64,000 nucleotides of DNA from a virus (IMGVR_UViG_3300045999_007505), one strand, 5' to 3'. Shown: positions 1-64,000, counted from the first letter of the stretch. Translations and numbers: made by a program. The notes: generated from the sequence alone by a model not told the origin.

Positions 1-677
1 TTCATCGATGGGCAATATGGAGATGAATCAGTTGAATTATTCATGCAATCAATAATAAGTTGAATTGCATCATCAACGGACCAAAAGAATCTTGTTGCAT
101 CTGGTGCAGTAACGATAACTTCTTTACCTGCAGTAATCAAATCTTTCCATTTGCAAAGTACTGATCCCGTTGAATATAAAACATTTCCATAGCGTACGGT
201 ACGATACATTACATTAGGATTAAGTTCTTCATATTGTTTAATTGCACGTTCCATTAAAAATTTTGTAGCACCATATACGCCAGCTACTTGTGCAGCTTTA
301 TCAGTCGATACCGATAATACAAATTTTAATGTGTCATGATTTAATGAATGTTCTAAAATATTCAATGAACCTATTACATTGGTTTTAATGTTTTCTCTAA
401 CAAATTTTTCTGCTAAGCCTACATGTTTAGATGCTGCTAAATGAAATACACCAGTAACATTTTGCATTGCTTGTCGTACCTCAAATGAATCAGAAATGTC
501 ACCTGTATATATTTCAACAGCTGGATATTTTTCTTTTAGTTCTATTAATTTTCCTTCGTCTCTACTAATTACTCGGACTAATCCGCCTTGTTGTAAAATA
601 TATTTTACTAATGGTTGTCCTAAAAATCCAGAGCCACCCGTTACTAAATATAATTTTTTATTTTCAATTGTTATCAT
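1..677 (-). CDS. NDP-sugar 4,6-dehydratase/epimerase (PseB/CapD-like), runs off window start
   Basis: Manual translation from ATG at 677: MITIENKKLYLVTGGSGFLG...HLAASKHV...TNVIGSLN...STDKA...YGATK...VRYGNV; missing from the ORF track because it is truncated. Confidence 0.85.
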   Translation of the reverse strand, partial: MITIENKKLYLVTGGSGFLGQPLVKYILQQGGLVRVISRDEGKLIELKEKYPAVEIYTGDISDSFEVRQAMQNVTGVFHLAASKHVGLAEKFVRENIKTNVIGSLNILEHSLNHDTLKFVLSVSTDKAAQVAGVYGATKFLMERAIKQYEELNPNVMYRTVRYGNVLYSTGSVLCKWKDLITAGKEVIVTAPDATRFFWSVDDAIQLIIDCMNNSTDSSPYCPSM

Positions 678-679
678 GT

Positions 680-1306
680 TTATCCTAGTTTTGAATATAA
701 GTTATTTTGTTTTATTTGTTTTTCAATTGTTTTTGGATGATATAATGAATAATCTTCTTCTATTGGTAACGTTGCATATTTCGTAAAACCTTGTAATACT
801 TCATGCACTTTATTTTTCCAAGTAATGGTATCGTCATTGCGATAAATCCTCCATTGATAATCTGGCCAATTGATCCACCCATGATCATTGACATTCCAAC
901 CCCATTGTTGCATGTGATCTTGATCTATACCTTCCACAGTATTTACTCTAGGTACTAGCATAACATCTACTGTAGAATTAGTTTCTAATATATTTGGTAG
1001 TTGTTCTATTAAAGTTTTATTTGGTATTTCGTCTGCATCAATTTGAAAAATGTAATCTCCAAAACAATATGATGATAATTTGTTTTTCCAATCTGCAAAA
1101 TGTCCTTCAAACTCACCTTTATGCCAAGAAAATTCTCCGTTAATAGAATTAGCCCGCAAAAATGATTCTATTTCAAAGTCTCCATTCTTTGCATCATATA
1201 AAACAACAATATTATCCTGTATTCTTTTATTTTCTAATAAGAATCTTATTAATCGTTGAATTTCTATAAATTCATTACAAACAGTAATGGCATAAGTTAT
1301 TTTCAT
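680..1306 (-). CDS. Glycosyltransferase family 2 (GT-A)
   Basis: ITYAITVCNE N-terminus, IFQIDADE DxD motif, WPDYQWRIYRN...VHE. Confidence 0.85.
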   Translation of the reverse strand: MKITYAITVCNEFIEIQRLIRFLLENKRIQDNIVVLYDAKNGDFEIESFLRANSINGEFSWHKGEFEGHFADWKNKLSSYCFGDYIFQIDADEIPNKTLIEQLPNILETNSTVDVMLVPRVNTVEGIDQDHMQQWGWNVNDHGWINWPDYQWRIYRNDDTITWKNKVHEVLQGFTKYATLPIEEDYSLYHPKTIEKQIKQNNLYSKLG

Positions 1307-2541
1307 GAGTTAATTTTTTCTAATTTTGGTAACTTTAATTCTACAGCTTTTGGTATTTTATTAATATCAATATCGGCAATATTTAATACTTTTTCATATG
1401 CTGAAAAAACAGCTGTTTTAGTAAATGTTGTATTAGCAAAGTAACGTTGTCGTTTAGCTAATTCTAACCATTTTTTATAATTTTTTTCAACCTCTTTAAA
1501 CATTTTGCCAGCATATGTATAATCCGGTGTAAACCATTTTGCATCTGCAATTAAAAATTCATTTTGGGCAGATGGATGAATTTCGGTTAATCCGCCCGGC
1601 AATGCACAAATAAATTCTTTTTTAAGAAAATCTGATTGTCCTGAGTAATGTGGTGCGATAATTGGTTTACCAGTAGTTGCAAATTCTAATAATGGTCGAC
1701 CATATCCTTCTGCTTTAGTAAATGATACCATAGCTTTTACTTTAGAATGGTTGTAAAGCAAATTCATTTCTTCATCTGCTAAATCGCCGTGCAGCAAATA
1801 TACATTAGGTAATTTTGCATTATCAAATAAGTCTCGAATTTGATTGATTTTTGATTCAATTTCAATTCGATCCATCACTGAATACGTTGCGCCGCTTGTT
1901 TTTAAAACAAGTGCAGGTGCATCTTTTTGATTCTTATATGTATTAAAAAAACAATGCAACAATCCGCTAATATTTTTTCTGTCTTCGCCCATTTGTCCTT
2001 GCAACCAATGTCCTACTGATAAAAATGCAAATGATTCTGTAATTTGATCTAAGATCGATAATTGACCTTCTATATTATTGTTAAAAATAGTTTCATCAAA
2101 ATATTCTGGTATTACTTCAATTTGAGTTGTTATAATTTTATTATGTTTTTTTGCAGAATTTTCAAATACCTGTTTTGTAAAGTTGCTAGGAACAATTATC
2201 AAATGCATCGTATTTAATTTGTCAATCCAATCTGCGGGACAAATATCACCTTCAGTTCCCGCAGTCACTCCGATATTATATTTACCGACAGCTTGAAATT
2301 CATTTGGCACCGTAATCTGAACCCAAATATCTGGCTGATATGTTATTGGCATCGGAATAATTCGCTGATTCCAATCTTGCGGTATTGGATATGTAAATGG
2401 AGTATGTCCCCATGGCAATGAAAGCAATTTAATATCCCATTCGTTGCCTCGTTGTTCTATAAAATTTGTAATTATCTCTCGAGCATGATGACCATACCCC
2501 GATTGTGTTGCTACTGGTGACGCTATAACTACTGTTCGCAT
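1303..2541 (-). CDS. Glycosyltransferase GT-B/GT4
   Basis: SGYGHHAR, DRKN, EGYGRPLLEF (EX7E) motif. Confidence 0.85.
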   Translation of the reverse strand: MRTVVIASPVATQSGYGHHAREIITNFIEQRGNEWDIKLLSLPWGHTPFTYPIPQDWNQRIIPMPITYQPDIWVQITVPNEFQAVGKYNIGVTAGTEGDICPADWIDKLNTMHLIIVPSNFTKQVFENSAKKHNKIITTQIEVIPEYFDETIFNNNIEGQLSILDQITESFAFLSVGHWLQGQMGEDRKNISGLLHCFFNTYKNQKDAPALVLKTSGATYSVMDRIEIESKINQIRDLFDNAKLPNVYLLHGDLADEEMNLLYNHSKVKAMVSFTKAEGYGRPLLEFATTGKPIIAPHYSGQSDFLKKEFICALPGGLTEIHPSAQNEFLIADAKWFTPDYTYAGKMFKEVEKNYKKWLELAKRQRYFANTTFTKTAVFSAYEKVLNIADIDINKIPKAVELKLPKLEKINS

Positions 2542-4025
2542 ACTATTCCTGTTTTTTCGTATTGTTTTGGTGTAACTTTATTTAATGTATATCGAGGACG
2601 AGACATTTGTTTTGCAACAAACATATAATCAATCATTTCAATCATTTTTTCGCCCATTTGGTGTGCCGTTAGACCATTCTCCATTGCCCATTGTCTACCC
2701 GCTAGACCCCGCGTACCTCTTTCTAATTTAGACATATTATACCAATAACGAATTGCAGCTGCCACATCTTCATATTTACATCTATCGTCAAAAATATATG
2801 GTGTAGCTGGCGAGCCTTGCAAGCTTCTGTTACTTGGAAATACTGGTTTTACCCAAGATCCATGTATTTTGTATTTTCCTGTGTGATTAGTTGCAAAATC
2901 GCCATTGAATCTAATCCATTCGCCATTTTCATCCGTAAACCCACATTGGTCTTGCAATCCGCCCGTAACATTATTAATAATTGGAGTACCTGATAATATA
3001 GCTTCGGTTGAACTAAGTCCCCAACCTTCATTAGATCCAATATTAACTACAACATCAGCTACATTATATAATGCATTTAAATCTTGCGGCGTAAGTTTTT
3101 GTTCAGAAAATATTATTTTACAGTCTGGAGCTAAGGTTTTATATACAGCTCGTAAATCTGTACCATTTTCATCAACAACTTGAGTATGCATTAGCAATGC
3201 AACACGTTGTTTTTGTTCTTCTGGTAACCCATCAACAAATGTTTTGAATGCTAATATAACATCGCCTGGTTGTTTTCGTCTAATATTTCGATTATTCCAA
3301 AATACTACAAAATCTACATCATTTTTAGTTTTGATGTTGTCATACATTTGTTTGTATGCCGGATTGGTAGATTCTAATGGTTTAAATGTATTATGATTCA
3401 AGCCGTGAGGAACAAACCCGGTAATAACTTGATTCCAATTTATATCTTGGGGCAATGAATCGCCATCATCATAATTTACAATATCAAATCCATTTTGCGT
3501 AAGAACTTCGCGATGAATATTATCAGATTGTTTGCTAATACCCATAATTAAATCGCAACTTGCATAATACGGAGCATTCCACATTGGATAAGGTAAATCA
3601 TCCCAAATTGAATAATAAACTATGGGAATATTGTATGTTGTTTTAATTTCATGTTCAATAGCATACAACCATGTCCAATATCTAGGATCGGTAAAATGAA
3701 ATATTGCATCGGGCCGTTCTTGATTAATTAATGCAAACAATATGTTGCGATCGCCATATCCTGACCATGGAATTATTTTTACCGATGCATCTTCAATGCC
3801 CGTTTCTTGTGCAACATGTTGTGATAAATCAACTCCGCGACCATGTTCAGGATGTTGTAATGCTGCACCTAATTGTATCCAATCATAATGATGTACGGTG
3901 TTAAAAATAATTTCTCGGCTAATTGTTCCGATGCCAGATGGCAATCGAAAATCGTCTGCTAACAATAAAATTTTCTTTTTCTTGGGCTTGTTAGGGTCGA
4001 TCTTTTTTAATTTTGGTAACTGCAT
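2529..4025 (-). CDS. Glycosyltransferase GT-B/GT4
   Basis: RNIRRKQPGD, NEGWGLSSTEA (EX7E), TGGLQDQ. Confidence 0.85.
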   Translation of the reverse strand: MQLPKLKKIDPNKPKKKKILLLADDFRLPSGIGTISREIIFNTVHHYDWIQLGAALQHPEHGRGVDLSQHVAQETGIEDASVKIIPWSGYGDRNILFALINQERPDAIFHFTDPRYWTWLYAIEHEIKTTYNIPIVYYSIWDDLPYPMWNAPYYASCDLIMGISKQSDNIHREVLTQNGFDIVNYDDGDSLPQDINWNQVITGFVPHGLNHNTFKPLESTNPAYKQMYDNIKTKNDVDFVVFWNNRNIRRKQPGDVILAFKTFVDGLPEEQKQRVALLMHTQVVDENGTDLRAVYKTLAPDCKIIFSEQKLTPQDLNALYNVADVVVNIGSNEGWGLSSTEAILSGTPIINNVTGGLQDQCGFTDENGEWIRFNGDFATNHTGKYKIHGSWVKPVFPSNRSLQGSPATPYIFDDRCKYEDVAAAIRYWYNMSKLERGTRGLAGRQWAMENGLTAHQMGEKMIEMIDYMFVAKQMSRPRYTLNKVTPKQYEKTGIVCEQ

Positions 4026-4045
4026 TTATTTCCTTGTAACTTTAT

Positions 4046-4054
4046 TATAAATAT
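4046..4054 (-). promoter_or_regulatory. Late-type promoter motif ATATTTATA upstream of the glycosyltransferase cluster
   Basis: Same motif precedes the structural genes; followed by AAGGA SD and ATG at 4025. Confidence 0.7.
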
Positions 4055-4057
4055 GGT

Positions 4058-4462
4058 TTAACCTAGTATAACCACCGGTTTTTGTAATTTTTTAGTTCTA
4101 GTCCATGCTGTTTGCAATACTGGATCTAATTGTGTTTGATTGCTTAAAATCATCATGTAATCACATCGTTCTGCAATAAGTTGCATGCGGTGATGTAATT
4201 GTGAAAAGTGATATGGTTTTCCGTAATATGATTCTGGCATTGCTGAGTACATGTTATGTCCTGAAAATGACGGATTGTATTCTTCATATTGCAAACCAAA
4301 TTCCAATGTATACTTTCTAACCATACTATTAGCTCCTTCGTTGCCACCTGCACCAACAACAATCAAGTCATCTCCAAACTTCTTTTTTACAAGTTGCAAA
4401 GTTTCTTGTATTTTTCTTTTATTCTGCCAATCTGTATTTCCGATTATTGCAATTCTTTTCAT
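4058..4462 (-). CDS. SLOG/YspA-like (DUF2493) protein
   Basis: RIAIIG...IVVGAGG.EGA Rossmannoid pattern, C-terminal KPVVIL. Confidence 0.6.
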   Translation of the reverse strand: MKRIAIIGNTDWQNKRKIQETLQLVKKKFGDDLIVVGAGGNEGANSMVRKYTLEFGLQYEEYNPSFSGHNMYSAMPESYYGKPYHFSQLHHRMQLIAERCDYMMILSNQTQLDPVLQTAWTRTKKLQKPVVILG

Positions 4463-4677
4463 TGTCGTTCTCGTACAAATTTAACACCCTTTGGATAATG
4501 TCCGTATACAAAACGAAGCATATGTTCCAATGTTTTTCTATTTTCTTTATGATCAGGTCCATCTACATTGGTGCATAATGCATATTCCATTGTGCATGTA
4601 CGTTTACCGCCCCAAGATGCATGATTTTGCATTTCGAATTCGTAAACATATACGTGTTTATGTCGCCAATTAATCAT
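4459..4677 (-). CDS. Hypothetical protein
   Basis: 72-aa ORF, ATGA overlap with the next gene, promoter directly upstream. Confidence 0.6.
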   Translation of the reverse strand: MINWRHKHVYVYEFEMQNHASWGGKRTCTMEYALCTNVDGPDHKENRKTLEHMLRFVYGHYPKGVKFVRERQ

Positions 4678-4682
4678 ATCTT

Positions 4683-4711
4683 ATTATAATGAATTTTATT
4701 CACGAATCCTA
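4683..4711 (-). promoter_or_regulatory. Sigma70-like promoter TAGGAT-N17-TATAAT
   Basis: One of nine sites with an exact 17-nt spacer. Confidence 0.6.
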
Positions 4712-5649
4712 TTTTCTTTAGGACAACGTTCATAATCAGTTTTGAATGGACAATATTTGCAATTAACTGCACCCTTACCGGCAACAGCTACATAGTTTCT
4801 ATCAGCATTCTTAGTACCTTCGGAATCAAAACATGCATCAACAAATGATTCAATTTGACGCTGAACTTTCTTTTGTGTTACAGACCCAGCTGCTGGTTTA
4901 TGATTTTGAATACGCTTTTGTGGAAACATTGATTCTTCAACGATTTTGCGTTTAACAATAAAGAATTCAACTTCAATCTTTTCGCGCGGCACACCAAACT
5001 GTTCTGCAAAGTAATTTTTATATGCAATTAATTGTGCCGATTTCATTGCATCTGATTTGGCATTTTGCTTCCAACCATTGCGAGATGTTTTAATGTCAAA
5101 CAATTTGAAAGTATTGGTAGGTACATGTCGCATAACAACATCAATGAATCCATACCAATATACTGATGGGTTGTGAGGAGATGCTTGATGACATAATTCA
5201 ATTTCAATGCCTACCAATTCCCAATCTTTGCTTGAAAAATATTGTCCTCTTCGTTTGCTAAACCATTGTAAAATAGCAGCACCGTCTTCTAGGTATTCTG
5301 CCAACTGTAAAGGATTGGAAAAATGTTCTCCACCAAACTCTTGTACACATCGTGCATATTCTTCTCGAAGTTTGTTTTGCAATATTCCACGTAAATCTAA
5401 GCTTTCTGCTTTCTTAACGGATTCTGTATACATTACGGTTAAGAAATACTGAAATGTCTCATGGAATGCCGTTCCAAACACTGTTTCAATTGAAGCCTGG
5501 AACGGCGCTAAACCATCGATATATGATAATTTCCAAGAAAGTGGGCAACGTTCATACATTGACCATTGCGAATAAGAAATCTTTCTTGGTACGGATGCCG
5601 CATCTCGTACTGCTAATCTATATACTGGATTAATATAAGTGCCTTTCAT
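4696..5649 (-). CDS. PD-(D/E)XK nuclease, Cas4/AddB-like
   Basis: ISYSQ...CP, FGTAFHE, GFIDVV...DIKTS, QLIAY, C-terminal CKYCPF...C. Confidence 0.8.
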   Translation of the reverse strand: MKGTYINPVYRLAVRDAASVPRKISYSQWSMYERCPLSWKLSYIDGLAPFQASIETVFGTAFHETFQYFLTVMYTESVKKAESLDLRGILQNKLREEYARCVQEFGGEHFSNPLQLAEYLEDGAAILQWFSKRRGQYFSSKDWELVGIEIELCHQASPHNPSVYWYGFIDVVMRHVPTNTFKLFDIKTSRNGWKQNAKSDAMKSAQLIAYKNYFAEQFGVPREKIEVEFFIVKRKIVEESMFPQKRIQNHKPAAGSVTQKKVQRQIESFVDACFDSEGTKNADRNYVAVAGKGAVNCKYCPFKTDYERCPKENRIRE

Positions 5650-5654
5650 AATCT

Positions 5655-5683
5655 ATTATATGAAATTATTTATAAGAATCCAA
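5655..5683 (-). promoter_or_regulatory. Sigma70-like promoter TTGGAT-N17-TATAAT
   Basis: Exact motif 5 nt upstream of the nuclease start. Confidence 0.7.
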
Positions 5684-5869
5684 TTGTTCTTTTACATAAA
5701 TGTCGATTAAGTCTTTGGTTTTTGATAGATCTTGTGCAAATGAACCTTTGTGACGGCATCTTACAATGCGTTTAATGATATCGAATTCATAAGCATTCAA
5801 GCCCCACTCTTCTGCAAATTTATAAAGGCTATCCTTGCCTTTGTAATGTGTTTGTGTATTTACGCTCAC
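5666..5869 (-). CDS. DUF3310/SaV-like small protein
   Basis: THYKG...IIKRIVRCRHKG...QDLSK pattern. Confidence 0.6.
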   Translation of the reverse strand: MSVNTQTHYKGKDSLYKFAEEWGLNAYEFDIIKRIVRCRHKGSFAQDLSKTKDLIDIYVKEQLDSYK

Positions 5870-6315
5870 TTGATTCCTTTCAACATTTTCTTTTTTTCTG
5901 CATCACTATATCCATACATTGTTATGATACGTTCTAATGCAACTTTATCTAATAAGTCTGCATAATCTCCAGCTTCTGATTTGCTAACTTGATAATGTTC
6001 TGCAAGTTGTGCAATTAAATCTTTATCAAATTTATCTTCAGACTTTCCTTTGATATATTTTGCAAAGCTTTTATTGGTTGGCAGTAATTCATAGTACAAA
6101 CGATATGTTTCTTGTGGTCTAAGTAATCCAATTGTATATGTTTGTAACTCATTGACCAATTCCGTTAATTCCATTCGCATTGACAACCAACGATTAACAA
6201 TAAATGGAGAAAATTTCTTTTGATCTGTTTCAGACCATTTTTTCCATTCACGTTTTTTATCCGTTACCCCACCAATAAAATCAAAAATTGTTGCACCTTT
6301 CTTTTCTTCTGCCAT
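5866..6315 (-). CDS. Clamp loader small subunit (T4 gp62-like)
   Basis: FSPFIVNRWLSM...VNELQ...KYIK; near gp44 and gp45 homologues. Confidence 0.65.
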   Translation of the reverse strand: MAEEKKGATIFDFIGGVTDKKREWKKWSETDQKKFSPFIVNRWLSMRMELTELVNELQTYTIGLLRPQETYRLYYELLPTNKSFAKYIKGKSEDKFDKDLIAQLAEHYQVSKSEAGDYADLLDKVALERIITMYGYSDAEKKKMLKGIK

Positions 6316-6318
6316 TTA

Positions 6319-6534
6319 TTATAATTTATATTTTTTACGATATTGTTCTTCCAATTGTTTGCCTATGCCTAATTCTAAAATCACAGCAGCATCAGGAACA
6401 CCTATAATACGCTTTGCATCTAAAATATCATCTATAGATTTATTGCGAAACGTTTTCATTTTTGTACGTGCATTGCTACGATCCGATGTTTTAAACACAA
6501 TCGTTACTGTGCTTTTGTGATAAGATATGGACAT
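6319..6534 (-). CDS. Hypothetical protein
   Basis: 71-aa ORF abutting both neighbours. Confidence 0.6.
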   Translation of the reverse strand: MSISYHKSTVTIVFKTSDRSNARTKMKTFRNKSIDDILDAKRIIGVPDAAVILELGIGKQLEEQYRKKYKL

Positions 6535-6752
6535 TATTTTTTAACTTTAATTGGTTGAAATTCTTCCGGAATGCATCCGCAATCATCGCATCTAAATACC
6601 GGAACGGGTACCATAGTGTCTTTATCGGCACCTGTTAAGAATTTAGATACTTTGTTAATTGCCATTACTTGACGAAAATACATTCCGTCACATTCTTTAC
6701 ATGTAATTGGTTGCATATCATTTGGACCAATATTAACATTCAATTTACTCAT
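6534..6752 (-). CDS. Small zinc-ribbon protein
   Basis: CKEC...CDDCG. Confidence 0.6.
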   Translation of the reverse strand: MSKLNVNIGPNDMQPITCKECDGMYFRQVMAINKVSKFLTGADKDTMVPVPVFRCDDCGCIPEEFQPIKVKK

Positions 6753-7675
6753 AATTCTCCTAATAAATTTACAAACATTGCCATTATGTTAATTTCTTTA
6801 TCTACCACACTTGCATCTTTGAATTGAGATTCTGCAATAATCAAAATGCATGGAGCAATATGACCATGGGCAAAATCATCCAAATTGTCATAAAGAAATG
6901 TATATAATGGAGTAAAATCTTTTACTTTGCTATCTGCAATCGTTTGACGTATTTTGTTAAATGCCGCTTTTTTATCTTTGGCATTTTTCAAAACTTCTAA
7001 TACTTCCGTCATATAATTTGCTTGAATTGCACTTGCTTTATCCAATTGCAAATTACCATTAACAACAGATGCTTGTGCTGCATTAATTGCTCGACGAATA
7101 TCCGGGTATGATGCATTGATAATTGCAGCAACATCTTTGATGTCATAACTAACACCTTTCTCATCTAATACTGAAACCAATCGCTTTGCTACATCTGATT
7201 TACTTGGAGGTGTAATAGCAAATGTTTGACAACGTGATTGAATTGGATCAATAATCTTTTCAACATAGTTACACGTTAAAATAAAACGAGTTGTTTTGCT
7301 ATACGTTTCCATCAAATTGCGAAGTGCAGCTTGAGCATTTGGCGTTAAATAATCTGCCTCATCTAAAATAATGATTTTCCAACGACGAAATCCAACTGTA
7401 GATGCATAACGCTTAATCTTATCTCGTACAGCATCTACCGAGTTTTCATCGGATGCATTAATATACATTAAATCTGCATCTACGCTGTTTGCAATTATTT
7501 TTGCCAACGTTGTTTTACCTGTTCCAGCTGATCCATAAAATAATAGATGCGGAACATCACCATTTGCGATAAAAATCTTAACTTTTTCGATAATGTGTTC
7601 ATTGCCAATATATCCTTCTAAGGTGTCTGGGCGAAATGACTCTACCCAAAGTGTATTTTCTTGTTGTCCAATCAT
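6749..7675 (-). CDS. Clamp loader AAA+ subunit (T4 gp44/RFC small subunit)
   Basis: LWVESFRP, GSAGTGKTT, INASD, LDEAD, SRC. Confidence 0.95.
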   Translation of the reverse strand: MIGQQENTLWVESFRPDTLEGYIGNEHIIEKVKIFIANGDVPHLLFYGSAGTGKTTLAKIIANSVDADLMYINASDENSVDAVRDKIKRYASTVGFRRWKIIILDEADYLTPNAQAALRNLMETYSKTTRFILTCNYVEKIIDPIQSRCQTFAITPPSKSDVAKRLVSVLDEKGVSYDIKDVAAIINASYPDIRRAINAAQASVVNGNLQLDKASAIQANYMTEVLEVLKNAKDKKAAFNKIRQTIADSKVKDFTPLYTFLYDNLDDFAHGHIAPCILIIAESQFKDASVVDKEINIMAMFVNLLGEL

Positions 7676-7676
7676 A

Positions 7677-8105
7677 TTATTTGCCTGTTGATCCGAATCC
7701 GTGTTGTCCTCGTTTTGTTCCCGATAATGACTCAGTTAATTGCCATTCAATTCGCTCTACTCGTGCCATTACCAATTGTGCTATGCGCTCACCTTTAGCA
7801 AATTCAACAACTGTGCTGCTATGATTCATTAAAATAACACCAATTTCTCCTCGATAATCAGCATCAATGGTTCCTGGAGTATTTAAAACGGTTACTCCTT
7901 GTTTCAATGCCAATCCGCTACGAGGCCTAACTTGAATTTCAAAGCCCGCAGGTATTTCTACATATAAACCAGTTTTTGCTAAAACTCGTTCTCCCGGATT
8001 CATAACAATATGTTCTGTACATCTTACATCCATACCGGCACTCTGAGGAGTTTCATATGCCGGTAACATGTTTAATGATTCGTTTATTACTTGTACTATC
8101 ATCAT
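7677..8105 (-). CDS. dut: Trimeric dUTPase
   Basis: SAGMD, RPRSGLA, GTIDADYRGE, ERIAQL, RGQHGFGSTG. Confidence 0.97.
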   Translation of the reverse strand: MMIVQVINESLNMLPAYETPQSAGMDVRCTEHIVMNPGERVLAKTGLYVEIPAGFEIQVRPRSGLALKQGVTVLNTPGTIDADYRGEIGVILMNHSSTVVEFAKGERIAQLVMARVERIEWQLTESLSGTKRGQHGFGSTGK

Positions 8106-8106
8106 A

Positions 8107-8817
8107 TTAATTCTGTAACATTACTAACCAATAGGTTGATTCAAAATCTGCACCTGTAAATGCAATTCGAGCTAAACCATCTGGAGATACTTTCAATTCT
8201 CCGCTATCTCCGCGATTTGCTACTAATACTTCTTTTAATTTGTCTGCTGAGAAACAAACCGGATCCATTGAATCTAATGCGGTTGGACCTACTTCAAATG
8301 AAATATTATCTGCATTAACTGTGGTATAATTGATAATGAATTTAACTTGTCCATTAACAACTTGCACTGCAAAGTTTTTAGCATCTGGTAAGGCATTTTT
8401 TGCTTTGATAAATTTGCTAACAAATTCGTCATTAACCGGAATAGTAACTTCATAATTTGGTTCTGCATTGATTGATGGTACCGCAGGAATAACTGTCGTG
8501 TCAGCTAACATAAAAGTTGCCTGTGTGCTACCTTCTGAAATTTTCATTGCATAATTCTTACCAGCTGCATCTTTAACATCGATTGTGATATTTTCACCTA
8601 ATGCTCCTAGCATTTTTATTAATGCACCGGTATGATTAATGCCTAACATGCCCGTCATAAATGGTGATGTATTCCATTTGATTTTACCTACGACGGTTTG
8701 ATCCATATCGATCAATTCGCACCCAATTGAATCTGTTTGTTCTTTTAAAATAACCGCTTCGCAATTTCCTGCTAAATAATAACGATTAATGAACGATTGT
8801 AACTTGCTTTTTTCCAT
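8107..8817 (-). CDS. Sliding clamp (T4 gp45/PCNA-like)
   Basis: 236 aa, C-terminal ELKVSPDGLARIAF...STYWLV; adjacent to the clamp loader. Confidence 0.7.
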   Translation of the reverse strand: MEKSKLQSFINRYYLAGNCEAVILKEQTDSIGCELIDMDQTVVGKIKWNTSPFMTGMLGINHTGALIKMLGALGENITIDVKDAAGKNYAMKISEGSTQATFMLADTTVIPAVPSINAEPNYEVTIPVNDEFVSKFIKAKNALPDAKNFAVQVVNGQVKFIINYTTVNADNISFEVGPTALDSMDPVCFSADKLKEVLVANRGDSGELKVSPDGLARIAFTGADFESTYWLVMLQN

Positions 8818-8830
8818 TATTTATTCCAAT

Positions 8831-10090
8831 TTAAAATGTAAAGAATTTATTAAAATTTTCCGCATCAGTGGTTGATATACTACTACCACCGAATTTTTTA
8901 TATGTTTTGATGTATTTTTCATATACTTGAGGAGCTGAGTCTGGATCAGCAAACATTTCATGTAAAGATAAAATTACATCATATAAGTCTCTTGGTATCA
9001 CCGTTTCTAACAATTCAACGTGACTATCAACCATTTGATTGATTTCATTTGCTGCTTGTACATACAAATGCGTATTGTGAACTACCATTCTTGGCATTGC
9101 TTCTTGCGAATAACGATCCAATCCGGCATCTGTCTTACCACCTAAATATTCATATGTAAAATCCGTACAAGCTGGACATCCCATAGAACAAGGAACGTGT
9201 TGAGTTAAATCGATTGCAACCTCTCCGGTTTTTCCTTGCTTGATATGCGACTTTCTTCGATATTCGGCATTCTTTGGAAAATACAATTCAGAAAATGTTT
9301 GTGACTTGTAATTCGTTGAATGAAGATATGTTCCAAATACTGGATATTGTCCTGGAGATGAAGAATCCGTTGTAATATAAATTCTATTATCTGTTAATTC
9401 ATTCATCAACTTTTGCAATGTAGCCAAAATAAAGAAATCTGAAATTTTACTAATGCCAAGTAAGTGAACATACTCTAATCGTTTATTTTCAAATTCTCGC
9501 TCTTTAAGCATCAAAGAAACCGCAAACATGAAATCAACTAATTTCTGCGGACCTCCAATCGCCCAACCTTGAAAATCAAAATGCTTAAATTTGTGATACC
9601 ACCAAGTATACTCATCTGCATTTGAACCTTGCAACATGTTTAAGAATTTTGTCTTGCCGCTTTGATGTTTTTCAAACCAAGCAAAATTGTCAAAACTAAT
9701 GTCAGCACATAGTGCAAATTGATTTTTATATTTTGTTTTAGGCGGAATATCTAAGTTAGCTGCAACATCGCTGTTTGCTTCTAACCAATGAAAAATCTTT
9801 TCTCGTAATTCATTGCTATACGGTAATGCACCAGTTGCAATCTGATAACCACCTGAGTCACCAAATACTAGCACATCTTTTTCTAATCCTAGCTGATCGC
9901 GGAAATCCATTTTCTTGTAATGATGCCCTGCCGTAACCAGAAAGTATGGATGTCTCCAATCTGCAGGATATCTAGAATCAAAGAATTTTACCGGATCGCC
10001 GCTTGTAAATTTCATATCTTTCTTGAATGCAGATACCATGCTGCCTGCAGACAAAGATGGAAAGTATATGAATCTTTTATTTTCGCTCAT
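8831..10090 (-). CDS. dpdA: TGT-family transglycosylase, probable DNA 7-deazaguanine inserter (DpdA-like)
   Basis: FGDSGGYQ, LDIPP, LQG, WAIGG, HLLG, DSSS, Zn site CSMGCPAC...HN; folE/queD/queE in the same genome. Confidence 0.75.
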   Translation of the reverse strand: MSENKRFIYFPSLSAGSMVSAFKKDMKFTSGDPVKFFDSRYPADWRHPYFLVTAGHHYKKMDFRDQLGLEKDVLVFGDSGGYQIATGALPYSNELREKIFHWLEANSDVAANLDIPPKTKYKNQFALCADISFDNFAWFEKHQSGKTKFLNMLQGSNADEYTWWYHKFKHFDFQGWAIGGPQKLVDFMFAVSLMLKEREFENKRLEYVHLLGISKISDFFILATLQKLMNELTDNRIYITTDSSSPGQYPVFGTYLHSTNYKSQTFSELYFPKNAEYRRKSHIKQGKTGEVAIDLTQHVPCSMGCPACTDFTYEYLGGKTDAGLDRYSQEAMPRMVVHNTHLYVQAANEINQMVDSHVELLETVIPRDLYDVILSLHEMFADPDSAPQVYEKYIKTYKKFGGSSISTTDAENFNKFFTF

Positions 10091-11105
10091 TGTAGTCCTT
10101 TAAAGTATTAATTAATTTAGTTGCTGAAAAAAAGTTATTATGTAGTTTTATTGCTAATTGTGCAACATGTTCTGATAAATCTTGTTGTTCGTATTCCAAA
10201 ATTGCCTTAACCGCAGAATCAACGCTGTCTGCTCGTTTAAACATCGGATCATACATTTCCGTATATGATAATCTATTTGGAACTATAGGGCATGCTCCAG
10301 CACAAGCTGATTCATACATCGAAATACCCAATGTTTCTTGATCTGCAAATGAAACTGCAAATCGCGCACGTTGAAGCAATTCATGATATTCTTGTTTATT
10401 TAAATTCATTTCCATTGCAACACAAAATTGATAATGTTTCAATTCGGGACGAGCTGCCAATTCTTGAAATAAATCTAAACGCTTTTCTGGTGCAATGCGA
10501 TGCGGAAATACAATGATGTTTTCTTTTTGTGACCAAAGACGCGGTGCAATCATATCATAGGTATATTCCATTGGCCAACCCGTTTTATCAAATGATCGGT
10601 TACGTGAAACATAATATGTTTTACTTATTAATTTATAATGTGCTACAGTTGCAATCCAATTATGATCATATGCTGCAATCATTGCTTGCTCAGCGTGTCT
10701 AATCCATGGTTTATCTCCTACGAGACGACCTAAAAAGTCATTTGGGTCATATGAACCCGCGTGCCAAAGTCCGTGCGTTACAACAGGAATATTTAAAAGC
10801 TCACTCATGTATTTTACATTGATAATACCCGGATGCCAAGCATCTGTAAAAATAATGTGATCGCCTGGTTGTATATGTCCGTGAGTGAATAATTCAGCTA
10901 ACTTATGAACTTGAGTTGATTTATACATATTGGTGCCGCCAAAATTCAAAAAGGCACCGGGAGTTGCAGCTTCTGGAATTGTTAAATCTCCTTCTACTAC
11001 AACTACTTCAAATCCTGCATCTTCCAATAGTTTTGGTACATGAGTCTTCCATTCGCAAGTATAACGAGTTGGTACCGATTCTATGTCTACTAAAAATATT
11101 TTCAC
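10077..11105 (-). CDS. GT-B glycosyltransferase in the deazaguanine operon
   Basis: WHAGSYDP, FPHRIAPEK, QETLGISMYE (EX7E); likely GTG start at 11105 overlapping the upstream TGA. Confidence 0.75.
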   Translation of the reverse strand: MKIFLVDIESVPTRYTCEWKTHVPKLLEDAGFEVVVVEGDLTIPEAATPGAFLNFGGTNMYKSTQVHKLAELFTHGHIQPGDHIIFTDAWHPGIINVKYMSELLNIPVVTHGLWHAGSYDPNDFLGRLVGDKPWIRHAEQAMIAAYDHNWIATVAHYKLISKTYYVSRNRSFDKTGWPMEYTYDMIAPRLWSQKENIIVFPHRIAPEKRLDLFQELAARPELKHYQFCVAMEMNLNKQEYHELLQRARFAVSFADQETLGISMYESACAGACPIVPNRLSYTEMYDPMFKRADSVDSAVKAILEYEQQDLSEHVAQLAIKLHNNFFSATKLINTLKDYNERK

Positions 11106-11461
11106 GATTTTGATCTTTTTATGATTGCACCATTTTCCCAATCTTCCCAGACTTCTACTTTATAAAGAGATGGGAATTGTTCTAATAACCATTCTCCAAT
11201 TGCTTCGCATGACATCGAACCAAACTCTAATACATTAACCGTTTCATCCGTAAAGCCAATTCGAAGTTCTTTTTGAATTGCACGATTCAATAAAATAAAT
11301 TCTTCATCTCGATCGGTATGCGTTACTCGTGCATAACAACGGAATCCAAACATATGTCGATGGCGTTCTGATAAAAATGCTACTTCTGGAAAAATGTCTT
11401 TTGCGTCGGGCCAACAATGGAACCCTTCAATACTAAATGTTACTACTACGCTGTACTTCAT
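11102..11461 (-). CDS. QueD paralogue, DpdL-like T-fold protein
   Basis: EGFH, LSERHRHMF (LxxxHRHxF instead of CxxxHGH), SCEAI, VWED; a canonical QueD exists separately. Confidence 0.65.
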   Translation of the reverse strand: MKYSVVVTFSIEGFHCWPDAKDIFPEVAFLSERHRHMFGFRCYARVTHTDRDEEFILLNRAIQKELRIGFTDETVNVLEFGSMSCEAIGEWLLEQFPSLYKVEVWEDWENGAIIKRSKS

Positions 11462-11864
11462 CTGCTATTAATTTTTTATATTTAGTTGTTGACCAACCAT
11501 GGTCTCTGCTTAAGTATTGAATTGGAAGATCTAAATCATCGCCGGTAAATGACTTACCAATATAATCATCGCCCAAATAACGAACATATTCAGCGGATTT
11601 GTTTTCAGCAAACCGCTTTAATTTATAATGCAATTCCGATTCCAATGTATATGGAATAACATGATTAACGTGTCGCAATGCAATCAACATTGATGTTCGA
11701 TCTTTAACTGAAAGAATGGGTTTCATTTTTTCGGGGCGTTCAATGGTTGGATCGGTTTGAAGCAATACCCATACCTGATCGCATTCGTCCTCCATTTGTT
11801 CAAACATTTCAATGTAGCCTGGATGCAATACATCAAAACTACCAGCAATAAGTCCTATCTTCAT
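11433..11864 (-). CDS. Cytidylyltransferase (TagD/RfaE-like HxGH family)
   Basis: GSFDVLHPGY, DPTIERPEK.KP, RYLGDDY, RDHGWSTT. Confidence 0.85.
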   Translation of the reverse strand: MKIGLIAGSFDVLHPGYIEMFEQMEDECDQVWVLLQTDPTIERPEKMKPILSVKDRTSMLIALRHVNHVIPYTLESELHYKLKRFAENKSAEYVRYLGDDYIGKSFTGDDLDLPIQYLSRDHGWSTTKYKKLIADEVQRSSNI

Positions 11865-12283
11865 TGTCTATCAAATTTATAGTCATCTGGAGTAACATGT
11901 TGCATATTGTGCACGGTTGTACAATACAACGAATAATCTGCATATACAACTTTGATGCTGTCTGTTTTCTTTAACAATGCTGCATCTTCACAATCCAACA
12001 TCAATAAAACGTGTGCTCGAATTCTAATCATCGGCGGAATATGTTTTAGCATACCTGGAGTAACTTCTATGGTAACAAATGTAGTATCCGTTATCATATC
12101 AAATATTGAACTCCACGCTTTACGATCAACTAATTGCTGTGTTGCAGGCGAACAAATATAAATGTGCGCGCAAGGAGTTAATTTTTCATATGTTGCTTTC
12201 ATATCCGCAATGAATAGCGTTTCAATATCGGTAAATCGTCCTTCAACTTCTTTACCATACCAATGTGTCTTATAACCAATCAT
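11861..12283 (-). CDS. Hypothetical protein, first gene of the deazaguanine operon
   Basis: WYGKEVEG...TLFI, C-terminal DDYKFD; ATGA overlap with the cytidylyltransferase. Confidence 0.65.
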   Translation of the reverse strand: MIGYKTHWYGKEVEGRFTDIETLFIADMKATYEKLTPCAHIYICSPATQQLVDRKAWSSIFDMITDTTFVTIEVTPGMLKHIPPMIRIRAHVLLMLDCEDAALLKKTDSIKVVYADYSLYCTTVHNMQHVTPDDYKFDRQ

Positions 12284-12288
12284 ACCTT

Positions 12289-12317
12289 ATTATAATAAAT
12301 TTATTCTTATTTTCCAA
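12289..12317 (-). promoter_or_regulatory. Sigma70-like promoter TTGGAA-N17-TATAAT
   Basis: Directly upstream of the modification/clamp operon. Confidence 0.7.
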
Positions 12318-12326
12318 AGGTTTATA

Positions 12327-12361
12327 CAGTAAAAAAGTGCTAATATTTCTACTAGCACTTT
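12327..12361 (-). terminator. Intrinsic terminator
   Basis: Sense AAAGTGCTA...TAGCACTTT followed by TTTACTG. Confidence 0.75.
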
Positions 12362-12366
12362 AAAAT

Positions 12367-12807
12367 TTAATATTCATTATTTGGCTGAACGTCAAAATGA
12401 TGATTTTTTAAACTTCGTGATACTAATTCTGGATCAATATCTTTTAATTTATTACGAATAATTCGTTTTAATTCCATATTACCAATATCAGTCGTATTGA
12501 TAGTTATAACATTTGATGATGTATCTATATTAATAGCCTTAGGTTGATTTTCATCTACATGAATAGTATATATCGTTTTACCAGTAAATATACCAGGATG
12601 ATCTACTATTATATCAACAGCATTATTTTGTTCTAAATTTCTTTGTATACTATGATTTATATAATTCAATCCGAAATATCCACCAATGCTGGCCAATGTT
12701 AAACTCAATCCCATTGCTAATTCTTTAGCTGAAATTTCATTTAATTCATTTGATAAATTTTTAGTACCAAATCGACGCATATTTTCTGCTAGTATATGTT
12801 TCTTCAC
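12367..12807 (-). CDS. Hypothetical protein with ILAE/LNE leader and a hydrophobic segment; probable virion-internal protein
   Basis: MKKHILAENMRRFGTKNLSNELNE; has its own late motif and terminator. Confidence 0.55.
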   Translation of the reverse strand: MKKHILAENMRRFGTKNLSNELNEISAKELAMGLSLTLASIGGYFGLNYINHSIQRNLEQNNAVDIIVDHPGIFTGKTIYTIHVDENQPKAINIDTSSNVITINTTDIGNMELKRIIRNKLKDIDPELVSRSLKNHHFDVQPNNEY

Positions 12808-12823
12808 AGTTTATCCTATTTTA

Positions 12824-12832
12824 TATAAATAT
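12824..12832 (-). promoter_or_regulatory. Late-type motif ATATTTATA
   Basis: Recurrent motif upstream of a gene start. Confidence 0.65.
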
Positions 12833-12846
12833 ACTAAGAAAAAAAA

Positions 12847-15366
12847 TCATTTTCCGAAACTAAAAAACTTTGCTACTGAATTATTTTCTGGAAATGCTCC
12901 CCAATTCATTGCTGCATAGAAATCATCCAATTTGTTTTTCAATTCCTTTTCAAAGATTTTATTGCGATCTATGTATTGGGTAACAAATTCTTCAATTTCT
13001 TTTGGATCTTGATATCCTCGCAATGCCATTGTATCAAATCCATATGGATTATCTGATAAGTATGCCCATTTTACCTTTTCGCCGTTTTGAATAGGTTGAA
13101 TATCTCGAATTTTGTGCATTGTCAATAAATCATTGAAATTGATTGCTGACTTAACATGTGCCGGTGTACCTGACATATATCCTGTAAATGGTTTGCGACC
13201 TTTTATGAATTTTGATATTTCCTTGACACCTGAATTCTTCATTACATTGAGTACTGGCGATTTCTTAAGGTTGTTTTTAAATTCATGAATCATATCCGTT
13301 GTGGCAGTCTTATCTCGTTCTTTAAGAATGTGCCACAATGTTTCTTTCATGATTTTTTTGAAATCTTCTGGAAATGATGATCTAACAACATCCAATCCTT
13401 TGATATCTAATTTATCCGTAGGTTTGCCTTCTTTGAAAATTACCCATTGTGCATAACGTTTCTTTGCAATCCATAAACCAGATTTAGCAACATATTCTTG
13501 TTTGATTTGCCAACGATGTGATGCGGTATTGTGAAACACTTCAGCATACCGATCATACATTTTATTTACCAATGCTTGTACTTCTGATGCAATTGCATTG
13601 GTTTGGTCAATCATAAATTGTTCGTCTGATTCATCATATCCAGGAAAACGTTTTGCAATAAGTGGCAAGCTAGATACAAATGTTGAATCTGTATCTGTAT
13701 AAAAAGCAAATTCTGCTTTGCCATTGGTTGCATTAACAAAATGATCTTGTCCTGTTTCTTTTGCATAATGATTGTTAATTACCTTTGCTGAAAATTTGAT
13801 TACTGCTTGTCCTGTTGCTGTAATTGCACCTGCATTATCTAAATCGTGAAAGCGAAACGTTTTAAGTCCTAATACTCCATAAAATGAATTGAGCAATACT
13901 TTTTGTGTTAACTGCATTGCATCATAAAATTTATATTCTTCTGACCCTACTTCGTATTCATCTCGTTTGTCTTTAAATTCAACACGTTCATTAAACCATT
14001 TTTCTAGAATGGTTGGTAAGAAGCCTCTTCGGTCATTTGTGTAAACTGTACCATTACTTGCAACTGTATAATTATTATCGGATAACCATGCTTTAACGTG
14101 TGGAACATGAGTACCATTTTGTAATGTTATTTGTTGTGGGTCTGATTTCAATAAGCATTCTTGGTCCCAATTTTGAATTACTCCCAATTTGGTTTCTGGA
14201 GAAATATTCAGACTCATAATGATGCTTGGATAAAGCGACGTTAAATCTAAGTCATAGATCCATTTGTATAATCCTGGTATTGGGTCTTTTACATATGCTC
14301 CAGCAAGTGCATCTGCTTCTGTTTCTTCTTCAACAAATCTAAATTGTTTGTTAGGAGCAACTAATCCATTGCGTTTCAAATCTACAATTGCAGCGCCATC
14401 CAAATATTTAGATGCATAATATACATCTTCATATGGAACGTGACCTTTATGGCATATGGTTCTTGCAAGTGCAATCAATTGCAGTTTATCATCCATTTCA
14501 TAAATAAGATCAACGTCGGTTACGTTATATTCTACAAATTTGTAAATGTCGTCTGTAAACAATTGATCCAAATCTCCTTCGTATTCAACCTTACCCCTAC
14601 CCAATTCCTTTTTAGCAACCGTGTCTAATCGATAATTTGGTAATTCAGTATATGTAAACTTTTTATACAATGTCAAATAATCTAAACTAGATACGCCAAA
14701 TATTTTATATCGACCTCTATTTTTATTCCATTCAACGATTCCTGCAGGAGATAATTTTTTAATTGCTTGTGCACCTAATACTTTTTTGATGCGATTGATA
14801 AGATACGGAATATCGAAATTATCTGTATTCCATCCTGTAATTACTGTGGGTTGTATTTCTGCAAATGCATTGATAAAACGCATTAACATGTTTGCTTCTG
14901 AATCAAATATTTCTACCTGATATTTATTAGTAGCAAATGAATCGTGTTTCACTCTTCTTTCTTCATCTAACAGCAAAACTTGCATGGTACGCCCAGCTTT
15001 ATCATAATATGCAATGGACGTTATTCGCGAACGAGCTTCTTCAGGAGTCGAATACCCATCTTCGTCCCGCTCTACTTCGATATCAAAGAAAAAGTCTCTA
15101 TGCCCTTTCGAAACTAAATCGCTTTCGTAATAAAGGTCGATGAGCGTACGCATTTCTTCATTTAAATCAGATTCATATGCAGTTGAATTATCTTTCCAAT
15201 TGCCATCAACCCGAGACAATTTAACGCCGTCTAATGATTGAAATTGCCCTGCCTCATCTGGCAAATATGCATATGGTTTGAATGGGAACTTTTGATGCCC
15301 TAATTCATCATCCCATACGTGCATGATGCCAGTTTTTTTGTCGTAACCTATTGCTTGGTATGCCAT
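12847..15366 (-). CDS. Family B DNA polymerase (T4 gp43-like)
   Basis: Exo FDIE, GWNTDNFD, YNVTD; Pol DLTSLYPSII, KVLLNSFYG, YTDTDS, KKRY. Confidence 0.97.
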   Translation of the reverse strand: MAYQAIGYDKKTGIMHVWDDELGHQKFPFKPYAYLPDEAGQFQSLDGVKLSRVDGNWKDNSTAYESDLNEEMRTLIDLYYESDLVSKGHRDFFFDIEVERDEDGYSTPEEARSRITSIAYYDKAGRTMQVLLLDEERRVKHDSFATNKYQVEIFDSEANMLMRFINAFAEIQPTVITGWNTDNFDIPYLINRIKKVLGAQAIKKLSPAGIVEWNKNRGRYKIFGVSSLDYLTLYKKFTYTELPNYRLDTVAKKELGRGKVEYEGDLDQLFTDDIYKFVEYNVTDVDLIYEMDDKLQLIALARTICHKGHVPYEDVYYASKYLDGAAIVDLKRNGLVAPNKQFRFVEEETEADALAGAYVKDPIPGLYKWIYDLDLTSLYPSIIMSLNISPETKLGVIQNWDQECLLKSDPQQITLQNGTHVPHVKAWLSDNNYTVASNGTVYTNDRRGFLPTILEKWFNERVEFKDKRDEYEVGSEEYKFYDAMQLTQKVLLNSFYGVLGLKTFRFHDLDNAGAITATGQAVIKFSAKVINNHYAKETGQDHFVNATNGKAEFAFYTDTDSTFVSSLPLIAKRFPGYDESDEQFMIDQTNAIASEVQALVNKMYDRYAEVFHNTASHRWQIKQEYVAKSGLWIAKKRYAQWVIFKEGKPTDKLDIKGLDVVRSSFPEDFKKIMKETLWHILKERDKTATTDMIHEFKNNLKKSPVLNVMKNSGVKEISKFIKGRKPFTGYMSGTPAHVKSAINFNDLLTMHKIRDIQPIQNGEKVKWAYLSDNPYGFDTMALRGYQDPKEIEEFVTQYIDRNKIFEKELKNKLDDFYAAMNWGAFPENNSVAKFFSFGK

Positions 15367-15875
15367 TAATTAACCTTGTATATATCTTGTAATTCTCTAT
15401 TTAAACCTAAATCATCATCTAATCCGTATCCAACTACCCATTCATCTCCTAATTCAAATCCACAATAGTTAGTTAAATCAACTCCACCTTTTCTTTTCAA
15501 TAGAGTAACAACCTTAGCTGTTTCTGGAATATGACTGTTTACCATGAACAACATTTCCATGATGCTTGTTCCAGAATCGCAAATGTCATCTACAATGTAA
15601 ACGCGCTTGCCTTTTAAATCTAATTCCAATGTTTTAGTAATCAATACGCCGCCCGAATTGTCTCGTTTGTCATATGATTTTAATCTTACAAAATCAACTT
15701 CATGATTGATAGTCATTGCACGACTTAAATCTGAAAAGAAATGTATTGCTCCGTTAAGAACACAAATTAATACTGGAGGTAACGTTGCTTCTGATTCTTT
15801 GTGATCTTGTGAAATTGCATCTGCTAATTCTTTGATGCGTTGTTGTATTTGTTGTTGTGTTATGATTTTTTCCAT
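15366..15875 (-). CDS. hpt: Hypoxanthine/guanine phosphoribosyltransferase
   Basis: VLNGA, IVDDICDSGTS PRPP loop, WVVGYGLD. Confidence 0.88.
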   Translation of the reverse strand: MEKIITQQQIQQRIKELADAISQDHKESEATLPPVLICVLNGAIHFFSDLSRAMTINHEVDFVRLKSYDKRDNSGGVLITKTLELDLKGKRVYIVDDICDSGTSIMEMLFMVNSHIPETAKVVTLLKRKGGVDLTNYCGFELGDEWVVGYGLDDDLGLNRELQDIYKVN

Positions 15876-16081
15876 AATCTATAAATTCCGTAAACATTGA
15901 TTGCGATTATAACTAAACTTAAAACTAGATGACTGTAATTGTTAATGAAAAAATCATAAGTAATCCAACCAGTATCTCCAACGATCCATGTAATCATTGC
16001 GGCTTTTGTCCAGCCTCTTGCATTTGAAACGTATCCAGCTAATACCAAAGCTGTACTAATCCATCCTAAAATTTCTATCAT
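15860..16081 (-). CDS. Small 3-TM membrane protein (PnuC/YgjV-like half-transporter)
   Basis: ILGW..., WIVGD.GW, INVYGIYR hydrophobic helices. Confidence 0.5.
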   Translation of the reverse strand: MIEILGWISTALVLAGYVSNARGWTKAAMITWIVGDTGWITYDFFINNYSHLVLSLVIIAINVYGIYRLWKKS

Positions 16082-16374
16082 TATTGTTTGATTAAAGCAA
16101 TTTCAGATTCTCTAACCAAATGATATTTTTCTCCAGCAATTGAAACTTCTTTATGATCTCCAATTTGGTTGGAATGAATCATAACTTCATTGCCTTCTTT
16201 AACCGACATTGGAATTCTATCTCCAGTTTGCGTAAAAAGACCTGGACCTGTTTTAACAACATCTGCATAACGATAATCGTCTGTTCCTGTCATAATGATA
16301 ATACCGCTTTGCGTTTTATCTGTTTTTTCTTGTAGCTTTAATAAAACCTGATCTCCTGTTGGTAACCAATTCAT
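16081..16374 (-). CDS. groES: Co-chaperonin GroES
   Basis: PTGDQVL, TQSGII, GPG, VKEG, LVRESEI. Confidence 0.9.
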   Translation of the reverse strand: MNWLPTGDQVLLKLQEKTDKTQSGIIIMTGTDDYRYADVVKTGPGLFTQTGDRIPMSVKEGNEVMIHSNQIGDHKEVSIAGEKYHLVRESEIALIKQ

Positions 16375-16388
16375 AACTTATTCCTTTT

Positions 16389-16634
16389 TTAATTAAACAT
16401 TTTTCTAATTGCATCTTCCGTAATGTTACTGCCTACAATGCGACCAATTCCATAGTCATCCATCGTAACAATTACACACGGAACACTTTTAACTCCATAC
16501 TTATCACAGGTTGATTTATTTGCATCAACATCAATAATTTGTATAGGAAGCTCTGCAGATAATTTTTCTATTCGCGGTCTTAATGCTTTACATGGTCCGC
16601 ACCATGCTGCCGTAAAATAAAGTATCTTTTTCAT
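16389..16634 (-). CDS. Thioredoxin
   Basis: FTAAWCGPCK, YGVKSVP. Confidence 0.92.
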   Translation of the reverse strand: MKKILYFTAAWCGPCKALRPRIEKLSAELPIQIIDVDANKSTCDKYGVKSVPCVIVTMDDYGIGRIVGSNITEDAIRKMFN

Positions 16635-16690
16635 TTTATCTCGTATATAATTTTAACGTCGCCAAACGTTGTTGTTGTTGTCCAATTCAT
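16631..16690 (-). CDS. 19-aa micro-ORF MNWTTTTTFGDVKIIYEIK
   Basis: Exactly fills the gap; TAATG overlap with the queE stop and ATGA overlap with the thioredoxin start. Confidence 0.5.
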   Translation of the reverse strand: MNWTTTTTFGDVKIIYEIK

Positions 16691-17475
16691 TATACTCCTC
16701 GTTTAGTGTCAAATGCAATAATATGGTCTCTGCCTGTCATATTATATCCTTTTTCTGCACACATATCAAATACCACAGGATACATTTTTATTAATTCTTC
16801 TCGGGTATCTCCTGCAGGCATAATAAAAGTCTTGTTTTTTGGAATATTAAGTAATACTCTAAATTCTTCAATTTCTTCTAAATTATATGCAGTGCCATCC
16901 CATACTGGTTTGTAATGATAATCAGAATGAAATGCAATCATTTGTTTGATTGCTTCGTGATTGAGACGAAATTTATTATGTTGCGCCACCATTTTCTCAT
17001 CCGTAATTGTCCCTTGCGGCGTAGCAACACCCACAACGGGAACACTGTTACTAAACTTAGGACTAAGACTAACCAACCCAATAGGGTAATCAGTGGCAAC
17101 AAAATGGGAGCCTTCGGTTTCAATCGTGATAAGAATGTTTCTTTCATGGGCAAAATGCGTTAATTCATTTACCAAAGCCGGATGCATTGTCGGTGCACCT
17201 CCAGTTAACATCATTTCTTTAATGTGTGGATTTTCATCGTATATCTTTATGATATCATTAAATGTAAATGTGCCTTTTTCTGGATGTATACTCGTGTACC
17301 AAGAATCGCACCAACCGCCTTCACCGAAAAAGCATCTATGCGTACAACCCGTAGTTCGTACTGCTATTGTAGGTCTGCCAAATCGAGAGCCTTCACTTTG
17401 CACACATCGGTACAATTCTACTATAGGCAATGTTTTTGTGTAATCTGTTATTCTTTTAGAAGGGGAGGTCGTCAT
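16690..17475 (-). CDS. queE: 7-carboxy-7-deazaguanine synthase (radical SAM)
   Basis: VQSEGSRFG, RTTGCTHRC...WCDS, LTGG, IETEG, SLSPK; start at 17475 is tentative (track gives 17502). Confidence 0.9.
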   Translation of the reverse strand: MTTSPSKRITDYTKTLPIVELYRCVQSEGSRFGRPTIAVRTTGCTHRCFFGEGGWCDSWYTSIHPEKGTFTFNDIIKIYDENPHIKEMMLTGGAPTMHPALVNELTHFAHERNILITIETEGSHFVATDYPIGLVSLSPKFSNSVPVVGVATPQGTITDEKMVAQHNKFRLNHEAIKQMIAFHSDYHYKPVWDGTAYNLEEIEEFRVLLNIPKNKTFIMPAGDTREELIKMYPVVFDMCAEKGYNMTGRDHIIAFDTKRGV

Positions 17476-17854
17476 CGTGGTACTCATTACTATTGGTAAC
17501 ATTTGTTTCTAATTTATTTAATAAAATTTCAAATTTAGATTCTAAATCTTCAAGTCGACGATATATTTCTATTAACGCAGATCGTCTTACAATTGGTGTT
17601 AAATCCATTTCTGGTTTAGTTGCAAAGAAGTCATCCAAAAATGATACAGGATATAATTGCACTTGACTGTATTCTGGTTTTTGAGCTTCTTTTGGTAACA
17701 CTCGCCATTTAATCTCAATGCCTTGTTTAATGGCTTCAGCTGTTACTTCTCGGCCGATGTTGCTACCTCCAGAACCTTTGCCTAAATATTCAAAAAGCGA
17801 TATATAAGTTTCGTCATTATTCTTCATAGCTTGCTGAGTTTCGTTCGTGTTCAT
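17456..17854 (-). CDS. Hypothetical protein with SSB-like acidic tail DDDLPF
   Basis: YISLFEYLG...LYPVSFLDDFF, short coiled coil; start may be 17827. Confidence 0.6.
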   Translation of the reverse strand: MNTNETQQAMKNNDETYISLFEYLGKGSGGSNIGREVTAEAIKQGIEIKWRVLPKEAQKPEYSQVQLYPVSFLDDFFATKPEMDLTPIVRRSALIEIYRRLEDLESKFEILLNKLETNVTNSNEYHDDDLPF

Positions 17855-18281
17855 ATACTTCTACTTTTATTGCTTTTACTCTACCGGTTGTTTCTACTGC
17901 TAAAAAATCATTTATTGTATGGTATAAGAATTCTGCAAATCGTTCGCATCCTGTGGCCGGTAAGATTCGCAATCGTATAATACCTTCTACATTCATTTGT
18001 TTAAACAAAGTTAAATGCGGATCATCTTCAGCTATGATTGTAGTGTGGTCTAAAAGGTATGTAAAATAGTCTTTTGGAGACATACCTTCAATTTGGGTTT
18101 TAGCACGTTTCATACCACCAAAATCCCAAACCCAATTACGATGATCTAGATCACCTTCAAACCATACTCGGAATGATACAGCATATCCATGTAAAAATCT
18201 ACAATGTGTACCTGCTGCTCGCCATTGCCGGAAACAAGTTGAATATCCATCAAATAATTTAGTTGACTTAAATGTTGCCAT
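17817..18281 (-). CDS. queD: 6-carboxy-tetrahydropterin synthase
   Basis: HCRFLHGY, WVWDFGG, LDH, GCERFA, VYEHERNSA. Confidence 0.92.
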   Translation of the reverse strand: MATFKSTKLFDGYSTCFRQWRAAGTHCRFLHGYAVSFRVWFEGDLDHRNWVWDFGGMKRAKTQIEGMSPKDYFTYLLDHTTIIAEDDPHLTLFKQMNVEGIIRLRILPATGCERFAEFLYHTINDFLAVETTGRVKAIKVEVYEHERNSASYEE

Positions 18282-18282
18282 A

Positions 18283-18984
18283 TTAATTATAACCTTTTAC
18301 GAATTGATAAAATTCTGATCTTGCATTGCCATCATCCAAAAATGCTCCAGATAATTTTGCAGTCTTCATTGAAGCACCGCCATGTTTAACTCCACGACAT
18401 TGTACACAATTATGTGTTGCTTCAATCATAACCGCTACACCTTTATTGTCTGTAATGAGTTCATTTATTGCATGATGTATTGCTACTGTTAATTGTTCTT
18501 GTATTGCACCTCGTCTACCAAAATGCTCTACTACTCGATTCAATTTACTTAAACCGATAACATTGCTATTCTCACCTGGAATATATGCAACATGTACATT
18601 GCCCATTATAGTCTGATGATGATGTGAGCACATTGAAGTTAATGGAATACCTCCTTCGAATACAATGCCATCATATCCATCACTAGGAAATGCTGTGATT
18701 CCTGACATTGGATTGTATCGACCAGCCCATAAGTCATTAACATATGCCTTTGCAACTCGCCTAGGAGTATCAGATGAATTTGGATCTTGTTCCCAAGCTA
18801 CTCCCAATGCACGAAGGAATTCTCCATAATAAAATGCAGCATCATCGATGATTGCTTGTTTTTCTTCTCGAGTTAATTCAGCATCAGGTCCTTCGATTGC
18901 CTGTTTAGTTGCTAATTGCGTGGAAATGCCGTTAGCAAAACCAGATTTAACCAATTCTAAATTGTTTCTTTGTTCTTTTGTCAT
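18283..18984 (-). CDS. folE: GTP cyclohydrolase I
   Basis: DTPRRVAK, SMCSHH, GLSKLNR, QEQLT, HNCVQCRGV. Confidence 0.95.
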   Translation of the reverse strand: MTKEQRNNLELVKSGFANGISTQLATKQAIEGPDAELTREEKQAIIDDAAFYYGEFLRALGVAWEQDPNSSDTPRRVAKAYVNDLWAGRYNPMSGITAFPSDGYDGIVFEGGIPLTSMCSHHHQTIMGNVHVAYIPGENSNVIGLSKLNRVVEHFGRRGAIQEQLTVAIHHAINELITDNKGVAVMIEATHNCVQCRGVKHGGASMKTAKLSGAFLDDGNARSEFYQFVKGYN

Positions 18985-19002
18985 AACTTAATTCTTATTA
19001 CT

Positions 19003-19031
19003 AATATAATAAACTTTATTGCATTTTCAAA
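19003..19031 (-). promoter_or_regulatory. Sigma70-like promoter TTTGAA-N17-TATATT
   Basis: Upstream of folE. Confidence 0.6.
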
Positions 19032-19234
19032 GTTTTTGCACCTTTTTCATGACAAGGTTCATAAGGACAATGTCTACAACCATTTCCGCAACATGACCCG
19101 CGGCGCTTATGATATGATTCGGACATTACTCGTCGTCCTTCGGAATCATAATAAAAGTCCGTTGGAAGGAGCTTGCTTCCAAACTCCTTCGCGAACTGTT
19201 GTTGAACCCAATCTTTTGATGCTGGCTGTAACAT
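19016..19234 (-). CDS. Cys-rich small protein (DUF5522-like)
   Basis: YHKRRGSCCGNGCRHCPY. Confidence 0.7.
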   Translation of the reverse strand: MLQPASKDWVQQQFAKEFGSKLLPTDFYYDSEGRRVMSESYHKRRGSCCGNGCRHCPYEPCHEKGAKTLKMQ

Positions 19235-21090
19235 TATTTTATCTCACAAGCTCCGCCTGCACAAGCTAATTCGCCTGATAGGTCTGTGTTATCATCCAAT
19301 TCAATTACTTGTGTCAAGTCAATATTTGTTAATGATTGTAACATGACTTCATATTGGTCTTTGCTAATATCTTCAAATGGTGCTTGCGTATATGTTCCGC
19401 CGTCATATGGCAATACCGATAATCCATTATAATGGTCTCTGTTTTCCCACATCCATTCTCCTGCCATTTCCCATTCATCAGCTTTTAACGAAACCGTTGC
19501 AGATACATTGTGTGTATTGTTTCCTGATCTATGTCCTGGCTTCACCCATTCCAAATGCACTTTCTTGATACGATCCAATAATGCAAATGGAGATTCGGTA
19601 CGAAGAATTGCTCCCTCTGGTGCTTGTTGTGGAATTGAAATAACTGCGGTATCATGTGGACGGAAATATTCATCTTCTACTAATTCTGGATGATATTCTG
19701 CTAAATATGTATAAATGGCTTCATTCTTACCAACTCGAATTCTTCTCATATAATAATCATTGTGCCAAGCATGAATACCTGATGATGTTCCTAATGTCAA
19801 TGATGTTGTTCCTGCAGGTTTAACTGTTGTGGTACGCGCTGAACGATTAATACCAATCAATTCTGCTACTCGTGCATTTTCTTCTTTAACTGCTTTAGCT
19901 GCTGATTTCATATCATATCCTAATACTGTGCCTGAGCCGATACCTGTCATTGATACTCCAATAAGTGCATCTTTCTCAGTTGTGCGTTTCCATACTGGAC
20001 GAAGATAATGAAAATCTGTATATCCTGCTTGAAGTGTTCCAATAAATGCTGCAGCACGTACTCGTGCCATTAAATCTTCTTGCGATTCAATATCCGATGC
20101 ATTTACTTCACATAGGTTACAAAATTGAAATGGTCGAAGTGCAATTTCACAACATGGGTTAGTTCCCCAATCTTTGTCATTGCTCAAATAAATTCCAGGC
20201 TCTCCTGCATTTGATAATTCAACTCGTTTCCACAAATCCATGAAAAACTCTTTGGTAACTTTGTGACGAATCAATACTGCAGAATTATTTGCTCGGCCTC
20301 GTTGTGGATTAATTTCCCACCAGTTACCCGATTTACATGCAATCATTTCTTCATCATCTGCACTAAACAAACTAATTAAAGCTGCTCTACGAATTCCTCC
20401 TGCTAACACTGCATCTGCAACGTGGCATACCATATCATGTACTTCAATTGGAGAAAGTTTGTCGCCATCTTCTTTAGCATCTAAAATACCTTGCAATTTA
20501 ATCAAACATTCTTTTAAAGGTTGTGGTCCCGGAGCTTTTCCTCCTGATGTAACCAATCTTGCACCTTTAGCTCTAATATCTGAAAAATCAAATGAATACG
20601 ATGACCCGCCTTCGAAATAAGATTTAACTAAAACCTTTACTGCATCTGCCCATCCTTCAATTGAATCTGCAATTAGATAACGACGCGTACGTTTTGTATT
20701 TGGTTTGCGAATTTCTGGTAATGCATCAACATGATGTTTTTGTACAGAATATCCAACACCTGTACCGCCTAGCAATAAAAACATTGCCTCAGCAAATGCA
20801 CGATAATCATCTATAGGAAGATATGCACAATTATAAATTCGGTTAGGAGAGATTTCAATTGGCTTACCACCAAATTGCAAACTACGCATTGATGGTAATA
20901 CTTTTTTGTCATAGACGAATTGATATGCTGATTCAATTTGATCCTTTAATTTTGGATACTTTTTGATGTGCATTTCTTTGTTTCTTGTAACTAGTTCTTC
21001 CCATGTTTCTCTGCGGTTAAGCTCGGGAAGATATTTGGCATATTTCATGTATACCGTAATTTCACTTAAGATTTGATTTGAAATCTTCAT
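19234..21090 (-). CDS. nrdJ: Class II (B12-dependent) ribonucleotide reductase
   Basis: PSMR, NCA, GTGVG, RRAALI, TNPCCEI, VKPAGT, C-terminal CAGGACEI; true start probably 21090 (AAGGAG SD), not 21174. Confidence 0.92.
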   Translation of the reverse strand: MKISNQILSEITVYMKYAKYLPELNRRETWEELVTRNKEMHIKKYPKLKDQIESAYQFVYDKKVLPSMRSLQFGGKPIEISPNRIYNCAYLPIDDYRAFAEAMFLLLGGTGVGYSVQKHHVDALPEIRKPNTKRTRRYLIADSIEGWADAVKVLVKSYFEGGSSYSFDFSDIRAKGARLVTSGGKAPGPQPLKECLIKLQGILDAKEDGDKLSPIEVHDMVCHVADAVLAGGIRRAALISLFSADDEEMIACKSGNWWEINPQRGRANNSAVLIRHKVTKEFFMDLWKRVELSNAGEPGIYLSNDKDWGTNPCCEIALRPFQFCNLCEVNASDIESQEDLMARVRAAAFIGTLQAGYTDFHYLRPVWKRTTEKDALIGVSMTGIGSGTVLGYDMKSAAKAVKEENARVAELIGINRSARTTTVKPAGTTSLTLGTSSGIHAWHNDYYMRRIRVGKNEAIYTYLAEYHPELVEDEYFRPHDTAVISIPQQAPEGAILRTESPFALLDRIKKVHLEWVKPGHRSGNNTHNVSATVSLKADEWEMAGEWMWENRDHYNGLSVLPYDGGTYTQAPFEDISKDQYEVMLQSLTNIDLTQVIELDDNTDLSGELACAGGACEIK

Positions 21091-21137
21091 TGTTGTAATC
21101 TCCTTAGATGTTTTTATTAACTTAAATTTTTTAGATG

Positions 21138-21161
21138 AAAAAAGGAAGGACGAATCCTTCC
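21138..21161 (-). terminator. Intrinsic terminator GGAAGGA-TTCG-TCCTTCC-T6
   Basis: Perfect 7-bp stem, UUCG loop and U-tract between helicase and nrdJ. Confidence 0.75.
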
Positions 21162-21173
21162 CGCTTTCTTTCA

Positions 21174-21182
21174 TATAAATAT
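21174..21182 (-). promoter_or_regulatory. Late-type motif ATATTTATA directly upstream of a terminator
   Basis: Motif match with unusual placement. Confidence 0.45.
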
Positions 21183-21186
21183 CATT

Positions 21187-22542
21187 TTATCCCAAAGTTC
21201 CTCCAAGATCTTTAAACTTTTGTGCTAAATTTTGTTTCATCATGTTTTCGCCGGTTTTCATGATCTGAGTAGTTTGTTTGCCTTGTGCCGTTTGTGGTTC
21301 AAAGAATTGGAATTGGCCATTGTTTGTATTGATTTTACTTGGCAATGTAATACCATCCGGGCCAAATCGATTCTTAATAACATGTCCTCTACCAGTTCCT
21401 GACATTTTATCTTCTACCTTTCTAGATAGTGACATTAAAAAGTCAGCAACCATTACTTTACCATATGATGATGCAATTTTATCTGCTTCAATAATATCTT
21501 CTTCTAATGCACTACGTCCTGCTTGCGATGCTGTCCATACTGGAATTTTATATTCTCCTGCCATACCCCGCAATTCTTCATATAAATCTTCCAATGCTTC
21601 GTGCTTATCTTTTTTGGTATTCACTTTGAGCAAGTCACCATAATCCACAATAATTAAATCGGGTGTTTTGCCTTGCATTATTGTTTTTTCTATATGTGCC
21701 TTAAGTGCCATTACTCCTACTGACTTTGTAGGGTAGTATTTAACAATCAAACCTCCCGTTAAAGAACGCATCTTCTCTTCCACAGTGTCTTGATGGTGTT
21801 TCAATGTTTGTGCGTTTATACCAGTTAAAACCGAATCATATCGCTGTCCTACATAATTTTCATTGAGCTCCAATGTATAATGTATAACCGTTTTGCCTGC
21901 TCTTACTGCATTAGCACCAATATTAATAAGCATCCAAGATTTACCAATACCTGCAGGAGCCATTACTACTCCTAATTCGCCTGGAGCTAATCCGCCATCC
22001 ATTAAATCATCGATAACATCCCAACCCGTAGTAATTGTATGACGAGCAGCCTCATTGTAACGAGCAGCTACATTATTAACATAATCCAAACCAATATCAG
22101 TATCAGCACCAGCTTTCATGGCATTATCCATTTTGCTTTTAATTGCATCATAATTACCCATTTTGAGTAACGATACTGAATCCATAATAGCTCGTTTGAT
22201 TTCTTGATTCTTGCAAAACTTAAGGATTTCATCTTTTACAAAAGAAAGGTCATCGGATTCCATATATCGGAATACTTCTTTCAATTGTTCTAACACTGCA
22301 GTTTTTAAGATGTCATTTTCAATTTCTGTTATTTTTACTTTAAGTACATCTTTAGAAGGTGGAGCTTTGTATTGTCTAAAATGTTCCAATACAATTTCTA
22401 ACAACCAACTATTTGCATCTGATTCAAAATATTCAGCTTGAATGATGTCTGCAATTTGTTGTAAAAATATTCGGTCTGTAAATAGTGCGGCTATAACTTT
22501 GACTTGAAAGCCAAAACCATACTCGGAAAGTTTGTCGGTCAT
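21187..22542 (-). CDS. Replicative SF4 helicase (DnaB/T4 gp41-like)
   Basis: APAGIGKS, YTLEL, IIVDYGD, WTASQ, KNRFGPDG. Confidence 0.95.
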   Translation of the reverse strand: MTDKLSEYGFGFQVKVIAALFTDRIFLQQIADIIQAEYFESDANSWLLEIVLEHFRQYKAPPSKDVLKVKITEIENDILKTAVLEQLKEVFRYMESDDLSFVKDEILKFCKNQEIKRAIMDSVSLLKMGNYDAIKSKMDNAMKAGADTDIGLDYVNNVAARYNEAARHTITTGWDVIDDLMDGGLAPGELGVVMAPAGIGKSWMLINIGANAVRAGKTVIHYTLELNENYVGQRYDSVLTGINAQTLKHHQDTVEEKMRSLTGGLIVKYYPTKSVGVMALKAHIEKTIMQGKTPDLIIVDYGDLLKVNTKKDKHEALEDLYEELRGMAGEYKIPVWTASQAGRSALEEDIIEADKIASSYGKVMVADFLMSLSRKVEDKMSGTGRGHVIKNRFGPDGITLPSKINTNNGQFQFFEPQTAQGKQTTQIMKTGENMMKQNLAQKFKDLGGTLG

Positions 22543-22548
22543 ATAACC

Positions 22549-22577
22549 ATTATATAAAAAACGTTGATAAAATCAAA
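22549..22577 (-). promoter_or_regulatory. Sigma70-like promoter TTTGAT-N17-TATAAT
   Basis: Upstream of the helicase. Confidence 0.65.
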
Positions 22578-23645
22578 TTATTTGTGTGTTTGTTTTGCAA
22601 ATGCATTTAAAGACAACCAAGTATTGTTCAACCATTCTGGTAAATTCTTCATGATAGCCCACATCTTATCTTCATAGAATAATCGTTGAAACTCAGCACG
22701 ATTTAATTCTGGTATAGGTTGTTCCATGATACCACGAATCTTGGTTGCAGTCTGTGCTGGTATGTCAAGCAATTTGATATTCATTAATTGATAATTTTGT
22801 TCGATAATGCGACTACTATCAAGAATCTTTTGATAAGATTTAGATTCTTTAATTGATGCTGCGCTTTTGTCAAACAATTGTTGTGTTGTATATGGTGCTT
22901 CATTGGCTAATTCTGGAATCAATTTCAATATAGTTTTTGGTCCTATTCCGTTAACACCAGGAATGTTGTCTGATGCATCGCCTGTAAATGATCTGTAAAT
23001 AACCATGTTAGCAGGATGCACTCCAAATTCTTCTTGCACGGTGTCTACATTATACATTTTCTTTTTGATAGGCGACCATACTTGAATACGATTATCTACC
23101 AATTGGTAAAAGTCTCTGTCCGTAGATACGATAGTAATCTTTTTGCATTCCGTTTCATACATTTGTGCAATATATGCAATAGTATCATCTGCCTCAATTC
23201 CATCCATTGAAATAAACGTAACTGGCAAATTATCTAGATATGAAATCAAACGACTAAATTGATGTCGCATTGATTCTTGTTCTTGCTCCAAAGTAGATTC
23301 ATGATGATCATGACGTCGCAATTTGGTTTTATTTGCCCTATTTGCTTTGTAGTCACCATAAATACGTTTTCTTCGTGCAGAACCCCCGCGGCCATCGAAA
23401 ACAATAATGCATCGAGTTGGTTTAAAATCTCGTATGGTTTTACCCACTGAATATAAAAATCCAGTAATGCCACCAATATGATCGCCATCTTCATTGTATG
23501 CGGGAGTTGCGCCGAAGCTTCTAATAAAAGTGTTCAGCCCGTCAAACACCATGAGATGATCATTGACACTTGACGGAGCAGAACTCTTTTCTTTTTGTAA
23601 CTCTTTGAATAGCTGTTGATACTTATTCTTCATCATAAACTTCAT
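22578..23645 (-). CDS. 5'-3' exonuclease/flap endonuclease (T4 RNase H-like)
   Basis: DGLN, VFDG, YKANR, EADD, STDRDFYQL, GDASDNIPGV.GIGPKT. Confidence 0.93.
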   Translation of the reverse strand: MKFMMKNKYQQLFKELQKEKSSAPSSVNDHLMVFDGLNTFIRSFGATPAYNEDGDHIGGITGFLYSVGKTIRDFKPTRCIIVFDGRGGSARRKRIYGDYKANRANKTKLRRHDHHESTLEQEQESMRHQFSRLISYLDNLPVTFISMDGIEADDTIAYIAQMYETECKKITIVSTDRDFYQLVDNRIQVWSPIKKKMYNVDTVQEEFGVHPANMVIYRSFTGDASDNIPGVNGIGPKTILKLIPELANEAPYTTQQLFDKSAASIKESKSYQKILDSSRIIEQNYQLMNIKLLDIPAQTATKIRGIMEQPIPELNRAEFQRLFYEDKMWAIMKNLPEWLNNTWLSLNAFAKQTHK

Positions 23646-24783
23646 CTACGACAATTACGTCATCAATACCACCATCAACACCGGCTTGATATTTGAAGAT
23701 ATAAGCATCGCATATTCTTTGATATAACCTTTCTTTTGCTTCTGGGTTATTAATAACCTTTTCTGCAAAGTCTTTGCTTTGAAATTTGAATTCGCCAAAT
23801 GATTCTCCGGTTTCGATATCTACGTCATCCATAGTATACCAAGCACCCGATTGTTTAACGATATCAAAATTCTTCATGATGTTTAACCAACCACCAAAAT
23901 TGTCAATGCCAGAATCATAATAAATTTCATAATTGACTTTGCGGTGTGGAGGCCCCATCCTGTTTTTAACTACTTGTACTTCTGTTTTGCTACCCACAAC
24001 TTGTTCAACACCACTTACTTTGGCTTTGATCATTCCGGTATTTTTTAAACGCAATCTAACCGAAGCATGAAATGGAATTGCTTTACCACCTGCAGTTGTC
24101 CATTGATCACCAAATGATACGCCCATTTTAGTACGTAATTGATTGGTAAATATGAGACAAATACGTTCACGTGCAATCCAATTGGTAACTTTTCGCATTG
24201 CTTTGGACAAGATAATGGATTTGCTAGTTGCATAACCATCCTTATCATATTCGGCAGACATTTCAATTTTTGTAGATGCACCCATGATTGAATCCACTAC
24301 AATTGTAACTAAACGATTTTTGTCTGATTTACGTACTCCTTCAACAATAGTTTCAATTGTTTCAAAAATTTCTTCAATTGTCTCTAAAGGAACATAAAGC
24401 ATTGTTTTCAAATCAACGCCGATTGCCGTTAAAAACTCAGAACTTACTGCGGATTCTGTATCAATATATACTGCCAATCCGCCTTTCTTTTGTGTTTCTG
24501 CTAATGTGTGTGCAGCTAACAACGATTTACCAGATGCTTCCAATCCGGTAATTTCAGTGATGCGCCCAACGGGAAAACCTCCATGGGCGCGATTTGAAAT
24601 TGCTAAATCGAGCATCGAGCAACCAGATGATACCCACTCTGTTACATTGCTTGGAGCATCTTCATCGCCATCTAAAAAGAATGCAGTTTTGAGTGCTTGA
24701 CCTTTAAATTGCTTGTTGATACTGTCTGCCAATGTTGATGCTAGAGCATCTTCTATTTCCAGTTTACTTTTACTCTTTGCCAT
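23623..24783 (-). CDS. recA: RecA/UvsX recombinase
   Basis: GRITEITGLEASGKS, YIDTE, IVVDS, FTNQLR, GGKAIPFHASVRL, VKNR. Confidence 0.93.
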   Translation of the reverse strand: MAKSKSKLEIEDALASTLADSINKQFKGQALKTAFFLDGDEDAPSNVTEWVSSGCSMLDLAISNRAHGGFPVGRITEITGLEASGKSLLAAHTLAETQKKGGLAVYIDTESAVSSEFLTAIGVDLKTMLYVPLETIEEIFETIETIVEGVRKSDKNRLVTIVVDSIMGASTKIEMSAEYDKDGYATSKSIILSKAMRKVTNWIARERICLIFTNQLRTKMGVSFGDQWTTAGGKAIPFHASVRLRLKNTGMIKAKVSGVEQVVGSKTEVQVVKNRMGPPHRKVNYEIYYDSGIDNFGGWLNIMKNFDIVKQSGAWYTMDDVDIETGESFGEFKFQSKDFAEKVINNPEAKERLYQRICDAYIFKYQAGVDGGIDDVIVVDEVYDEE

Positions 24784-24798
24784 TTTATAACCTCACTA

Positions 24799-25572
24799 TT
24801 AGTTGTTGAATAAATCATCAAATGCAGAAGCAACATCATCAACTTTTTTAGTTGCAGCTGGTTTAGCAGCCTTTGCTGGTGCTGGAGCTTCTTCTTCATC
24901 GTCTGAATCAACATCTGAATCTGCATTTTCTGGATTCATCCATTCTGCTAATGCTTTTTCTAGTTCGTCATAAGATGGTTCTGGAAACAAATCAGTAATC
25001 GTAGGTTGATTCATGATTTTTTGTGCAATCTCTTTGTCTTCGGTTGCAGGTTGTGTATTTGGCTTAACACGAATTGCAGTCTTTGGATAAGCTCCACCTT
25101 CTGCTGGTGTAAATTCTACATCAATATCACGACCATTCATTAAATCCGTAATGTCGCCATAATCTGGATCTGAAATGATTGAAAGCAATTCTGTGTAGAT
25201 TGTTTTACCAAATCCCCAAAATTTAACACCTTCAGATTCCTTACCACGAATGATTACGGGAACATAGGTACGCATTTTAGGTTCAATTTTACGACCCATC
25301 AACCAATCTTCTTTATCTCCGGTCTTTTTAAGTTTGTCTGCAAATTCTACGATTGGATCTGCATTGCCAAATGTAATTGGAGATAACATGGATTTCTTTC
25401 CGATGTCATAATGAAAATACAATTCTAAAAACGGATTTTCTTTGCGATGAACGTAAGGTACAATTCTTACTCGCGTTTTACCTGATTCAGGTTTCCACAA
25501 ATTTTGTTTTTTGTCATCAGATTTGTTTAACTGATTGAGTTTTGCTTTGATAGCGTCTAAATTCAAGGCCAT
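24799..25572 (-). CDS. Single-stranded DNA-binding protein (T4 gp32-like)
   Basis: LWKP...VRIVP, WGFGKTIY, YGDITD...GRD, acidic tail ending AFDDLFNN. Confidence 0.8.
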   Translation of the reverse strand: MALNLDAIKAKLNQLNKSDDKKQNLWKPESGKTRVRIVPYVHRKENPFLELYFHYDIGKKSMLSPITFGNADPIVEFADKLKKTGDKEDWLMGRKIEPKMRTYVPVIIRGKESEGVKFWGFGKTIYTELLSIISDPDYGDITDLMNGRDIDVEFTPAEGGAYPKTAIRVKPNTQPATEDKEIAQKIMNQPTITDLFPEPSYDELEKALAEWMNPENADSDVDSDDEEEAPAPAKAAKPAATKKVDDVASAFDDLFNN

Positions 25573-25623
25573 TGTTTAATTCCTTTTCTTTAAGTGGTTA
25601 ATAAAATATAAAAATATAATTAC

Positions 25624-25652
25624 AATATAAGTAATTAATTCGTTAATTCAAA
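25624..25652 (-). promoter_or_regulatory. Sigma70-like promoter TTTGAA-N17-TATATT
   Basis: Upstream of SSB. Confidence 0.6.
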
Positions 25653-25678
25653 GTTAATTGGTAAATTTGTTTTACATT

Positions 25679-25687
25679 TATAAATAT
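25679..25687 (-). promoter_or_regulatory. Late-type motif ATATTTATA (second signal upstream of SSB)
   Basis: Intergenic motif match. Confidence 0.5.
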
Positions 25688-25691
25688 CAGT

Positions 25692-26948
25692 TTAAATATA
25701 AATCTTACCTCCTATACTGCCGCCTTTATCTTCGATCATTTTACGTATATCATTTGGCGAGTATATATCATAGTTATCAGCAATTGCAGAACCTATAAAT
25801 TCCATATCACCCTGAACTTTTAAATTTTTAGGAAATTCATCAAAATTTAAATTACTCATGTACAAATCTTTACCAATCGTTAAATTATCAGGTAATGATT
25901 TTATTGATCCGCCGCTGATCCATAGTCTACCCGGTATTGTTAAATTATCAGGCAATGATCGAATTGGAGTATTGGATATTGCTAAACTACCACGAATTGT
26001 TATATCATCAGGCAATGTTTCTACTAAAGTTTTTGAAAGATCTAAACTGCCTACTGTTAAATTTTTTGGTAATGTTTTTATTTCATTACGAGATATGTGT
26101 AATTCGCCGGTTACTGTTAATCCATCGGGTAATGATGTTAATCCAGATGCATATAAATTTAAATCGCCGCGGATTGTTAGATCTTTTTCCGTTAAATTAT
26201 GCACGTTAAATAAAATTTTAGCTTCTACTGGTATTTTGAATCTAGGTCTTTTAAATTCTATAAATTTAAATAAATTATATAATTTAGTTTGATCGGCTGG
26301 TGATGAATATGTGATTGCAGATAAAACTTCATGATCATTTTTATTCATGAAATTTTTTGTTTGGTATGAAAATTGATATTTTTCATCAGAACCAGGTTTA
26401 GAAAAAATAAATAGGGGGCCTTTTGAAATGTATTTATCAAAATGTTCTCTTGTTTTTCCAGTAGCAGTACACCATTGTGTTCCACTTCCCATTTCACAAG
26501 AAACGCCATATAAATCTTTGCGACCCTTTGGCAATTCATATACATCAAACCCTTCAACCGAACCCATATAAAATTCTTGGTATTTATCTGACCGAGCAAC
26601 GCCTTTTTGTTGCGATGGATCTGATTTTTCTTTGTCAAAAATTTCAACTGACTTTATAATAAATTGTTGAATATCTTGTGAGGTTTTATATTGATTTATA
26701 TCTTGAAATGAATATTCTCGTTTTCGACGATCAAATATTTTAAAATATGAATTGTATTTGTATAAATCTTCAGGTTGAATTATTTTACTAGCAACCATTT
26801 TAGTTAACCAAGTAGCATATGCAGATTTACCACCGGTTGCATCAATAATTTCAACGAATTCAGAATCGGTTATTTTGCCAGTATCAACAAATTGTGTTTT
26901 GAGTTGATCGAGTGAAACTTCAAACAATAAAGATTTTAACCGTATCAT
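25692..26948 (-). CDS. Leucine-rich-repeat protein with LLFE leader
   Basis: MIRLKSLLFE; central TQWCTA domain; about five 20-21-aa repeats of the type I.SLPDNLTI.G.L. Confidence 0.7.
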   Translation of the reverse strand: MIRLKSLLFEVSLDQLKTQFVDTGKITDSEFVEIIDATGGKSAYATWLTKMVASKIIQPEDLYKYNSYFKIFDRRKREYSFQDINQYKTSQDIQQFIIKSVEIFDKEKSDPSQQKGVARSDKYQEFYMGSVEGFDVYELPKGRKDLYGVSCEMGSGTQWCTATGKTREHFDKYISKGPLFIFSKPGSDEKYQFSYQTKNFMNKNDHEVLSAITYSSPADQTKLYNLFKFIEFKRPRFKIPVEAKILFNVHNLTEKDLTIRGDLNLYASGLTSLPDGLTVTGELHISRNEIKTLPKNLTVGSLDLSKTLVETLPDDITIRGSLAISNTPIRSLPDNLTIPGRLWISGGSIKSLPDNLTIGKDLYMSNLNFDEFPKNLKVQGDMEFIGSAIADNYDIYSPNDIRKMIEDKGGSIGGKIYI

Positions 26949-26952
26949 ATAT

Positions 26953-26961
26953 TATAAATAT
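26953..26961 (-). promoter_or_regulatory. Late-type motif ATATTTATA
   Basis: 4 nt from the ATG of the LRR gene. Confidence 0.65.
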
Positions 26962-27347
26962 TAATTCCAAACGATTTTCTTGAAAAATACGAGGTCAATT
27001 ACTCGGTATCCCGCATCATCTGTTAGGATAAAAGAATTTTGATATTTGGTCCAATCCAATCGATATGTTTTGTCTAATACTCCGTTGTTAACAACACGAA
27101 TAACTTCATTAAGTGCATTAACGGTATATAAGGTATTGGTTTCTTTTTTGCGGTGAATGCTAATTGTATTCTGTCCCCGTTGTGTTCCTGCATCTGCATT
27201 GTATGTGCAATATAAATTGTCTGTAGCTTCTGCATTGGCAAATACGAAGATTCTGCGTTCTGGTATGGTATAGCTTTGTTGTATGTAATCTGATACTATG
27301 TTTAAATCTGATTTATGTGCAAATGTGCAAAGTAGTTGTGTTTTCAT
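26961..27347 (-). CDS. Hypothetical protein
   Basis: TQLLCTF...HRKKETNTLYTVNALN. Confidence 0.7.
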   Translation of the reverse strand: MKTQLLCTFAHKSDLNIVSDYIQQSYTIPERRIFVFANAEATDNLYCTYNADAGTQRGQNTISIHRKKETNTLYTVNALNEVIRVVNNGVLDKTYRLDWTKYQNSFILTDDAGYRVIDLVFFKKIVWN

Positions 27348-27353
27348 TCTTCA

Positions 27354-28697
27354 TCAATCCTGCGGTTTTTTTGTTACTTTAGTATTTAGTTGACTACCTA
27401 ATACAAATAATTTATTTTGGTGAAAATTTGCAATTGCTGGTGATAATCGATCATTGCGACATTTTAAAATGGGTGCTAATTCATCAGCAGCTTCTAAAAA
27501 CAATGTTTCGTTTGATTTGATTATCATGCCCCACCAATTTACCGATGTAATTTTTTCAACAACCATTTTATCTACAATATTGCAAAATGCATGAATCATG
27601 GTATCTAAATTATCATCCAATTGATAAAATGATTGTAGTTTTTTGCTTATATTTTGTAACATTGGAATATCTGATTCGTCGCCTAATTTAATAATTCGTC
27701 GAATATCTGTTTCAGTTTTTTCTGTATCTAAAAAATCTAAAACCGAATTAATTTGTTCTCGACCTTTTGATTTGCTAATATCCTGGCCAGTTAATAGTTT
27801 TGCCATTTCTAAAAAACTATTCAACAATTGTACGCCTTCTGAAGATAACGATCCAAAATCAAAAGTAATCTTTTCATAGTTTTTCAATGAAACTGTTTGA
27901 TTGCCAACTTCGATATCTGCTTCAATGCCAGATTCGCCAGCAACTGCTCCTTTAACTAAGCCACCATATGAAATTGCAAACCATAATTCTGATTCATCGC
28001 CATTTGGAATTTTAATCGTATTTTTGATTATATTATATAATGTACTATAAACTCCTCGAATGGGTACAACTCCTGTTGCTAATCGCATTTTTACTGGGCC
28101 GGTAATTAAATCAATTAATTGATCAGTTTCATCACTACTCATAACAGCATCATACATAGCAGGCAATCCGATTATTTGCTGGCCTTCTACGCTAAACTTT
28201 GTTTTAATATATTGTTCAAATGACGCAGCATCATTAAATAAATCCGATGTATTTAGTGTTTTACTAATATTGATTCCATTAATTACATACGTTTTTTCTA
28301 ATTGAAAAGACAAATTAAATTTATATACATTGTATTTAGATTTTAAATTTAATTGTTGCAAAAATTGATTAGTTGTTATTGAAACAGATTGAATTTCATT
28401 TTGTGCAGCATCGTTAATATCAAAATCATGATCATCAAATGGTTGTTCTGAATAAATTGTAATTGAATTAGAGGTTTCAATTCGAAACACTCTATTACTA
28501 TACATTGATTTAATATCAATCAATTCAGTTGCTTCCGTAATACCTTGTGCTCGATTGACAACGTGTTGCGCTTCAAGCGGCGAAAGATCCGTCATTTCTA
28601 AAATGATATCGTATAACATCTTGTAATCTCGAGATTGAGTTGGATATCCTTTTGGTAATCTGTAACTCCATTCTGTTAATATTGAATCTATAGTCAT
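27354..28697 (-). CDS. Hypothetical protein with ILTE leader; possible PD-(D/E)XK-like C-terminal domain
   Basis: MTIDSILTEWSYRLPKGYP; GDESE...ADIEV...SLK; late motif at 28721-28728. Confidence 0.6.
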   Translation of the reverse strand: MTIDSILTEWSYRLPKGYPTQSRDYKMLYDIILEMTDLSPLEAQHVVNRAQGITEATELIDIKSMYSNRVFRIETSNSITIYSEQPFDDHDFDINDAAQNEIQSVSITTNQFLQQLNLKSKYNVYKFNLSFQLEKTYVINGINISKTLNTSDLFNDAASFEQYIKTKFSVEGQQIIGLPAMYDAVMSSDETDQLIDLITGPVKMRLATGVVPIRGVYSTLYNIIKNTIKIPNGDESELWFAISYGGLVKGAVAGESGIEADIEVGNQTVSLKNYEKITFDFGSLSSEGVQLLNSFLEMAKLLTGQDISKSKGREQINSVLDFLDTEKTETDIRRIIKLGDESDIPMLQNISKKLQSFYQLDDNLDTMIHAFCNIVDKMVVEKITSVNWWGMIIKSNETLFLEAADELAPILKCRNDRLSPAIANFHQNKLFVLGSQLNTKVTKKPQD

Positions 28698-30016
28698 AAT
28701 GAGATAGTTTTCATTTTATCATAAATATCGCCGACTTTACATTTTACCGGCAAATTTCCTTGTTCTAACACGTTCTTGATAGCAGGAAGCAAGTCTCGTG
28801 CTTCTTTATAATTCATATCAAATAGCACAGAGTCATATGTATACAACACTATGCAACTTTCGTAATCTCGTAGCAAGTCTTGTACTTGTTGCAATTTGCG
28901 TACGGATACTTCGGTTTCAATGGCCTGTAAATAGTAGTTAAACAATTTAAATGCTGTCATGTTTTGCACTGCATCTTTGCATATACTACGTTTTGTGATC
29001 GGCGTATAAATACATCCTGCACGTTTCCATTTATCCCATAATGTGTACACAAAATCATTTACTTTGCGAAAAAATGGTATTGACAAAAACTCAGAATCAA
29101 TTCCTCCGTAAAGTAACCGAAACGTTATGGCTTTGCTTTCTGCACGTTGTTCTTCTGTTAATGCATCTGTATCAAAATAGAATCTACCCAAATAATCATG
29201 TATAGAAGATGCCGGCAATTCATATCCAATAGCCGTTGCAATCAATCTAACATGATATGAATCAAAATCCATTTCAACCAACGCTCCTTGTTCAAAGCGA
29301 CTACAAAATGCTGCTCTGGTACCATCTTCTTTGTTCATTGCTGCAAAATTGAAACCACCAAATGCATTACTAGGTCGACCCGTTACTGTATGATAATTAT
29401 ATTGTGAATATACTCGTTCGCGGTGAATCAATTCTGGCATACGAAACTCATCAGTAACTGCCAAGCCCGCTGATTCAATTTCTGCAAATACTTGCGGATA
29501 GGTTGCATTGAACTGCAAATACGATTCCGTTAATTCTGCATTAACACACATTGGCCAAGCATAGTGTCGAATTTTTTGGCACATTGCTAAATGTTGTTGC
29601 AATGGCACGATGCTATTAACTGCAGGTAAGTTTGTGTGTCGACGCCAATAGAAACGATGTGCTGCAGTTGGATAATGCGATTCATCATATGCTTCTGAAT
29701 ATGTATACCACCACAATGTCTTAACATCCCATACGGCAGCATTTCCTCCCGTTTGTAGCCATTGCTTCTTGTCATGAACAAAGATATTCTCTAATGCCAA
29801 AAACTCCGGGACAAGCTCAGTAAAGCCCCTTAGTTGTTCAGAATGACGAAATGGAATTATGCGTTCTACATCATCTTCCGTATAAATGTATATAGCACAT
29901 AGCGTATTTACTGCAACATGTTGTGTGGGACTACAGAATATGGGAACTAATAAAGTTTTGCGACCCCGAACATAGTTCAAAGTACCACGAGCATCTTCTA
30001 TAGTATCCACAATCAT
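28694..30016 (-). CDS. Compact divergent family A DNA polymerase
   Basis: TVTGRPS, motif A EMDFDSYHVRL, motif B RAESKAITFRLLYG, NYYLQ, motif C YTYDSVLFD. Confidence 0.75.
   Translation of the reverse strand: MIVDTIEDARGTLNYVRGRKTLLVPIFCSPTQHVAVNTLCAIYIYTEDDVERIIPFRHSEQLRGFTELVPEFLALENIFVHDKKQWLQTGGNAAVWDVKTLWWYTYSEAYDESHYPTAAHRFYWRRHTNLPAVNSIVPLQQHLAMCQKIRHYAWPMCVNAELTESYLQFNATYPQVFAEIESAGLAVTDEFRMPELIHRERVYSQYNYHTVTGRPSNAFGGFNFAAMNKEDGTRAAFCSRFEQGALVEMDFDSYHVRLIATAIGYELPASSIHDYLGRFYFDTDALTEEQRAESKAITFRLLYGGIDSEFLSIPFFRKVNDFVYTLWDKWKRAGCIYTPITKRSICKDAVQNMTAFKLFNYYLQAIETEVSVRKLQQVQDLLRDYESCIVLYTYDSVLFDMNYKEARDLLPAIKNVLEQGNLPVKCKVGDIYDKMKTISL
28721..28728 (-). promoter_or_regulatory. Late-type motif ATATTTAT embedded in the 3' end of the PolA-like gene
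   Basis: About 24 nt upstream of the ATG at 28697. Confidence 0.5.
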
Positions 30017-30022
30017 ATATGA

Positions 30023-30051
30023 ATAATAAGAAAAAAATGTTAAGAATCCAA
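30023..30051 (-). promoter_or_regulatory. Sigma70-like promoter TTGGAT-N17-TATTAT
   Basis: Marks the switch from the baseplate block to the replication block. Confidence 0.6.
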
Positions 30052-30666
30052 GCCGTTGATGTCTACTGGTACAACATATTCAGTATCTACATATAATTCT
30101 GCAGGATTTGACAATTTTAATGATATATTAGGTATAACATTACTAGCATTTTGTATTTGCTGTAAATTTTTTGTTATAACCCCTAACGTTTTAACATTGC
30201 CATTATCGATATCGTTTAATGTTCCAGAAACAAACCATTTAACGGCGACAAACCGATACAAAATTGCTTCAAATCCATCTGTTACTAATTGATTATATAA
30301 TGTTTGATTGATTTCTATTATCCAAGATTCATTGATTTTTTGCACAAAATATCGATTGATATAACCTATTTTTAAATCGGCAGGCGTTACAATTGGAATA
30401 TGAGATGCAATTCGTATATTGGATAATATTTTTATATCAGGACGAAGTTGTGAATATGCAAATGCATCTTCTTCGATTGGCTGAAATGGTATTAATGCTT
30501 TTGATAACACAGAATTATATGTCGATTGCGTATATACTTCTCCAGTTAAATATTTATGATATGCTCCTTTATATTCTTGTTTAGAATCAGTTAGCATCCA
30601 TTCGTTACCAAAGGTATACAAATATTCTTCAACTTCATCTGGCTGATAATATACTTTAAGTCGCAT
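30040..30666 (-). CDS. Hypothetical baseplate-region protein
   Basis: Coupled to the upstream baseplate gene; YKGAYH...GYINRYF. Confidence 0.6.
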   Translation of the reverse strand: MRLKVYYQPDEVEEYLYTFGNEWMLTDSKQEYKGAYHKYLTGEVYTQSTYNSVLSKALIPFQPIEEDAFAYSQLRPDIKILSNIRIASHIPIVTPADLKIGYINRYFVQKINESWIIEINQTLYNQLVTDGFEAILYRFVAVKWFVSGTLNDIDNGNVKTLGVITKNLQQIQNASNVIPNISLKLSNPAELYVDTEYVVPVDINGLDS

Positions 30667-32834
30667 TACTTATCCAATTTAGGTCGCATGATGCATTTAA
30701 TTTCCGTTTTCCATTGTCCGTCTTGAGCTACATTATGCGTAATATTTATAATACTAAATACCGTATTAGCAGTATATTTTTTTGGCAATACATCAAATGT
30801 TAATACATCGCCATATCGAAATCCATTAATGCCCTCAATGGTAAAAGAGACATCCCATGGGAATATAGGTGCAATTGCTGATTGTGCTCGATCAAACTTT
30901 TTATACGGATATTGAAGATATTTTACCATAGCTTCTTTTAATTTAGCTTGCAACGTTCTATCAGTAATGCTTTTTCCGTATTCCTCTTTTTGTTTTTCAA
31001 ATTCTTGTAAACGTTTTGTATGAGTTTGTGCATATAATGCTTCTGCTGCAGATAATTTTGCTGGATCATTAAATTGATACATTGCGTTCATATATGGTGC
31101 AATATCATCTTCTGATACTTTATCAGGAGCTTGATTTAAAACATATGATAATGTTGCTGCACTATCTGGTAATTTTGCTGACATTTTAAAATCTTGTACA
31201 ATACTACCATATGATTCTTCTTCATTTACTTTTATTTTAGCATGCATCGGAACATGATACGGTTTAACTACTGATAATGATTCTGGTTGTCCTAGGTATT
31301 TTTCATCATAGAACAATAATACCGAATCGAGCCGTGGATGCGATATTAATTTCATTTTTATAGCGCCAGCAGTGGCATCTTCAATACTTGTACTAATTTC
31401 TTTTAGTAAATCAGATATTGGATAACTTTTACTTGAGTTTTTTTCCAAGTTTTCAATAATTGTTTTAATCATTGACAAATTTAAAAATATGCGAGGTGGA
31501 AATGCTCTATCACTGCTTAAAAATCCAGGCCAATCACCAAAATTAGTAGATTCAAAAAATACTTTTGTTCCATATGCTTCAGTAGACCGTTTACGTCCGT
31601 TTGATGGTAACAATAAAACATCCCATGGATTAACGGATACTATATTTGCATAATATGAGCTATTGCAAATTTCACTATCACAAACAATTTCTGGTACTGC
31701 AACTGTGTTTTTTAATTTAGATACAACGTAACGATTAATAAATTTAATTAAACGATTCAATGTTATATATCTTTGATAAGTTTTTTGGTCATTTTTTGAT
31801 TCGACTCCGGTAGTTGCAAACGCATTACCAAATAAAATCCAATCATCCTTTTCTCCAGTAAGTACCGTAACATCGGAAGTTAATCTAGATTTGCTTTTAG
31901 CTAATGTTTCTGCTTCACTAAACAATAAATCATAAAATGATTTGATTCCCGAACCTGTTGGAATTAAAACGGAGTTTGCATAGTCATCTGGATTAGTAAT
32001 CGGATTAACAGTTGCCGTGCCATCTGAATTTTCTTTTACAGTGTCTGGATCAGTTAATGCAGTCACATCTGCTAAAACATTGCTTGTGCCTCGCATTGTT
32101 AAAGTTACTGTTGCAGAATAATCAGAATTATATGATAAATCAAACGATGTAATTAAACCTTCAAATGAAACTCGATTCATTTTGCTAATTTCTTGTAATT
32201 TTGCAGCAATGTCAATTTTAGTTCCATATAATGATTTTAATTTTTCTTCGGTAGGTAAAACATCTTCTGATAATGTAAGACCTGTAATTACAGAATTAAG
32301 TGGATATTCAATATCAACTTTTACTTTGCGACCTGGTCGCATATATATTTCTTCAATTAAATCAATATCTCTACTAACATTTGGTACTTCTATAACTACA
32401 GTAGCAGTATTTAATAATCCCATACTATGATCACCAACTGAAATTTCTGCCGACGAAAGATATGGTGGCCATCGATTATTATTACTAACTGCAGTCGTAT
32501 CTCGTAATACCGGTACAGCTACTTTACCAGTAATGCCTTCAACAATCCAAGCTAATTCAGTTTTACTAATATTAAATGGCGATAAATATCCATTTCCAAA
32601 TCTGCCTGTTGGTAAAAACTGCGCAGATGTTACATTACGGCCGCCTAATTCATTTACTACATCTACTGCATATACGTCTTTGCTATTAAATTCATATGCA
32701 TTTATTTGTACATTTGCAACTTTTGATAGCATATAATTTAAATCAGCTGTTGTTCGGCGGTGTCCGGCTAAGGCACGCGCGTTTAATTCTTGTTGCAAAT
32801 TTAAATCTACCTGTGAATAAAATATTTCGCTCAT
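30666..32834 (-). CDS. Baseplate hub protein (gp27/late control D-like), tentative
   Basis: YMRPG, GLITSFD, C-terminal GINGFRYGD...NITHNV...WKTEI; follows the LysM wedge gene. Confidence 0.6.
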   Translation of the reverse strand: MSEIFYSQVDLNLQQELNARALAGHRRTTADLNYMLSKVANVQINAYEFNSKDVYAVDVVNELGGRNVTSAQFLPTGRFGNGYLSPFNISKTELAWIVEGITGKVAVPVLRDTTAVSNNNRWPPYLSSAEISVGDHSMGLLNTATVVIEVPNVSRDIDLIEEIYMRPGRKVKVDIEYPLNSVITGLTLSEDVLPTEEKLKSLYGTKIDIAAKLQEISKMNRVSFEGLITSFDLSYNSDYSATVTLTMRGTSNVLADVTALTDPDTVKENSDGTATVNPITNPDDYANSVLIPTGSGIKSFYDLLFSEAETLAKSKSRLTSDVTVLTGEKDDWILFGNAFATTGVESKNDQKTYQRYITLNRLIKFINRYVVSKLKNTVAVPEIVCDSEICNSSYYANIVSVNPWDVLLLPSNGRKRSTEAYGTKVFFESTNFGDWPGFLSSDRAFPPRIFLNLSMIKTIIENLEKNSSKSYPISDLLKEISTSIEDATAGAIKMKLISHPRLDSVLLFYDEKYLGQPESLSVVKPYHVPMHAKIKVNEEESYGSIVQDFKMSAKLPDSAATLSYVLNQAPDKVSEDDIAPYMNAMYQFNDPAKLSAAEALYAQTHTKRLQEFEKQKEEYGKSITDRTLQAKLKEAMVKYLQYPYKKFDRAQSAIAPIFPWDVSFTIEGINGFRYGDVLTFDVLPKKYTANTVFSIINITHNVAQDGQWKTEIKCIMRPKLDK

Positions 32835-33133
32835 CGTATATTATTTATTTGTATAGCTAGTTCTTGAATGTTATCTGCAGATGGAATTCGCAATTTAGTA
32901 TTTTCTGGAACCATTAATGAACCTTTACCTAAACCATTTACTGCAGCAATAAGCCACCATAACTGTGGATCTGCATAAAAGTCATTAGCAATGTTATCTA
33001 ATCGATCTGAAGTAGTTGTTTGAATAAATGTATCATTGTTATTAGTTTCAGGAACTGCATAAATCCATGTTTGTGCTCTACGTATATTGCGCGCATCTCG
33101 TATTTGTTTGGTTGATTGATATCTACTACTCAT
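32831..33133 (-). CDS. LysM-type baseplate wedge protein (gp53/gpX-like)
   Basis: DRLDNIANDFYADPQLWWLIAAVN...LRIP. Confidence 0.8.
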   Translation of the reverse strand: MSSRYQSTKQIRDARNIRRAQTWIYAVPETNNNDTFIQTTTSDRLDNIANDFYADPQLWWLIAAVNGLGKGSLMVPENTKLRIPSADNIQELAIQINNIR

Positions 33134-35022
33134 TATAATTCCTGTTCTTGACCTGTTGAGCCTGGTGATGCGTTAGGTGTTCCTATAGGGCCTTTTTTTC
33201 GAAAATCATTTAACCAACCACCCTTAGATGTTGAAGAAGCTGCACCATTAACGCCGATATCATTTATTGGTGCAAATGTATAAAATGCGCCACCTTTCTG
33301 CGGCAAGTAATCAGTAATCATAGTTAATCCCATACTAACATCAATTTTATGTGTTACTTGTTTCATTTCTGGATCTTCTTCTATGTTAATTTCCCATGTT
33401 GTATCACTATCAACAAATGTATATGATAAACTTTCAATAACAGCCGGCTGCGAAATAAAATAATCTCCAATAGTTACTCGGATCCATGGACCTTTTAATG
33501 CAAATGAATCTGTAGTATATTCGGGGGCAGTATATCCAGCAAGTGCATTTAATTTTCGATAAATAAATTTTAATTCATCTCGGTCCGTTGCATATACTGT
33601 AAATCCAAGATCAACTGTACGAGAATAACCGCCGTAATGATAATTTGAATCTGCTCTACCTAATATATTTACCGGACTCCAACTCGGAGAAAATTGATCA
33701 CTTAAACTTGATAAAATTGCTCGAAATACAATTACATCATCTGGACTATTTTGAGAGCCAGCATGTAATGATGGTCCTGTAAAAAAGAATTTTACAAAAT
33801 CTTTAGTAGTTCCATACGGATTAACTCCTAAAATATCTGCAGTTTTAGCTGCAAAATTACCAAAATCTCCTTTAGTTTCTCCCGGTAGCCATCTATAAAT
33901 ATCTTTCCACGTACGTCGTCCAAAATCAATTACTGTTACCCGGTCTCCACGAAACGGTGTAATTTTTTCAATAACATTTTTTGTTTGTGTAAGTACGCGA
34001 CCAATTTTTTCTTTACCGGTACCCAATGTTCTTAATTTGGATTGTGCTCGTAATTCTTTAAAGTCCCAAGTAGATGCAACATTTGAACGCATAGTAAAAT
34101 CATTTCGCATTGCGGTGGGCGAATCATGTGACCCCCATCCATAAGTTGCATCTAAATTAAATACATTATATGGTCCTATGGTAGCTGCAAGTGCTGCATA
34201 TGCACCAGCAGTTGCAGTTTCAGATCGCGTTTGTGCGGAAAATCCATCGATGCGCCTGTCTAAAAGACCTGCCGCTGCCTGACCAACCGATTTTCCAGTT
34301 AATGAAAATTTTCTAGTTCGAAAGTCGGGATATGGTACTGCAATGCCTTGTCCTCCAATTCCTATTTTATTATTTAATAAATTAAATGGAGCAGTAGCAT
34401 ATGTAGCGTCAACAAGACCAGCTTGATTTAACAATGTGTTGCTAATTGGAGAAACTGCAGCAATGCCACTTACTCCAATTGCAGCATTTATGCCCGATCT
34501 AATTCCGGTTCCTACTCCGAATTGTTTGTTTGTATTTTGCACCCCGGCCATTGTAGTTGAATTAACATTTGCATTTATTTGCGGAGCTTGTTGTGTACTA
34601 TTCAACGGAATTAAATAGGCATCAGTACCTGCAGGAGTATATGCATATGCTTCATATTCAGGCGTTTGTTCGGGATCGGTAGAAAATTTTTGACCATAGG
34701 TGCTAAACTGTGATATAATATTGTCAGTATAGCCTGTTAATCTTCCTGCAGCATCATATGTTGGAGCTGATTTTCCTCTTCGCGTTGCATTGGTTGTTGG
34801 GTTTTTTCCAGCAAGCAATGCTTCGGTTTGAGTATCGATATTGAAACTTGAAAATCCATTTCCCCATACAAGTGAAGGAGTAAATTGTGTTGCATTGAAT
34901 GTCGGATTTTTTCCAGCAAGTAATGCTTCGGTTTGAGTATCAATATCGAAACTCGAAAATCCATTCCCCCATGCATATGAAGGAGTAAATTGTGATTCAT
35001 TACCAATGGTTGGATTAGGCAT
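33133..35022 (-). CDS. Baseplate tube-initiator-like protein with an N-terminal repeat
   Basis: C-terminal FRAIL...W...GRA...Y.GYSR...F...P.IRVTIGD tube-like domain; follows the tape measure. Confidence 0.6.
   Translation of the reverse strand: MPNPTIGNESQFTPSYAWGNGFSSFDIDTQTEALLAGKNPTFNATQFTPSLVWGNGFSSFNIDTQTEALLAGKNPTTNATRRGKSAPTYDAAGRLTGYTDNIISQFSTYGQKFSTDPEQTPEYEAYAYTPAGTDAYLIPLNSTQQAPQINANVNSTTMAGVQNTNKQFGVGTGIRSGINAAIGVSGIAAVSPISNTLLNQAGLVDATYATAPFNLLNNKIGIGGQGIAVPYPDFRTRKFSLTGKSVGQAAAGLLDRRIDGFSAQTRSETATAGAYAALAATIGPYNVFNLDATYGWGSHDSPTAMRNDFTMRSNVASTWDFKELRAQSKLRTLGTGKEKIGRVLTQTKNVIEKITPFRGDRVTVIDFGRRTWKDIYRWLPGETKGDFGNFAAKTADILGVNPYGTTKDFVKFFFTGPSLHAGSQNSPDDVIVFRAILSSLSDQFSPSWSPVNILGRADSNYHYGGYSRTVDLGFTVYATDRDELKFIYRKLNALAGYTAPEYTTDSFALKGPWIRVTIGDYFISQPAVIESLSYTFVDSDTTWEINIEEDPEMKQVTHKIDVSMGLTMITDYLPQKGGAFYTFAPINDIGVNGAASSTSKGGWLNDFRKKGPIGTPNASPGSTGQEQEL
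34784..34993 (-). repeat. Tandem 105-bp (35-aa) duplication
   Basis: QFTPS..WGNGFSSF.IDTQTEALLAGKNPT.NAT twice; AAGGAGTAAATTGTG at 34875 and 34980. Confidence 0.9.
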
Positions 35023-37003
35023 ATCGTCCTTTGTTCATTGAATTGCTAGAAAATGTTCTATCGACATCAACTTTTATGTTAGCAGATTCTACTGCTTGTT
35101 TCATTTGAGCAGCCATATTAGATATTAAACGAGTCATGGTTGCTTCAAAACGCGAATCTCGTTTTTCCATTTGAGCTGCAAATCGATCGATGCCTCCAAC
35201 GTTGGTACCAGCTACAGTCATACCATCATTGACTCGAGTAAATTTATCTCGCGGATTAAATTGCACAAACCCATCGTTTATCATTACGCCATCCTGCGTG
35301 CCGCTGCCGGCTACTGATAAATTTCCGACTGAATTAATAGCCATATTTTCAATCGGAGTGCCGCTAAAGTCTTCTGCAAATCCTTTAATTGAATTAGCTG
35401 CTGCTGTAAACTTATTGCCAATAATTGGTATAGCTCCAGCTAACGTAGTTAATTCTGCAGTAACGCTAGTAACCGATTTATTAAGTATTGCAGCAGACCC
35501 AACTACGTTAACTACTTGCTCTTGAAAATTAAAAAATGTTTGTGCCCCTGATTTCAATCCTTCTTTTGTTGCGCCAATTGTAGTTTTATAATCACTTAAT
35601 GCAGTTTTAATACCAGCTATTGAATCAGTATACATTGATTTAAATGCACCTTTATCATACTCTCCTGTTGTTTCATCGTCGGCATTTTTTTTTGCAAATC
35701 TTGCAAGAATTCCTTTAGTTTCAATATTACGAAGTGATTCAGCCATTCGATCTTGAGTGGTGCGGGTATCATCCTGCTCCATTATTGCAGCAATGTTTTC
35801 AGAACCAACTTTCATTTCCTCTAATTTTTTCTTTAATTCATCGCCAGATGTATTGAAAAGCTCTTCAGCACCCATTGATTTTAACAATTTACGTTTTTGC
35901 ACCATTTTTGCCATGGTACTTTCTTCAACGCCTAATGTTGTAGCTAGTTGTTTACGTGCTAACATGTTGTTTTCTAAAACATCGCCTTGTGAATCCATGA
36001 TTTGTTTCATGATATCGGCTTGTTTATTCATGTCGCCTTGAATAGTAGCTTGTCTATATAAATTAGTTAAACTTTCACCTTGATTGTTGACTAGACGCTT
36101 GCCTGATAATAATTGATATTCTAATTCATTTCCTACACTTGATTCAATATTTAATAACTCATCGCCTGTTTTAGCCATTTGCTCCATGGATAAACCTAAT
36201 GCTTTAGATTTCATCACTGCTAATCCTAAAGTTTTTGGCATCTTGCTATATTGTAACGAAGTTTCAGAACCAGCAGCTGCAATTTCTGCATCAATTGTGC
36301 GTTGAACTCCTTTAAGTCCAGTTGCTTCTTCGATAGCTTTGGCTTCCTTTGCACGTAAAATCAATTGTTCTTCTAATTGTTCTGCAGTAACTTTAGCATC
36401 TTTGCCAACGTCTCTGGATGCAATTCCGGCGTTCATATCCATGATTGCTTCTGCGGCTTCTTCTGATACCCCAACAATATCTGTTAAATATCGCTGTTGT
36501 TTAATCAGTGACTGATTAAATTGATTATTGCCTGCATTGGATACAATAAATCCGTTAGTTAAATTTCCTAGTTGTTTAATATATTTTTCTGTTTCTTCAC
36601 GACCAAAATTCAAATCAATTGATAATTTATCAATTGCAAATCCCATATCTTGAGCAGCATCTTCAGTAATTCCATAAGATTTAATTAATTCATTATTTCT
36701 TGCAAAAACTTTAGTAATTTGTTCTACGTTATCTAAAAATCCTTTATTTAAACCTTGTAACGTTCCAGTTAATTTATTAATACCGGTTGCTAAATTAGCA
36801 GAATCCGTTTGCATTGATAACATTGCTTGGGATTGCTGTTTAAATATATCAGTTATACTACCAACGTTGGAGCTTAAATTTGAATATGCGGCATCTAATT
36901 GAGTTGTAAGATCAGATGCAGCTTCGCTTATTTTTTTCCCGGGCATACCTAAACGAGGTTGTTGTTTAAGACGTTTAATTGTATGTAAGTGTGAGTTATG
37001 CAT
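35015..37003 (-). CDS. Tape measure protein
   Basis: Helical Ala/Gln/Lys-rich, LLNIESSV.NELEYQLLSGK; after the chaperone genes. Confidence 0.65.
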   Translation of the reverse strand: MHNSHLHTIKRLKQQPRLGMPGKKISEAASDLTTQLDAAYSNLSSNVGSITDIFKQQSQAMLSMQTDSANLATGINKLTGTLQGLNKGFLDNVEQITKVFARNNELIKSYGITEDAAQDMGFAIDKLSIDLNFGREETEKYIKQLGNLTNGFIVSNAGNNQFNQSLIKQQRYLTDIVGVSEEAAEAIMDMNAGIASRDVGKDAKVTAEQLEEQLILRAKEAKAIEEATGLKGVQRTIDAEIAAAGSETSLQYSKMPKTLGLAVMKSKALGLSMEQMAKTGDELLNIESSVGNELEYQLLSGKRLVNNQGESLTNLYRQATIQGDMNKQADIMKQIMDSQGDVLENNMLARKQLATTLGVEESTMAKMVQKRKLLKSMGAEELFNTSGDELKKKLEEMKVGSENIAAIMEQDDTRTTQDRMAESLRNIETKGILARFAKKNADDETTGEYDKGAFKSMYTDSIAGIKTALSDYKTTIGATKEGLKSGAQTFFNFQEQVVNVVGSAAILNKSVTSVTAELTTLAGAIPIIGNKFTAAANSIKGFAEDFSGTPIENMAINSVGNLSVAGSGTQDGVMINDGFVQFNPRDKFTRVNDGMTVAGTNVGGIDRFAAQMEKRDSRFEATMTRLISNMAAQMKQAVESANIKVDVDRTFSSNSMNKGRYA

Positions 37004-37008
37004 ATATC

Positions 37009-37017
37009 AATAAATAT
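37009..37017 (-). promoter_or_regulatory. Late-type motif ATATTTATT
   Basis: Upstream of the tape measure gene. Confidence 0.6.
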
Positions 37018-37023
37018 CGTTAA

Positions 37024-37237
37024 TTACTTTTTTGAAGTCACGGGTCCGCGAGATACGTTACTTGTTGGTTTTGGGTCTGGTTGCAATTTTTCATTGACTT
37101 TGTTAATCCAAAATTTTCTTAAGAATACCGGCATCGTATAAACAGTATTCCAATCCCAACGTCCTTCGCCCGCCCAAATCAAATCAAACATTATGTTATG
37201 CAATGCTTTTCGATCTGATGCATTAAAACCAAAAAAA
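37024..37237 (-). CDS. Tail chaperone C-terminal extension (gp51/gpT-like), probably reached by frameshift
   Basis: FFGFNASDRKALH..MFDL...WDWNTVYTMPVFLRKFW; overlaps the upstream ORF at a T7 run. Confidence 0.6.
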
Positions 37238-37987
37238 GTTTGATCCAATTTGAAATTTAGATTTGAAGGTGCCTCCCTGTTCACCTTCGAATTCCAATTC
37301 TAAATTTACTCCCGGTGTATTTGCTTGAACAAATTCTCGAAAACGTTTTGCATCTCGTGCTAAAAATTCATAGCGAATAAAATTTTCAATGTCTGTTGTT
37401 GATCTTGATGCATTGATTTGTTTGATTAAACCTTGCAATGCACCAGAAATAGTTCGTTCGTCGGTAATTTTTTTTGATTCTCGATTAGTTAAAAATGAAA
37501 ATTTAAGCGTAAACTTGTCATTTACTTGATAATCAAATTCTCCGTTTTGATCGGCTTGTAATTCAAATGGCAAAAAGGTCAATTTGGTTAAATCAGCAGT
37601 TCGCTCATATGTTTTTCCAGTTTCTGGATCTGTTACTTGTACAGGATATTCTGGACCATATGATAAAATACGAGCTTGAATAATTAATGCATCTTTATCT
37701 GCTTGTGCAATTGTGTCTGCATCAATTCCCGGCGTAATAATCAAACTTTCAATCAGTTTATCTAAAACAATGCCTTCTCGTATATATGATAAATTAGTTA
37801 AAACATCTTCATCATATGCTGTCATGTATCGCATTTCGAGTTGTCCGCTTCGCAATGGATGTGATTCGGGATAAATTTTACCTGCTGACGGCAATGAAAT
37901 TATTTCTGTTGGAATTGTATTGCGCTTGGTTTGTTCGTATTGTTGCTTAGCAAGTGCAATGATGTCTTGATTTGTTACTGATTTCAT
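37223..37987 (-). CDS. Tail assembly chaperone (T4 gp26-like)
   Basis: LPSAG..YP...EMRYMTAYDED, ARILSYG, ends SNFFWF; between tube and tape measure. Confidence 0.75.
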   Translation of the reverse strand: MKSVTNQDIIALAKQQYEQTKRNTIPTEIISLPSAGKIYPESHPLRSGQLEMRYMTAYDEDVLTNLSYIREGIVLDKLIESLIITPGIDADTIAQADKDALIIQARILSYGPEYPVQVTDPETGKTYERTADLTKLTFLPFELQADQNGEFDYQVNDKFTLKFSFLTNRESKKITDERTISGALQGLIKQINASRSTTDIENFIRYEFLARDAKRFREFVQANTPGVNLELEFEGEQGGTFKSKFQIGSNFFWF

Positions 37988-38008
37988 TAATATCCTTTAT
38001 AACTTTAT

Positions 38009-38017
38009 TATAAATAT
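38009..38017 (-). promoter_or_regulatory. Late-type motif ATATTTATA
   Basis: Followed by AAAGGA SD. Confidence 0.7.
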
Positions 38018-38028
38018 GTATGAACAAG

Positions 38029-38053
38029 AAAAATGGGGCATAATAGCCCCATT
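38029..38053 (-). terminator. Intrinsic terminator after the tail tube gene
   Basis: Sense AATGGGGC-TATTAT-GCCCCATT-TTT. Confidence 0.7.
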
Positions 38054-38064
38054 AATCATTAATA

Positions 38065-38595
38065 TTAGAAACTTAAGAATGCCCAATCATATCGAAGAGT
38101 TAATTCAATAGTAACTACATCTTCGGTTGACCAATCCAATGAACCAAAATTTGCATCAACAATATAAGTCCCGTTTAAGATCCATTCTTCAATTACTTCA
38201 CCCAATGGAGAAAGTTGTTTTAATCTTACTTCTTTTTTGTAAAATGAAGAATATCCGTCTCGGCCGGTTGCTGATTCGTGATGTAAACGAATCCATTCCA
38301 TTACTGCTTGTGCGCCTGATGGAACAATTGCATCATAAAGTGATACTGAAATTGTATTCCAAACAGATTTACCTTTAACATAACGTTGTACGTTAATATG
38401 ATCTAAAGTAATTTCTCCGTTAGCAATACTAGGTTTTGCTGAAGCTTTTATTAAATATGCAGGAACATCGCCAATTGACATAATAAATTGATGTTGCTTT
38501 TTTGGTTCCCATGAAAATGCATTGCTATAAAATCCTGCCGGGTTTTCTCCAGCATAATCCGTTAGATTGCCATTTACTTGATCTTGTAGTGCCAT
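38065..38595 (-). CDS. Tail tube protein (gp19-like)
   Basis: EPKKQHQF...YVKGK..W...VMEW...W.L.G...LTLRYD. Confidence 0.9.
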   Translation of the reverse strand: MALQDQVNGNLTDYAGENPAGFYSNAFSWEPKKQHQFIMSIGDVPAYLIKASAKPSIANGEITLDHINVQRYVKGKSVWNTISVSLYDAIVPSGAQAVMEWIRLHHESATGRDGYSSFYKKEVRLKQLSPLGEVIEEWILNGTYIVDANFGSLDWSTEDVVTIELTLRYDWAFLSF

Positions 38596-38618
38596 GTTTG
38601 TATCCTATTGTATTTTCA

Positions 38619-38627
38619 TATAAATAT
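38619..38627 (-). promoter_or_regulatory. Late-type motif ATATTTATA
   Basis: Upstream of the tube gene. Confidence 0.7.
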
Positions 38628-38632
38628 AGTTA

Positions 38633-38666
38633 CAGTAAAAAAGGTAGAACTTTCATCCTACCTTTT
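38633..38666 (-). terminator. Intrinsic terminator after the sheath gene
   Basis: Sense AAAAGGTAG...CTACCTTTT-TTACTG. Confidence 0.75.
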
Positions 38667-38679
38667 AAATTATTTTTTA

Positions 38680-41178
38680 CTACTGCGTAAATGTCGCACC
38701 CGTTGATTGAATATTGAAATCTAAAACAATAAATTCTGCAGTTCTGGTTGGTTGCAAAAATAATTGTCCGTATAAAATATTTCTATCAATTAAATCTGGT
38801 GTATTATTTGAAGCATCCATTACCACACGGAAAACTGACAATCCTTGTTGTGCTCTTACTTGTTCTAAATAAGGATTAACAATTGCCAAGAATCTGTCTC
38901 GTGTCTGCGATGTATTTTGTTCAAATACCAAATAACGAGTTGACGATGCAATAAATTTCTTGATTGTAATCAATAATCGACGTACATTTACTCGGTCTAA
39001 TGCACTTGGAAGAGATTGTAGTGTCTTTTGACCCCAAATTACTATACCTTCGTTAGGGAAGTTCGCAATAGGATTAACGCGAGCTTCATACAATGTATCT
39101 CGATCTGCTTGTGCTAAAGATTGATATGTATCAATTACAGAATTCAAACTACCACGATTCAAACCAGCTGGTGCATACCATGGAGCTGCAACTGCATCAT
39201 TGAATGCCAATGCGCCTGGAACAACAACTGAAGGTGGTACCCAAATTGGAACATTCTTGCTAGGATTAACAATTCGCACCCATGGCCAATATGTTGCAGT
39301 ATAATTATCATCAATATTTTGTACTTGCGATGTTACGGTTGATATTGAATCAGTTAATGCATTTGAATCCATTACATAGAATGTATCTTGACGAGTTGTA
39401 GCCAAATCTCTAGCTGCAGTTGTTACCGCAGAATGCAAACTATCAATAACACCTGGAGTAAGCAACATATTAACATCATAATAATCTGTATTGCTTAACA
39501 ATGTAAATGCTTTATTATATGCTTTCGTACCCGTACTTGTTGATGTCGAACAATCAAATCCAAATGTATTTGTAGAAGCAATATTGATTCCAGAATATTT
39601 AGGTAAATTTGGACGAGCTCCATCAAATCCACCTTGGAATGGCATAATGAATTTTCTAGTAGTTAAAGCAACATTAGTTGTAAATGTAGACCCCGTCAAT
39701 GCTGCCTGTAATGAACCACTATATGCAGCAGTTAATGAAGGAAATCCTGCTTGTCCGTCTTGACTTACATCACCTAAATAAAAATCTGAATTGCTACCAG
39801 TATTTGAACCTGATGTTGGAATTGGAGCTAAATAATTAATATTGTTTTGTGCGGTAAAATCAAATCCTAAATAATTTCTTGAACTATATTCAGATGCAAC
39901 AACTTGCGATGTTTTATATGTTGCTGCAGATAAATTCAATGTACCAGATACCATCGGTATTGGTGAATTAACAGCACGGAATCCAAACGGTATCAATGTT
40001 TTATCGATAGTCGAATTTGAAACTGCCTGATCTACTTCAACTCGAATATATTGTGAATTGTTTGGATAATCGCCATTTACAAAAAGTTGTCCATTATCAT
40101 TTACTGTTTGATAACGATCTCCAATTATTCTTGCAATATATCTAGATGAATTTGGATTCAAATTGACATTAGTAAATGTTTCTACAACATCAGGAACTTT
40201 GTCTGTATCTTGAGATGAATATGGAGAATTTGGAATACCTGGTGTAGGTGATAATGAATTTACTCTACGAATTTCTACCGTAAAGGCTCCGTATCCTGCA
40301 GGATCGCCTGTTTCAGTTGATAATCTAACATCTCGGATACCAATCTTTGTTTCATAGTTTACCGATGTGCCATGTGACAATGTATGAAACTTAAATAAAT
40401 TTTTAGTAAGCGAACCAATTTTTTGTGATGTTACCCACGGTGTTGATGCTACATTGTAATCTTGTAAAAATTCATAATTTGAAATTTTTTCTAATGACAT
40501 CGTAACATTAGCTAAGTTTGCAAACAATGACGATGCAGCAAGATTTTCATATTGCACATATACTGGATAATCTGTTGATTTAGGAGATGTTCCAAATACT
40601 TTTGAAATATAATTGTTTGCTGTAGATACAATTGATGCTGATATTGGGGTTGTTTCACTTACTAAGAATGAACCACCAAATCCAATTGCATTTGCGTCAT
40701 TTCCAGTTGCTACTGCATATGAACCAGAAACTGTAATTGCAAATGACCCTGAAGTACTAGATGCTATTACTGAATCTTCAAATACATTAGTTGCACCCGT
40801 TGTAGTTACTGCTTGAACTGGATGTAATATGTGTGTTACAACTTTTGTTGAACCTGATTGTGCAACAACTGCCAATCCACCATTGGTTAATTTATACCCA
40901 TCTTCATACAATAAACGTGTTACGGTAATTACGTTACCATTACGTAAATAATCTTGAACTACATATGGAACGTATGAATCATCTGTAAATGATCCAAATT
41001 GTGCCGTAAACTGTCCAAATGATGTAATTTGTGTAGGAACTAAAGCAGGCCCTTTGGTTGTTGGTCCTACAATTGCTGCTCCTATTTGCGCAATAGCTCC
41101 GGGTAAAAACGATTGATCAATTTCATTCGTAAATACACCAGGAGAAACTATTCCAGCGCCTATTTGTCTTTCTGCCAT
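38680..41178 (-). CDS. Contractile tail sheath (gp18-like)
   Basis: SPGVFTNEID, YWPW, PWYAPAGLNRG, WGQKTL, DRVNVRRL, FEQN, PTRTAEFI. Confidence 0.95.
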   Translation of the reverse strand: MAERQIGAGIVSPGVFTNEIDQSFLPGAIAQIGAAIVGPTTKGPALVPTQITSFGQFTAQFGSFTDDSYVPYVVQDYLRNGNVITVTRLLYEDGYKLTNGGLAVVAQSGSTKVVTHILHPVQAVTTTGATNVFEDSVIASSTSGSFAITVSGSYAVATGNDANAIGFGGSFLVSETTPISASIVSTANNYISKVFGTSPKSTDYPVYVQYENLAASSLFANLANVTMSLEKISNYEFLQDYNVASTPWVTSQKIGSLTKNLFKFHTLSHGTSVNYETKIGIRDVRLSTETGDPAGYGAFTVEIRRVNSLSPTPGIPNSPYSSQDTDKVPDVVETFTNVNLNPNSSRYIARIIGDRYQTVNDNGQLFVNGDYPNNSQYIRVEVDQAVSNSTIDKTLIPFGFRAVNSPIPMVSGTLNLSAATYKTSQVVASEYSSRNYLGFDFTAQNNINYLAPIPTSGSNTGSNSDFYLGDVSQDGQAGFPSLTAAYSGSLQAALTGSTFTTNVALTTRKFIMPFQGGFDGARPNLPKYSGINIASTNTFGFDCSTSTSTGTKAYNKAFTLLSNTDYYDVNMLLTPGVIDSLHSAVTTAARDLATTRQDTFYVMDSNALTDSISTVTSQVQNIDDNYTATYWPWVRIVNPSKNVPIWVPPSVVVPGALAFNDAVAAPWYAPAGLNRGSLNSVIDTYQSLAQADRDTLYEARVNPIANFPNEGIVIWGQKTLQSLPSALDRVNVRRLLITIKKFIASSTRYLVFEQNTSQTRDRFLAIVNPYLEQVRAQQGLSVFRVVMDASNNTPDLIDRNILYGQLFLQPTRTAEFIVLDFNIQSTGATFTQ

Positions 41179-41198
41179 TTATACTCCTATGATTTTTT

Positions 41199-41207
41199 TA
41201 TAAATAT
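41199..41207 (-). promoter_or_regulatory. Late-type motif ATATTTATA
   Basis: Upstream of the sheath gene, with AGGAG SD. Confidence 0.7.
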
Positions 41208-41226
41208 GAATCCACGAACTCAAACC

Positions 41227-41496
41227 TTATGCGGTTGGAGTAAATGTTCCAGATTGAATATTGATTTCGCCTTCGCCATAACGTTCGCGCATTTTGTCTA
41301 ATAATTCTGATTCTTGTTTACGCAAATCATAAAATGCATTCATGCAACGAGCTTGTTCGTTTTGTAACATTTCTAATCGTTGTTGAGTTATGGTAATTTC
41401 AATTGCTAAGTTTCCTAATTCTAAAGCATTGCTATTATAGGAATTTCGCAATTCCATGATTTCATCTAAATGCTCTTTATCTAATTTTCGAGTCAT
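41227..41496 (-). CDS. Small coiled-coil protein (possible fibre chaperone)
   Basis: Heptads, C-terminal YGEGEINIQSGTF. Confidence 0.6.
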   Translation of the reverse strand: MTRKLDKEHLDEIMELRNSYNSNALELGNLAIEITITQQRLEMLQNEQARCMNAFYDLRKQESELLDKMRERYGEGEINIQSGTFTPTA

Positions 41497-41513
41497 AATA
41501 ACCTTTTCTTGAT

Positions 41514-41542
41514 ATTATAATGAAAATGTTTCAATTATCCAA
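41514..41542 (-). promoter_or_regulatory. Sigma70-like promoter TTGGAT-N17-TATAAT
   Basis: Exact motif upstream of the ORF starting at 41496. Confidence 0.65.
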
Positions 41543-41777
41543 GCATTTCAGTTTTAGACATATCAATCGTAATGGCACCTACTGACAGGATATCTCCTTC
41601 TATTGTAAAATCTTCCCGCGTTGTTATGGAGGTACCTCCAGGTACATTGGATAAGTCTACGTTCAATCCGTGACATGCATCATCGACATACACGTTAATG
41701 ATTAAATCAAATCCATCAACCGTGTCAATGGCAGTTATTCGTTTACCGAATATAAATTGTTTTAGTGTTAATTTCAT
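41535..41777 (-). CDS. Hypothetical protein
   Basis: 80-aa ORF with AGGA SD after the adhesin. Confidence 0.55.
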   Translation of the reverse strand: MKLTLKQFIFGKRITAIDTVDGFDLIINVYVDDACHGLNVDLSNVPGGTSITTREDFTIEGDILSVGAITIDMSKTEMLG

Positions 41778-41784
41778 ATGTTTC

Positions 41785-44133
41785 CTATGTTATTATGTTT
41801 AATATAGCATATGGCACTGTGTTAAATCCATTGCCAGTATCGTTAAATGTTATCGTGCCAGTATTGAACGTTGTATCTAAACTTCCCGATATGTTAAGTT
41901 TAGCTACATAATTAACTATTGAGCCACTGTATGTTGTAAAGTTACTTGCTATGTATGGTTTATTGTTTTTATCCAAACTAATGGCTCCTACAGATAGTGT
42001 GCCCCATCCACTTGGTCCATTGCCTACTACAAATGAATTATCTCGAGACCCGTTTGAGTTTATTTTAACTAAACGGTTAGCAGTTGATCCGGAATATGAA
42101 GTAAATATTCCTGCTACTAGTAACGAGTCATTGTTCAATAGCTTTAAAGTATAAACGGCGCCATTCTGAGTAGTGCCCGGACTAAAGGCTAAGTCTCTAG
42201 TGCCGTCAGTATTAATCTTAACAAGTCGATTAACCGAGGAGCCTGAATATGTAGTAAATGCTCCTCCAATTACGGGTTTGCCATCTGATTGAATGACTAC
42301 AGAATATACTTCGTTATTAAAGCCTGTTCCTACGTTAAACGTTGCATCGCGCGTGCCGTCGGTATTTATTCGTACTATTCTAGTTGTACTTGAACCGGAA
42401 TATGCTGTAAAATTGTTTCCAACTACAATAAACTTACCATCACTTTGCATAGCAATTGATAGTGGAGTTCCGCCAGTAAAACCGGTACCTACATTAAATG
42501 TAGTGTCGCGAGTACCATTAGTGTTTATTCGTACTATACCTGGACTGCTAGAACCACTGTATGTTGAAATATTTCCAACGGCAACTATTTTACCATCTGG
42601 TTGTATTTTAAAATCATATACGGCTCCATTAGGGCCCGCTCCTACGTTGAATGTTGTATCGAGAGTGCCGCTAACATTTAATCTTGCAAGTCTAGTAGCA
42701 TTGGATCCAGAATACGTTGTATAGTCTCCTCCAACTACAAGTTTTGCGTCGGATTGCGTAGCCATGCAATAAACCACGGTATTAAACCCAGCACCCATAT
42801 TAAATGTTGTATCAATTGAACCGGTATTATCTAATTTTATAATTCTATTATACGCGGGAGCATTGTATGTTGTGAAAGCGCCGCCTAAATATAATTTGCT
42901 TCCAGATACAAGTGTAGTCCAAACGCCGCTGTTAAATCCTCTAGTACTTTGGTTGTTAAATCCAATGCTCCCCGTGTTGAATGTTAAATCTATAGTGCCA
43001 CTTGGTGATGTTTTTACAAATCGATTAACCGTTGAACCGCTATATGTTGTAAAGTTGTTTCCAATATATACATTTCCTGCAGTATCTAAGGAAAGTCCGT
43101 TTATTGCATTGGCTGTAGTACTATTAAGTCCCGCTCCTACATTATAAGATGTATCTAGATTACCATTAGATAATATTCGAGCTAAGTTGGTTTGAACGCT
43201 GCCACTTACGGAATTGAAGAGGCCAACTATTAGTATTTTTTGATCAGGTTGCATTTTTACAGCATATACTGAGTTATTAATAGTTCCCGGATTAAAAGAA
43301 TTATCTAACGTGCCATTAGTGTTTAATCGCATTAAACGTGTCACAGTTGATCCGCTGTATTGTGTTGCACCGTGACCTATAACAATTTTACCGTCTGATT
43401 GAATATCAACCGCATATCCAACTCGCGTCGTTGCTGTAAATCCAGTACCATTGTTAAAAGTAGTATCTCTAGTACCATCGATGTTTATTCTCAATGAGCC
43501 AGTTCCAATAACTGAGCCTGAGTATGTAGTCATGCTGTTTCCAACAATAACGGCTTTATCATCACTTTGTATAGCAACAGCAAACCCGTTTTGATTTAGA
43601 CCAGTTCCTATATTGTATGTTGTATCATATGTGCCATTTGTATTAAGTCTAGCAATACGGTTTCTTGTTGATCCACTGTATGACGTAAATGCTCCAGTAA
43701 CGATCACTTTGCCATCAGATTGTAATTTTAAGTCGTATACTGTACTATTGAATCCGGTACCGACGTTAAATGTAGTGTCACGGGTACCATCGGTATTTAT
43801 TCTTATAATGTATTGGGACGAAGATCCTGAATATGCTGCAAAGCTGCCACCCATTATTATTTTACCGTCGGACTGTGTAACCATGCATAAAACGGAGTTA
43901 TTAGCTCCGGTACTACCCATGTTAAATGATGTGTCTACTGAACCAGATAAATCGGTACGTAAGATTCTAGAGTATAACGGTTGGTTGTAGGTTGTAAAGC
44001 CACCACCAACGTATAGATAATCTGGTAAGGTTGTGGTAATTGTTGTCCCCATGTAATTTACTATGTCATTAATGGAAACTCCATCAATGTATAATATTGA
44101 TCCAAAAGGAACGCCGCCTATACTTGTAACCAT
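41785..44133 (-). CDS. Delta-60-repeat beta-propeller protein, probable adhesin
   Basis: About 14 repeats of QSDGKI..GG.FT.YSGS...RIN.DGTRDTTFN.GTG. Confidence 0.8.
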   Translation of the reverse strand: MVTSIGGVPFGSILYIDGVSINDIVNYMGTTITTTLPDYLYVGGGFTTYNQPLYSRILRTDLSGSVDTSFNMGSTGANNSVLCMVTQSDGKIIMGGSFAAYSGSSSQYIIRINTDGTRDTTFNVGTGFNSTVYDLKLQSDGKVIVTGAFTSYSGSTRNRIARLNTNGTYDTTYNIGTGLNQNGFAVAIQSDDKAVIVGNSMTTYSGSVIGTGSLRINIDGTRDTTFNNGTGFTATTRVGYAVDIQSDGKIVIGHGATQYSGSTVTRLMRLNTNGTLDNSFNPGTINNSVYAVKMQPDQKILIVGLFNSVSGSVQTNLARILSNGNLDTSYNVGAGLNSTTANAINGLSLDTAGNVYIGNNFTTYSGSTVNRFVKTSPSGTIDLTFNTGSIGFNNQSTRGFNSGVWTTLVSGSKLYLGGAFTTYNAPAYNRIIKLDNTGSIDTTFNMGAGFNTVVYCMATQSDAKLVVGGDYTTYSGSNATRLARLNVSGTLDTTFNVGAGPNGAVYDFKIQPDGKIVAVGNISTYSGSSSPGIVRINTNGTRDTTFNVGTGFTGGTPLSIAMQSDGKFIVVGNNFTAYSGSSTTRIVRINTDGTRDATFNVGTGFNNEVYSVVIQSDGKPVIGGAFTTYSGSSVNRLVKINTDGTRDLAFSPGTTQNGAVYTLKLLNNDSLLVAGIFTSYSGSTANRLVKINSNGSRDNSFVVGNGPSGWGTLSVGAISLDKNNKPYIASNFTTYSGSIVNYVAKLNISGSLDTTFNTGTITFNDTGNGFNTVPYAILNIIT

Positions 44134-44143
44134 ATCTTACCTT

Positions 44144-47100
44144 TTATAATTCAATCCATTCATTAGATGGTCTAAATTTCATAATCCAATCTACACCACC
44201 ATTATATGAGGTATAACAATAGCCTAACAATCTAACATATCCAGTTGTTGGAATTGTTGTCGACATTAATGTACCGCCACCTTCTCGAATATAAACAGGA
44301 AGTCCATAGTTAGGCCCATTAACATTTGGATATCCGCCGCCGGATGAAACAACTATATCGCCTTCAATTAAAACAGAACCAGTTTGAGAAAATATATCAA
44401 TAGCCATTCCTAACATTTTGGTTGATGTATTTGTTGTTTGATCTACTTGATACCATTGACCATCTGTATTTAAATATACTAACTCATTGCTTGATACCGT
44501 AGCATCGAAGTACGAATCTCCTAAAAGTTGTCCGGCTTTAGAATTAAACCCATATAATGAATCTCTATTAGTAGTACTTATGCGTTGTGAGCCATATAAA
44601 TCTATATTATATATTCCTGTTTGACCATCCCAAGAAATTACAGGTTGACCGGTAGCAGAATTCAATGATCTATTTCCAAAATCTATACTAGAACTACCAG
44701 CATTTAAATCATATAAATTTCTTGAAAAATTTGCATCATCTACTTCAATTGCCTTAAATGGTCCAGTAAATCCTGTTCCTTCGCCTTGTACTTTAAATGA
44801 ACCACTTAATATAGTTGGTCCTTGATTTATTAAAGTCGAAGACCCGGTTATAAGCAAAGAACCTGTTACAACTAAACTGCCAGATACTGTAGCAGATCCT
44901 GTTATTGATACCCCCGATGTCCAATTCAATATTTCAGTTCCGTTACTGTCTTTCAATTGACGGTTTTGCCAATTTATAGAATCTTTATTAGCTGTATCGA
45001 TTGCTATGCGATTCTGCCAATCTATAGAATTTTTAGCATTTGTATCTCGTAGTATGCCAGTATTCCAATTAACCGTGTATGATGCTGGGCCGTTGTCTAT
45101 TTTAAGAAGACGACTACTCCAATCAATCGATTGCGAATCAACTGTATCATATGTTGAGCGCTGATCCCAACGCATTGTAACTACTGCCGAACTATCAATT
45201 AATCTACGTACTTCCCAATTGACGCTGTTTATAGCAGAACTATCATATAAATCTCTGTCATCAGCATTAATGCTTGAAGTTCCCATTACATCATTAATAA
45301 CTCTAGTAACTCCGCCGAAATCTAATGCAGTTACATCAGATATTCCATTGTAGGTTTGTAAATTAAACGAACCAGTTACTCCTAATGAACCTGTAATACG
45401 AGTAGTGCCAATAACATCTAAGTTTGCAGTTGGATTAATTGTTCCAATTCCAATATTACCACTCTTTCCTGATATAACACCCCCGCCACTTCCTAGTTTA
45501 ATAGAAGCTACTGTAGAATCTTGTTGTCCATATACGCCTAAATGATTTGATATATTTATATCCCATAGTTCAACATCATCACCCCCTCGAAGATACATTG
45601 CACCATTTGTATTAGGAGCAATAAATCCTGTTGTTGCAGTTAATGATCCAGTTATAACTGCATTTCCTGTATATGGAAAAACTGTTCCTCCGGAGGTTGA
45701 TACTGTTATGACATTTCCTCCGGAATCTACTGCTAAGTTAGCTGCTGCTGTTCCTGGAAAAGAAGAGGCTGCTGTATATCCTGGGAGTTGCATTTGGGTG
45801 GTATGTATATCCCATTGGGCTATTAACCCCGTACTTGTGGTATTATTTCCTTTTAGTATTCTAGCTTTATTTTGCCAGTTGTCCATAAATGAAGCAGACG
45901 TATAAGTACCCCCTGGTGCATTGAATCCTATTTGTCCGCCCTCATTACTAGTGTCGCGAGCTCCTAAAGTTAAAGTATTTTCAGACGGACCTAAACTTGA
46001 AGTTCCTATAGCAGCACTACCAGTTATTATTACGGTTTGATTAAGCGTATTAACATATGAAGCAGTTGAAGCAAATGAAGCACTTACTGCTTGTAGAACG
46101 TAACTAGCAGTTGCGGCATATGAAGCACTAGTAGCAGTAGCCGCATTTCCTGTTATTGAGGCACTAATAGCAGATGTATTAACCCATTTAGCTGTAGAAG
46201 AATCATATGCCAATGGTTGTCCCGCTGATGGTCCTGAAATACTTACGTCAGATAATCCGGCCAATGTTTGAGTTACACTTCCTCCGCCACCGCCACTTCC
46301 ACCAACGGTTCTAAATAATCCTCCGGGAATTATTTTATAAGAAGCTGCCGTTGTAAAATCTGCATTATTTCTTACTACTATAGCACCCAAATAAACAGCT
46401 TGTGCTGCAGTATTAGGAGCCTCAGTAAATGGTTCAATGTTTATATTAGCAATTGCATCTAATTCTGTTGTGTATGATGCATTACCATAATATACATAAA
46501 ATGCTTTAGTGACGCTGTTTGGGAAAAAATATACTCGCTGGATTGACCATTGTCTATTACTACCACCACCAGGAACTGATGTTAAAACTCCATTAAGTGA
46601 ATATCGAGTTGGATCTATTGCACCATATCCCGCTCCTGCATTTGTATCATATACCCACGATGATCCAGATTGGTAATAACGAAATATTTTAGATACGGTG
46701 GTACCTGAGTCTGTAATGTATGAAGGATTATTAGGATCTACTGTATAATTTCTACCGTCTGACCATGCTATTCCGCTACTAACTACTAAACTACCCGTTG
46801 ATGAACCACTCACTGCTAGTGTCATTCCGGATATTTTTAATGGGCCAAATGCTCTAATAAAATCTGAAGAACGTTGTTTCCAACCGTATGCCAATGATGC
46901 AAATGTTTGAGTTCCATTAATTGTAGCATGATTTTGATGCAATACTACACCAATTGGAATTAAAGTATTGTATTGACCGTCATTATATGGTTCGCCTTGT
47001 GCATATATAGTACCATTTGATTGAATTGCTACAAATTGTTGATCATATGATGCGCTAAATGGTGCTATACTAGCAGATACATTTGGCCAATTAACATATT

Positions 47101-47707
47101 CAATTGTTGGAAATGGATTTTCATTATATGATGCATTTAAATTTACAATGATACCGCTACCACTTGATATTTGATACATTGTAGATGATTGTGATGAAAT
47201 CAATCCGCCATTTAATAATCCAGTATATAAATTACCTTCTATCCAACGCAAACGAGTTACGTTGTTATATCCTAAACCATTTTGCGAAAAATATAAATCG
47301 TTTGTTGAGCCAGAAACATAAATATAAGATGCAGATATGCTTGTATCAATGTTTTTAACAACCGGTGCAAATTTAATTACACCATTAGTTTCCATATCTC
47401 CATATACTTTAATCGTAGGCGTTACTGGAGTTGTAGTCGAACCTGATATGATAATACTACCCGACAATGTTGTGTTACCTAATAGTGTATTTGTTCCAAT
47501 CTGTGTGGTAGAGCCGGTAATATTTAATGATCCGGTTTGAGAAAATACTCCCGTTAAAAATTTACTACCTGTATGATAAACACTACCTGTATGATTGGAA
47601 TCTCCTAGCTGATTTAAACTACCCGTTATTGTAACTCCATTAGTTACATTTAATGAATTTAATGAGGCATTAGAGCCAGATGTAATGACCTTTTTCCAAG
47701 ATGGCAT
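44144..47707 (-). CDS. Tail fibre/virion fibre protein
   Basis: G/S/T-rich mosaic, LSDV motif, TASYA repeats, NIGIGT, SI(D/N)W..R.L.D repeats. Confidence 0.75.
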   Translation of the reverse strand: MPSWKKVITSGSNASLNSLNVTNGVTITGSLNQLGDSNHTGSVYHTGSKFLTGVFSQTGSLNITGSTTQIGTNTLLGNTTLSGSIIISGSTTTPVTPTIKVYGDMETNGVIKFAPVVKNIDTSISASYIYVSGSTNDLYFSQNGLGYNNVTRLRWIEGNLYTGLLNGGLISSQSSTMYQISSGSGIIVNLNASYNENPFPTIEYVNWPNVSASIAPFSASYDQQFVAIQSNGTIYAQGEPYNDGQYNTLIPIGVVLHQNHATINGTQTFASLAYGWKQRSSDFIRAFGPLKISGMTLAVSGSSTGSLVVSSGIAWSDGRNYTVDPNNPSYITDSGTTVSKIFRYYQSGSSWVYDTNAGAGYGAIDPTRYSLNGVLTSVPGGGSNRQWSIQRVYFFPNSVTKAFYVYYGNASYTTELDAIANINIEPFTEAPNTAAQAVYLGAIVVRNNADFTTAASYKIIPGGLFRTVGGSGGGGGSVTQTLAGLSDVSISGPSAGQPLAYDSSTAKWVNTSAISASITGNAATATSASYAATASYVLQAVSASFASTASYVNTLNQTVIITGSAAIGTSSLGPSENTLTLGARDTSNEGGQIGFNAPGGTYTSASFMDNWQNKARILKGNNTTSTGLIAQWDIHTTQMQLPGYTAASSFPGTAAANLAVDSGGNVITVSTSGGTVFPYTGNAVITGSLTATTGFIAPNTNGAMYLRGGDDVELWDINISNHLGVYGQQDSTVASIKLGSGGGVISGKSGNIGIGTINPTANLDVIGTTRITGSLGVTGSFNLQTYNGISDVTALDFGGVTRVINDVMGTSSINADDRDLYDSSAINSVNWEVRRLIDSSAVVTMRWDQRSTYDTVDSQSIDWSSRLLKIDNGPASYTVNWNTGILRDTNAKNSIDWQNRIAIDTANKDSINWQNRQLKDSNGTEILNWTSGVSITGSATVSGSLVVTGSLLITGSSTLINQGPTILSGSFKVQGEGTGFTGPFKAIEVDDANFSRNLYDLNAGSSSIDFGNRSLNSATGQPVISWDGQTGIYNIDLYGSQRISTTNRDSLYGFNSKAGQLLGDSYFDATVSSNELVYLNTDGQWYQVDQTTNTSTKMLGMAIDIFSQTGSVLIEGDIVVSSGGGYPNVNGPNYGLPVYIREGGGTLMSTTIPTTGYVRLLGYCYTSYNGGVDWIMKFRPSNEWIEL

Positions 47708-47721
47708 ACTATTTTCCTTTT

Positions 47722-47785
47722 GTGTTGTGGTTGGTTACATACACTTATGCCGTGCGTGTGCCCACTTCCTTGCGGCCTACAACAT
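47722..47785 (-). ncRNA. Candidate structured 5' leader RNA
   Basis: GC-rich island between the late motif and the SD: GTTGTAGG/CCACAAC outer stem, CC-GCAA-GG hairpin, ACACGCAC/GTGTATGT stem. Confidence 0.5.
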
Positions 47786-47789
47786 TTAT

Positions 47790-47798
47790 AATAAATAT
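47790..47798 (-). promoter_or_regulatory. Late-type motif ATATTTATT
   Basis: Immediately upstream of the structured leader. Confidence 0.65.
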
Positions 47799-47974
47799 CA
47801 CTGTTTTAGATATTGGTCTTGTAATTTTAGAATGATATTGTAGAATGTCTCTACTTGGTCTCCGCGTACGGAAACATCTTTAAGGATCATCAATAAAAAT
47901 TCAATTTCTTGTTTTGTTAATTGTGATGCAGATTCTGGATTTGGTTGTGCTTTTAAACGATCAATTATGCTCAT
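47798..47974 (-). CDS. 58-aa helical protein (possible fibre chaperone), below the ORF-track cutoff
   Basis: MSIIDRLKAQPNPESASQLTKQEIEFLLMILKDVSVRGDQVETFYNIILKLQDQYLKQ fills the gap. Confidence 0.65.
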   Translation of the reverse strand: MSIIDRLKAQPNPESASQLTKQEIEFLLMILKDVSVRGDQVETFYNIILKLQDQYLKQ

Positions 47975-47989
47975 AACTTGTTTTTATTT

Positions 47990-48820
47990 TTATGCGTAAA
48001 TATATATATCTCCGGTATTTGTATCAACGTGAATTGTTCCGGAGCCATTACCCGATCCACCATATATTGGTGCTGCAGCTGGCGCTATGGCACTTGTTTC
48101 TACCGTTCCTACAAACACTGCAGGTGTAAATGAATTTCCGGTTGCAACGAATGAAGAAGTAAATCCCCAACGGGTTGTTCCGGAATCATATCCATATAAT
48201 TCACCGATATTTTGAGTGCCTTGTTGAACTACAATACCACCATCGCCAGTAGTATTAGACCCAGATGCAAACAATACAAATCGATCTGCAACAAGCAAGT
48301 TTTGTGTATTTTGAAATGATGCAGTACCTAATACAACTAAATTGCCTGTTAATGTTAATCCAACAAATTGAGGAGAGTCTGTAGTTTGTAGTCCTAAATC
48401 AATAGTTGAACCAGCTACACCATTCGTTGTTAAAAGAGCTTCACCTTGATTTGGTGATGATAATACTGAAGAAGATATTACCGTGCTACCCGCTAATATT
48501 TGTGCTTGCGTAACTGTTCCGCCTAATGATGTTGCATTACCGGCAATTGTTATGGAAGAATTAGTTAAACTTGCATTTGGAATTCCACCTAATGTAAATG
48601 TAATTGTATCAGAACCAGCGTTGCCTGCAATATTTAATCCTGCGCCAGACGAAGATGCAAATGTTAATGTATCTACTGCACTGTCTGCTACTATATTCGT
48701 GCCATTGATAGACATCGTAGCAAATGTATTTTGTGCTGTTATCGATGTTAAATAATTAGCATCATTATTTAATTGTGAAATATTACTACCTGATACTACT
48801 ACTTTTTTCCAAGTTGCCAT
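47990..48820 (-). CDS. Virion fibre/collar-like protein
   Basis: MATWKKVVVSGSN; LQTTDSPQF, NLLVADRFV, GDIYIY. Confidence 0.65.
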   Translation of the reverse strand: MATWKKVVVSGSNISQLNNDANYLTSITAQNTFATMSINGTNIVADSAVDTLTFASSSGAGLNIAGNAGSDTITFTLGGIPNASLTNSSITIAGNATSLGGTVTQAQILAGSTVISSSVLSSPNQGEALLTTNGVAGSTIDLGLQTTDSPQFVGLTLTGNLVVLGTASFQNTQNLLVADRFVLFASGSNTTGDGGIVVQQGTQNIGELYGYDSGTTRWGFTSSFVATGNSFTPAVFVGTVETSAIAPAAAPIYGGSGNGSGTIHVDTNTGDIYIYA

Positions 48821-48839
48821 GTTTTATGTTCCTATTTTA

Positions 48840-48848
48840 TATAAATAT
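48840..48848 (-). promoter_or_regulatory. Late-type motif ATATTTATA
   Basis: Upstream of the start at 48820, with AGGA SD. Confidence 0.7.
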
Positions 48849-48853
48849 ATGCA

Positions 48854-49192
48854 TCAATCTAAACCTACAAAAAAAGATCCGGATGTAAAATAAATTCCGC
48901 CATTTGGAGCCGTTCCTGTCAATTCAATACTTTGTGTTGCTACTACAACGACACCACTTTGTGATACTGTTAATATTGGTTGATTATTAAAATTTTTAAT
49001 TAAAAATATATTGTTTACATCACTTCTAATTTCTAATGAACCGGTGATTACTGCACTACCGGAGAATGGAAACGTATTTCCTCCACCGCCATTCATTGCA
49101 TATGATGCAGTTAATGCATAACTAGAAGATATATTAAATAAAGATCCGGTTTGTAATTGTCCAGGTCTAAACTGCCTTGCCATTATGCCCAT
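48854..49192 (-). CDS. Small virion structural protein
   Basis: SYALTASYA, FPFSGSAVITGSL shared with the fibre protein. Confidence 0.6.
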   Translation of the reverse strand: MGIMARQFRPGQLQTGSLFNISSSYALTASYAMNGGGGNTFPFSGSAVITGSLEIRSDVNNIFLIKNFNNQPILTVSQSGVVVVATQSIELTGTAPNGGIYFTSGSFFVGLD

Positions 49193-50406
49193 CTCCCTTT
49201 AACTACAATAACATCTTGTGCGTTTATAGTATATCCTAATGTTGCAGTATTGAATACAATTGTTTGTGTTGTAATATCACTCGGTGTCCAAGTATATACT
49301 ATTTTATCAATATACTGGCCATTGATAAATACATCAAATTCATTTTTACTTGCAACTGCAAAGGTAACCGGATTAACTGCTGCTAGTGCCGGAATAGTTA
49401 TCGTAGTTGCATTTGAATATGTTGCAATCTCTTCAGTTAATTCGGTTAGGTATGACATTACTAGTGCATTAATTGTTATAGCTCCAGATGGAGTATTAGC
49501 AACAACTTGTCCTCCAGAAAATATATTGGCTTGTTGTTGTAATATTGCAGTTGGTAATGCAATTGATTCAAATATATTTTGTTCAACGTCGACTACTATA
49601 TCAAATGTAACTCGTTTTACGGAATACATTTTCTTCAATGTTGATAGTCTAGCTTCTTGACCGGAAAGCAAAGTTGCTTGCACCGTTAATGGCAATGTTG
49701 CACGAACTAAACGATCTTCGCCAACGGTATTTACAGTTTCAAATGTTATCGATCCAATTGTTGTTGCAAATTTATTTGATTCATTTCCCCAAGCAAATCG
49801 GCTGTATGTAAATATTTGATCGACTAATTCGTTAAGTTGTGTAGTAAAATCACACCAAATCATCATTTCATATTCAACAGTTACATATTTTGGAATATCA
49901 ACAATCATTACTTGTTGTGATGATTGTGGTTGTTGAAGTGGTATTGGAAATAATTCATCTTCATAACGATTTTTTTCGTTATATCTTTGTCGATAAACAA
50001 TTTGATTTCCAGCCTGTGGCCAATTGACATCCAATGTTTTAAATGAATCGCGTTCTGCTACCGAACTTCGTTTTAACATAATTAATGGCGATTGTAACAT
50101 GCCTTTTTCATCACGTAAATAACCTAAACGCTGTACATTGTCCCATTTTTCGCCATTCGCATAAATTACTGGCACTGGTATGATGGTTTGTTGTGCTTTA
50201 ATCTGTGGTTGAATTTCATTTTCAACATACCATTTAATGGCATAATCTACATCGTATAATGTTCTTTTTGGCGAACGAATTACGTCATCATCTCGTCTCG
50301 TTTGCATGGACCGATCTAAAACGCGATCGCCGCGCATACTTTCTACAATATCCAAGCTTGGTTTGTTTGTTTTGCGGTCAATATTTTTTCTATTCAGTCT
50401 AGGCAT
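49183..50406 (-). CDS. Tail terminator/sheath stabiliser (gp15-like) with C-terminal extension
   Basis: VPVIYANGEKW, PLIMLKR, P.YVTVEY; follows the neck genes. Confidence 0.6.
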   Translation of the reverse strand: MPRLNRKNIDRKTNKPSLDIVESMRGDRVLDRSMQTRRDDDVIRSPKRTLYDVDYAIKWYVENEIQPQIKAQQTIIPVPVIYANGEKWDNVQRLGYLRDEKGMLQSPLIMLKRSSVAERDSFKTLDVNWPQAGNQIVYRQRYNEKNRYEDELFPIPLQQPQSSQQVMIVDIPKYVTVEYEMMIWCDFTTQLNELVDQIFTYSRFAWGNESNKFATTIGSITFETVNTVGEDRLVRATLPLTVQATLLSGQEARLSTLKKMYSVKRVTFDIVVDVEQNIFESIALPTAILQQQANIFSGGQVVANTPSGAITINALVMSYLTELTEEIATYSNATTITIPALAAVNPVTFAVASKNEFDVFINGQYIDKIVYTWTPSDITTQTIVFNTATLGYTINAQDVIVVKGRWA

Positions 50407-50930
50407 TAGATTCCTTTCCTAAATGCAGGAGATTGATTACTACCCCCCCGACGTATATCGGTAATATTTTGTGGCGTTTGACGAGTTGTATGTGCATCAC
50501 ATAACACTGAAACGCTATATCCATATGTATTTCCATTTGGCCATGTATCTGGATTCTTGCCTACAAAATATTGATTTGATTCTACATTATCAATTTCATA
50601 GTATTCATTATCCCAAAATATAATATCGCCAGCCTCAGGATACAATGTAACAGTTTCTAACAAATCGCGAGACAATGCAAATTGTGCTGTTCTAGTATAT
50701 GAATGTCCATAATCATCCATTGTTGCTGTTTTATTTTCTTTGGTTATAATGCAAGGCATTAAAATAGAATTGTAAAAACTTTTTTGTTCAGATTCACCAT
50801 AAATATTTGAATCGCTTTGTTCTACAATTAATTTGTAATAAAGAATTTCAGTATCAATGATTGCATTAATCAATTCTGAATTAATTGCTGCTAAAAATTT
50901 TGCATCTCGTTGACTGCCAAAAAGTGCCAT
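50406..50930 (-). CDS. Head closure/neck protein (gp14-like)
   Basis: NIYGES, PEAGDIIFW...YYEI. Confidence 0.65.
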   Translation of the reverse strand: MALFGSQRDAKFLAAINSELINAIIDTEILYYKLIVEQSDSNIYGESEQKSFYNSILMPCIITKENKTATMDDYGHSYTRTAQFALSRDLLETVTLYPEAGDIIFWDNEYYEIDNVESNQYFVGKNPDTWPNGNTYGYSVSVLCDAHTTRQTPQNITDIRRGGSNQSPAFRKGI

Positions 50931-50941
50931 GTAATTCCCCC

Positions 50942-52168
50942 TTATCCAACATAAATTTTTAATGGAACTTTTGCTAGCATCTCATGCATTTGAGTTGCTT
51001 CGGTATTTTGACGAGTCATCATGTTTTCTTTAGTTAATTTATCTAAAAACTCTCGCAATTGCGTTATAAGCGTTTCTTTTTCAGATTGACCTTGTGATGT
51101 TAAATCACCTCCATTAAGTGTTACTTCACCATTTGGAATAGGAACACTACTGTATTTACCCCGTACAAATCCTAACATTTCTTTTGATAACGCTGTGGCA
51201 TATTTAAAAATCCACGCACGCCCCATATCATTAATGTTACTGTATGTTTGATATGTATATGGTATATTTGATGCGTCACTTACAACATCGTTTAAAAGTG
51301 CTGTATTGCCGAATAATACGCTTTGATTGTCTTTATCTTCTGTAACTATAAAATCTACATATACATTTTTAAAGTATGGAGTTGCTGAGCTTGATCCGGA
51401 TGGCGCAACTGGAACTGGCCAGAACTTAATATCATCTCCGTGTAGCTCAAATGAATAGCTAGATTTTCTTACAGTATCATTAAATTCAATTGCTTGTAAT
51501 CTAAATAAATCTGCATTAATTGGCATCATCATAAATGATACAGATGGAGAAAATCCTCCAAAATCAAATGAATCTAACAATTGTTGTGAACCTAAACCAG
51601 TTCCAACAAACGGGTCAAAGTATCTTACAATGGCAGGTGGTGGATTATGAAGTACTCGTTTTACTTCAATTGACCCCGATGATAATACTAATCCTAAAGA
51701 TTTTGATATTGCAGTTATTAAATTATATGTTTGTTGTCCTGGCTCAACATCAATTCTTGCAGTTTTCCAAGATAATGTTCCTCCAGAATCTGCTTCAGTA
51801 CCATATGCTTTTGAAAGCTTAGTTATATACCCAAATGAATTTCCAACCAATGCGCCGGTAAAACTTTCATCTGTTAAAAATGCAGATTCTGTTTTTATAC
51901 CTAAAGTGTTAACTAAATTATTAACAATATTAACTTGATTAACTTGATTTGAATATTCAACAATTGCTGCTTCAAATGCCGTATAAAAATTAATATCTTG
52001 CAATTCCACATCCATGATTGGATATCCCAATGTTTGGGCAGCTAATCTTGCAAATTTGTCAGCATGTTGTTGAAACACAGCATCATTATCAAAAAATCCA
52101 AAAGGAGTATCACCGGGCTGAAATGAACTAGACCCGGGCCATATTGGTTTTTGAACGCTGTAATCCAT
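50942..52168 (-). CDS. Head-tail adaptor/neck protein (gp13-like)
   Basis: LGYPIMDVEL, WIFKYATALSKEMLG..RGKY..VP.P...VTLNG. Confidence 0.8.
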   Translation of the reverse strand: MDYSVQKPIWPGSSSFQPGDTPFGFFDNDAVFQQHADKFARLAAQTLGYPIMDVELQDINFYTAFEAAIVEYSNQVNQVNIVNNLVNTLGIKTESAFLTDESFTGALVGNSFGYITKLSKAYGTEADSGGTLSWKTARIDVEPGQQTYNLITAISKSLGLVLSSGSIEVKRVLHNPPPAIVRYFDPFVGTGLGSQQLLDSFDFGGFSPSVSFMMMPINADLFRLQAIEFNDTVRKSSYSFELHGDDIKFWPVPVAPSGSSSATPYFKNVYVDFIVTEDKDNQSVLFGNTALLNDVVSDASNIPYTYQTYSNINDMGRAWIFKYATALSKEMLGFVRGKYSSVPIPNGEVTLNGGDLTSQGQSEKETLITQLREFLDKLTKENMMTRQNTEATQMHEMLAKVPLKIYVG

Positions 52169-52183
52169 TATGCTCCTTTTTTA

Positions 52184-52192
52184 TATAAATAT
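52184..52192 (-). promoter_or_regulatory. Late-type motif ATATTTATA
   Basis: Upstream of the neck operon, with AGGAG SD. Confidence 0.7.
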
Positions 52193-52857
52193 CAATACGT
52201 TTCATTTAGAAGTTTTAAAATTTCATTTAATGATTCATGACGATGATTATCCAATAAAATAATTTCATTAACATATTGTGATTTCGTTAATTTAGGTACT
52301 TCATGCACTGCCGAATCATTTGCAAACTTTAAATCTATTTGATATCTATCACCTGTGAGTATCATAATACTATCTTTACCTAATCTAGAAACAACCATTT
52401 GTAGTTGTTGTTTAGTTAAGTTTTGAAATTCGTCTACAATACAAACTGCATGATCGAATGTACGTCCTCGGAAGTGTGCTAATGAAACTAATTCAATATT
52501 TTCTTCCTTTTCCATTTTGTCTAATATTTCCGGTTTATTATAAACCTTACGCATATTGCTACGTAATGGAACTAACCATGGATCCATTTTTTCTGCTAAA
52601 GACCCAGGAAGAAATCCATTATCTTCGTTTGACACTGTAGGACGTGTTATGATAATTTTATTAATTTGTCGTTTAAAAAACATATCCAATGCAACTTGAA
52701 CTGCTAACAATGTTTTACCAGATCCGGCTTTGCCTAATATAAAATTAAATGGGGTTTCTATAATTTTTGCTTTTGCTTGTTTTTGCTCTTCTGATAATGT
52801 TATTGAAAATTTAATATCAGTTTTAGGTGGAGTTTTTTCCCGATTTTGAGTAGCCAT
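52192..52857 (-). CDS. phoH: PhoH-family ATPase
   Basis: GKAGSGKT, ITRP, GFLPG...EK, RGRTF, DEFQN, SRLG, GD..QID. Confidence 0.92.
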   Translation of the reverse strand: MATQNREKTPPKTDIKFSITLSEEQKQAKAKIIETPFNFILGKAGSGKTLLAVQVALDMFFKRQINKIIITRPTVSNEDNGFLPGSLAEKMDPWLVPLRSNMRKVYNKPEILDKMEKEENIELVSLAHFRGRTFDHAVCIVDEFQNLTKQQLQMVVSRLGKDSIMILTGDRYQIDLKFANDSAVHEVPKLTKSQYVNEIILLDNHRHESLNEILKLLNETY

Positions 52858-52872
52858 AACTAACCTTTTTAA

Positions 52873-53148
52873 TTAAAATAATTTTGTAAGCGTTGATTGT
52901 TGCAATGTCATATCTTTCAATGTTTCAATTTTACCTAAACACATTTTTCGTATAGCAAAAAATGTTTCTTTCGGCGGATATGGAGTCATAACTTTTATTT
53001 TAATTAATTCTTTATCTGGCCCTAAGTCTCGTTCTATATGTACCATTAAAACTAATCGTATAGCTCGAATCCGATCTAATACATCAATAAGACGACCTGC
53101 ATATCGTATTTCTGCAAACATTTCGTATTTGTGTCTTTCTACTGCCAT
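52873..53148 (-). CDS. Hypothetical protein
   Basis: 91-aa ORF after a late motif. Confidence 0.6.
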   Translation of the reverse strand: MAVERHKYEMFAEIRYAGRLIDVLDRIRAIRLVLMVHIERDLGPDKELIKIKVMTPYPPKETFFAIRKMCLGKIETLKDMTLQQSTLTKLF

Positions 53149-53161
53149 ATTATCATTTTAA

Positions 53162-53170
53162 TATAAATAT
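53162..53170 (-). promoter_or_regulatory. Late-type motif ATATTTATA
   Basis: Directly after the capsid terminator. Confidence 0.7.
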
Positions 53171-53175
53171 ACAAC

Positions 53176-53206
53176 CAGTAAAAAAGGGTGACCGAAGCCA
53201 CCCTTT
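53176..53206 (-). terminator. Intrinsic terminator after the major capsid gene
   Basis: Sense AAAGGGTGGC-TTCG-GTCACCCTTT-TTTACTG. Confidence 0.85.
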
Positions 53207-53257
53207 CCTTTTTAATTAGTTAATTCGTTAAATATAAAAGCTAATCGAAGTTAACTA

Positions 53258-54928
53258 TTAAAGTGTGTTAAGACCGTGAACGTATACTTTTCCGTAGAAT
53301 TCAGGACGAACTACTTTCTTCGCGTAACGTGTCATAACACCTTTACGTGGAGTGAAGTTTACTGGATCATATACAAGCGGAGTCATAATCAACGGAATAT
53401 ATGGACTAAATACAGCACCTGTTTCAAGGAACTGCGAACCACGGAATCCCATAAGGATTACATTCTCTAACATGTATGGGTTTTTGTATACTGTATAACG
53501 GTTATTGATGCTACCAATTTTTTGAACACCAGCAGCAAATTCCATTTTGTTACCATCTGTCTCGGCAGCAAATCCTGGGATAGACTCAAGGATAGTTGCA
53601 ACTGCAGGAGATGTTACTAAGAAGTTAGCACCGCCACGTAATGTTTTTTGGTGAATCTTATTAGATACTTTTTGAAGTTTAGTACCTAAAGTTTGGAACC
53701 AACCACCTTGGGTGTTGTAATATCCATCACCAACCGCAGTAGCTGCACCAGCACCAGATTGAGTAAATCCTGTACCGTTCCAGAAGTTGTTATTTAATGC
53801 TGACCAATACTCAGTTGTTGGAGCTGCTGAAATCAACATATCAAGGATTTCAAGATCGATTTCCATTGATACATACTCAGACAACATTGAAGTTAATTCA
53901 GCTTCAGCATCAATTGAGTGATAAGCATTTAAATCTTGAGCAAATTCAGGAGTCCAAACTGCTTTCAATTTACGTGTTTTAGCAACGATTGGCTCAGATT
54001 GCATTTCAAGGTTGATTTCTGGGATATCAATATCCGTACCATTATCGATACCTGTATTAGCAGAAGATCCTTTAAATGGATTTTTATCTTCAAAATCACC
54101 ACGCGTAATATCGGTAGGTTGCTTGCTATAGTTCAAGCTAAAGTTAGATGCACTAATTGCAGTTTGAATTGCAGTAGCTTGAGCGGTTGTTACAACAAAT
54201 GATGCAGTGTAATTGCTAGCAATTGTTGAAAATGCTTGAACTGGAACAATTTCAGTACCAGCTGAACCAGAAGCAAATGTCCATGAACGTACTGCATATA
54301 AATCAGCATCAGTTGGAACATTAACGGTAACTACTTTATAGCTAGCTAACGCAGTAGTAAAATTACCATCATAATTTACAGATCCAGAACCAGGAGCAGA
54401 ACCAGTTGCTGCATTAGCACTTGATGCTACCGTAGTATAAGGAATTGAATATCCAAAACGACCTGCACCATAAAGACCGCCAGCTGCATCACTACCAGTT
54501 GTAGTAACACCGAACATTGAGTCTAATGCGTTAGGATTTCCAAATGGATCTCCGGTACGGTTTGAATTATCATCATCAAATCCAGGTACAGATGTACCAT
54601 ATTTGAAGTCAAGATAGAAAATAAGACCTGATGGCAAATTCATTGGTTGAACTGAAACGAATTCTTTAGCTGCAAATTCAGCAAAAATACGACGTACCAA
54701 TGGAAGTGCTACACCTGCCCACTCTTCTGAACCAGCTTGTGTACCTGTTCCAGATGATTCTTTTACTAATTGACGTGCTTGGTTTTCAAGCAATTGTGCC
54801 ATTCCGGCTCTTTCGGTCTCACCACGAAGACCTTCTAATAAACCTGTTCTTTCCCACTTTGCAGATAAAGCTTTTGCATTGTTTCTTTGAACAAAGTCGT
54901 TTGTTTGAAGTAAGTTTGAAATACTCAT
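53258..54928 (-). CDS. Major capsid protein (gp23-like)
   Basis: LLENQ, LPLVRR, VSVQPM..PSGLIFY, AKTRKLKA.WTPEFAQDL.A.H, PYIPL, MTRY. Confidence 0.97.
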   Translation of the reverse strand: MSISNLLQTNDFVQRNNAKALSAKWERTGLLEGLRGETERAGMAQLLENQARQLVKESSGTGTQAGSEEWAGVALPLVRRIFAEFAAKEFVSVQPMNLPSGLIFYLDFKYGTSVPGFDDDNSNRTGDPFGNPNALDSMFGVTTTGSDAAGGLYGAGRFGYSIPYTTVASSANAATGSAPGSGSVNYDGNFTTALASYKVVTVNVPTDADLYAVRSWTFASGSAGTEIVPVQAFSTIASNYTASFVVTTAQATAIQTAISASNFSLNYSKQPTDITRGDFEDKNPFKGSSANTGIDNGTDIDIPEINLEMQSEPIVAKTRKLKAVWTPEFAQDLNAYHSIDAEAELTSMLSEYVSMEIDLEILDMLISAAPTTEYWSALNNNFWNGTGFTQSGAGAATAVGDGYYNTQGGWFQTLGTKLQKVSNKIHQKTLRGGANFLVTSPAVATILESIPGFAAETDGNKMEFAAGVQKIGSINNRYTVYKNPYMLENVILMGFRGSQFLETGAVFSPYIPLIMTPLVYDPVNFTPRKGVMTRYAKKVVRPEFYGKVYVHGLNTL

Positions 54929-54959
54929 TTGTTTTCCTTTGTTTTTGTTTTTTTTTGTT

Positions 54960-56090
54960 TTACAATAATCCTGCTAATTTTTTCCATCTGTTAGCTAATT
55001 CAAAGCCTTCAGATAAAACATTTTGCGTTTCCACACTTGGTGCGGTAGTTGTTATTGGTCGAGAAGCATAAGATTCTTTAACCACTCGTTTTTTGGTAGG
55101 ACGTTTGAAACTTTCAGCCAATGTAGCAAAAACTAATTTTGCTTCACGTGTATTTGCTGCCCTATCAAAATTTTCAATAACTTTCATTTTTTGCGGTTCT
55201 GATAACTCAAAATTACGGAACAATTTGTTTGTGTAAAGAAGTTTTGCATTAAGTAAATTTACTTCATTGATAACTGATTGAAGATGTTTAACTGTGCGAT
55301 ATGCTTCTTTAAGTGCGCCTTCTTTAGCTGTCAATTCATCTTCCATTGCTTCCAATACTTCATCTTTGTCTTCTTCAGACATAGTGTTTGGATTCAGTTT
55401 CTCATCTTCTTCTTCACGCAAAATTGCTTCAATAATTTCTTCTAATGCTGCATCAGACATTTCGTCGCCTTCGGTTGCCATTTCTTCTGAATCGCCCATC
55501 ATGTCATCTTCGGTCAATTTTCTTGAACCTTTGCCAATTTTGGAAGAAGTTAATTTTTTATACCCTTCCATTGTTGGCATTCCCATGTCATCATCTTCGT
55601 CTTCATCATAGCCTTCCATCGCCATTTCGTCTGATTCTAGATCGCCTTCTAACTCACGTAAGATTGATTCAATATTTAAATCATCTCCTTCGTTGTATTC
55701 AGCAGTCATTTCTTCATCAGATACTGGTTGTTCTTCAGCTGGCATTTCTTCTCCACCCATTTCATCACCTGCCATTCCTACTTGAAAAGAATAATCATTA
55801 CCACCAACTGATGCTGACAATGTATCATCTGTCCAAGTAAAATCATCATCGCCGGCTACTTCTGCACCTGCTTCAACACCCATTGCGTCTGTTTCTGGAC
55901 CAGCTACAGCACCTGCGTCTGTTGCTATTTCTTCTTCGCCATCAATTTCGTTTTGCAATTCTTTTGCTAACATTGCTTCTACTCTTGGACGAAATGCTTC
56001 CTGTAAAGCAATTTTTGCGTTTGCTAAAGCAGTTTCTTTAACAGCTTTTGCATCAGCGATTGCCTCTTTTAGCAAATCTGATTTTGCCAT
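54960..56090 (-). CDS. Prohead scaffold/core protein (gp22-like)
   Basis: Very acidic, many L/I-x-E sites, EVNLLNAKLLY, RWKKLAGL; directly upstream of the capsid gene. Confidence 0.75.
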   Translation of the reverse strand: MAKSDLLKEAIADAKAVKETALANAKIALQEAFRPRVEAMLAKELQNEIDGEEEIATDAGAVAGPETDAMGVEAGAEVAGDDDFTWTDDTLSASVGGNDYSFQVGMAGDEMGGEEMPAEEQPVSDEEMTAEYNEGDDLNIESILRELEGDLESDEMAMEGYDEDEDDDMGMPTMEGYKKLTSSKIGKGSRKLTEDDMMGDSEEMATEGDEMSDAALEEIIEAILREEEDEKLNPNTMSEEDKDEVLEAMEDELTAKEGALKEAYRTVKHLQSVINEVNLLNAKLLYTNKLFRNFELSEPQKMKVIENFDRAANTREAKLVFATLAESFKRPTKKRVVKESYASRPITTTAPSVETQNVLSEGFELANRWKKLAGLL

Positions 56091-56123
56091 GTTTTTCTCC
56101 TTAAATTTGTTTTTTTTTTTGGA

Positions 56124-56192
56124 AATAAGATTATTTGAAATCTTAATAGAATATTTTATTTAATATAAACGCTATATAGAACGGATAGCGTA
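56124..56192 (-). ncRNA. Two-hairpin 5' leader of the scaffold/capsid operon
   Basis: ACGCTAT...ATAGCGT and TAAGATT...AATCTTA stems in a roughly 110-nt UTR. Confidence 0.45.
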
Positions 56193-56199
56193 TTCATAC

Positions 56200-56208
56200 A
56201 ATAAATAT
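56200..56208 (-). promoter_or_regulatory. Late-type motif ATATTTATT
   Basis: Between the rpsU terminator and the scaffold leader. Confidence 0.65.
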
Positions 56209-56225
56209 AAGCACGTTTGAAAAAA

Positions 56226-56260
56226 CAGTAAAAAAGTCCCAACTTTTATGTTAGGACTTT
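56226..56260 (-). terminator. Intrinsic terminator after rpsU
   Basis: Sense AAAGTCCTAAC...GTTGGGACTTT-TTTACTG. Confidence 0.8.
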
Positions 56261-56277
56261 AAATTTTCTTAAATTAA

Positions 56278-56517
56278 TTAAAATTTGTTTTGCAAGTCTT
56301 GCATTTTTTGACTATACTTAGCCTTTGATATCATGTCTCTACGTTTAACACTAGGTTTAGTAAAAGTACGATTATCTTTAACATATTCTAATACGCCAGC
56401 ATCTTTTACTTTACGTTTCCATGTTCTTAATGCAAAACTTAAATCTCGATTTACTACATTTATTGCAGTTGCATTGCCTGGTACAATGCTTTGGTGTTGT
56501 TTTTGTTTTTTGTTCAT
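56278..56517 (-). CDS. rpsU: Phage-encoded ribosomal protein bS21
   Basis: LSFALRTWKRKVKDAGVL...RTFTKPSVKRR...KAKY. Confidence 0.85.
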   Translation of the reverse strand: MNKKQKQHQSIVPGNATAINVVNRDLSFALRTWKRKVKDAGVLEYVKDNRTFTKPSVKRRDMISKAKYSQKMQDLQNKF

Positions 56518-56526
56518 ATATAACTA

Positions 56527-57111
56527 TTAAATTTTTCTTTGTGGTTGTTTTGAAGCTTGTTGTTTAACATTAAATCTAAAATGTTTTAATTCTGGTTTTT
56601 GTGCTAAATATCCTTGAAGCTTCTGCGATTCTAATGCTGGATCTTGTCCTAATCGAAAATAAAAATATCCTATTTTGCCTGATGCAGAAATTGATTTTTT
56701 AATTACGGTAAATCCTTTACGTTCAGCCCATTCTTGAATTTCTTGTGCGGTTTGTTGTGCGGTTGCTGGATCTCGAAGTACATATTCAATGCCGCCGCGA
56801 TAATCTGTTAAATTGTTAACTAATTGTGCTTCATCTATATCTATTTCTTGAATAGCTTTTTTACGTGCCATTCTTCGATTTTTTAAATATCGATCTGATT
56901 TGGTATTTTGTTTTCCATTATTATCAATATCTGCATCTTCATGTCCAACTGCATCTAAATCTTCAGTGGTCATACCAGGTTTAACTAGTTTAACATTCAT
57001 ACCCTTTTTTGCCATGGTTTCGGCTTGAGCAGGATCATCAGTTTCGATTTTACCAGTTGCTTCAGTTAACCCAAAAAAATCGCGATACAATTTTTTAAAT
57101 TTATTCATCAT
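56527..57111 (-). CDS. Probable internal head protein with an EF-hand/dockerin-like motif
   Basis: DLDAVGHEDADIDNNG...SDRYLKNRR; LTE, TTE, IQE and IDE sites. Confidence 0.55.
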   Translation of the reverse strand: MMNKFKKLYRDFFGLTEATGKIETDDPAQAETMAKKGMNVKLVKPGMTTEDLDAVGHEDADIDNNGKQNTKSDRYLKNRRMARKKAIQEIDIDEAQLVNNLTDYRGGIEYVLRDPATAQQTAQEIQEWAERKGFTVIKKSISASGKIGYFYFRLGQDPALESQKLQGYLAQKPELKHFRFNVKQQASKQPQRKI

Positions 57112-57119
57112 GCACCTAT

Positions 57120-57148
57120 ATTATATTAAATTTTTTTATACTATCCAA
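57120..57148 (-). promoter_or_regulatory. Sigma70-like promoter TTGGAT-N17-TATAAT
   Basis: Would drive the 57111 ORF plus rpsU. Confidence 0.65.
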
Positions 57149-57149
57149 A

Positions 57150-57527
57150 TTATCCAACTTTAAAATAACGATTTAAACCTTGACCAATATTTTCATATGC
57201 CATGCTTAAACGTTCTTGCAAACGAGCCATTTCTTTTGCAGTGTCTTCAAACATTCTATAATCTTCTTCAAGTCGTTTAAAGTTTTTCTTGTGTGCAATT
57301 TCATTAAACCAATCAGCATCTTCCGTAACTATGCGTTGTGCTTTTTCTACAATGTCTCTTACTCGATCAGACAATTCATGTAAATCTGCCTTTCCGTATA
57401 CAGATTCTCCCATTGCTGTAAAATTTGCTACCGCTTCTGTAAATGCTTGTTTTTCTTCTTTTGATAACGGTTGTTGATGATCGCCATTAATGGTTTCAAT
57501 CAAATATTTAAGTGTGAATTGTTTCAT
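57150..57527 (-). CDS. Hypothetical helical head-cluster protein
   Basis: LKYLIE leader; DWF...LSMAYENIG..L.RYF. Confidence 0.65.
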   Translation of the reverse strand: MKQFTLKYLIETINGDHQQPLSKEEKQAFTEAVANFTAMGESVYGKADLHELSDRVRDIVEKAQRIVTEDADWFNEIAHKKNFKRLEEDYRMFEDTAKEMARLQERLSMAYENIGQGLNRYFKVG

Positions 57528-58159
57528 TATATTATCCTACATTTACCATCTTCACATAAAATTGAAGTAATGATTTCGTTTGTTTTTACGTATTTATTTG
57601 TTGTTATATTTTTATTTATAGATTCATTCATGTGCGTAGGACGCATAAAAGCCCCATGGGTTGAAGGATTAGATACGAAGTCCCAACATATCAATTCAAA
57701 ATCTTCTTGAACTTCTACAGTGCCTTCATTTCGTAATTCTTTTACTGAACCCAATCCGCGCGATGATATTCCTAATGTAATTCCTGCTCTAAATAATTCT
57801 TTAAGAATTTTACCAGACGGAGTATCTAATATTTGTACTGCTCCGTGTAAATCATCGCCTTTCCACCAAATTTTTAAAACATTGTGTGAAACATTGTTTA
57901 AGTTTACAACCGAAGATTCTGGATGATCTAATTCTCCTAATGCTCTATGTTGATTAATATATTCAGCTTGATACCGTTGACATTCTCTTTCTAGAATATG
58001 TTTTGGATATACTCGACCATTTTGATTTTTAGAACCAGCTCGTTGCAAAACACCTTGTACAACAAATCCTCCTGGTATTCCGTATGATGCACCATTTGAT
58101 TCAGTTAATGAACCAACAGGCTTAAATGGAATATATTCTACTATTAGTTGTTTTGACAT
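57527..58159 (-). CDS. Prohead protease (gp21-like)
   Basis: NQNGRVYP, ALGELDHP, TPSG, GISSRGLGS, DFVSNPST. Confidence 0.95.
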   Translation of the reverse strand: MSKQLIVEYIPFKPVGSLTESNGASYGIPGGFVVQGVLQRAGSKNQNGRVYPKHILERECQRYQAEYINQHRALGELDHPESSVVNLNNVSHNVLKIWWKGDDLHGAVQILDTPSGKILKELFRAGITLGISSRGLGSVKELRNEGTVEVQEDFELICWDFVSNPSTHGAFMRPTHMNESINKNITTNKYVKTNEIITSILCEDGKCRII

Positions 58160-58160
58160 T

Positions 58161-58826
58161 TTATTCTCCTAATGCTCTCACGCGCTCTGATATTTTAATT
58201 AATCTTTCTGAAATTTTTAATAATGCTGATTCTACTGCAGAACCGTATCCGTTACGAGCAACTCCGGATTCTGTTTTTAAACGAGAGGCATAATTTACAG
58301 TGCGCTCAATTTCTTGTAATTGTCGTGCTACTTCTTTTATTGTATGTTTTATTTTTTGTTCAGGTGTTGACTTTGCATCTCCTGTTGAATATGCTCGATA
58401 TGATTCAATAAGTTGTTCATACTTAGTATCCATCATTTCGAAAACAGATGTTTTATTATTAGATGTGCGACTTGGTTTATTTGGCATATGTTTTGATGGG
58501 TATTCATATGATTTATTATGCCAATCTTTATCATCATCACTAAATGGAAATTTATCATTCATTACTTCTTCTTCTGATTCTGGATGTTGATATGTATCAT
58601 CTTTCCAACGAAACGAAGGCGGAGTATTTACAGATTCGTATGTTTTATCTTTATTTTTCCAATTTCCTGGTTTAGCAAATGCAGCGGGTATATTATATCC
58701 AGCTACACCGCCGGTTGCAGATATTTCATCTAATTCTTCTTCATTAGTGACATCTTGCGCATCCAAATCAATTGAATCATCTAATTCAATAAATTTTGAT
58801 TCAATTTCTTTTAAAAATGATTTCAT
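58161..58826 (-). CDS. Hypothetical prohead core-type protein
   Basis: LDEISATGGVAGYNIPAAF; C-terminal coiled coil. Confidence 0.6.
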   Translation of the reverse strand: MKSFLKEIESKFIELDDSIDLDAQDVTNEEELDEISATGGVAGYNIPAAFAKPGNWKNKDKTYESVNTPPSFRWKDDTYQHPESEEEVMNDKFPFSDDDKDWHNKSYEYPSKHMPNKPSRTSNNKTSVFEMMDTKYEQLIESYRAYSTGDAKSTPEQKIKHTIKEVARQLQEIERTVNYASRLKTESGVARNGYGSAVESALLKISERLIKISERVRALGE

Positions 58827-59677
58827 TAATGAACTCCTTTTAATTCTTTAATCAAATCAAAATATCGCAATAAAGAAAGTACGTGTGATTCTTTAATTGA
58901 TTTCATATTTTCTACAGTGCATAACATTTCAGAAAGTTTTTTAACTTTAATTTTTGTAGCTTTGTCTGTAATCAATTTTGATTGTTCAGCCAATTGTTTT
59001 TTAATTGCCGGAATAATTTTTTCTATATATTCTCGCAACGCAACCGTATCATTTACATTGGTAATATACTTATTTAAAAGTTGTTTTTGCGATTCATCTA
59101 GTATAGAATATTTTTCATTAAACTTATCAACAAGCAATTTATATGTTATTAATCGTACATCTTTTGGTTGTGATTCAAACTGTTCAATAATTGGATCTTT
59201 ATATTCTTTTTTTCGTTCTGCAATTAAAGTATTACGTATAATAGCAGTTTTGCATTCCATAATTTGTTTTGGGTTATCAGTTTCATCATATTCAAACAAC
59301 ATGGAAACTGATGCTAATGTTTTATAATTAGAAATATGAATTTTTGCCATATTTTCAAAAACAAATTTTTCTGAAATTTCTTTTACTAAATTATATTTTT
59401 GTCGTTTTAATATGCTCTGGTTTAGTTTACTATGAGTATTTTTTATACTACGTATATAATCTAATGCTTGTGCTTCACTTTTAAACTGATGTTCTTTTAA
59501 TAATGCATTATACAATTGTAATTCTTTTGATAATTCTGTATTTTTACCAAAGTATTTTTTGATAATATCAACAGTTATTGTTTTATCAGAAGACAATGTT
59601 TCAGAAGTCAATTTTCGAACCAAAATCTCAAAAAGAAGACCGGTATTTTTATATTTCGAATGTTTGAGCTTTTTCAT
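58826..59677 (-). CDS. Hypothetical head-cluster protein
   Basis: KHSKYKNTGLLFEILV...FNEKYS.L; between portal and protease. Confidence 0.7.
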   Translation of the reverse strand: MKKLKHSKYKNTGLLFEILVRKLTSETLSSDKTITVDIIKKYFGKNTELSKELQLYNALLKEHQFKSEAQALDYIRSIKNTHSKLNQSILKRQKYNLVKEISEKFVFENMAKIHISNYKTLASVSMLFEYDETDNPKQIMECKTAIIRNTLIAERKKEYKDPIIEQFESQPKDVRLITYKLLVDKFNEKYSILDESQKQLLNKYITNVNDTVALREYIEKIIPAIKKQLAEQSKLITDKATKIKVKKLSEMLCTVENMKSIKESHVLSLLRYFDLIKELKGVH

Positions 59678-59703
59678 TAGTCCTTTTCAGTATTCGTTTT
59701 TTT

Positions 59704-59712
59704 AATAAATAT
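59704..59712 (-). promoter_or_regulatory. Late-type motif ATATTTATT
   Basis: Upstream of the start at 59677, with AAGGA SD. Confidence 0.65.
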
Positions 59713-59720
59713 GTTTAGTT

Positions 59721-61562
59721 TTATAAAATATTAGTTTCATCCAACATAGTACCAGAATCTAAATTCTCATCAATTGATTTAGATTTCAATGATTCCGTTA
59801 ATATTTTGGATGATTTTGTTTTTAAATATTTTAAAATATCGTGATTTTCTGCTGCAATGTTGTTAGCAGTTTTTGTTTTTACAAATGCTGGATCTGGTTG
59901 AAATGCTGTTTTTTGATTTTCTGGACGAAATGCTTGATCTAATTCCTTTTTACCCGTAGGATCCCATCCAAAGGCATTTTTATGTTGTCCAAACTTGATT
60001 CCTTCTTTTGGTCGACCACCTTTATCTTTTTCTTCTACTTCATTGGATGACATATGAATTGATGCTAAATCGTGTGGCGTTCCAAACGATGCGCCCGTCA
60101 CTGCTGGATCATTTCCTTCTTGTTCAATTTGATTTTGACGGAATCGCAATTTAAGATCTTCAATAACATTGGTTCTTTCTTGCAACCATTGATCTTCTGA
60201 CATATTAAATATAAACTCATATATGTATTTATCTGAAACTAATTTAGAATCTTTCATTGCGGTTGCAAGTGTCATCTTTTCAGTCATTAACGCAACTTTT
60301 TGTTGATCATAAATAATTGATGGTGCTGTTAATTCTAATTCAAATCCAACTAAATCTTCACCTTCAAAACCTTGCGTATACAAATGTACAATTGCAATTT
60401 TATATAATTCTGATGTTACTATTTTTTGAATACGTTCAATCGTTCTAGCAAACCGAATATCCATCGATGCTAATGTAGTTTTACCTTCTACTGCTTCTGC
60501 ATATCCTAAAAATGGTTTAGGAATTTTAAGTGCAGCCATCATCTTATCTTTAATATAAGTAATATCATCCATTCCGGTAAAAGTCATACCAGGTAATGTA
60601 TCAATTGCAGTAGTTGAATTGCCTCCGCGAACTGGTAAATAATAATCTTCTAACATGTTATTAAGATTAAATTTTAAATTGTAATTTCCAGTTTGCGGAT
60701 CTACGTGTGGAATTTTTTTCATCTTATTGATAATTTGTTCCATAAATGCATCTACTTCATTTGGCGGAATATTACCAATATCAATTTTAAAAATACGTTT
60801 TTCTGGAGCTCTCATGATGCGATGAATTAACATTGCATCTTCCATCATCATAAGTTTTTGAAATTCTTTTCGTGCACCTTCTAACATGGATCTACCATAT
60901 GGTAAAAAATTAGAATCTGACAACATACGAAAATGTGCTATTTCATATACGTCATATGTTGCTTGTTGATTCGCAACATGTTTAAATGAAATTTTATATT
61001 GACCCGTTGCTTCATCATATTCTTCCCAACGTTCGATTTCGTAGCTAGAAAATGGTCTTGCATTGATAATTCCAATTTCATCAGCAATATCCAATTTTAA
61101 AAAGAAATCTCCATATTTTGTCATGTTACGAATCCAAGTCCATAGATTGAATTCAATATTCAAAATATCATAAAATAAATTATAAAGAATTTTTTGTATT
61201 TTGGTATTGTTTGTTTTAATAGTTAAAATATCTCCAAATTGATCTGCTAATGTAGATTCATCTGAATATATATCTAATGCCGAACTAATTATTGGATCGC
61301 GATCCATCATTTCATAATCAGCATAAAGCTGCATACGATTTTGATGCATATAATAGTTGGAATCATATCCGCCCATACCTCCTACACGATGTTTGTTTGC
61401 ACCGTGCAATCTAGTATATCTATCAGCTACCTTAGTTTGATTTAAATTACCAACAGATTGCAATCTATTAGTATCTACTATCTTAAGTTTATCTTTACCA
61501 TATGCACGAACAATCACGTTCGTAGCAAAAAGATTTTGTAATCGTTTTCTTAATGTTGGCAT
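59721..61562 (-). CDS. Portal protein (gp20-like)
   Basis: MEDAMLIHRIMRAPEKRIFKIDIGN, EDYYLPVRGG, IDTLPG, ALKIPK. Confidence 0.95.
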   Translation of the reverse strand: MPTLRKRLQNLFATNVIVRAYGKDKLKIVDTNRLQSVGNLNQTKVADRYTRLHGANKHRVGGMGGYDSNYYMHQNRMQLYADYEMMDRDPIISSALDIYSDESTLADQFGDILTIKTNNTKIQKILYNLFYDILNIEFNLWTWIRNMTKYGDFFLKLDIADEIGIINARPFSSYEIERWEEYDEATGQYKISFKHVANQQATYDVYEIAHFRMLSDSNFLPYGRSMLEGARKEFQKLMMMEDAMLIHRIMRAPEKRIFKIDIGNIPPNEVDAFMEQIINKMKKIPHVDPQTGNYNLKFNLNNMLEDYYLPVRGGNSTTAIDTLPGMTFTGMDDITYIKDKMMAALKIPKPFLGYAEAVEGKTTLASMDIRFARTIERIQKIVTSELYKIAIVHLYTQGFEGEDLVGFELELTAPSIIYDQQKVALMTEKMTLATAMKDSKLVSDKYIYEFIFNMSEDQWLQERTNVIEDLKLRFRQNQIEQEGNDPAVTGASFGTPHDLASIHMSSNEVEEKDKGGRPKEGIKFGQHKNAFGWDPTGKKELDQAFRPENQKTAFQPDPAFVKTKTANNIAAENHDILKYLKTKSSKILTESLKSKSIDENLDSGTMLDETNIL

Positions 61563-61579
61563 ATTTTTAACTATTTTAA

Positions 61580-61588
61580 TATAAATAT
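61580..61588 (-). promoter_or_regulatory. Late-type motif ATATTTATA
   Basis: Upstream of the portal gene. Confidence 0.7.
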
Positions 61589-61610
61589 AACTAGTTGTAG
61601 AACTGCGATG

Positions 61611-63188
61611 TTAACGTATCAACCACGTTAAATCTTCATCATTGTGACCATTATTCCAAGTCCACCCATCAGCTGAATTTGAAGGTCGACCTGTATATAT
61701 TTTCGTTTCTGATTTTTGGAATTGTGAAAGTGCACGTTTATGCAATTCAATTCCTTGTTGTCGCAATTTAAGCGATGTATCTCGTAACCATAATCCAATA
61801 CAAAATGCCATAACGAGGTCATCATTATACCCACCTTGTGATTGTGCTTTACCATTTAACCAAACAAATACAAATAATTCTTGTATTAATCGTTTAGAAC
61901 GAATTACTGGAGTTCGTTCTCGCATATACATTTCAAGTGCTGATATCATTAATGGACGTGTACGTGAGGTTGTAGATACGCCAGGGACCATTTGAGTCTT
62001 ATCCTTCATATCATAACCTTTTTTAAGTTGTACATCTATATCAACATATCCATCATCTTTATATGTATAAAATAAATTTTCATATCCTCGGTCTAACGCC
62101 GGTTGTATTGCCGCCCAACCAATATTGGCATTTTCAATTGCTAGTAATGCATTATTCCATTCTGTTGCAACTGACACGAGCATATTACCAAAATCCTTAG
62201 GTGGCATTTTTCCTTTATATTCAGCAACTTGTGATATGTTTTCTACATCAATAACATGAAAAGTAGACCAGTCGGCACCATCGCCGCGCGCGACGTCAGC
62301 TACTACTATATAATTTTTTTCATAGTTCGGATATTCCCAAATCCAATAGCCGTTATCAAAGCCTCTACGTTCAATTGGTTCACTGCATTTATTTTCATAA
62401 TCTAGCAGTATAGCCCCATCTATTACAGTATGACCGGATGAAATAAAGTCGCAATCACATTCTTGTGCCGCACCTCGTTCTCCTAACAATTGAGTTTGTT
62501 CATCTCGCCATTGTTGATCGCGGTCTGGATGTACGGTCCAATGTAGTTTAATTGTATGAAATCCATTAATTTCTTGCTCAGCTTCTGACCATACCGAATG
62601 AAACCAATTACCCACACCATTCGGCGTAGACAATACAATCGCCCCACCACCTGTTGATAATGTTGCTTGCGATGCAATCCAAATTTCTTCAATGTTTCTA
62701 ATGAATGCAGCCTCATCTATAATTAACAACGATAATGCTTCCGAACGTGCTCCTGTGGTTGCGGATGAAACTGCTTTAATTTGCGAGCCATTTCTAAATT
62801 TTAAAGAAAGCTTATTATCTGCTTCAATATTTCCTTTTAACCAACTAGGTAAATTGTCGTGCATTACCCGTACTTTTGTTACTAAGTTTTTTGCTACTTC
62901 TTGAGTTGTTGCAATAACAAGTACGTTGAAATCTTCTTTGAATAACATGCTCCAAAGAGCAAAGCCAGCTGACAATGTTGATATACCTAACTGACGAGAC
63001 TTTAATATTACATTGTAACGATTATCTCGTAATTCAGTTAATGTATCTTCCTGAAAAGAATACAAATTAAATTTAATCTTACCACGTTTAGGATGTTGTA
63101 TATAACAATATTGCCGCATAAAAAAAACAGGATCTTTAGCACACATCGTGTACTGTTGTTGTATAATCTGTTTTATATTTTGTGACAT
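61611..63188 (-). CDS. Terminase large subunit (gp17-like)
   Basis: KSRQLGIST, IIDEAAF, STPNG, ADVARG, NDDLVMA. Confidence 0.96.
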   Translation of the reverse strand: MSQNIKQIIQQQYTMCAKDPVFFMRQYCYIQHPKRGKIKFNLYSFQEDTLTELRDNRYNVILKSRQLGISTLSAGFALWSMLFKEDFNVLVIATTQEVAKNLVTKVRVMHDNLPSWLKGNIEADNKLSLKFRNGSQIKAVSSATTGARSEALSLLIIDEAAFIRNIEEIWIASQATLSTGGGAIVLSTPNGVGNWFHSVWSEAEQEINGFHTIKLHWTVHPDRDQQWRDEQTQLLGERGAAQECDCDFISSGHTVIDGAILLDYENKCSEPIERRGFDNGYWIWEYPNYEKNYIVVADVARGDGADWSTFHVIDVENISQVAEYKGKMPPKDFGNMLVSVATEWNNALLAIENANIGWAAIQPALDRGYENLFYTYKDDGYVDIDVQLKKGYDMKDKTQMVPGVSTTSRTRPLMISALEMYMRERTPVIRSKRLIQELFVFVWLNGKAQSQGGYNDDLVMAFCIGLWLRDTSLKLRQQGIELHKRALSQFQKSETKIYTGRPSNSADGWTWNNGHNDEDLTWLIR

Positions 63189-63189
63189 A

Positions 63190-63570
63190 TTATTTTAAGA
63201 TTTCATTGATTAATATTCCAGAGCCTAATGTTGTAAGTATTCCTGCAGTAAACCATAATCCTTTTGATTCATACCATTTTGGTTTAAGGTAACGTTCTCT
63301 ACGAATATATATTTCTACGTTTTCTTGCAATAGAGCAATTTGTTGATCTTTGTAACGTAGTTGCAATGAATCTAATTTAATTAATTCGTCATGCTGTTTT
63401 GATAATGTAACATACTTATCAATTATTGCATTGTTAATTGAATCTAATGCATATAATGAATCTAATGTATATGAAATATCAACAATTTCTTGTTGCGTAA
63501 AACACGTATCAGGTTTTGTTTGCGTTAATGCAAATACCGGAAATAATAATATAACTAATAAACGTTTCAT
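63190..63570 (-). CDS. Exported coiled-coil protein with C-terminal TM (spanin-like, tentative)
   Basis: Signal peptide MKRLLVILLFPVFA, coiled coil, C-terminal hydrophobic helix. Confidence 0.5.
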   Translation of the reverse strand: MKRLLVILLFPVFALTQTKPDTCFTQQEIVDISYTLDSLYALDSINNAIIDKYVTLSKQHDELIKLDSLQLRYKDQQIALLQENVEIYIRRERYLKPKWYESKGLWFTAGILTTLGSGILINEILK

Positions 63571-63571
63571 A

Positions 63572-63919
63572 TTATTTTCTCGATTTACGTCCTCGACGTG
63601 TTTTATTTAAAATATTTTGTTTTGCTTCTTCTACAGGTTTTTCTTCTACTTGTAGTTCTTCTTTAGCTGTTTGCAATTCTTCAATTTCTGTTTTAGTTTC
63701 TTGAATTTCTTCTTTTATTTCAACACGCTGTTCTTCGATAGCTTCTGTTTTGCCTTGAAGCTGATCAATTTTTTGATTATTGTCATCAAGTTTTTTATCA
63801 GTTTTTTCAATTTTCTTTTTATTAAGTTTATCACTTACAAAAATAGCAGCAATGATTGCTAAAATTACTCCGGCAATAACTGCCCAATATTTTTTAATTG
63901 TTTTCATTTGATTCTCCAT
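63572..63919 (-). CDS. N-anchored coiled-coil membrane protein (i-spanin-like, tentative)
   Basis: TM YWAVIAGVILAIIAAIFV followed by a long charged coiled coil. Confidence 0.5.
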   Translation of the reverse strand: MENQMKTIKKYWAVIAGVILAIIAAIFVSDKLNKKKIEKTDKKLDDNNQKIDQLQGKTEAIEEQRVEIKEEIQETKTEIEELQTAKEELQVEEKPVEEAKQNILNKTRRGRKSRK

Positions 63920-64000
63920 TTAATCGTTTTATAAAATTTTCTTTGAATTTATCCCATTCTTTTTGTATTGTATTTTCAAATTCCTCAGGTGTCATTTTTG
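63894..64000 (-). CDS. C-terminal fragment of a hypothetical protein, begins outside the window
   Basis: ...KMTPEEFENTIQKEWDKFKENFIKRLNGESNENN*. Confidence 0.5.
   Translation of the reverse strand, partial: KMTPEEFENTIQKEWDKFKENFIKRLNGESNENN

Follow-up and report, generated by a model that had tools for sequence, protein, structure and literature searches.

Ser/Thr-Gly/Ala-Ser is over-represented in the outward-facing virion proteins of a lake-water phage lineage and may mark sites of glycosylation

The outward-facing proteins of the head, neck, tail sheath and fibres in an abundant lake-water phage lineage all carry far too many copies of one three-residue motif, Ser/Thr-Gly/Ala-Ser. Together with a large sugar-building gene cluster which carries the structural genes' promoter-like element, this suggests, but does not prove, that the particles are sugar-coated at defined sites. 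The analysis started from one 64,000-nucleotide stretch of viral DNA (IMGVR_UViG_3300045999_007505), referred to here as the window. A sequence-only reading of the window had proposed that (S/T)-G-S and (S/T)-A-S saturate unrelated virion proteins, that they look rare in the replication enzymes, and that they form a glycosylation sequon written by the glycosyltransferase (GT) genes at 1-4025. The observation of an excess of the motif was confirmed, and it is strong. The interpretation was supported only in part, and circumstantially. The features are collected in the table.

Table. Motif-carrying virion genes and the sugar gene cluster in the window. Counts of the motif are observed vs expected.
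Position	Strand	Feature	Observations
38680..41178	-	Tail sheath (832 aa) with a large insertion	Pfam PF04984/PF17482, PHROG 23. QSGS108, TSGS143 and 456, VSGS151, NTGS460, YSGS487, LTGS495 and SAS at 180, all N-terminal to the conserved sheath core (560-823). [ST]GS 7 vs 1.2; 69 homologues average 6.4 vs 1.0, with column-conserved S-[G/A/S/C]-S. Motif Ser/Thr retention 0.88 vs 0.63 for other Ser/Thr of the insertion, p=3e-4
41785..44133	-	Delta-60 (DUF5122) beta-propeller protein, 12 repeats	Pfam PF17164, 12 stretches, E 3e-131. [ST]GS 18 vs 2.5. YSGS 11 times at the same repeat position; a 12th repeat has VSGS. Phage-type homologues read YSGS at 456/476 sites; cellular T9SS-type homologues read YNG[TVIA], 0/109 YSGS
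44144..47707	-	Long fibre-like protein (1187 aa)	[ST]GS 23 vs 4.0, [ST]AS 9 vs 2.4. Mostly in 6-residue-period runs (e.g. I-T-G-S-L-x, S-A-S-Y); spacings of 6, 12 and 18; 22 of 32 motifs in short-period runs
47990..48820	-	Fibre-like protein (276 aa)	N-terminus resembles that of the long fibre (W-K-K-V-x-x-S-G-S). Window 2+1 vs 1.9 (not enriched); family 4.4 vs 1.2
48854..49192	-	Small fibre-like protein (112 aa)	[ST]GS 4 vs 0.39 (0 of 2000 shuffles). Family 3.8 vs 0.7, and [ST]AS 3.3 vs 0.6
50942..52168	-	Neck/head-tail adaptor-like protein (408 aa)	PHROG 211. SSGS164, PSGS257. Family 2.4 vs 0.5, and [ST]AS 1.5 vs 0.4
53258..54928	-	Gp23-type major capsid protein (556 aa)	Pfam PF07068. TTGS144, ATGS175, GSGS181, ASGS220 and motifs at 241 and 259, all in the 114-289 segment that replaces and enlarges T4's surface insertion domain; aligns to T4 gp23* only at 64-113 and 290-536. 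60 homologues average 2.7 vs 0.65, spread over 17 alignment columns, i.e. turnover with the count maintained
4046..4053	-	TATTTATA promoter-like element	28 nt upstream of the GT operon's start codon; same element and spacing as before hub, tube, sheath, neck and portal genes
2529..4025	-	GT4-type glycosyltransferase (498 aa), first gene of the sugar operon, candidate writer	Pfam PF00534 25.3 bits (gathering cut-off 26.4), PHROG 2170. E333-x7-E341 invariant in 16 sequences. Present in 5/5 relatives
1303..2541	-	Second GT4-type glycosyltransferase (412 aa)	Overlaps the first by 13 nt. Pfam PF00534 26.2 bits (gathering cut-off 26.4), PHROG 2170. E278-x7-E286 invariant in 6 sequences. Present in 5/5 relatives at 47-82% identity
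680..1306	-	GT2-type (GT-A) glycosyltransferase (208 aa)	Pfam PF00535 24.3 bits (cut-off 23.3). The homologue in the complete relative G001 is also GT2
3..677	-	Nucleotide-sugar 4,6-dehydratase/epimerase (Polysacc_synt_2)	Pfam PF02719, E 9e-51. Cut by the window edge; the cluster continues beyond the window

Every tetrapeptide that the sequence-only reading listed is present, and the proteins are what it called them. To evaluate whether the excess follows from composition, as had been set as a test beforehand, the seven virion proteins were compared with shuffled versions of themselves. [ST]GS occurs 60 times against 10.3 expected from whole-protein shuffles (0 of 500 reach it), and against 10.9-11.5 when shuffling was confined to local blocks of 15, 25 and 40 aa (0 of 1000). 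SGS and TGS are the most over-represented tripeptides with non-trivial counts. [ST]GT is not enriched (11 vs 11-12), and the motif is directional: TGS occurs 23 times vs 7 for SGT, and SGS 37 times vs 4 for TGT, although the proteins contain 441 S and 446 T residues. The rest of the window has 2 vs 7.4. A statistical artefact was considered, since the carriers are rich in S, T and G and the propeller and the fibre are internally repetitive, but this is very unlikely: the non-repetitive sheath, capsid and neck alone give 13 vs 2.5-2.8 (0 of 1000), and the excess recurs in about 70 sheath and about 60 capsid homologues. [ST]AS is weaker in this window (14 vs 7.0, mostly the long fibre), but it interchanges with [ST]GS at conserved sheath columns and reaches 62 vs 9 in a relative's fibre. 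One correction is needed to the sequence-only reading, which had counted both smaller fibre-like proteins among the carriers: the 276-aa protein is not enriched in this window, although its family is across the clade.

The codons of the motif are diverse, so selection is at the protein level. The carriers share no homologous segments, and both Ser codon families are used at several columns. At sheath columns both hydroxyls are held while the middle residue varies among G, A, S and C. Across about 160 related loci the same seven families, which are the sheath, delta-60 propeller, fibres, neck and capsid, carry the excess, with approximately none in tube, portal, hub, prohead and enzymes (the tube has 0 vs 0.1 in 71 homologues). 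In the complete relative G001 the total is 95 vs 32.8, concentrated in 15 ORFs which include lectin- and Ig-domain fibre-type proteins. Non-structural proteins are only weakly depleted, with 13 vs 17.3 in G001 in addition to the window count above, so there is no clear avoidance. Four control myophages, T6, S-RIM2, PaBG and P9VFCI, show no excess. The sequence-only reading had stated that cellular delta-60 repeats usually have YNG where the phage protein has YSGS, and this was verified; the replacement in phage propellers is concerted, and the cellular delta-60 proteins carry 0.9 [ST]GS vs 2.0 expected.

The genes at 1-4025 are a real glycosyltransferase/sugar cluster. Both GT4 genes match the PHROG 2170 'glycosyltransferase' profile at E 1e-16 to 1e-18. 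The predicted structure of the 498-aa GT (pLDDT 79.6, pTM 0.83) has a two-Rossmann-domain GT-B fold, and Foldseek matched it at probability 1.00 to GlgM, chlorovirus B736L, MshA and PimB', a generic GT4 fold with no specific likeness to known protein O-GTs. In G001 the cluster continues with epimerases, a 2-hydroxyacid dehydrogenase, a cytidylyltransferase, NeuB and more GTs, for a total of about 8 glycosyltransferase-type genes and a nonulosonic-acid pathway in roughly 13 kb. The TATTTATA element is retained at -28 in G001, where 42 copies lie on the coding strand vs 4 on the other. No transmembrane segments were found in the 14 cluster ORFs of G001 or in the window's cluster ORFs, and no flippase, polymerase or initiating transferase was found, so the cluster does not have the membrane steps of a lipid-linked surface polysaccharide (O-antigen/capsule-type) pathway, although host enzymes could still supply them. 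The neighbouring transmembrane ORFs are a holin/amidase lysis cassette.

Motif load and the GT pair co-vary in a graded way among the relatives examined. The load is high where the pair is intact and at least 47-50% identical, which is the case for the window's clade, two relatives labelled G005 and G006, and the cultured Flavobacterium phage vB_FspM_immuto, whose sheath and fibre proteins are motif-rich (7 sites in the sheath and 12 in a 373-aa protein). It is low where the GT is frameshifted (Mel-JY01), remote (RM378, LR756508) or absent (LR756511 and the controls). The cluster is present in every motif-rich relative examined. However, this co-occurrence is confined to one lineage, so it is phylogenetically one event, and there are exceptions: the immuto capsid lacks the excess (1 vs 0.6) despite a full cluster, Mel-JY01 keeps some sheath sites with a broken GT, and RM378 has a GT homologue and no sheath excess. 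The DNA of immuto shows canonical dA/dC/dT plus fdPreQ1, with no sugar-bearing base reported (PMC10516641).

Based on these observations, the best reading, with a probability of roughly 0.45, is that the hydroxyl residues of (S/T)-(G/A)-S, presented on beta-turns and short strands of the outward-facing domains, are acceptor sites for O-glycosylation. In this view the modification would be carried out in the host cytoplasm, late in infection, by the phage's own soluble glycosyltransferases. The GT4 pair would start or build the glycan, and the GT2-type enzymes and the nucleotide-sugar pathway, which in relatives includes a NeuB/CMP-transferase nonulosonic-acid branch, would supply and extend it, giving the virion a glycan coat. 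The analysis itself establishes the enrichment, specificity and conservation of the motif and its restriction to virion proteins that are exposed as judged by domain position, along with the existence, conservation, promoter-like element and soluble nature of the GT cluster. It is inferred that protein is the acceptor, that these serines are the sites, that modification depends on the motif, and that the GTs recognise this turn. There is no direct evidence of any modification, and no mass spectrometry or glycan staining of virions was found for this lineage. A somewhat more tentative extension is that a widespread lineage of T4-like freshwater phages of Bacteroidota runs its own cytoplasmic protein O-glycosylation system with a definable minimal acceptor, a hydrophobic residue followed by (S/T)-(G/A)-S on surface turns, that the glycan is complex and may contain a nonulosonic acid, and that acquired host domains such as delta-60 propellers were re-coded from YNG to YSGS to receive it.

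The motif may instead be purely structural, being this lineage's preferred polar beta-turn or hairpin (and hexapeptide-repeat turn) in beta-rich surface domains, with the GT cluster serving another purpose such as altering host envelope glycans or acting on an unknown soluble acceptor. Equivalent positions hold D-G-D in the Mel-JY01 sheath and N-G-[TVI] in cellular propellers, which speaks against a simple linear sequon, since this is a beta-turn position and a plain turn role could suffice. In a low-confidence model of the sheath, SGS108-110 links strands 101-108 and 111-120. The 6-residue periodicity of the long fibre and the persistence of sheath sites in Mel-JY01 point the same way, and [ST]GT is mildly enriched in immuto and S-RIM2 fibres, which shows that [ST]-G-[ST] repeats are a general fibre feature. 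This reading seems less likely than glycosylation, as it does not explain why unrelated folds (capsid insertion, two sheath paralogues, neck, propeller, lectin/Ig fibres) converge on Ser at both flanks only in this lineage, or why Thr at +2 is not favoured. It also does not explain why a middle A, S or C, which are poor type I' turn formers, is tolerated while the hydroxyls are held, or why internal beta-rich virion proteins and control phages lack the motif. N-G is not avoided overall (38 vs 35), and the cluster would be left without a target. The serines could also serve a different modification or interaction, such as phosphorylation, acylation, cross-linking, or binding of a decoration or assembly factor, since selection for two hydroxyls two residues apart on exposed proteins does not specify the chemistry. 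This is less likely still: no candidate enzyme tracks the motif as the GT cluster does, and nothing in the window near the carriers suggests acyl- or cross-linking enzymes.

Phage virion glycosylation is already known, and the hypothesized system would differ from the described ones. In mycobacteriophages, phage-encoded glycosyltransferases reportedly place glycans on capsid and tail proteins in the cytoplasm without membrane steps, at the C-termini of capsid and tail-tube subunits (Freeman et al. 2023, as cited in PMC12619734). Phage-encoded GT genes are present here as well, but the candidate sites lie in insertion domains, neck and fibres and not at such C-termini, the tube has none, a short recurrent motif is implied, the host phylum differs (Bacteroidota-type vs Actinomycetota), and the sugar cluster is much larger. 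Chloroviruses also glycosylate their major capsid protein with virus-encoded cytoplasmic enzymes, and B736L (PDB 3oy2) is the best solved sequence match to the 498-aa GT (E 7e-10, only about 19% identity) and ranks second by fold (TM 0.73 on the target); the glycans of chlorovirus Vp54 are N-linked at atypical sites, and B736L's own acceptor is not established. Aah/TibC heptosylate many Ser/Thr on beta-repeat surface proteins (AIDA-I, TibA, Ag43) in the cytoplasm, but are a different enzyme family from GT4, add a single heptose, and act on cellular adhesins. The Maf/FlmG systems O-link pseudaminic/legionaminic-type sugars in the cytoplasm to surface-exposed Ser/Thr of flagellin, a polymerising structural protein, and relatives of this phage encode NeuB and a CMP-transferase, but no Maf/FlmG-type transferase was recognised in the cluster, and flagellin sites are not known to have a strict sequon. 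GtfA/GtfB, which modify serine-rich-repeat adhesins, are likewise a pair of adjacent GT4-like proteins, with acceptors of S-x-S-x repeats whose intervening residues are small. However, GtfB is non-catalytic while both phage GT4s keep the E-x7-E signature, Pfam detected no DUF1975-type insertion, and Foldseek did not rank GtfA among the listed matches. The general O-glycosylation system of Bacteroidota, the presumed host phylum, also uses a short sequon, D-(S/T)-(A/I/L/V/M/T), but it is a different motif and acts in the periplasm on secreted proteins, while virions assemble in the cytoplasm.

Virion glycosylation in tailed phages has so far been demonstrated essentially in mycobacteriophages, and no simple acceptor motif is known for any cytoplasmic bacterial or phage O-glycosylation system. 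If the motif proves purely structural, it remains an unusual lineage-wide turn preference, and the large sugar cluster still needs a target. If these serines are modified, glycan-coated virions would turn out to be common in nature, since the 498-aa GT has over 8,000 environmental homologues, the sites would be predictable from sequence, and there would be a clear case of a captured host domain re-coded to become a substrate. A glycan coat would bear on virion stability, stickiness, grazing and decay in lakes, and on receptor recognition.

The region at 38-63 kb of the window is the structural module of a T4-like myophage, with terminase, portal, prohead proteins, Gp23-type capsid, neck, fibre-like proteins, a 12-repeat delta-60 (DUF5122) propeller, a sheath with a large insertion, tube and hub. 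Replication genes occupy 5-30 kb, and all real genes lie on the minus strand. The closest cultured relatives by capsid are Flavobacterium phage vB_FspM_immuto (57%), Microcystis phage Mel-JY01 (54%) and Rhodothermus phage RM378 (37%), and the lineage is very abundant in IMG/VR. The features referred to below are collected in the following table, which also covers G001, a complete 159.6-kb relative, and G006, a complete 174-kb relative.

Positions of the sugar genes, the promoter-like element and other features in the window and in related phages
Location	Strand	Feature	Details
window 3-677	minus	Polysacc_synt_2 dehydratase	truncated
window 680-1306	minus	GT2
window 1303-2541	minus	GT4-type enzyme, 412 aa
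window 2529-4025	minus	GT4-type enzyme, 498 aa	first GT of the operon
window 4005-4025 and 1303-1335	minus	peptide L-P-K-L-x-K-I	N-terminus of the 498-aa GT and C-terminus of the 412-aa GT
window 4046-4053, 12824-12831, 38009-38016, 38619-38626, 41199-41206, 48840-48847, 52184-52191, 53162-53169, 61580-61587	minus	TATTTATA element	usually followed by an A-rich stretch
window 10077-11141	minus	separate GT	belongs to the deazaguanine operon
window 38680-54928	minus	the seven virion proteins counted
window 44144-47707	minus	long fibre	second periodic repeat at residues ~125-218 and 515-548
window 47990-48820 and 44144-47707, N-termini	minus	two fibre-like proteins	shared segment W-K-K-V-x-x-S-G-S-N-x-S-x-L-N
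L176:3584-16377 (locus of G001, 23.6-36.4 kb)		sugar cluster that the window truncates
L185:11974-13465 (locus of Mel-JY01, PP395634.1 83441-84932)		homologue of the 498-aa GT	split between two reading frames
L192:643-2412 and L191:697-2415 (loci of G006, 63.5-67.1 kb)		two tandem sheath paralogues	~575-590 aa, shorter insertions

The sequence-only reading had reported that short Ser/Thr-Gly-Ser motifs saturate unrelated virion proteins, and this observation holds. Every tetrapeptide that it listed is present, including 11 YSGS at one repeat position of the propeller. In the seven virion proteins [ST]GS occurs 60 times against 10.3 expected from per-protein shuffles (0 of 500 shuffles reach it), while [ST]GT occurs 11 times against 10.7 and the other 57 ORFs of the window hold 2 [ST]GS against 7.4. 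Loss of the enrichment after composition correction had been named beforehand as grounds for rejection, and the correction was applied more strictly by shuffling inside 15-, 25- and 40-residue blocks. The expectation stays at 10.9-11.5, and the non-repetitive sheath, capsid and neck alone give 13 against 2.5-2.8 (0 of 1000). SGS and TGS are the most over-represented tripeptides with meaningful counts. Together with the flat [ST]GT control, these shuffles reject a composition artefact, which is left as a very unlikely explanation.

The motif is directional: TGS occurs 23 times against SGT 7, and SGS 37 times against TGT 4, although Ser and Thr are equally abundant. After [ST]-G, Ser is 4.4-fold enriched and Thr 0.8-fold. 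A DNA-level word or codon effect was rejected, since the 9-mers and codons at the motif are diverse, and a comparison of the carriers found no shared homologous segments apart from a 17-residue fibre match. The two fibre-like proteins share an N-terminal segment which is likely a common attachment module. [ST]AS is a weaker companion in this window (14 against 7.0), but it swaps with [ST]GS at conserved sheath columns and dominates a 1432-aa fibre of G006 (62 against 9), so (S/T)-(G/A)-S is one motif class. In the long fibre of the window, a second periodic repeat, S-A-S-[Y/F] or T-A-S-Y (ASY 11 against ~1.2 expected), alternates with the T-G-S hexapeptide runs.

The excess is a clade-wide property of outward-facing virion proteins. 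Among 1,770 ORFs from about 160 related loci, only the families of the sheath (6.2 vs 1.0 expected), the propeller (15.6 vs 2.6), the long fibre, the 276-aa and 112-aa proteins, the neck (2.4 vs 0.5) and the capsid (2.7 vs 0.6) carry it, whereas tube, portal, hub, prohead proteins, terminase and all enzymes sit at or below expectation. In G001 the genome total is 95 against 32.8, concentrated in 15 ORFs, and the additional carriers include proteins with ConA-like lectin and Ig-like domains. The other ~177 ORFs of G001 hold 13 against 17.3. In the capsid, all motifs fall in residues 114-289, a segment which cannot be aligned to T4 gp23*, lies where T4's surface insertion domain sits, and is ~76 residues longer. 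In the sheath, all motifs precede the conserved core that starts at ~560, and by analogy with T4 gp18 the part that carries them is inferred to be the outer one. Exposure rests on domain position only, because the AlphaFold model of the sheath was unusable (pLDDT 47.5, with the motif regions below 50).

The evolutionary behaviour of the motif differs between proteins. In 70 sheaths at 57-99% identity, the motif columns are conserved as S-[G/A/S/C]-S, so that both hydroxyls are held and the middle residue stays small. Motif Ser/Thr are retained at 0.88 against 0.63 for other Ser/Thr of the same insertion (p=3e-4). About 13 of the 31 conserved Ser columns of the whole protein lie in the motif, and several use both Ser codon families. 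This codon-family switching also occurs at other conserved Ser columns, so it shows constraint but not its cause. In the capsid insertion the count is maintained (2.7 against 0.65) while positions turn over across 17 columns, and there the motif residues are not significantly more conserved (p=0.25).

The propeller gives the clearest contrast. Cellular delta-60 proteins (T9SS-type, Flavobacterium) read Y-N-G-[T/V/I/A] at the repeat position, with 0 YSGS in 109 sites, whereas phage-type propellers read YSGS at 456 of 476 sites. The sequence-only reading's expectation of YNG in the cellular repeats was correct. A ~1150-aa class of delta-60 proteins (P0020-P0120 in our protein set) also carries YSGS, at 469 of 702 repeat sites, and one member lies on G006, so large YSGS propellers are a second phage form of this host-derived domain. 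Avoidance of deamidation-prone Asn-Gly was rejected as the reason for the YNG-to-YSGS change, since in the carriers NG is 38 against 35 expected and DG 22 against 21. The solved relatives of the propeller are designed 'Cake' proteins, which are uninformative here.

Four control myophages were used to evaluate whether the motif is a general property of sheath, fibre or capsid proteins, and this was rejected. T6 (2 vs 7.5), cyanophage S-RIM2 (10 vs 9.0, including a 1750-aa fibre and an insertion-bearing sheath), PaBG (5 vs 6.0) and Rhizobium phage P9VFCI (11 vs 7.1) show no excess.

The candidate writer is the sugar operon at the start of the window. Both GT4-type enzymes keep an invariant E-x7-E, and an analogy with the GtfA/GtfB pair was rejected because both GT4s are catalytic as judged from this signature. 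The 498-aa protein is predicted to fold as a GT-B (pLDDT 79.6). A fold search with it gave only generic retaining GT4 matches, and chlorovirus B736L is the best sequence match among solved structures, so the fold says 'active GT4' and nothing about the acceptor. The peptide L-P-K-L-x-K-I occurs in the window only at the two GT4 termini listed in the table, and again at the same two termini in G001, and may be a docking or pairing peptide for the two enzymes.

The TATTTATA element sits 21-31 nt upstream of the start codons of the hub, tube, sheath, fibre-like, neck and portal genes, and 28 nt upstream of the first GT with near-identical flanks. In G001 it occurs 42 times on the coding strand against 4 on the other, and again precedes the GT operon at -28. 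It is the reverse complement of T4's TATAAATA. That this element is the lineage's late promoter, as the sequence-only reading's 'late-type' label for the cluster implies, is inferred from the genes it precedes.

In G001 the operon continues with GT2s, two epimerase/dehydratases, a 2-hydroxyacid dehydrogenase, a CMP-type cytidylyltransferase, a NeuB nonulosonic-acid synthase and a TOD1-like GT, with about 8 GT-type genes in the cluster, and ends beside an amidase/holin lysis cassette. This is a phage-encoded nonulosonic-acid-type pathway, and none of its 14 ORFs has a transmembrane segment. Immuto has the same synteny plus aminotransferases, a methyltransferase and an acetyltransferase-like protein. 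The possibility that the cluster makes a lipid-linked polysaccharide was considered, but no membrane components were found, and a suspected 4-TM GtrA-like ORF proved to be holin-like, beside an amidase. A soluble pathway of about 13 kb, with no initiating transferase, flippase or polymerase, points to a cytoplasmic acceptor. That this acceptor is DNA is weakened by immuto, whose DNA contains fdPreQ1 and canonical dA, dC and dT, with no sugar-bearing base reported (PMC10516641). The GT of the deazaguanine operon was kept apart from this cluster.

The GT pair is present in 5 of 5 long relatives at 47-84% identity, and among ~50,000 phage records it is found only in immuto, Mel-JY01, LR756508 and RM378, plus a weak S-EIVl hit. 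Motif load is high in the window clade and in G006 (GT 49%), where both tandem sheath paralogues are enriched (6 vs 0.6 and 5 vs 0.8), as are the capsid (3 vs 0.9) and the propeller (23 vs 4.6). It is partly high in immuto (GT 50%), with 7 vs 1.3 in the sheath and 12 vs 1.3 in a 373-aa protein, but 1 vs 0.6 in the capsid. It is low in Mel-JY01 (sheath 4 vs 0.9; fibres and capsid none), whose GT homologue is split by a frameshift in the deposited sequence, at the junction of its two Rossmann domains, which is either a real disruption or a sequencing error. The excess is absent in RM378 (GT 28%; sheath 1 vs 0.6), in the LR756508 head region (GT 34%; 9 vs 7.7) and in LR756511 (no GT; 4 vs 3.5). 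This gradient fits the glycosylation hypothesis, but all motif-rich phages belong to one lineage, so statistically it is a single event.

Other evidence tempers the reading of the motif as a sequon. At sheath column 151 Mel-JY01 has D-G-D where the others have S-G-S, and cellular propellers have N-G-T where the phage has S-G-S, so the tripeptide sits at polar beta-turn positions. What is peculiar to this lineage is the insistence on Ser at both flanks. In the long fibre, 22 of 32 motifs lie in runs with 6-residue spacing, a structural repeat, and [ST]GT is mildly enriched in immuto and S-RIM2 fibres, so [ST]-G-[ST] turns are ordinary in fibres. A purely structural turn preference, with an unrelated target for the GTs, is considered unlikely, though less so than the other alternatives.

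Altogether, the most economical account of these facts is that a lineage-specific, protein-level, Ser-specific, directional motif is confined to exposed virion proteins, was imposed on a captured host domain, and is accompanied by a conserved, soluble, multi-GT sugar cluster carrying the structural genes' promoter-like element. On this account the motif presents serines on surface turns for O-glycosylation, with recognition that is probably structural, as with Aah/TibC (PMC3835316), and not a strict linear sequon. The excess, its direction, its distribution across the clade and the conserved gene content of the cluster come directly from the sequence comparisons, whereas modification of any residue, the activity of the GTs on these proteins, exposure of the motifs and late expression are inferred. 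We put this reading, tentatively, at about 0.45, and some other modification of the same residues seems improbable. The sequon-directed glycan coat proposed by the sequence-only reading is only partly supported. Virion glycosylation is already known from mycobacteriophages, with C-terminal sites reported on capsid and tube (PMC12619734). Relative to that system, glycosylation in this lineage would be new in having different sites, different proteins, a recognisable motif, and a far larger sugar pathway.
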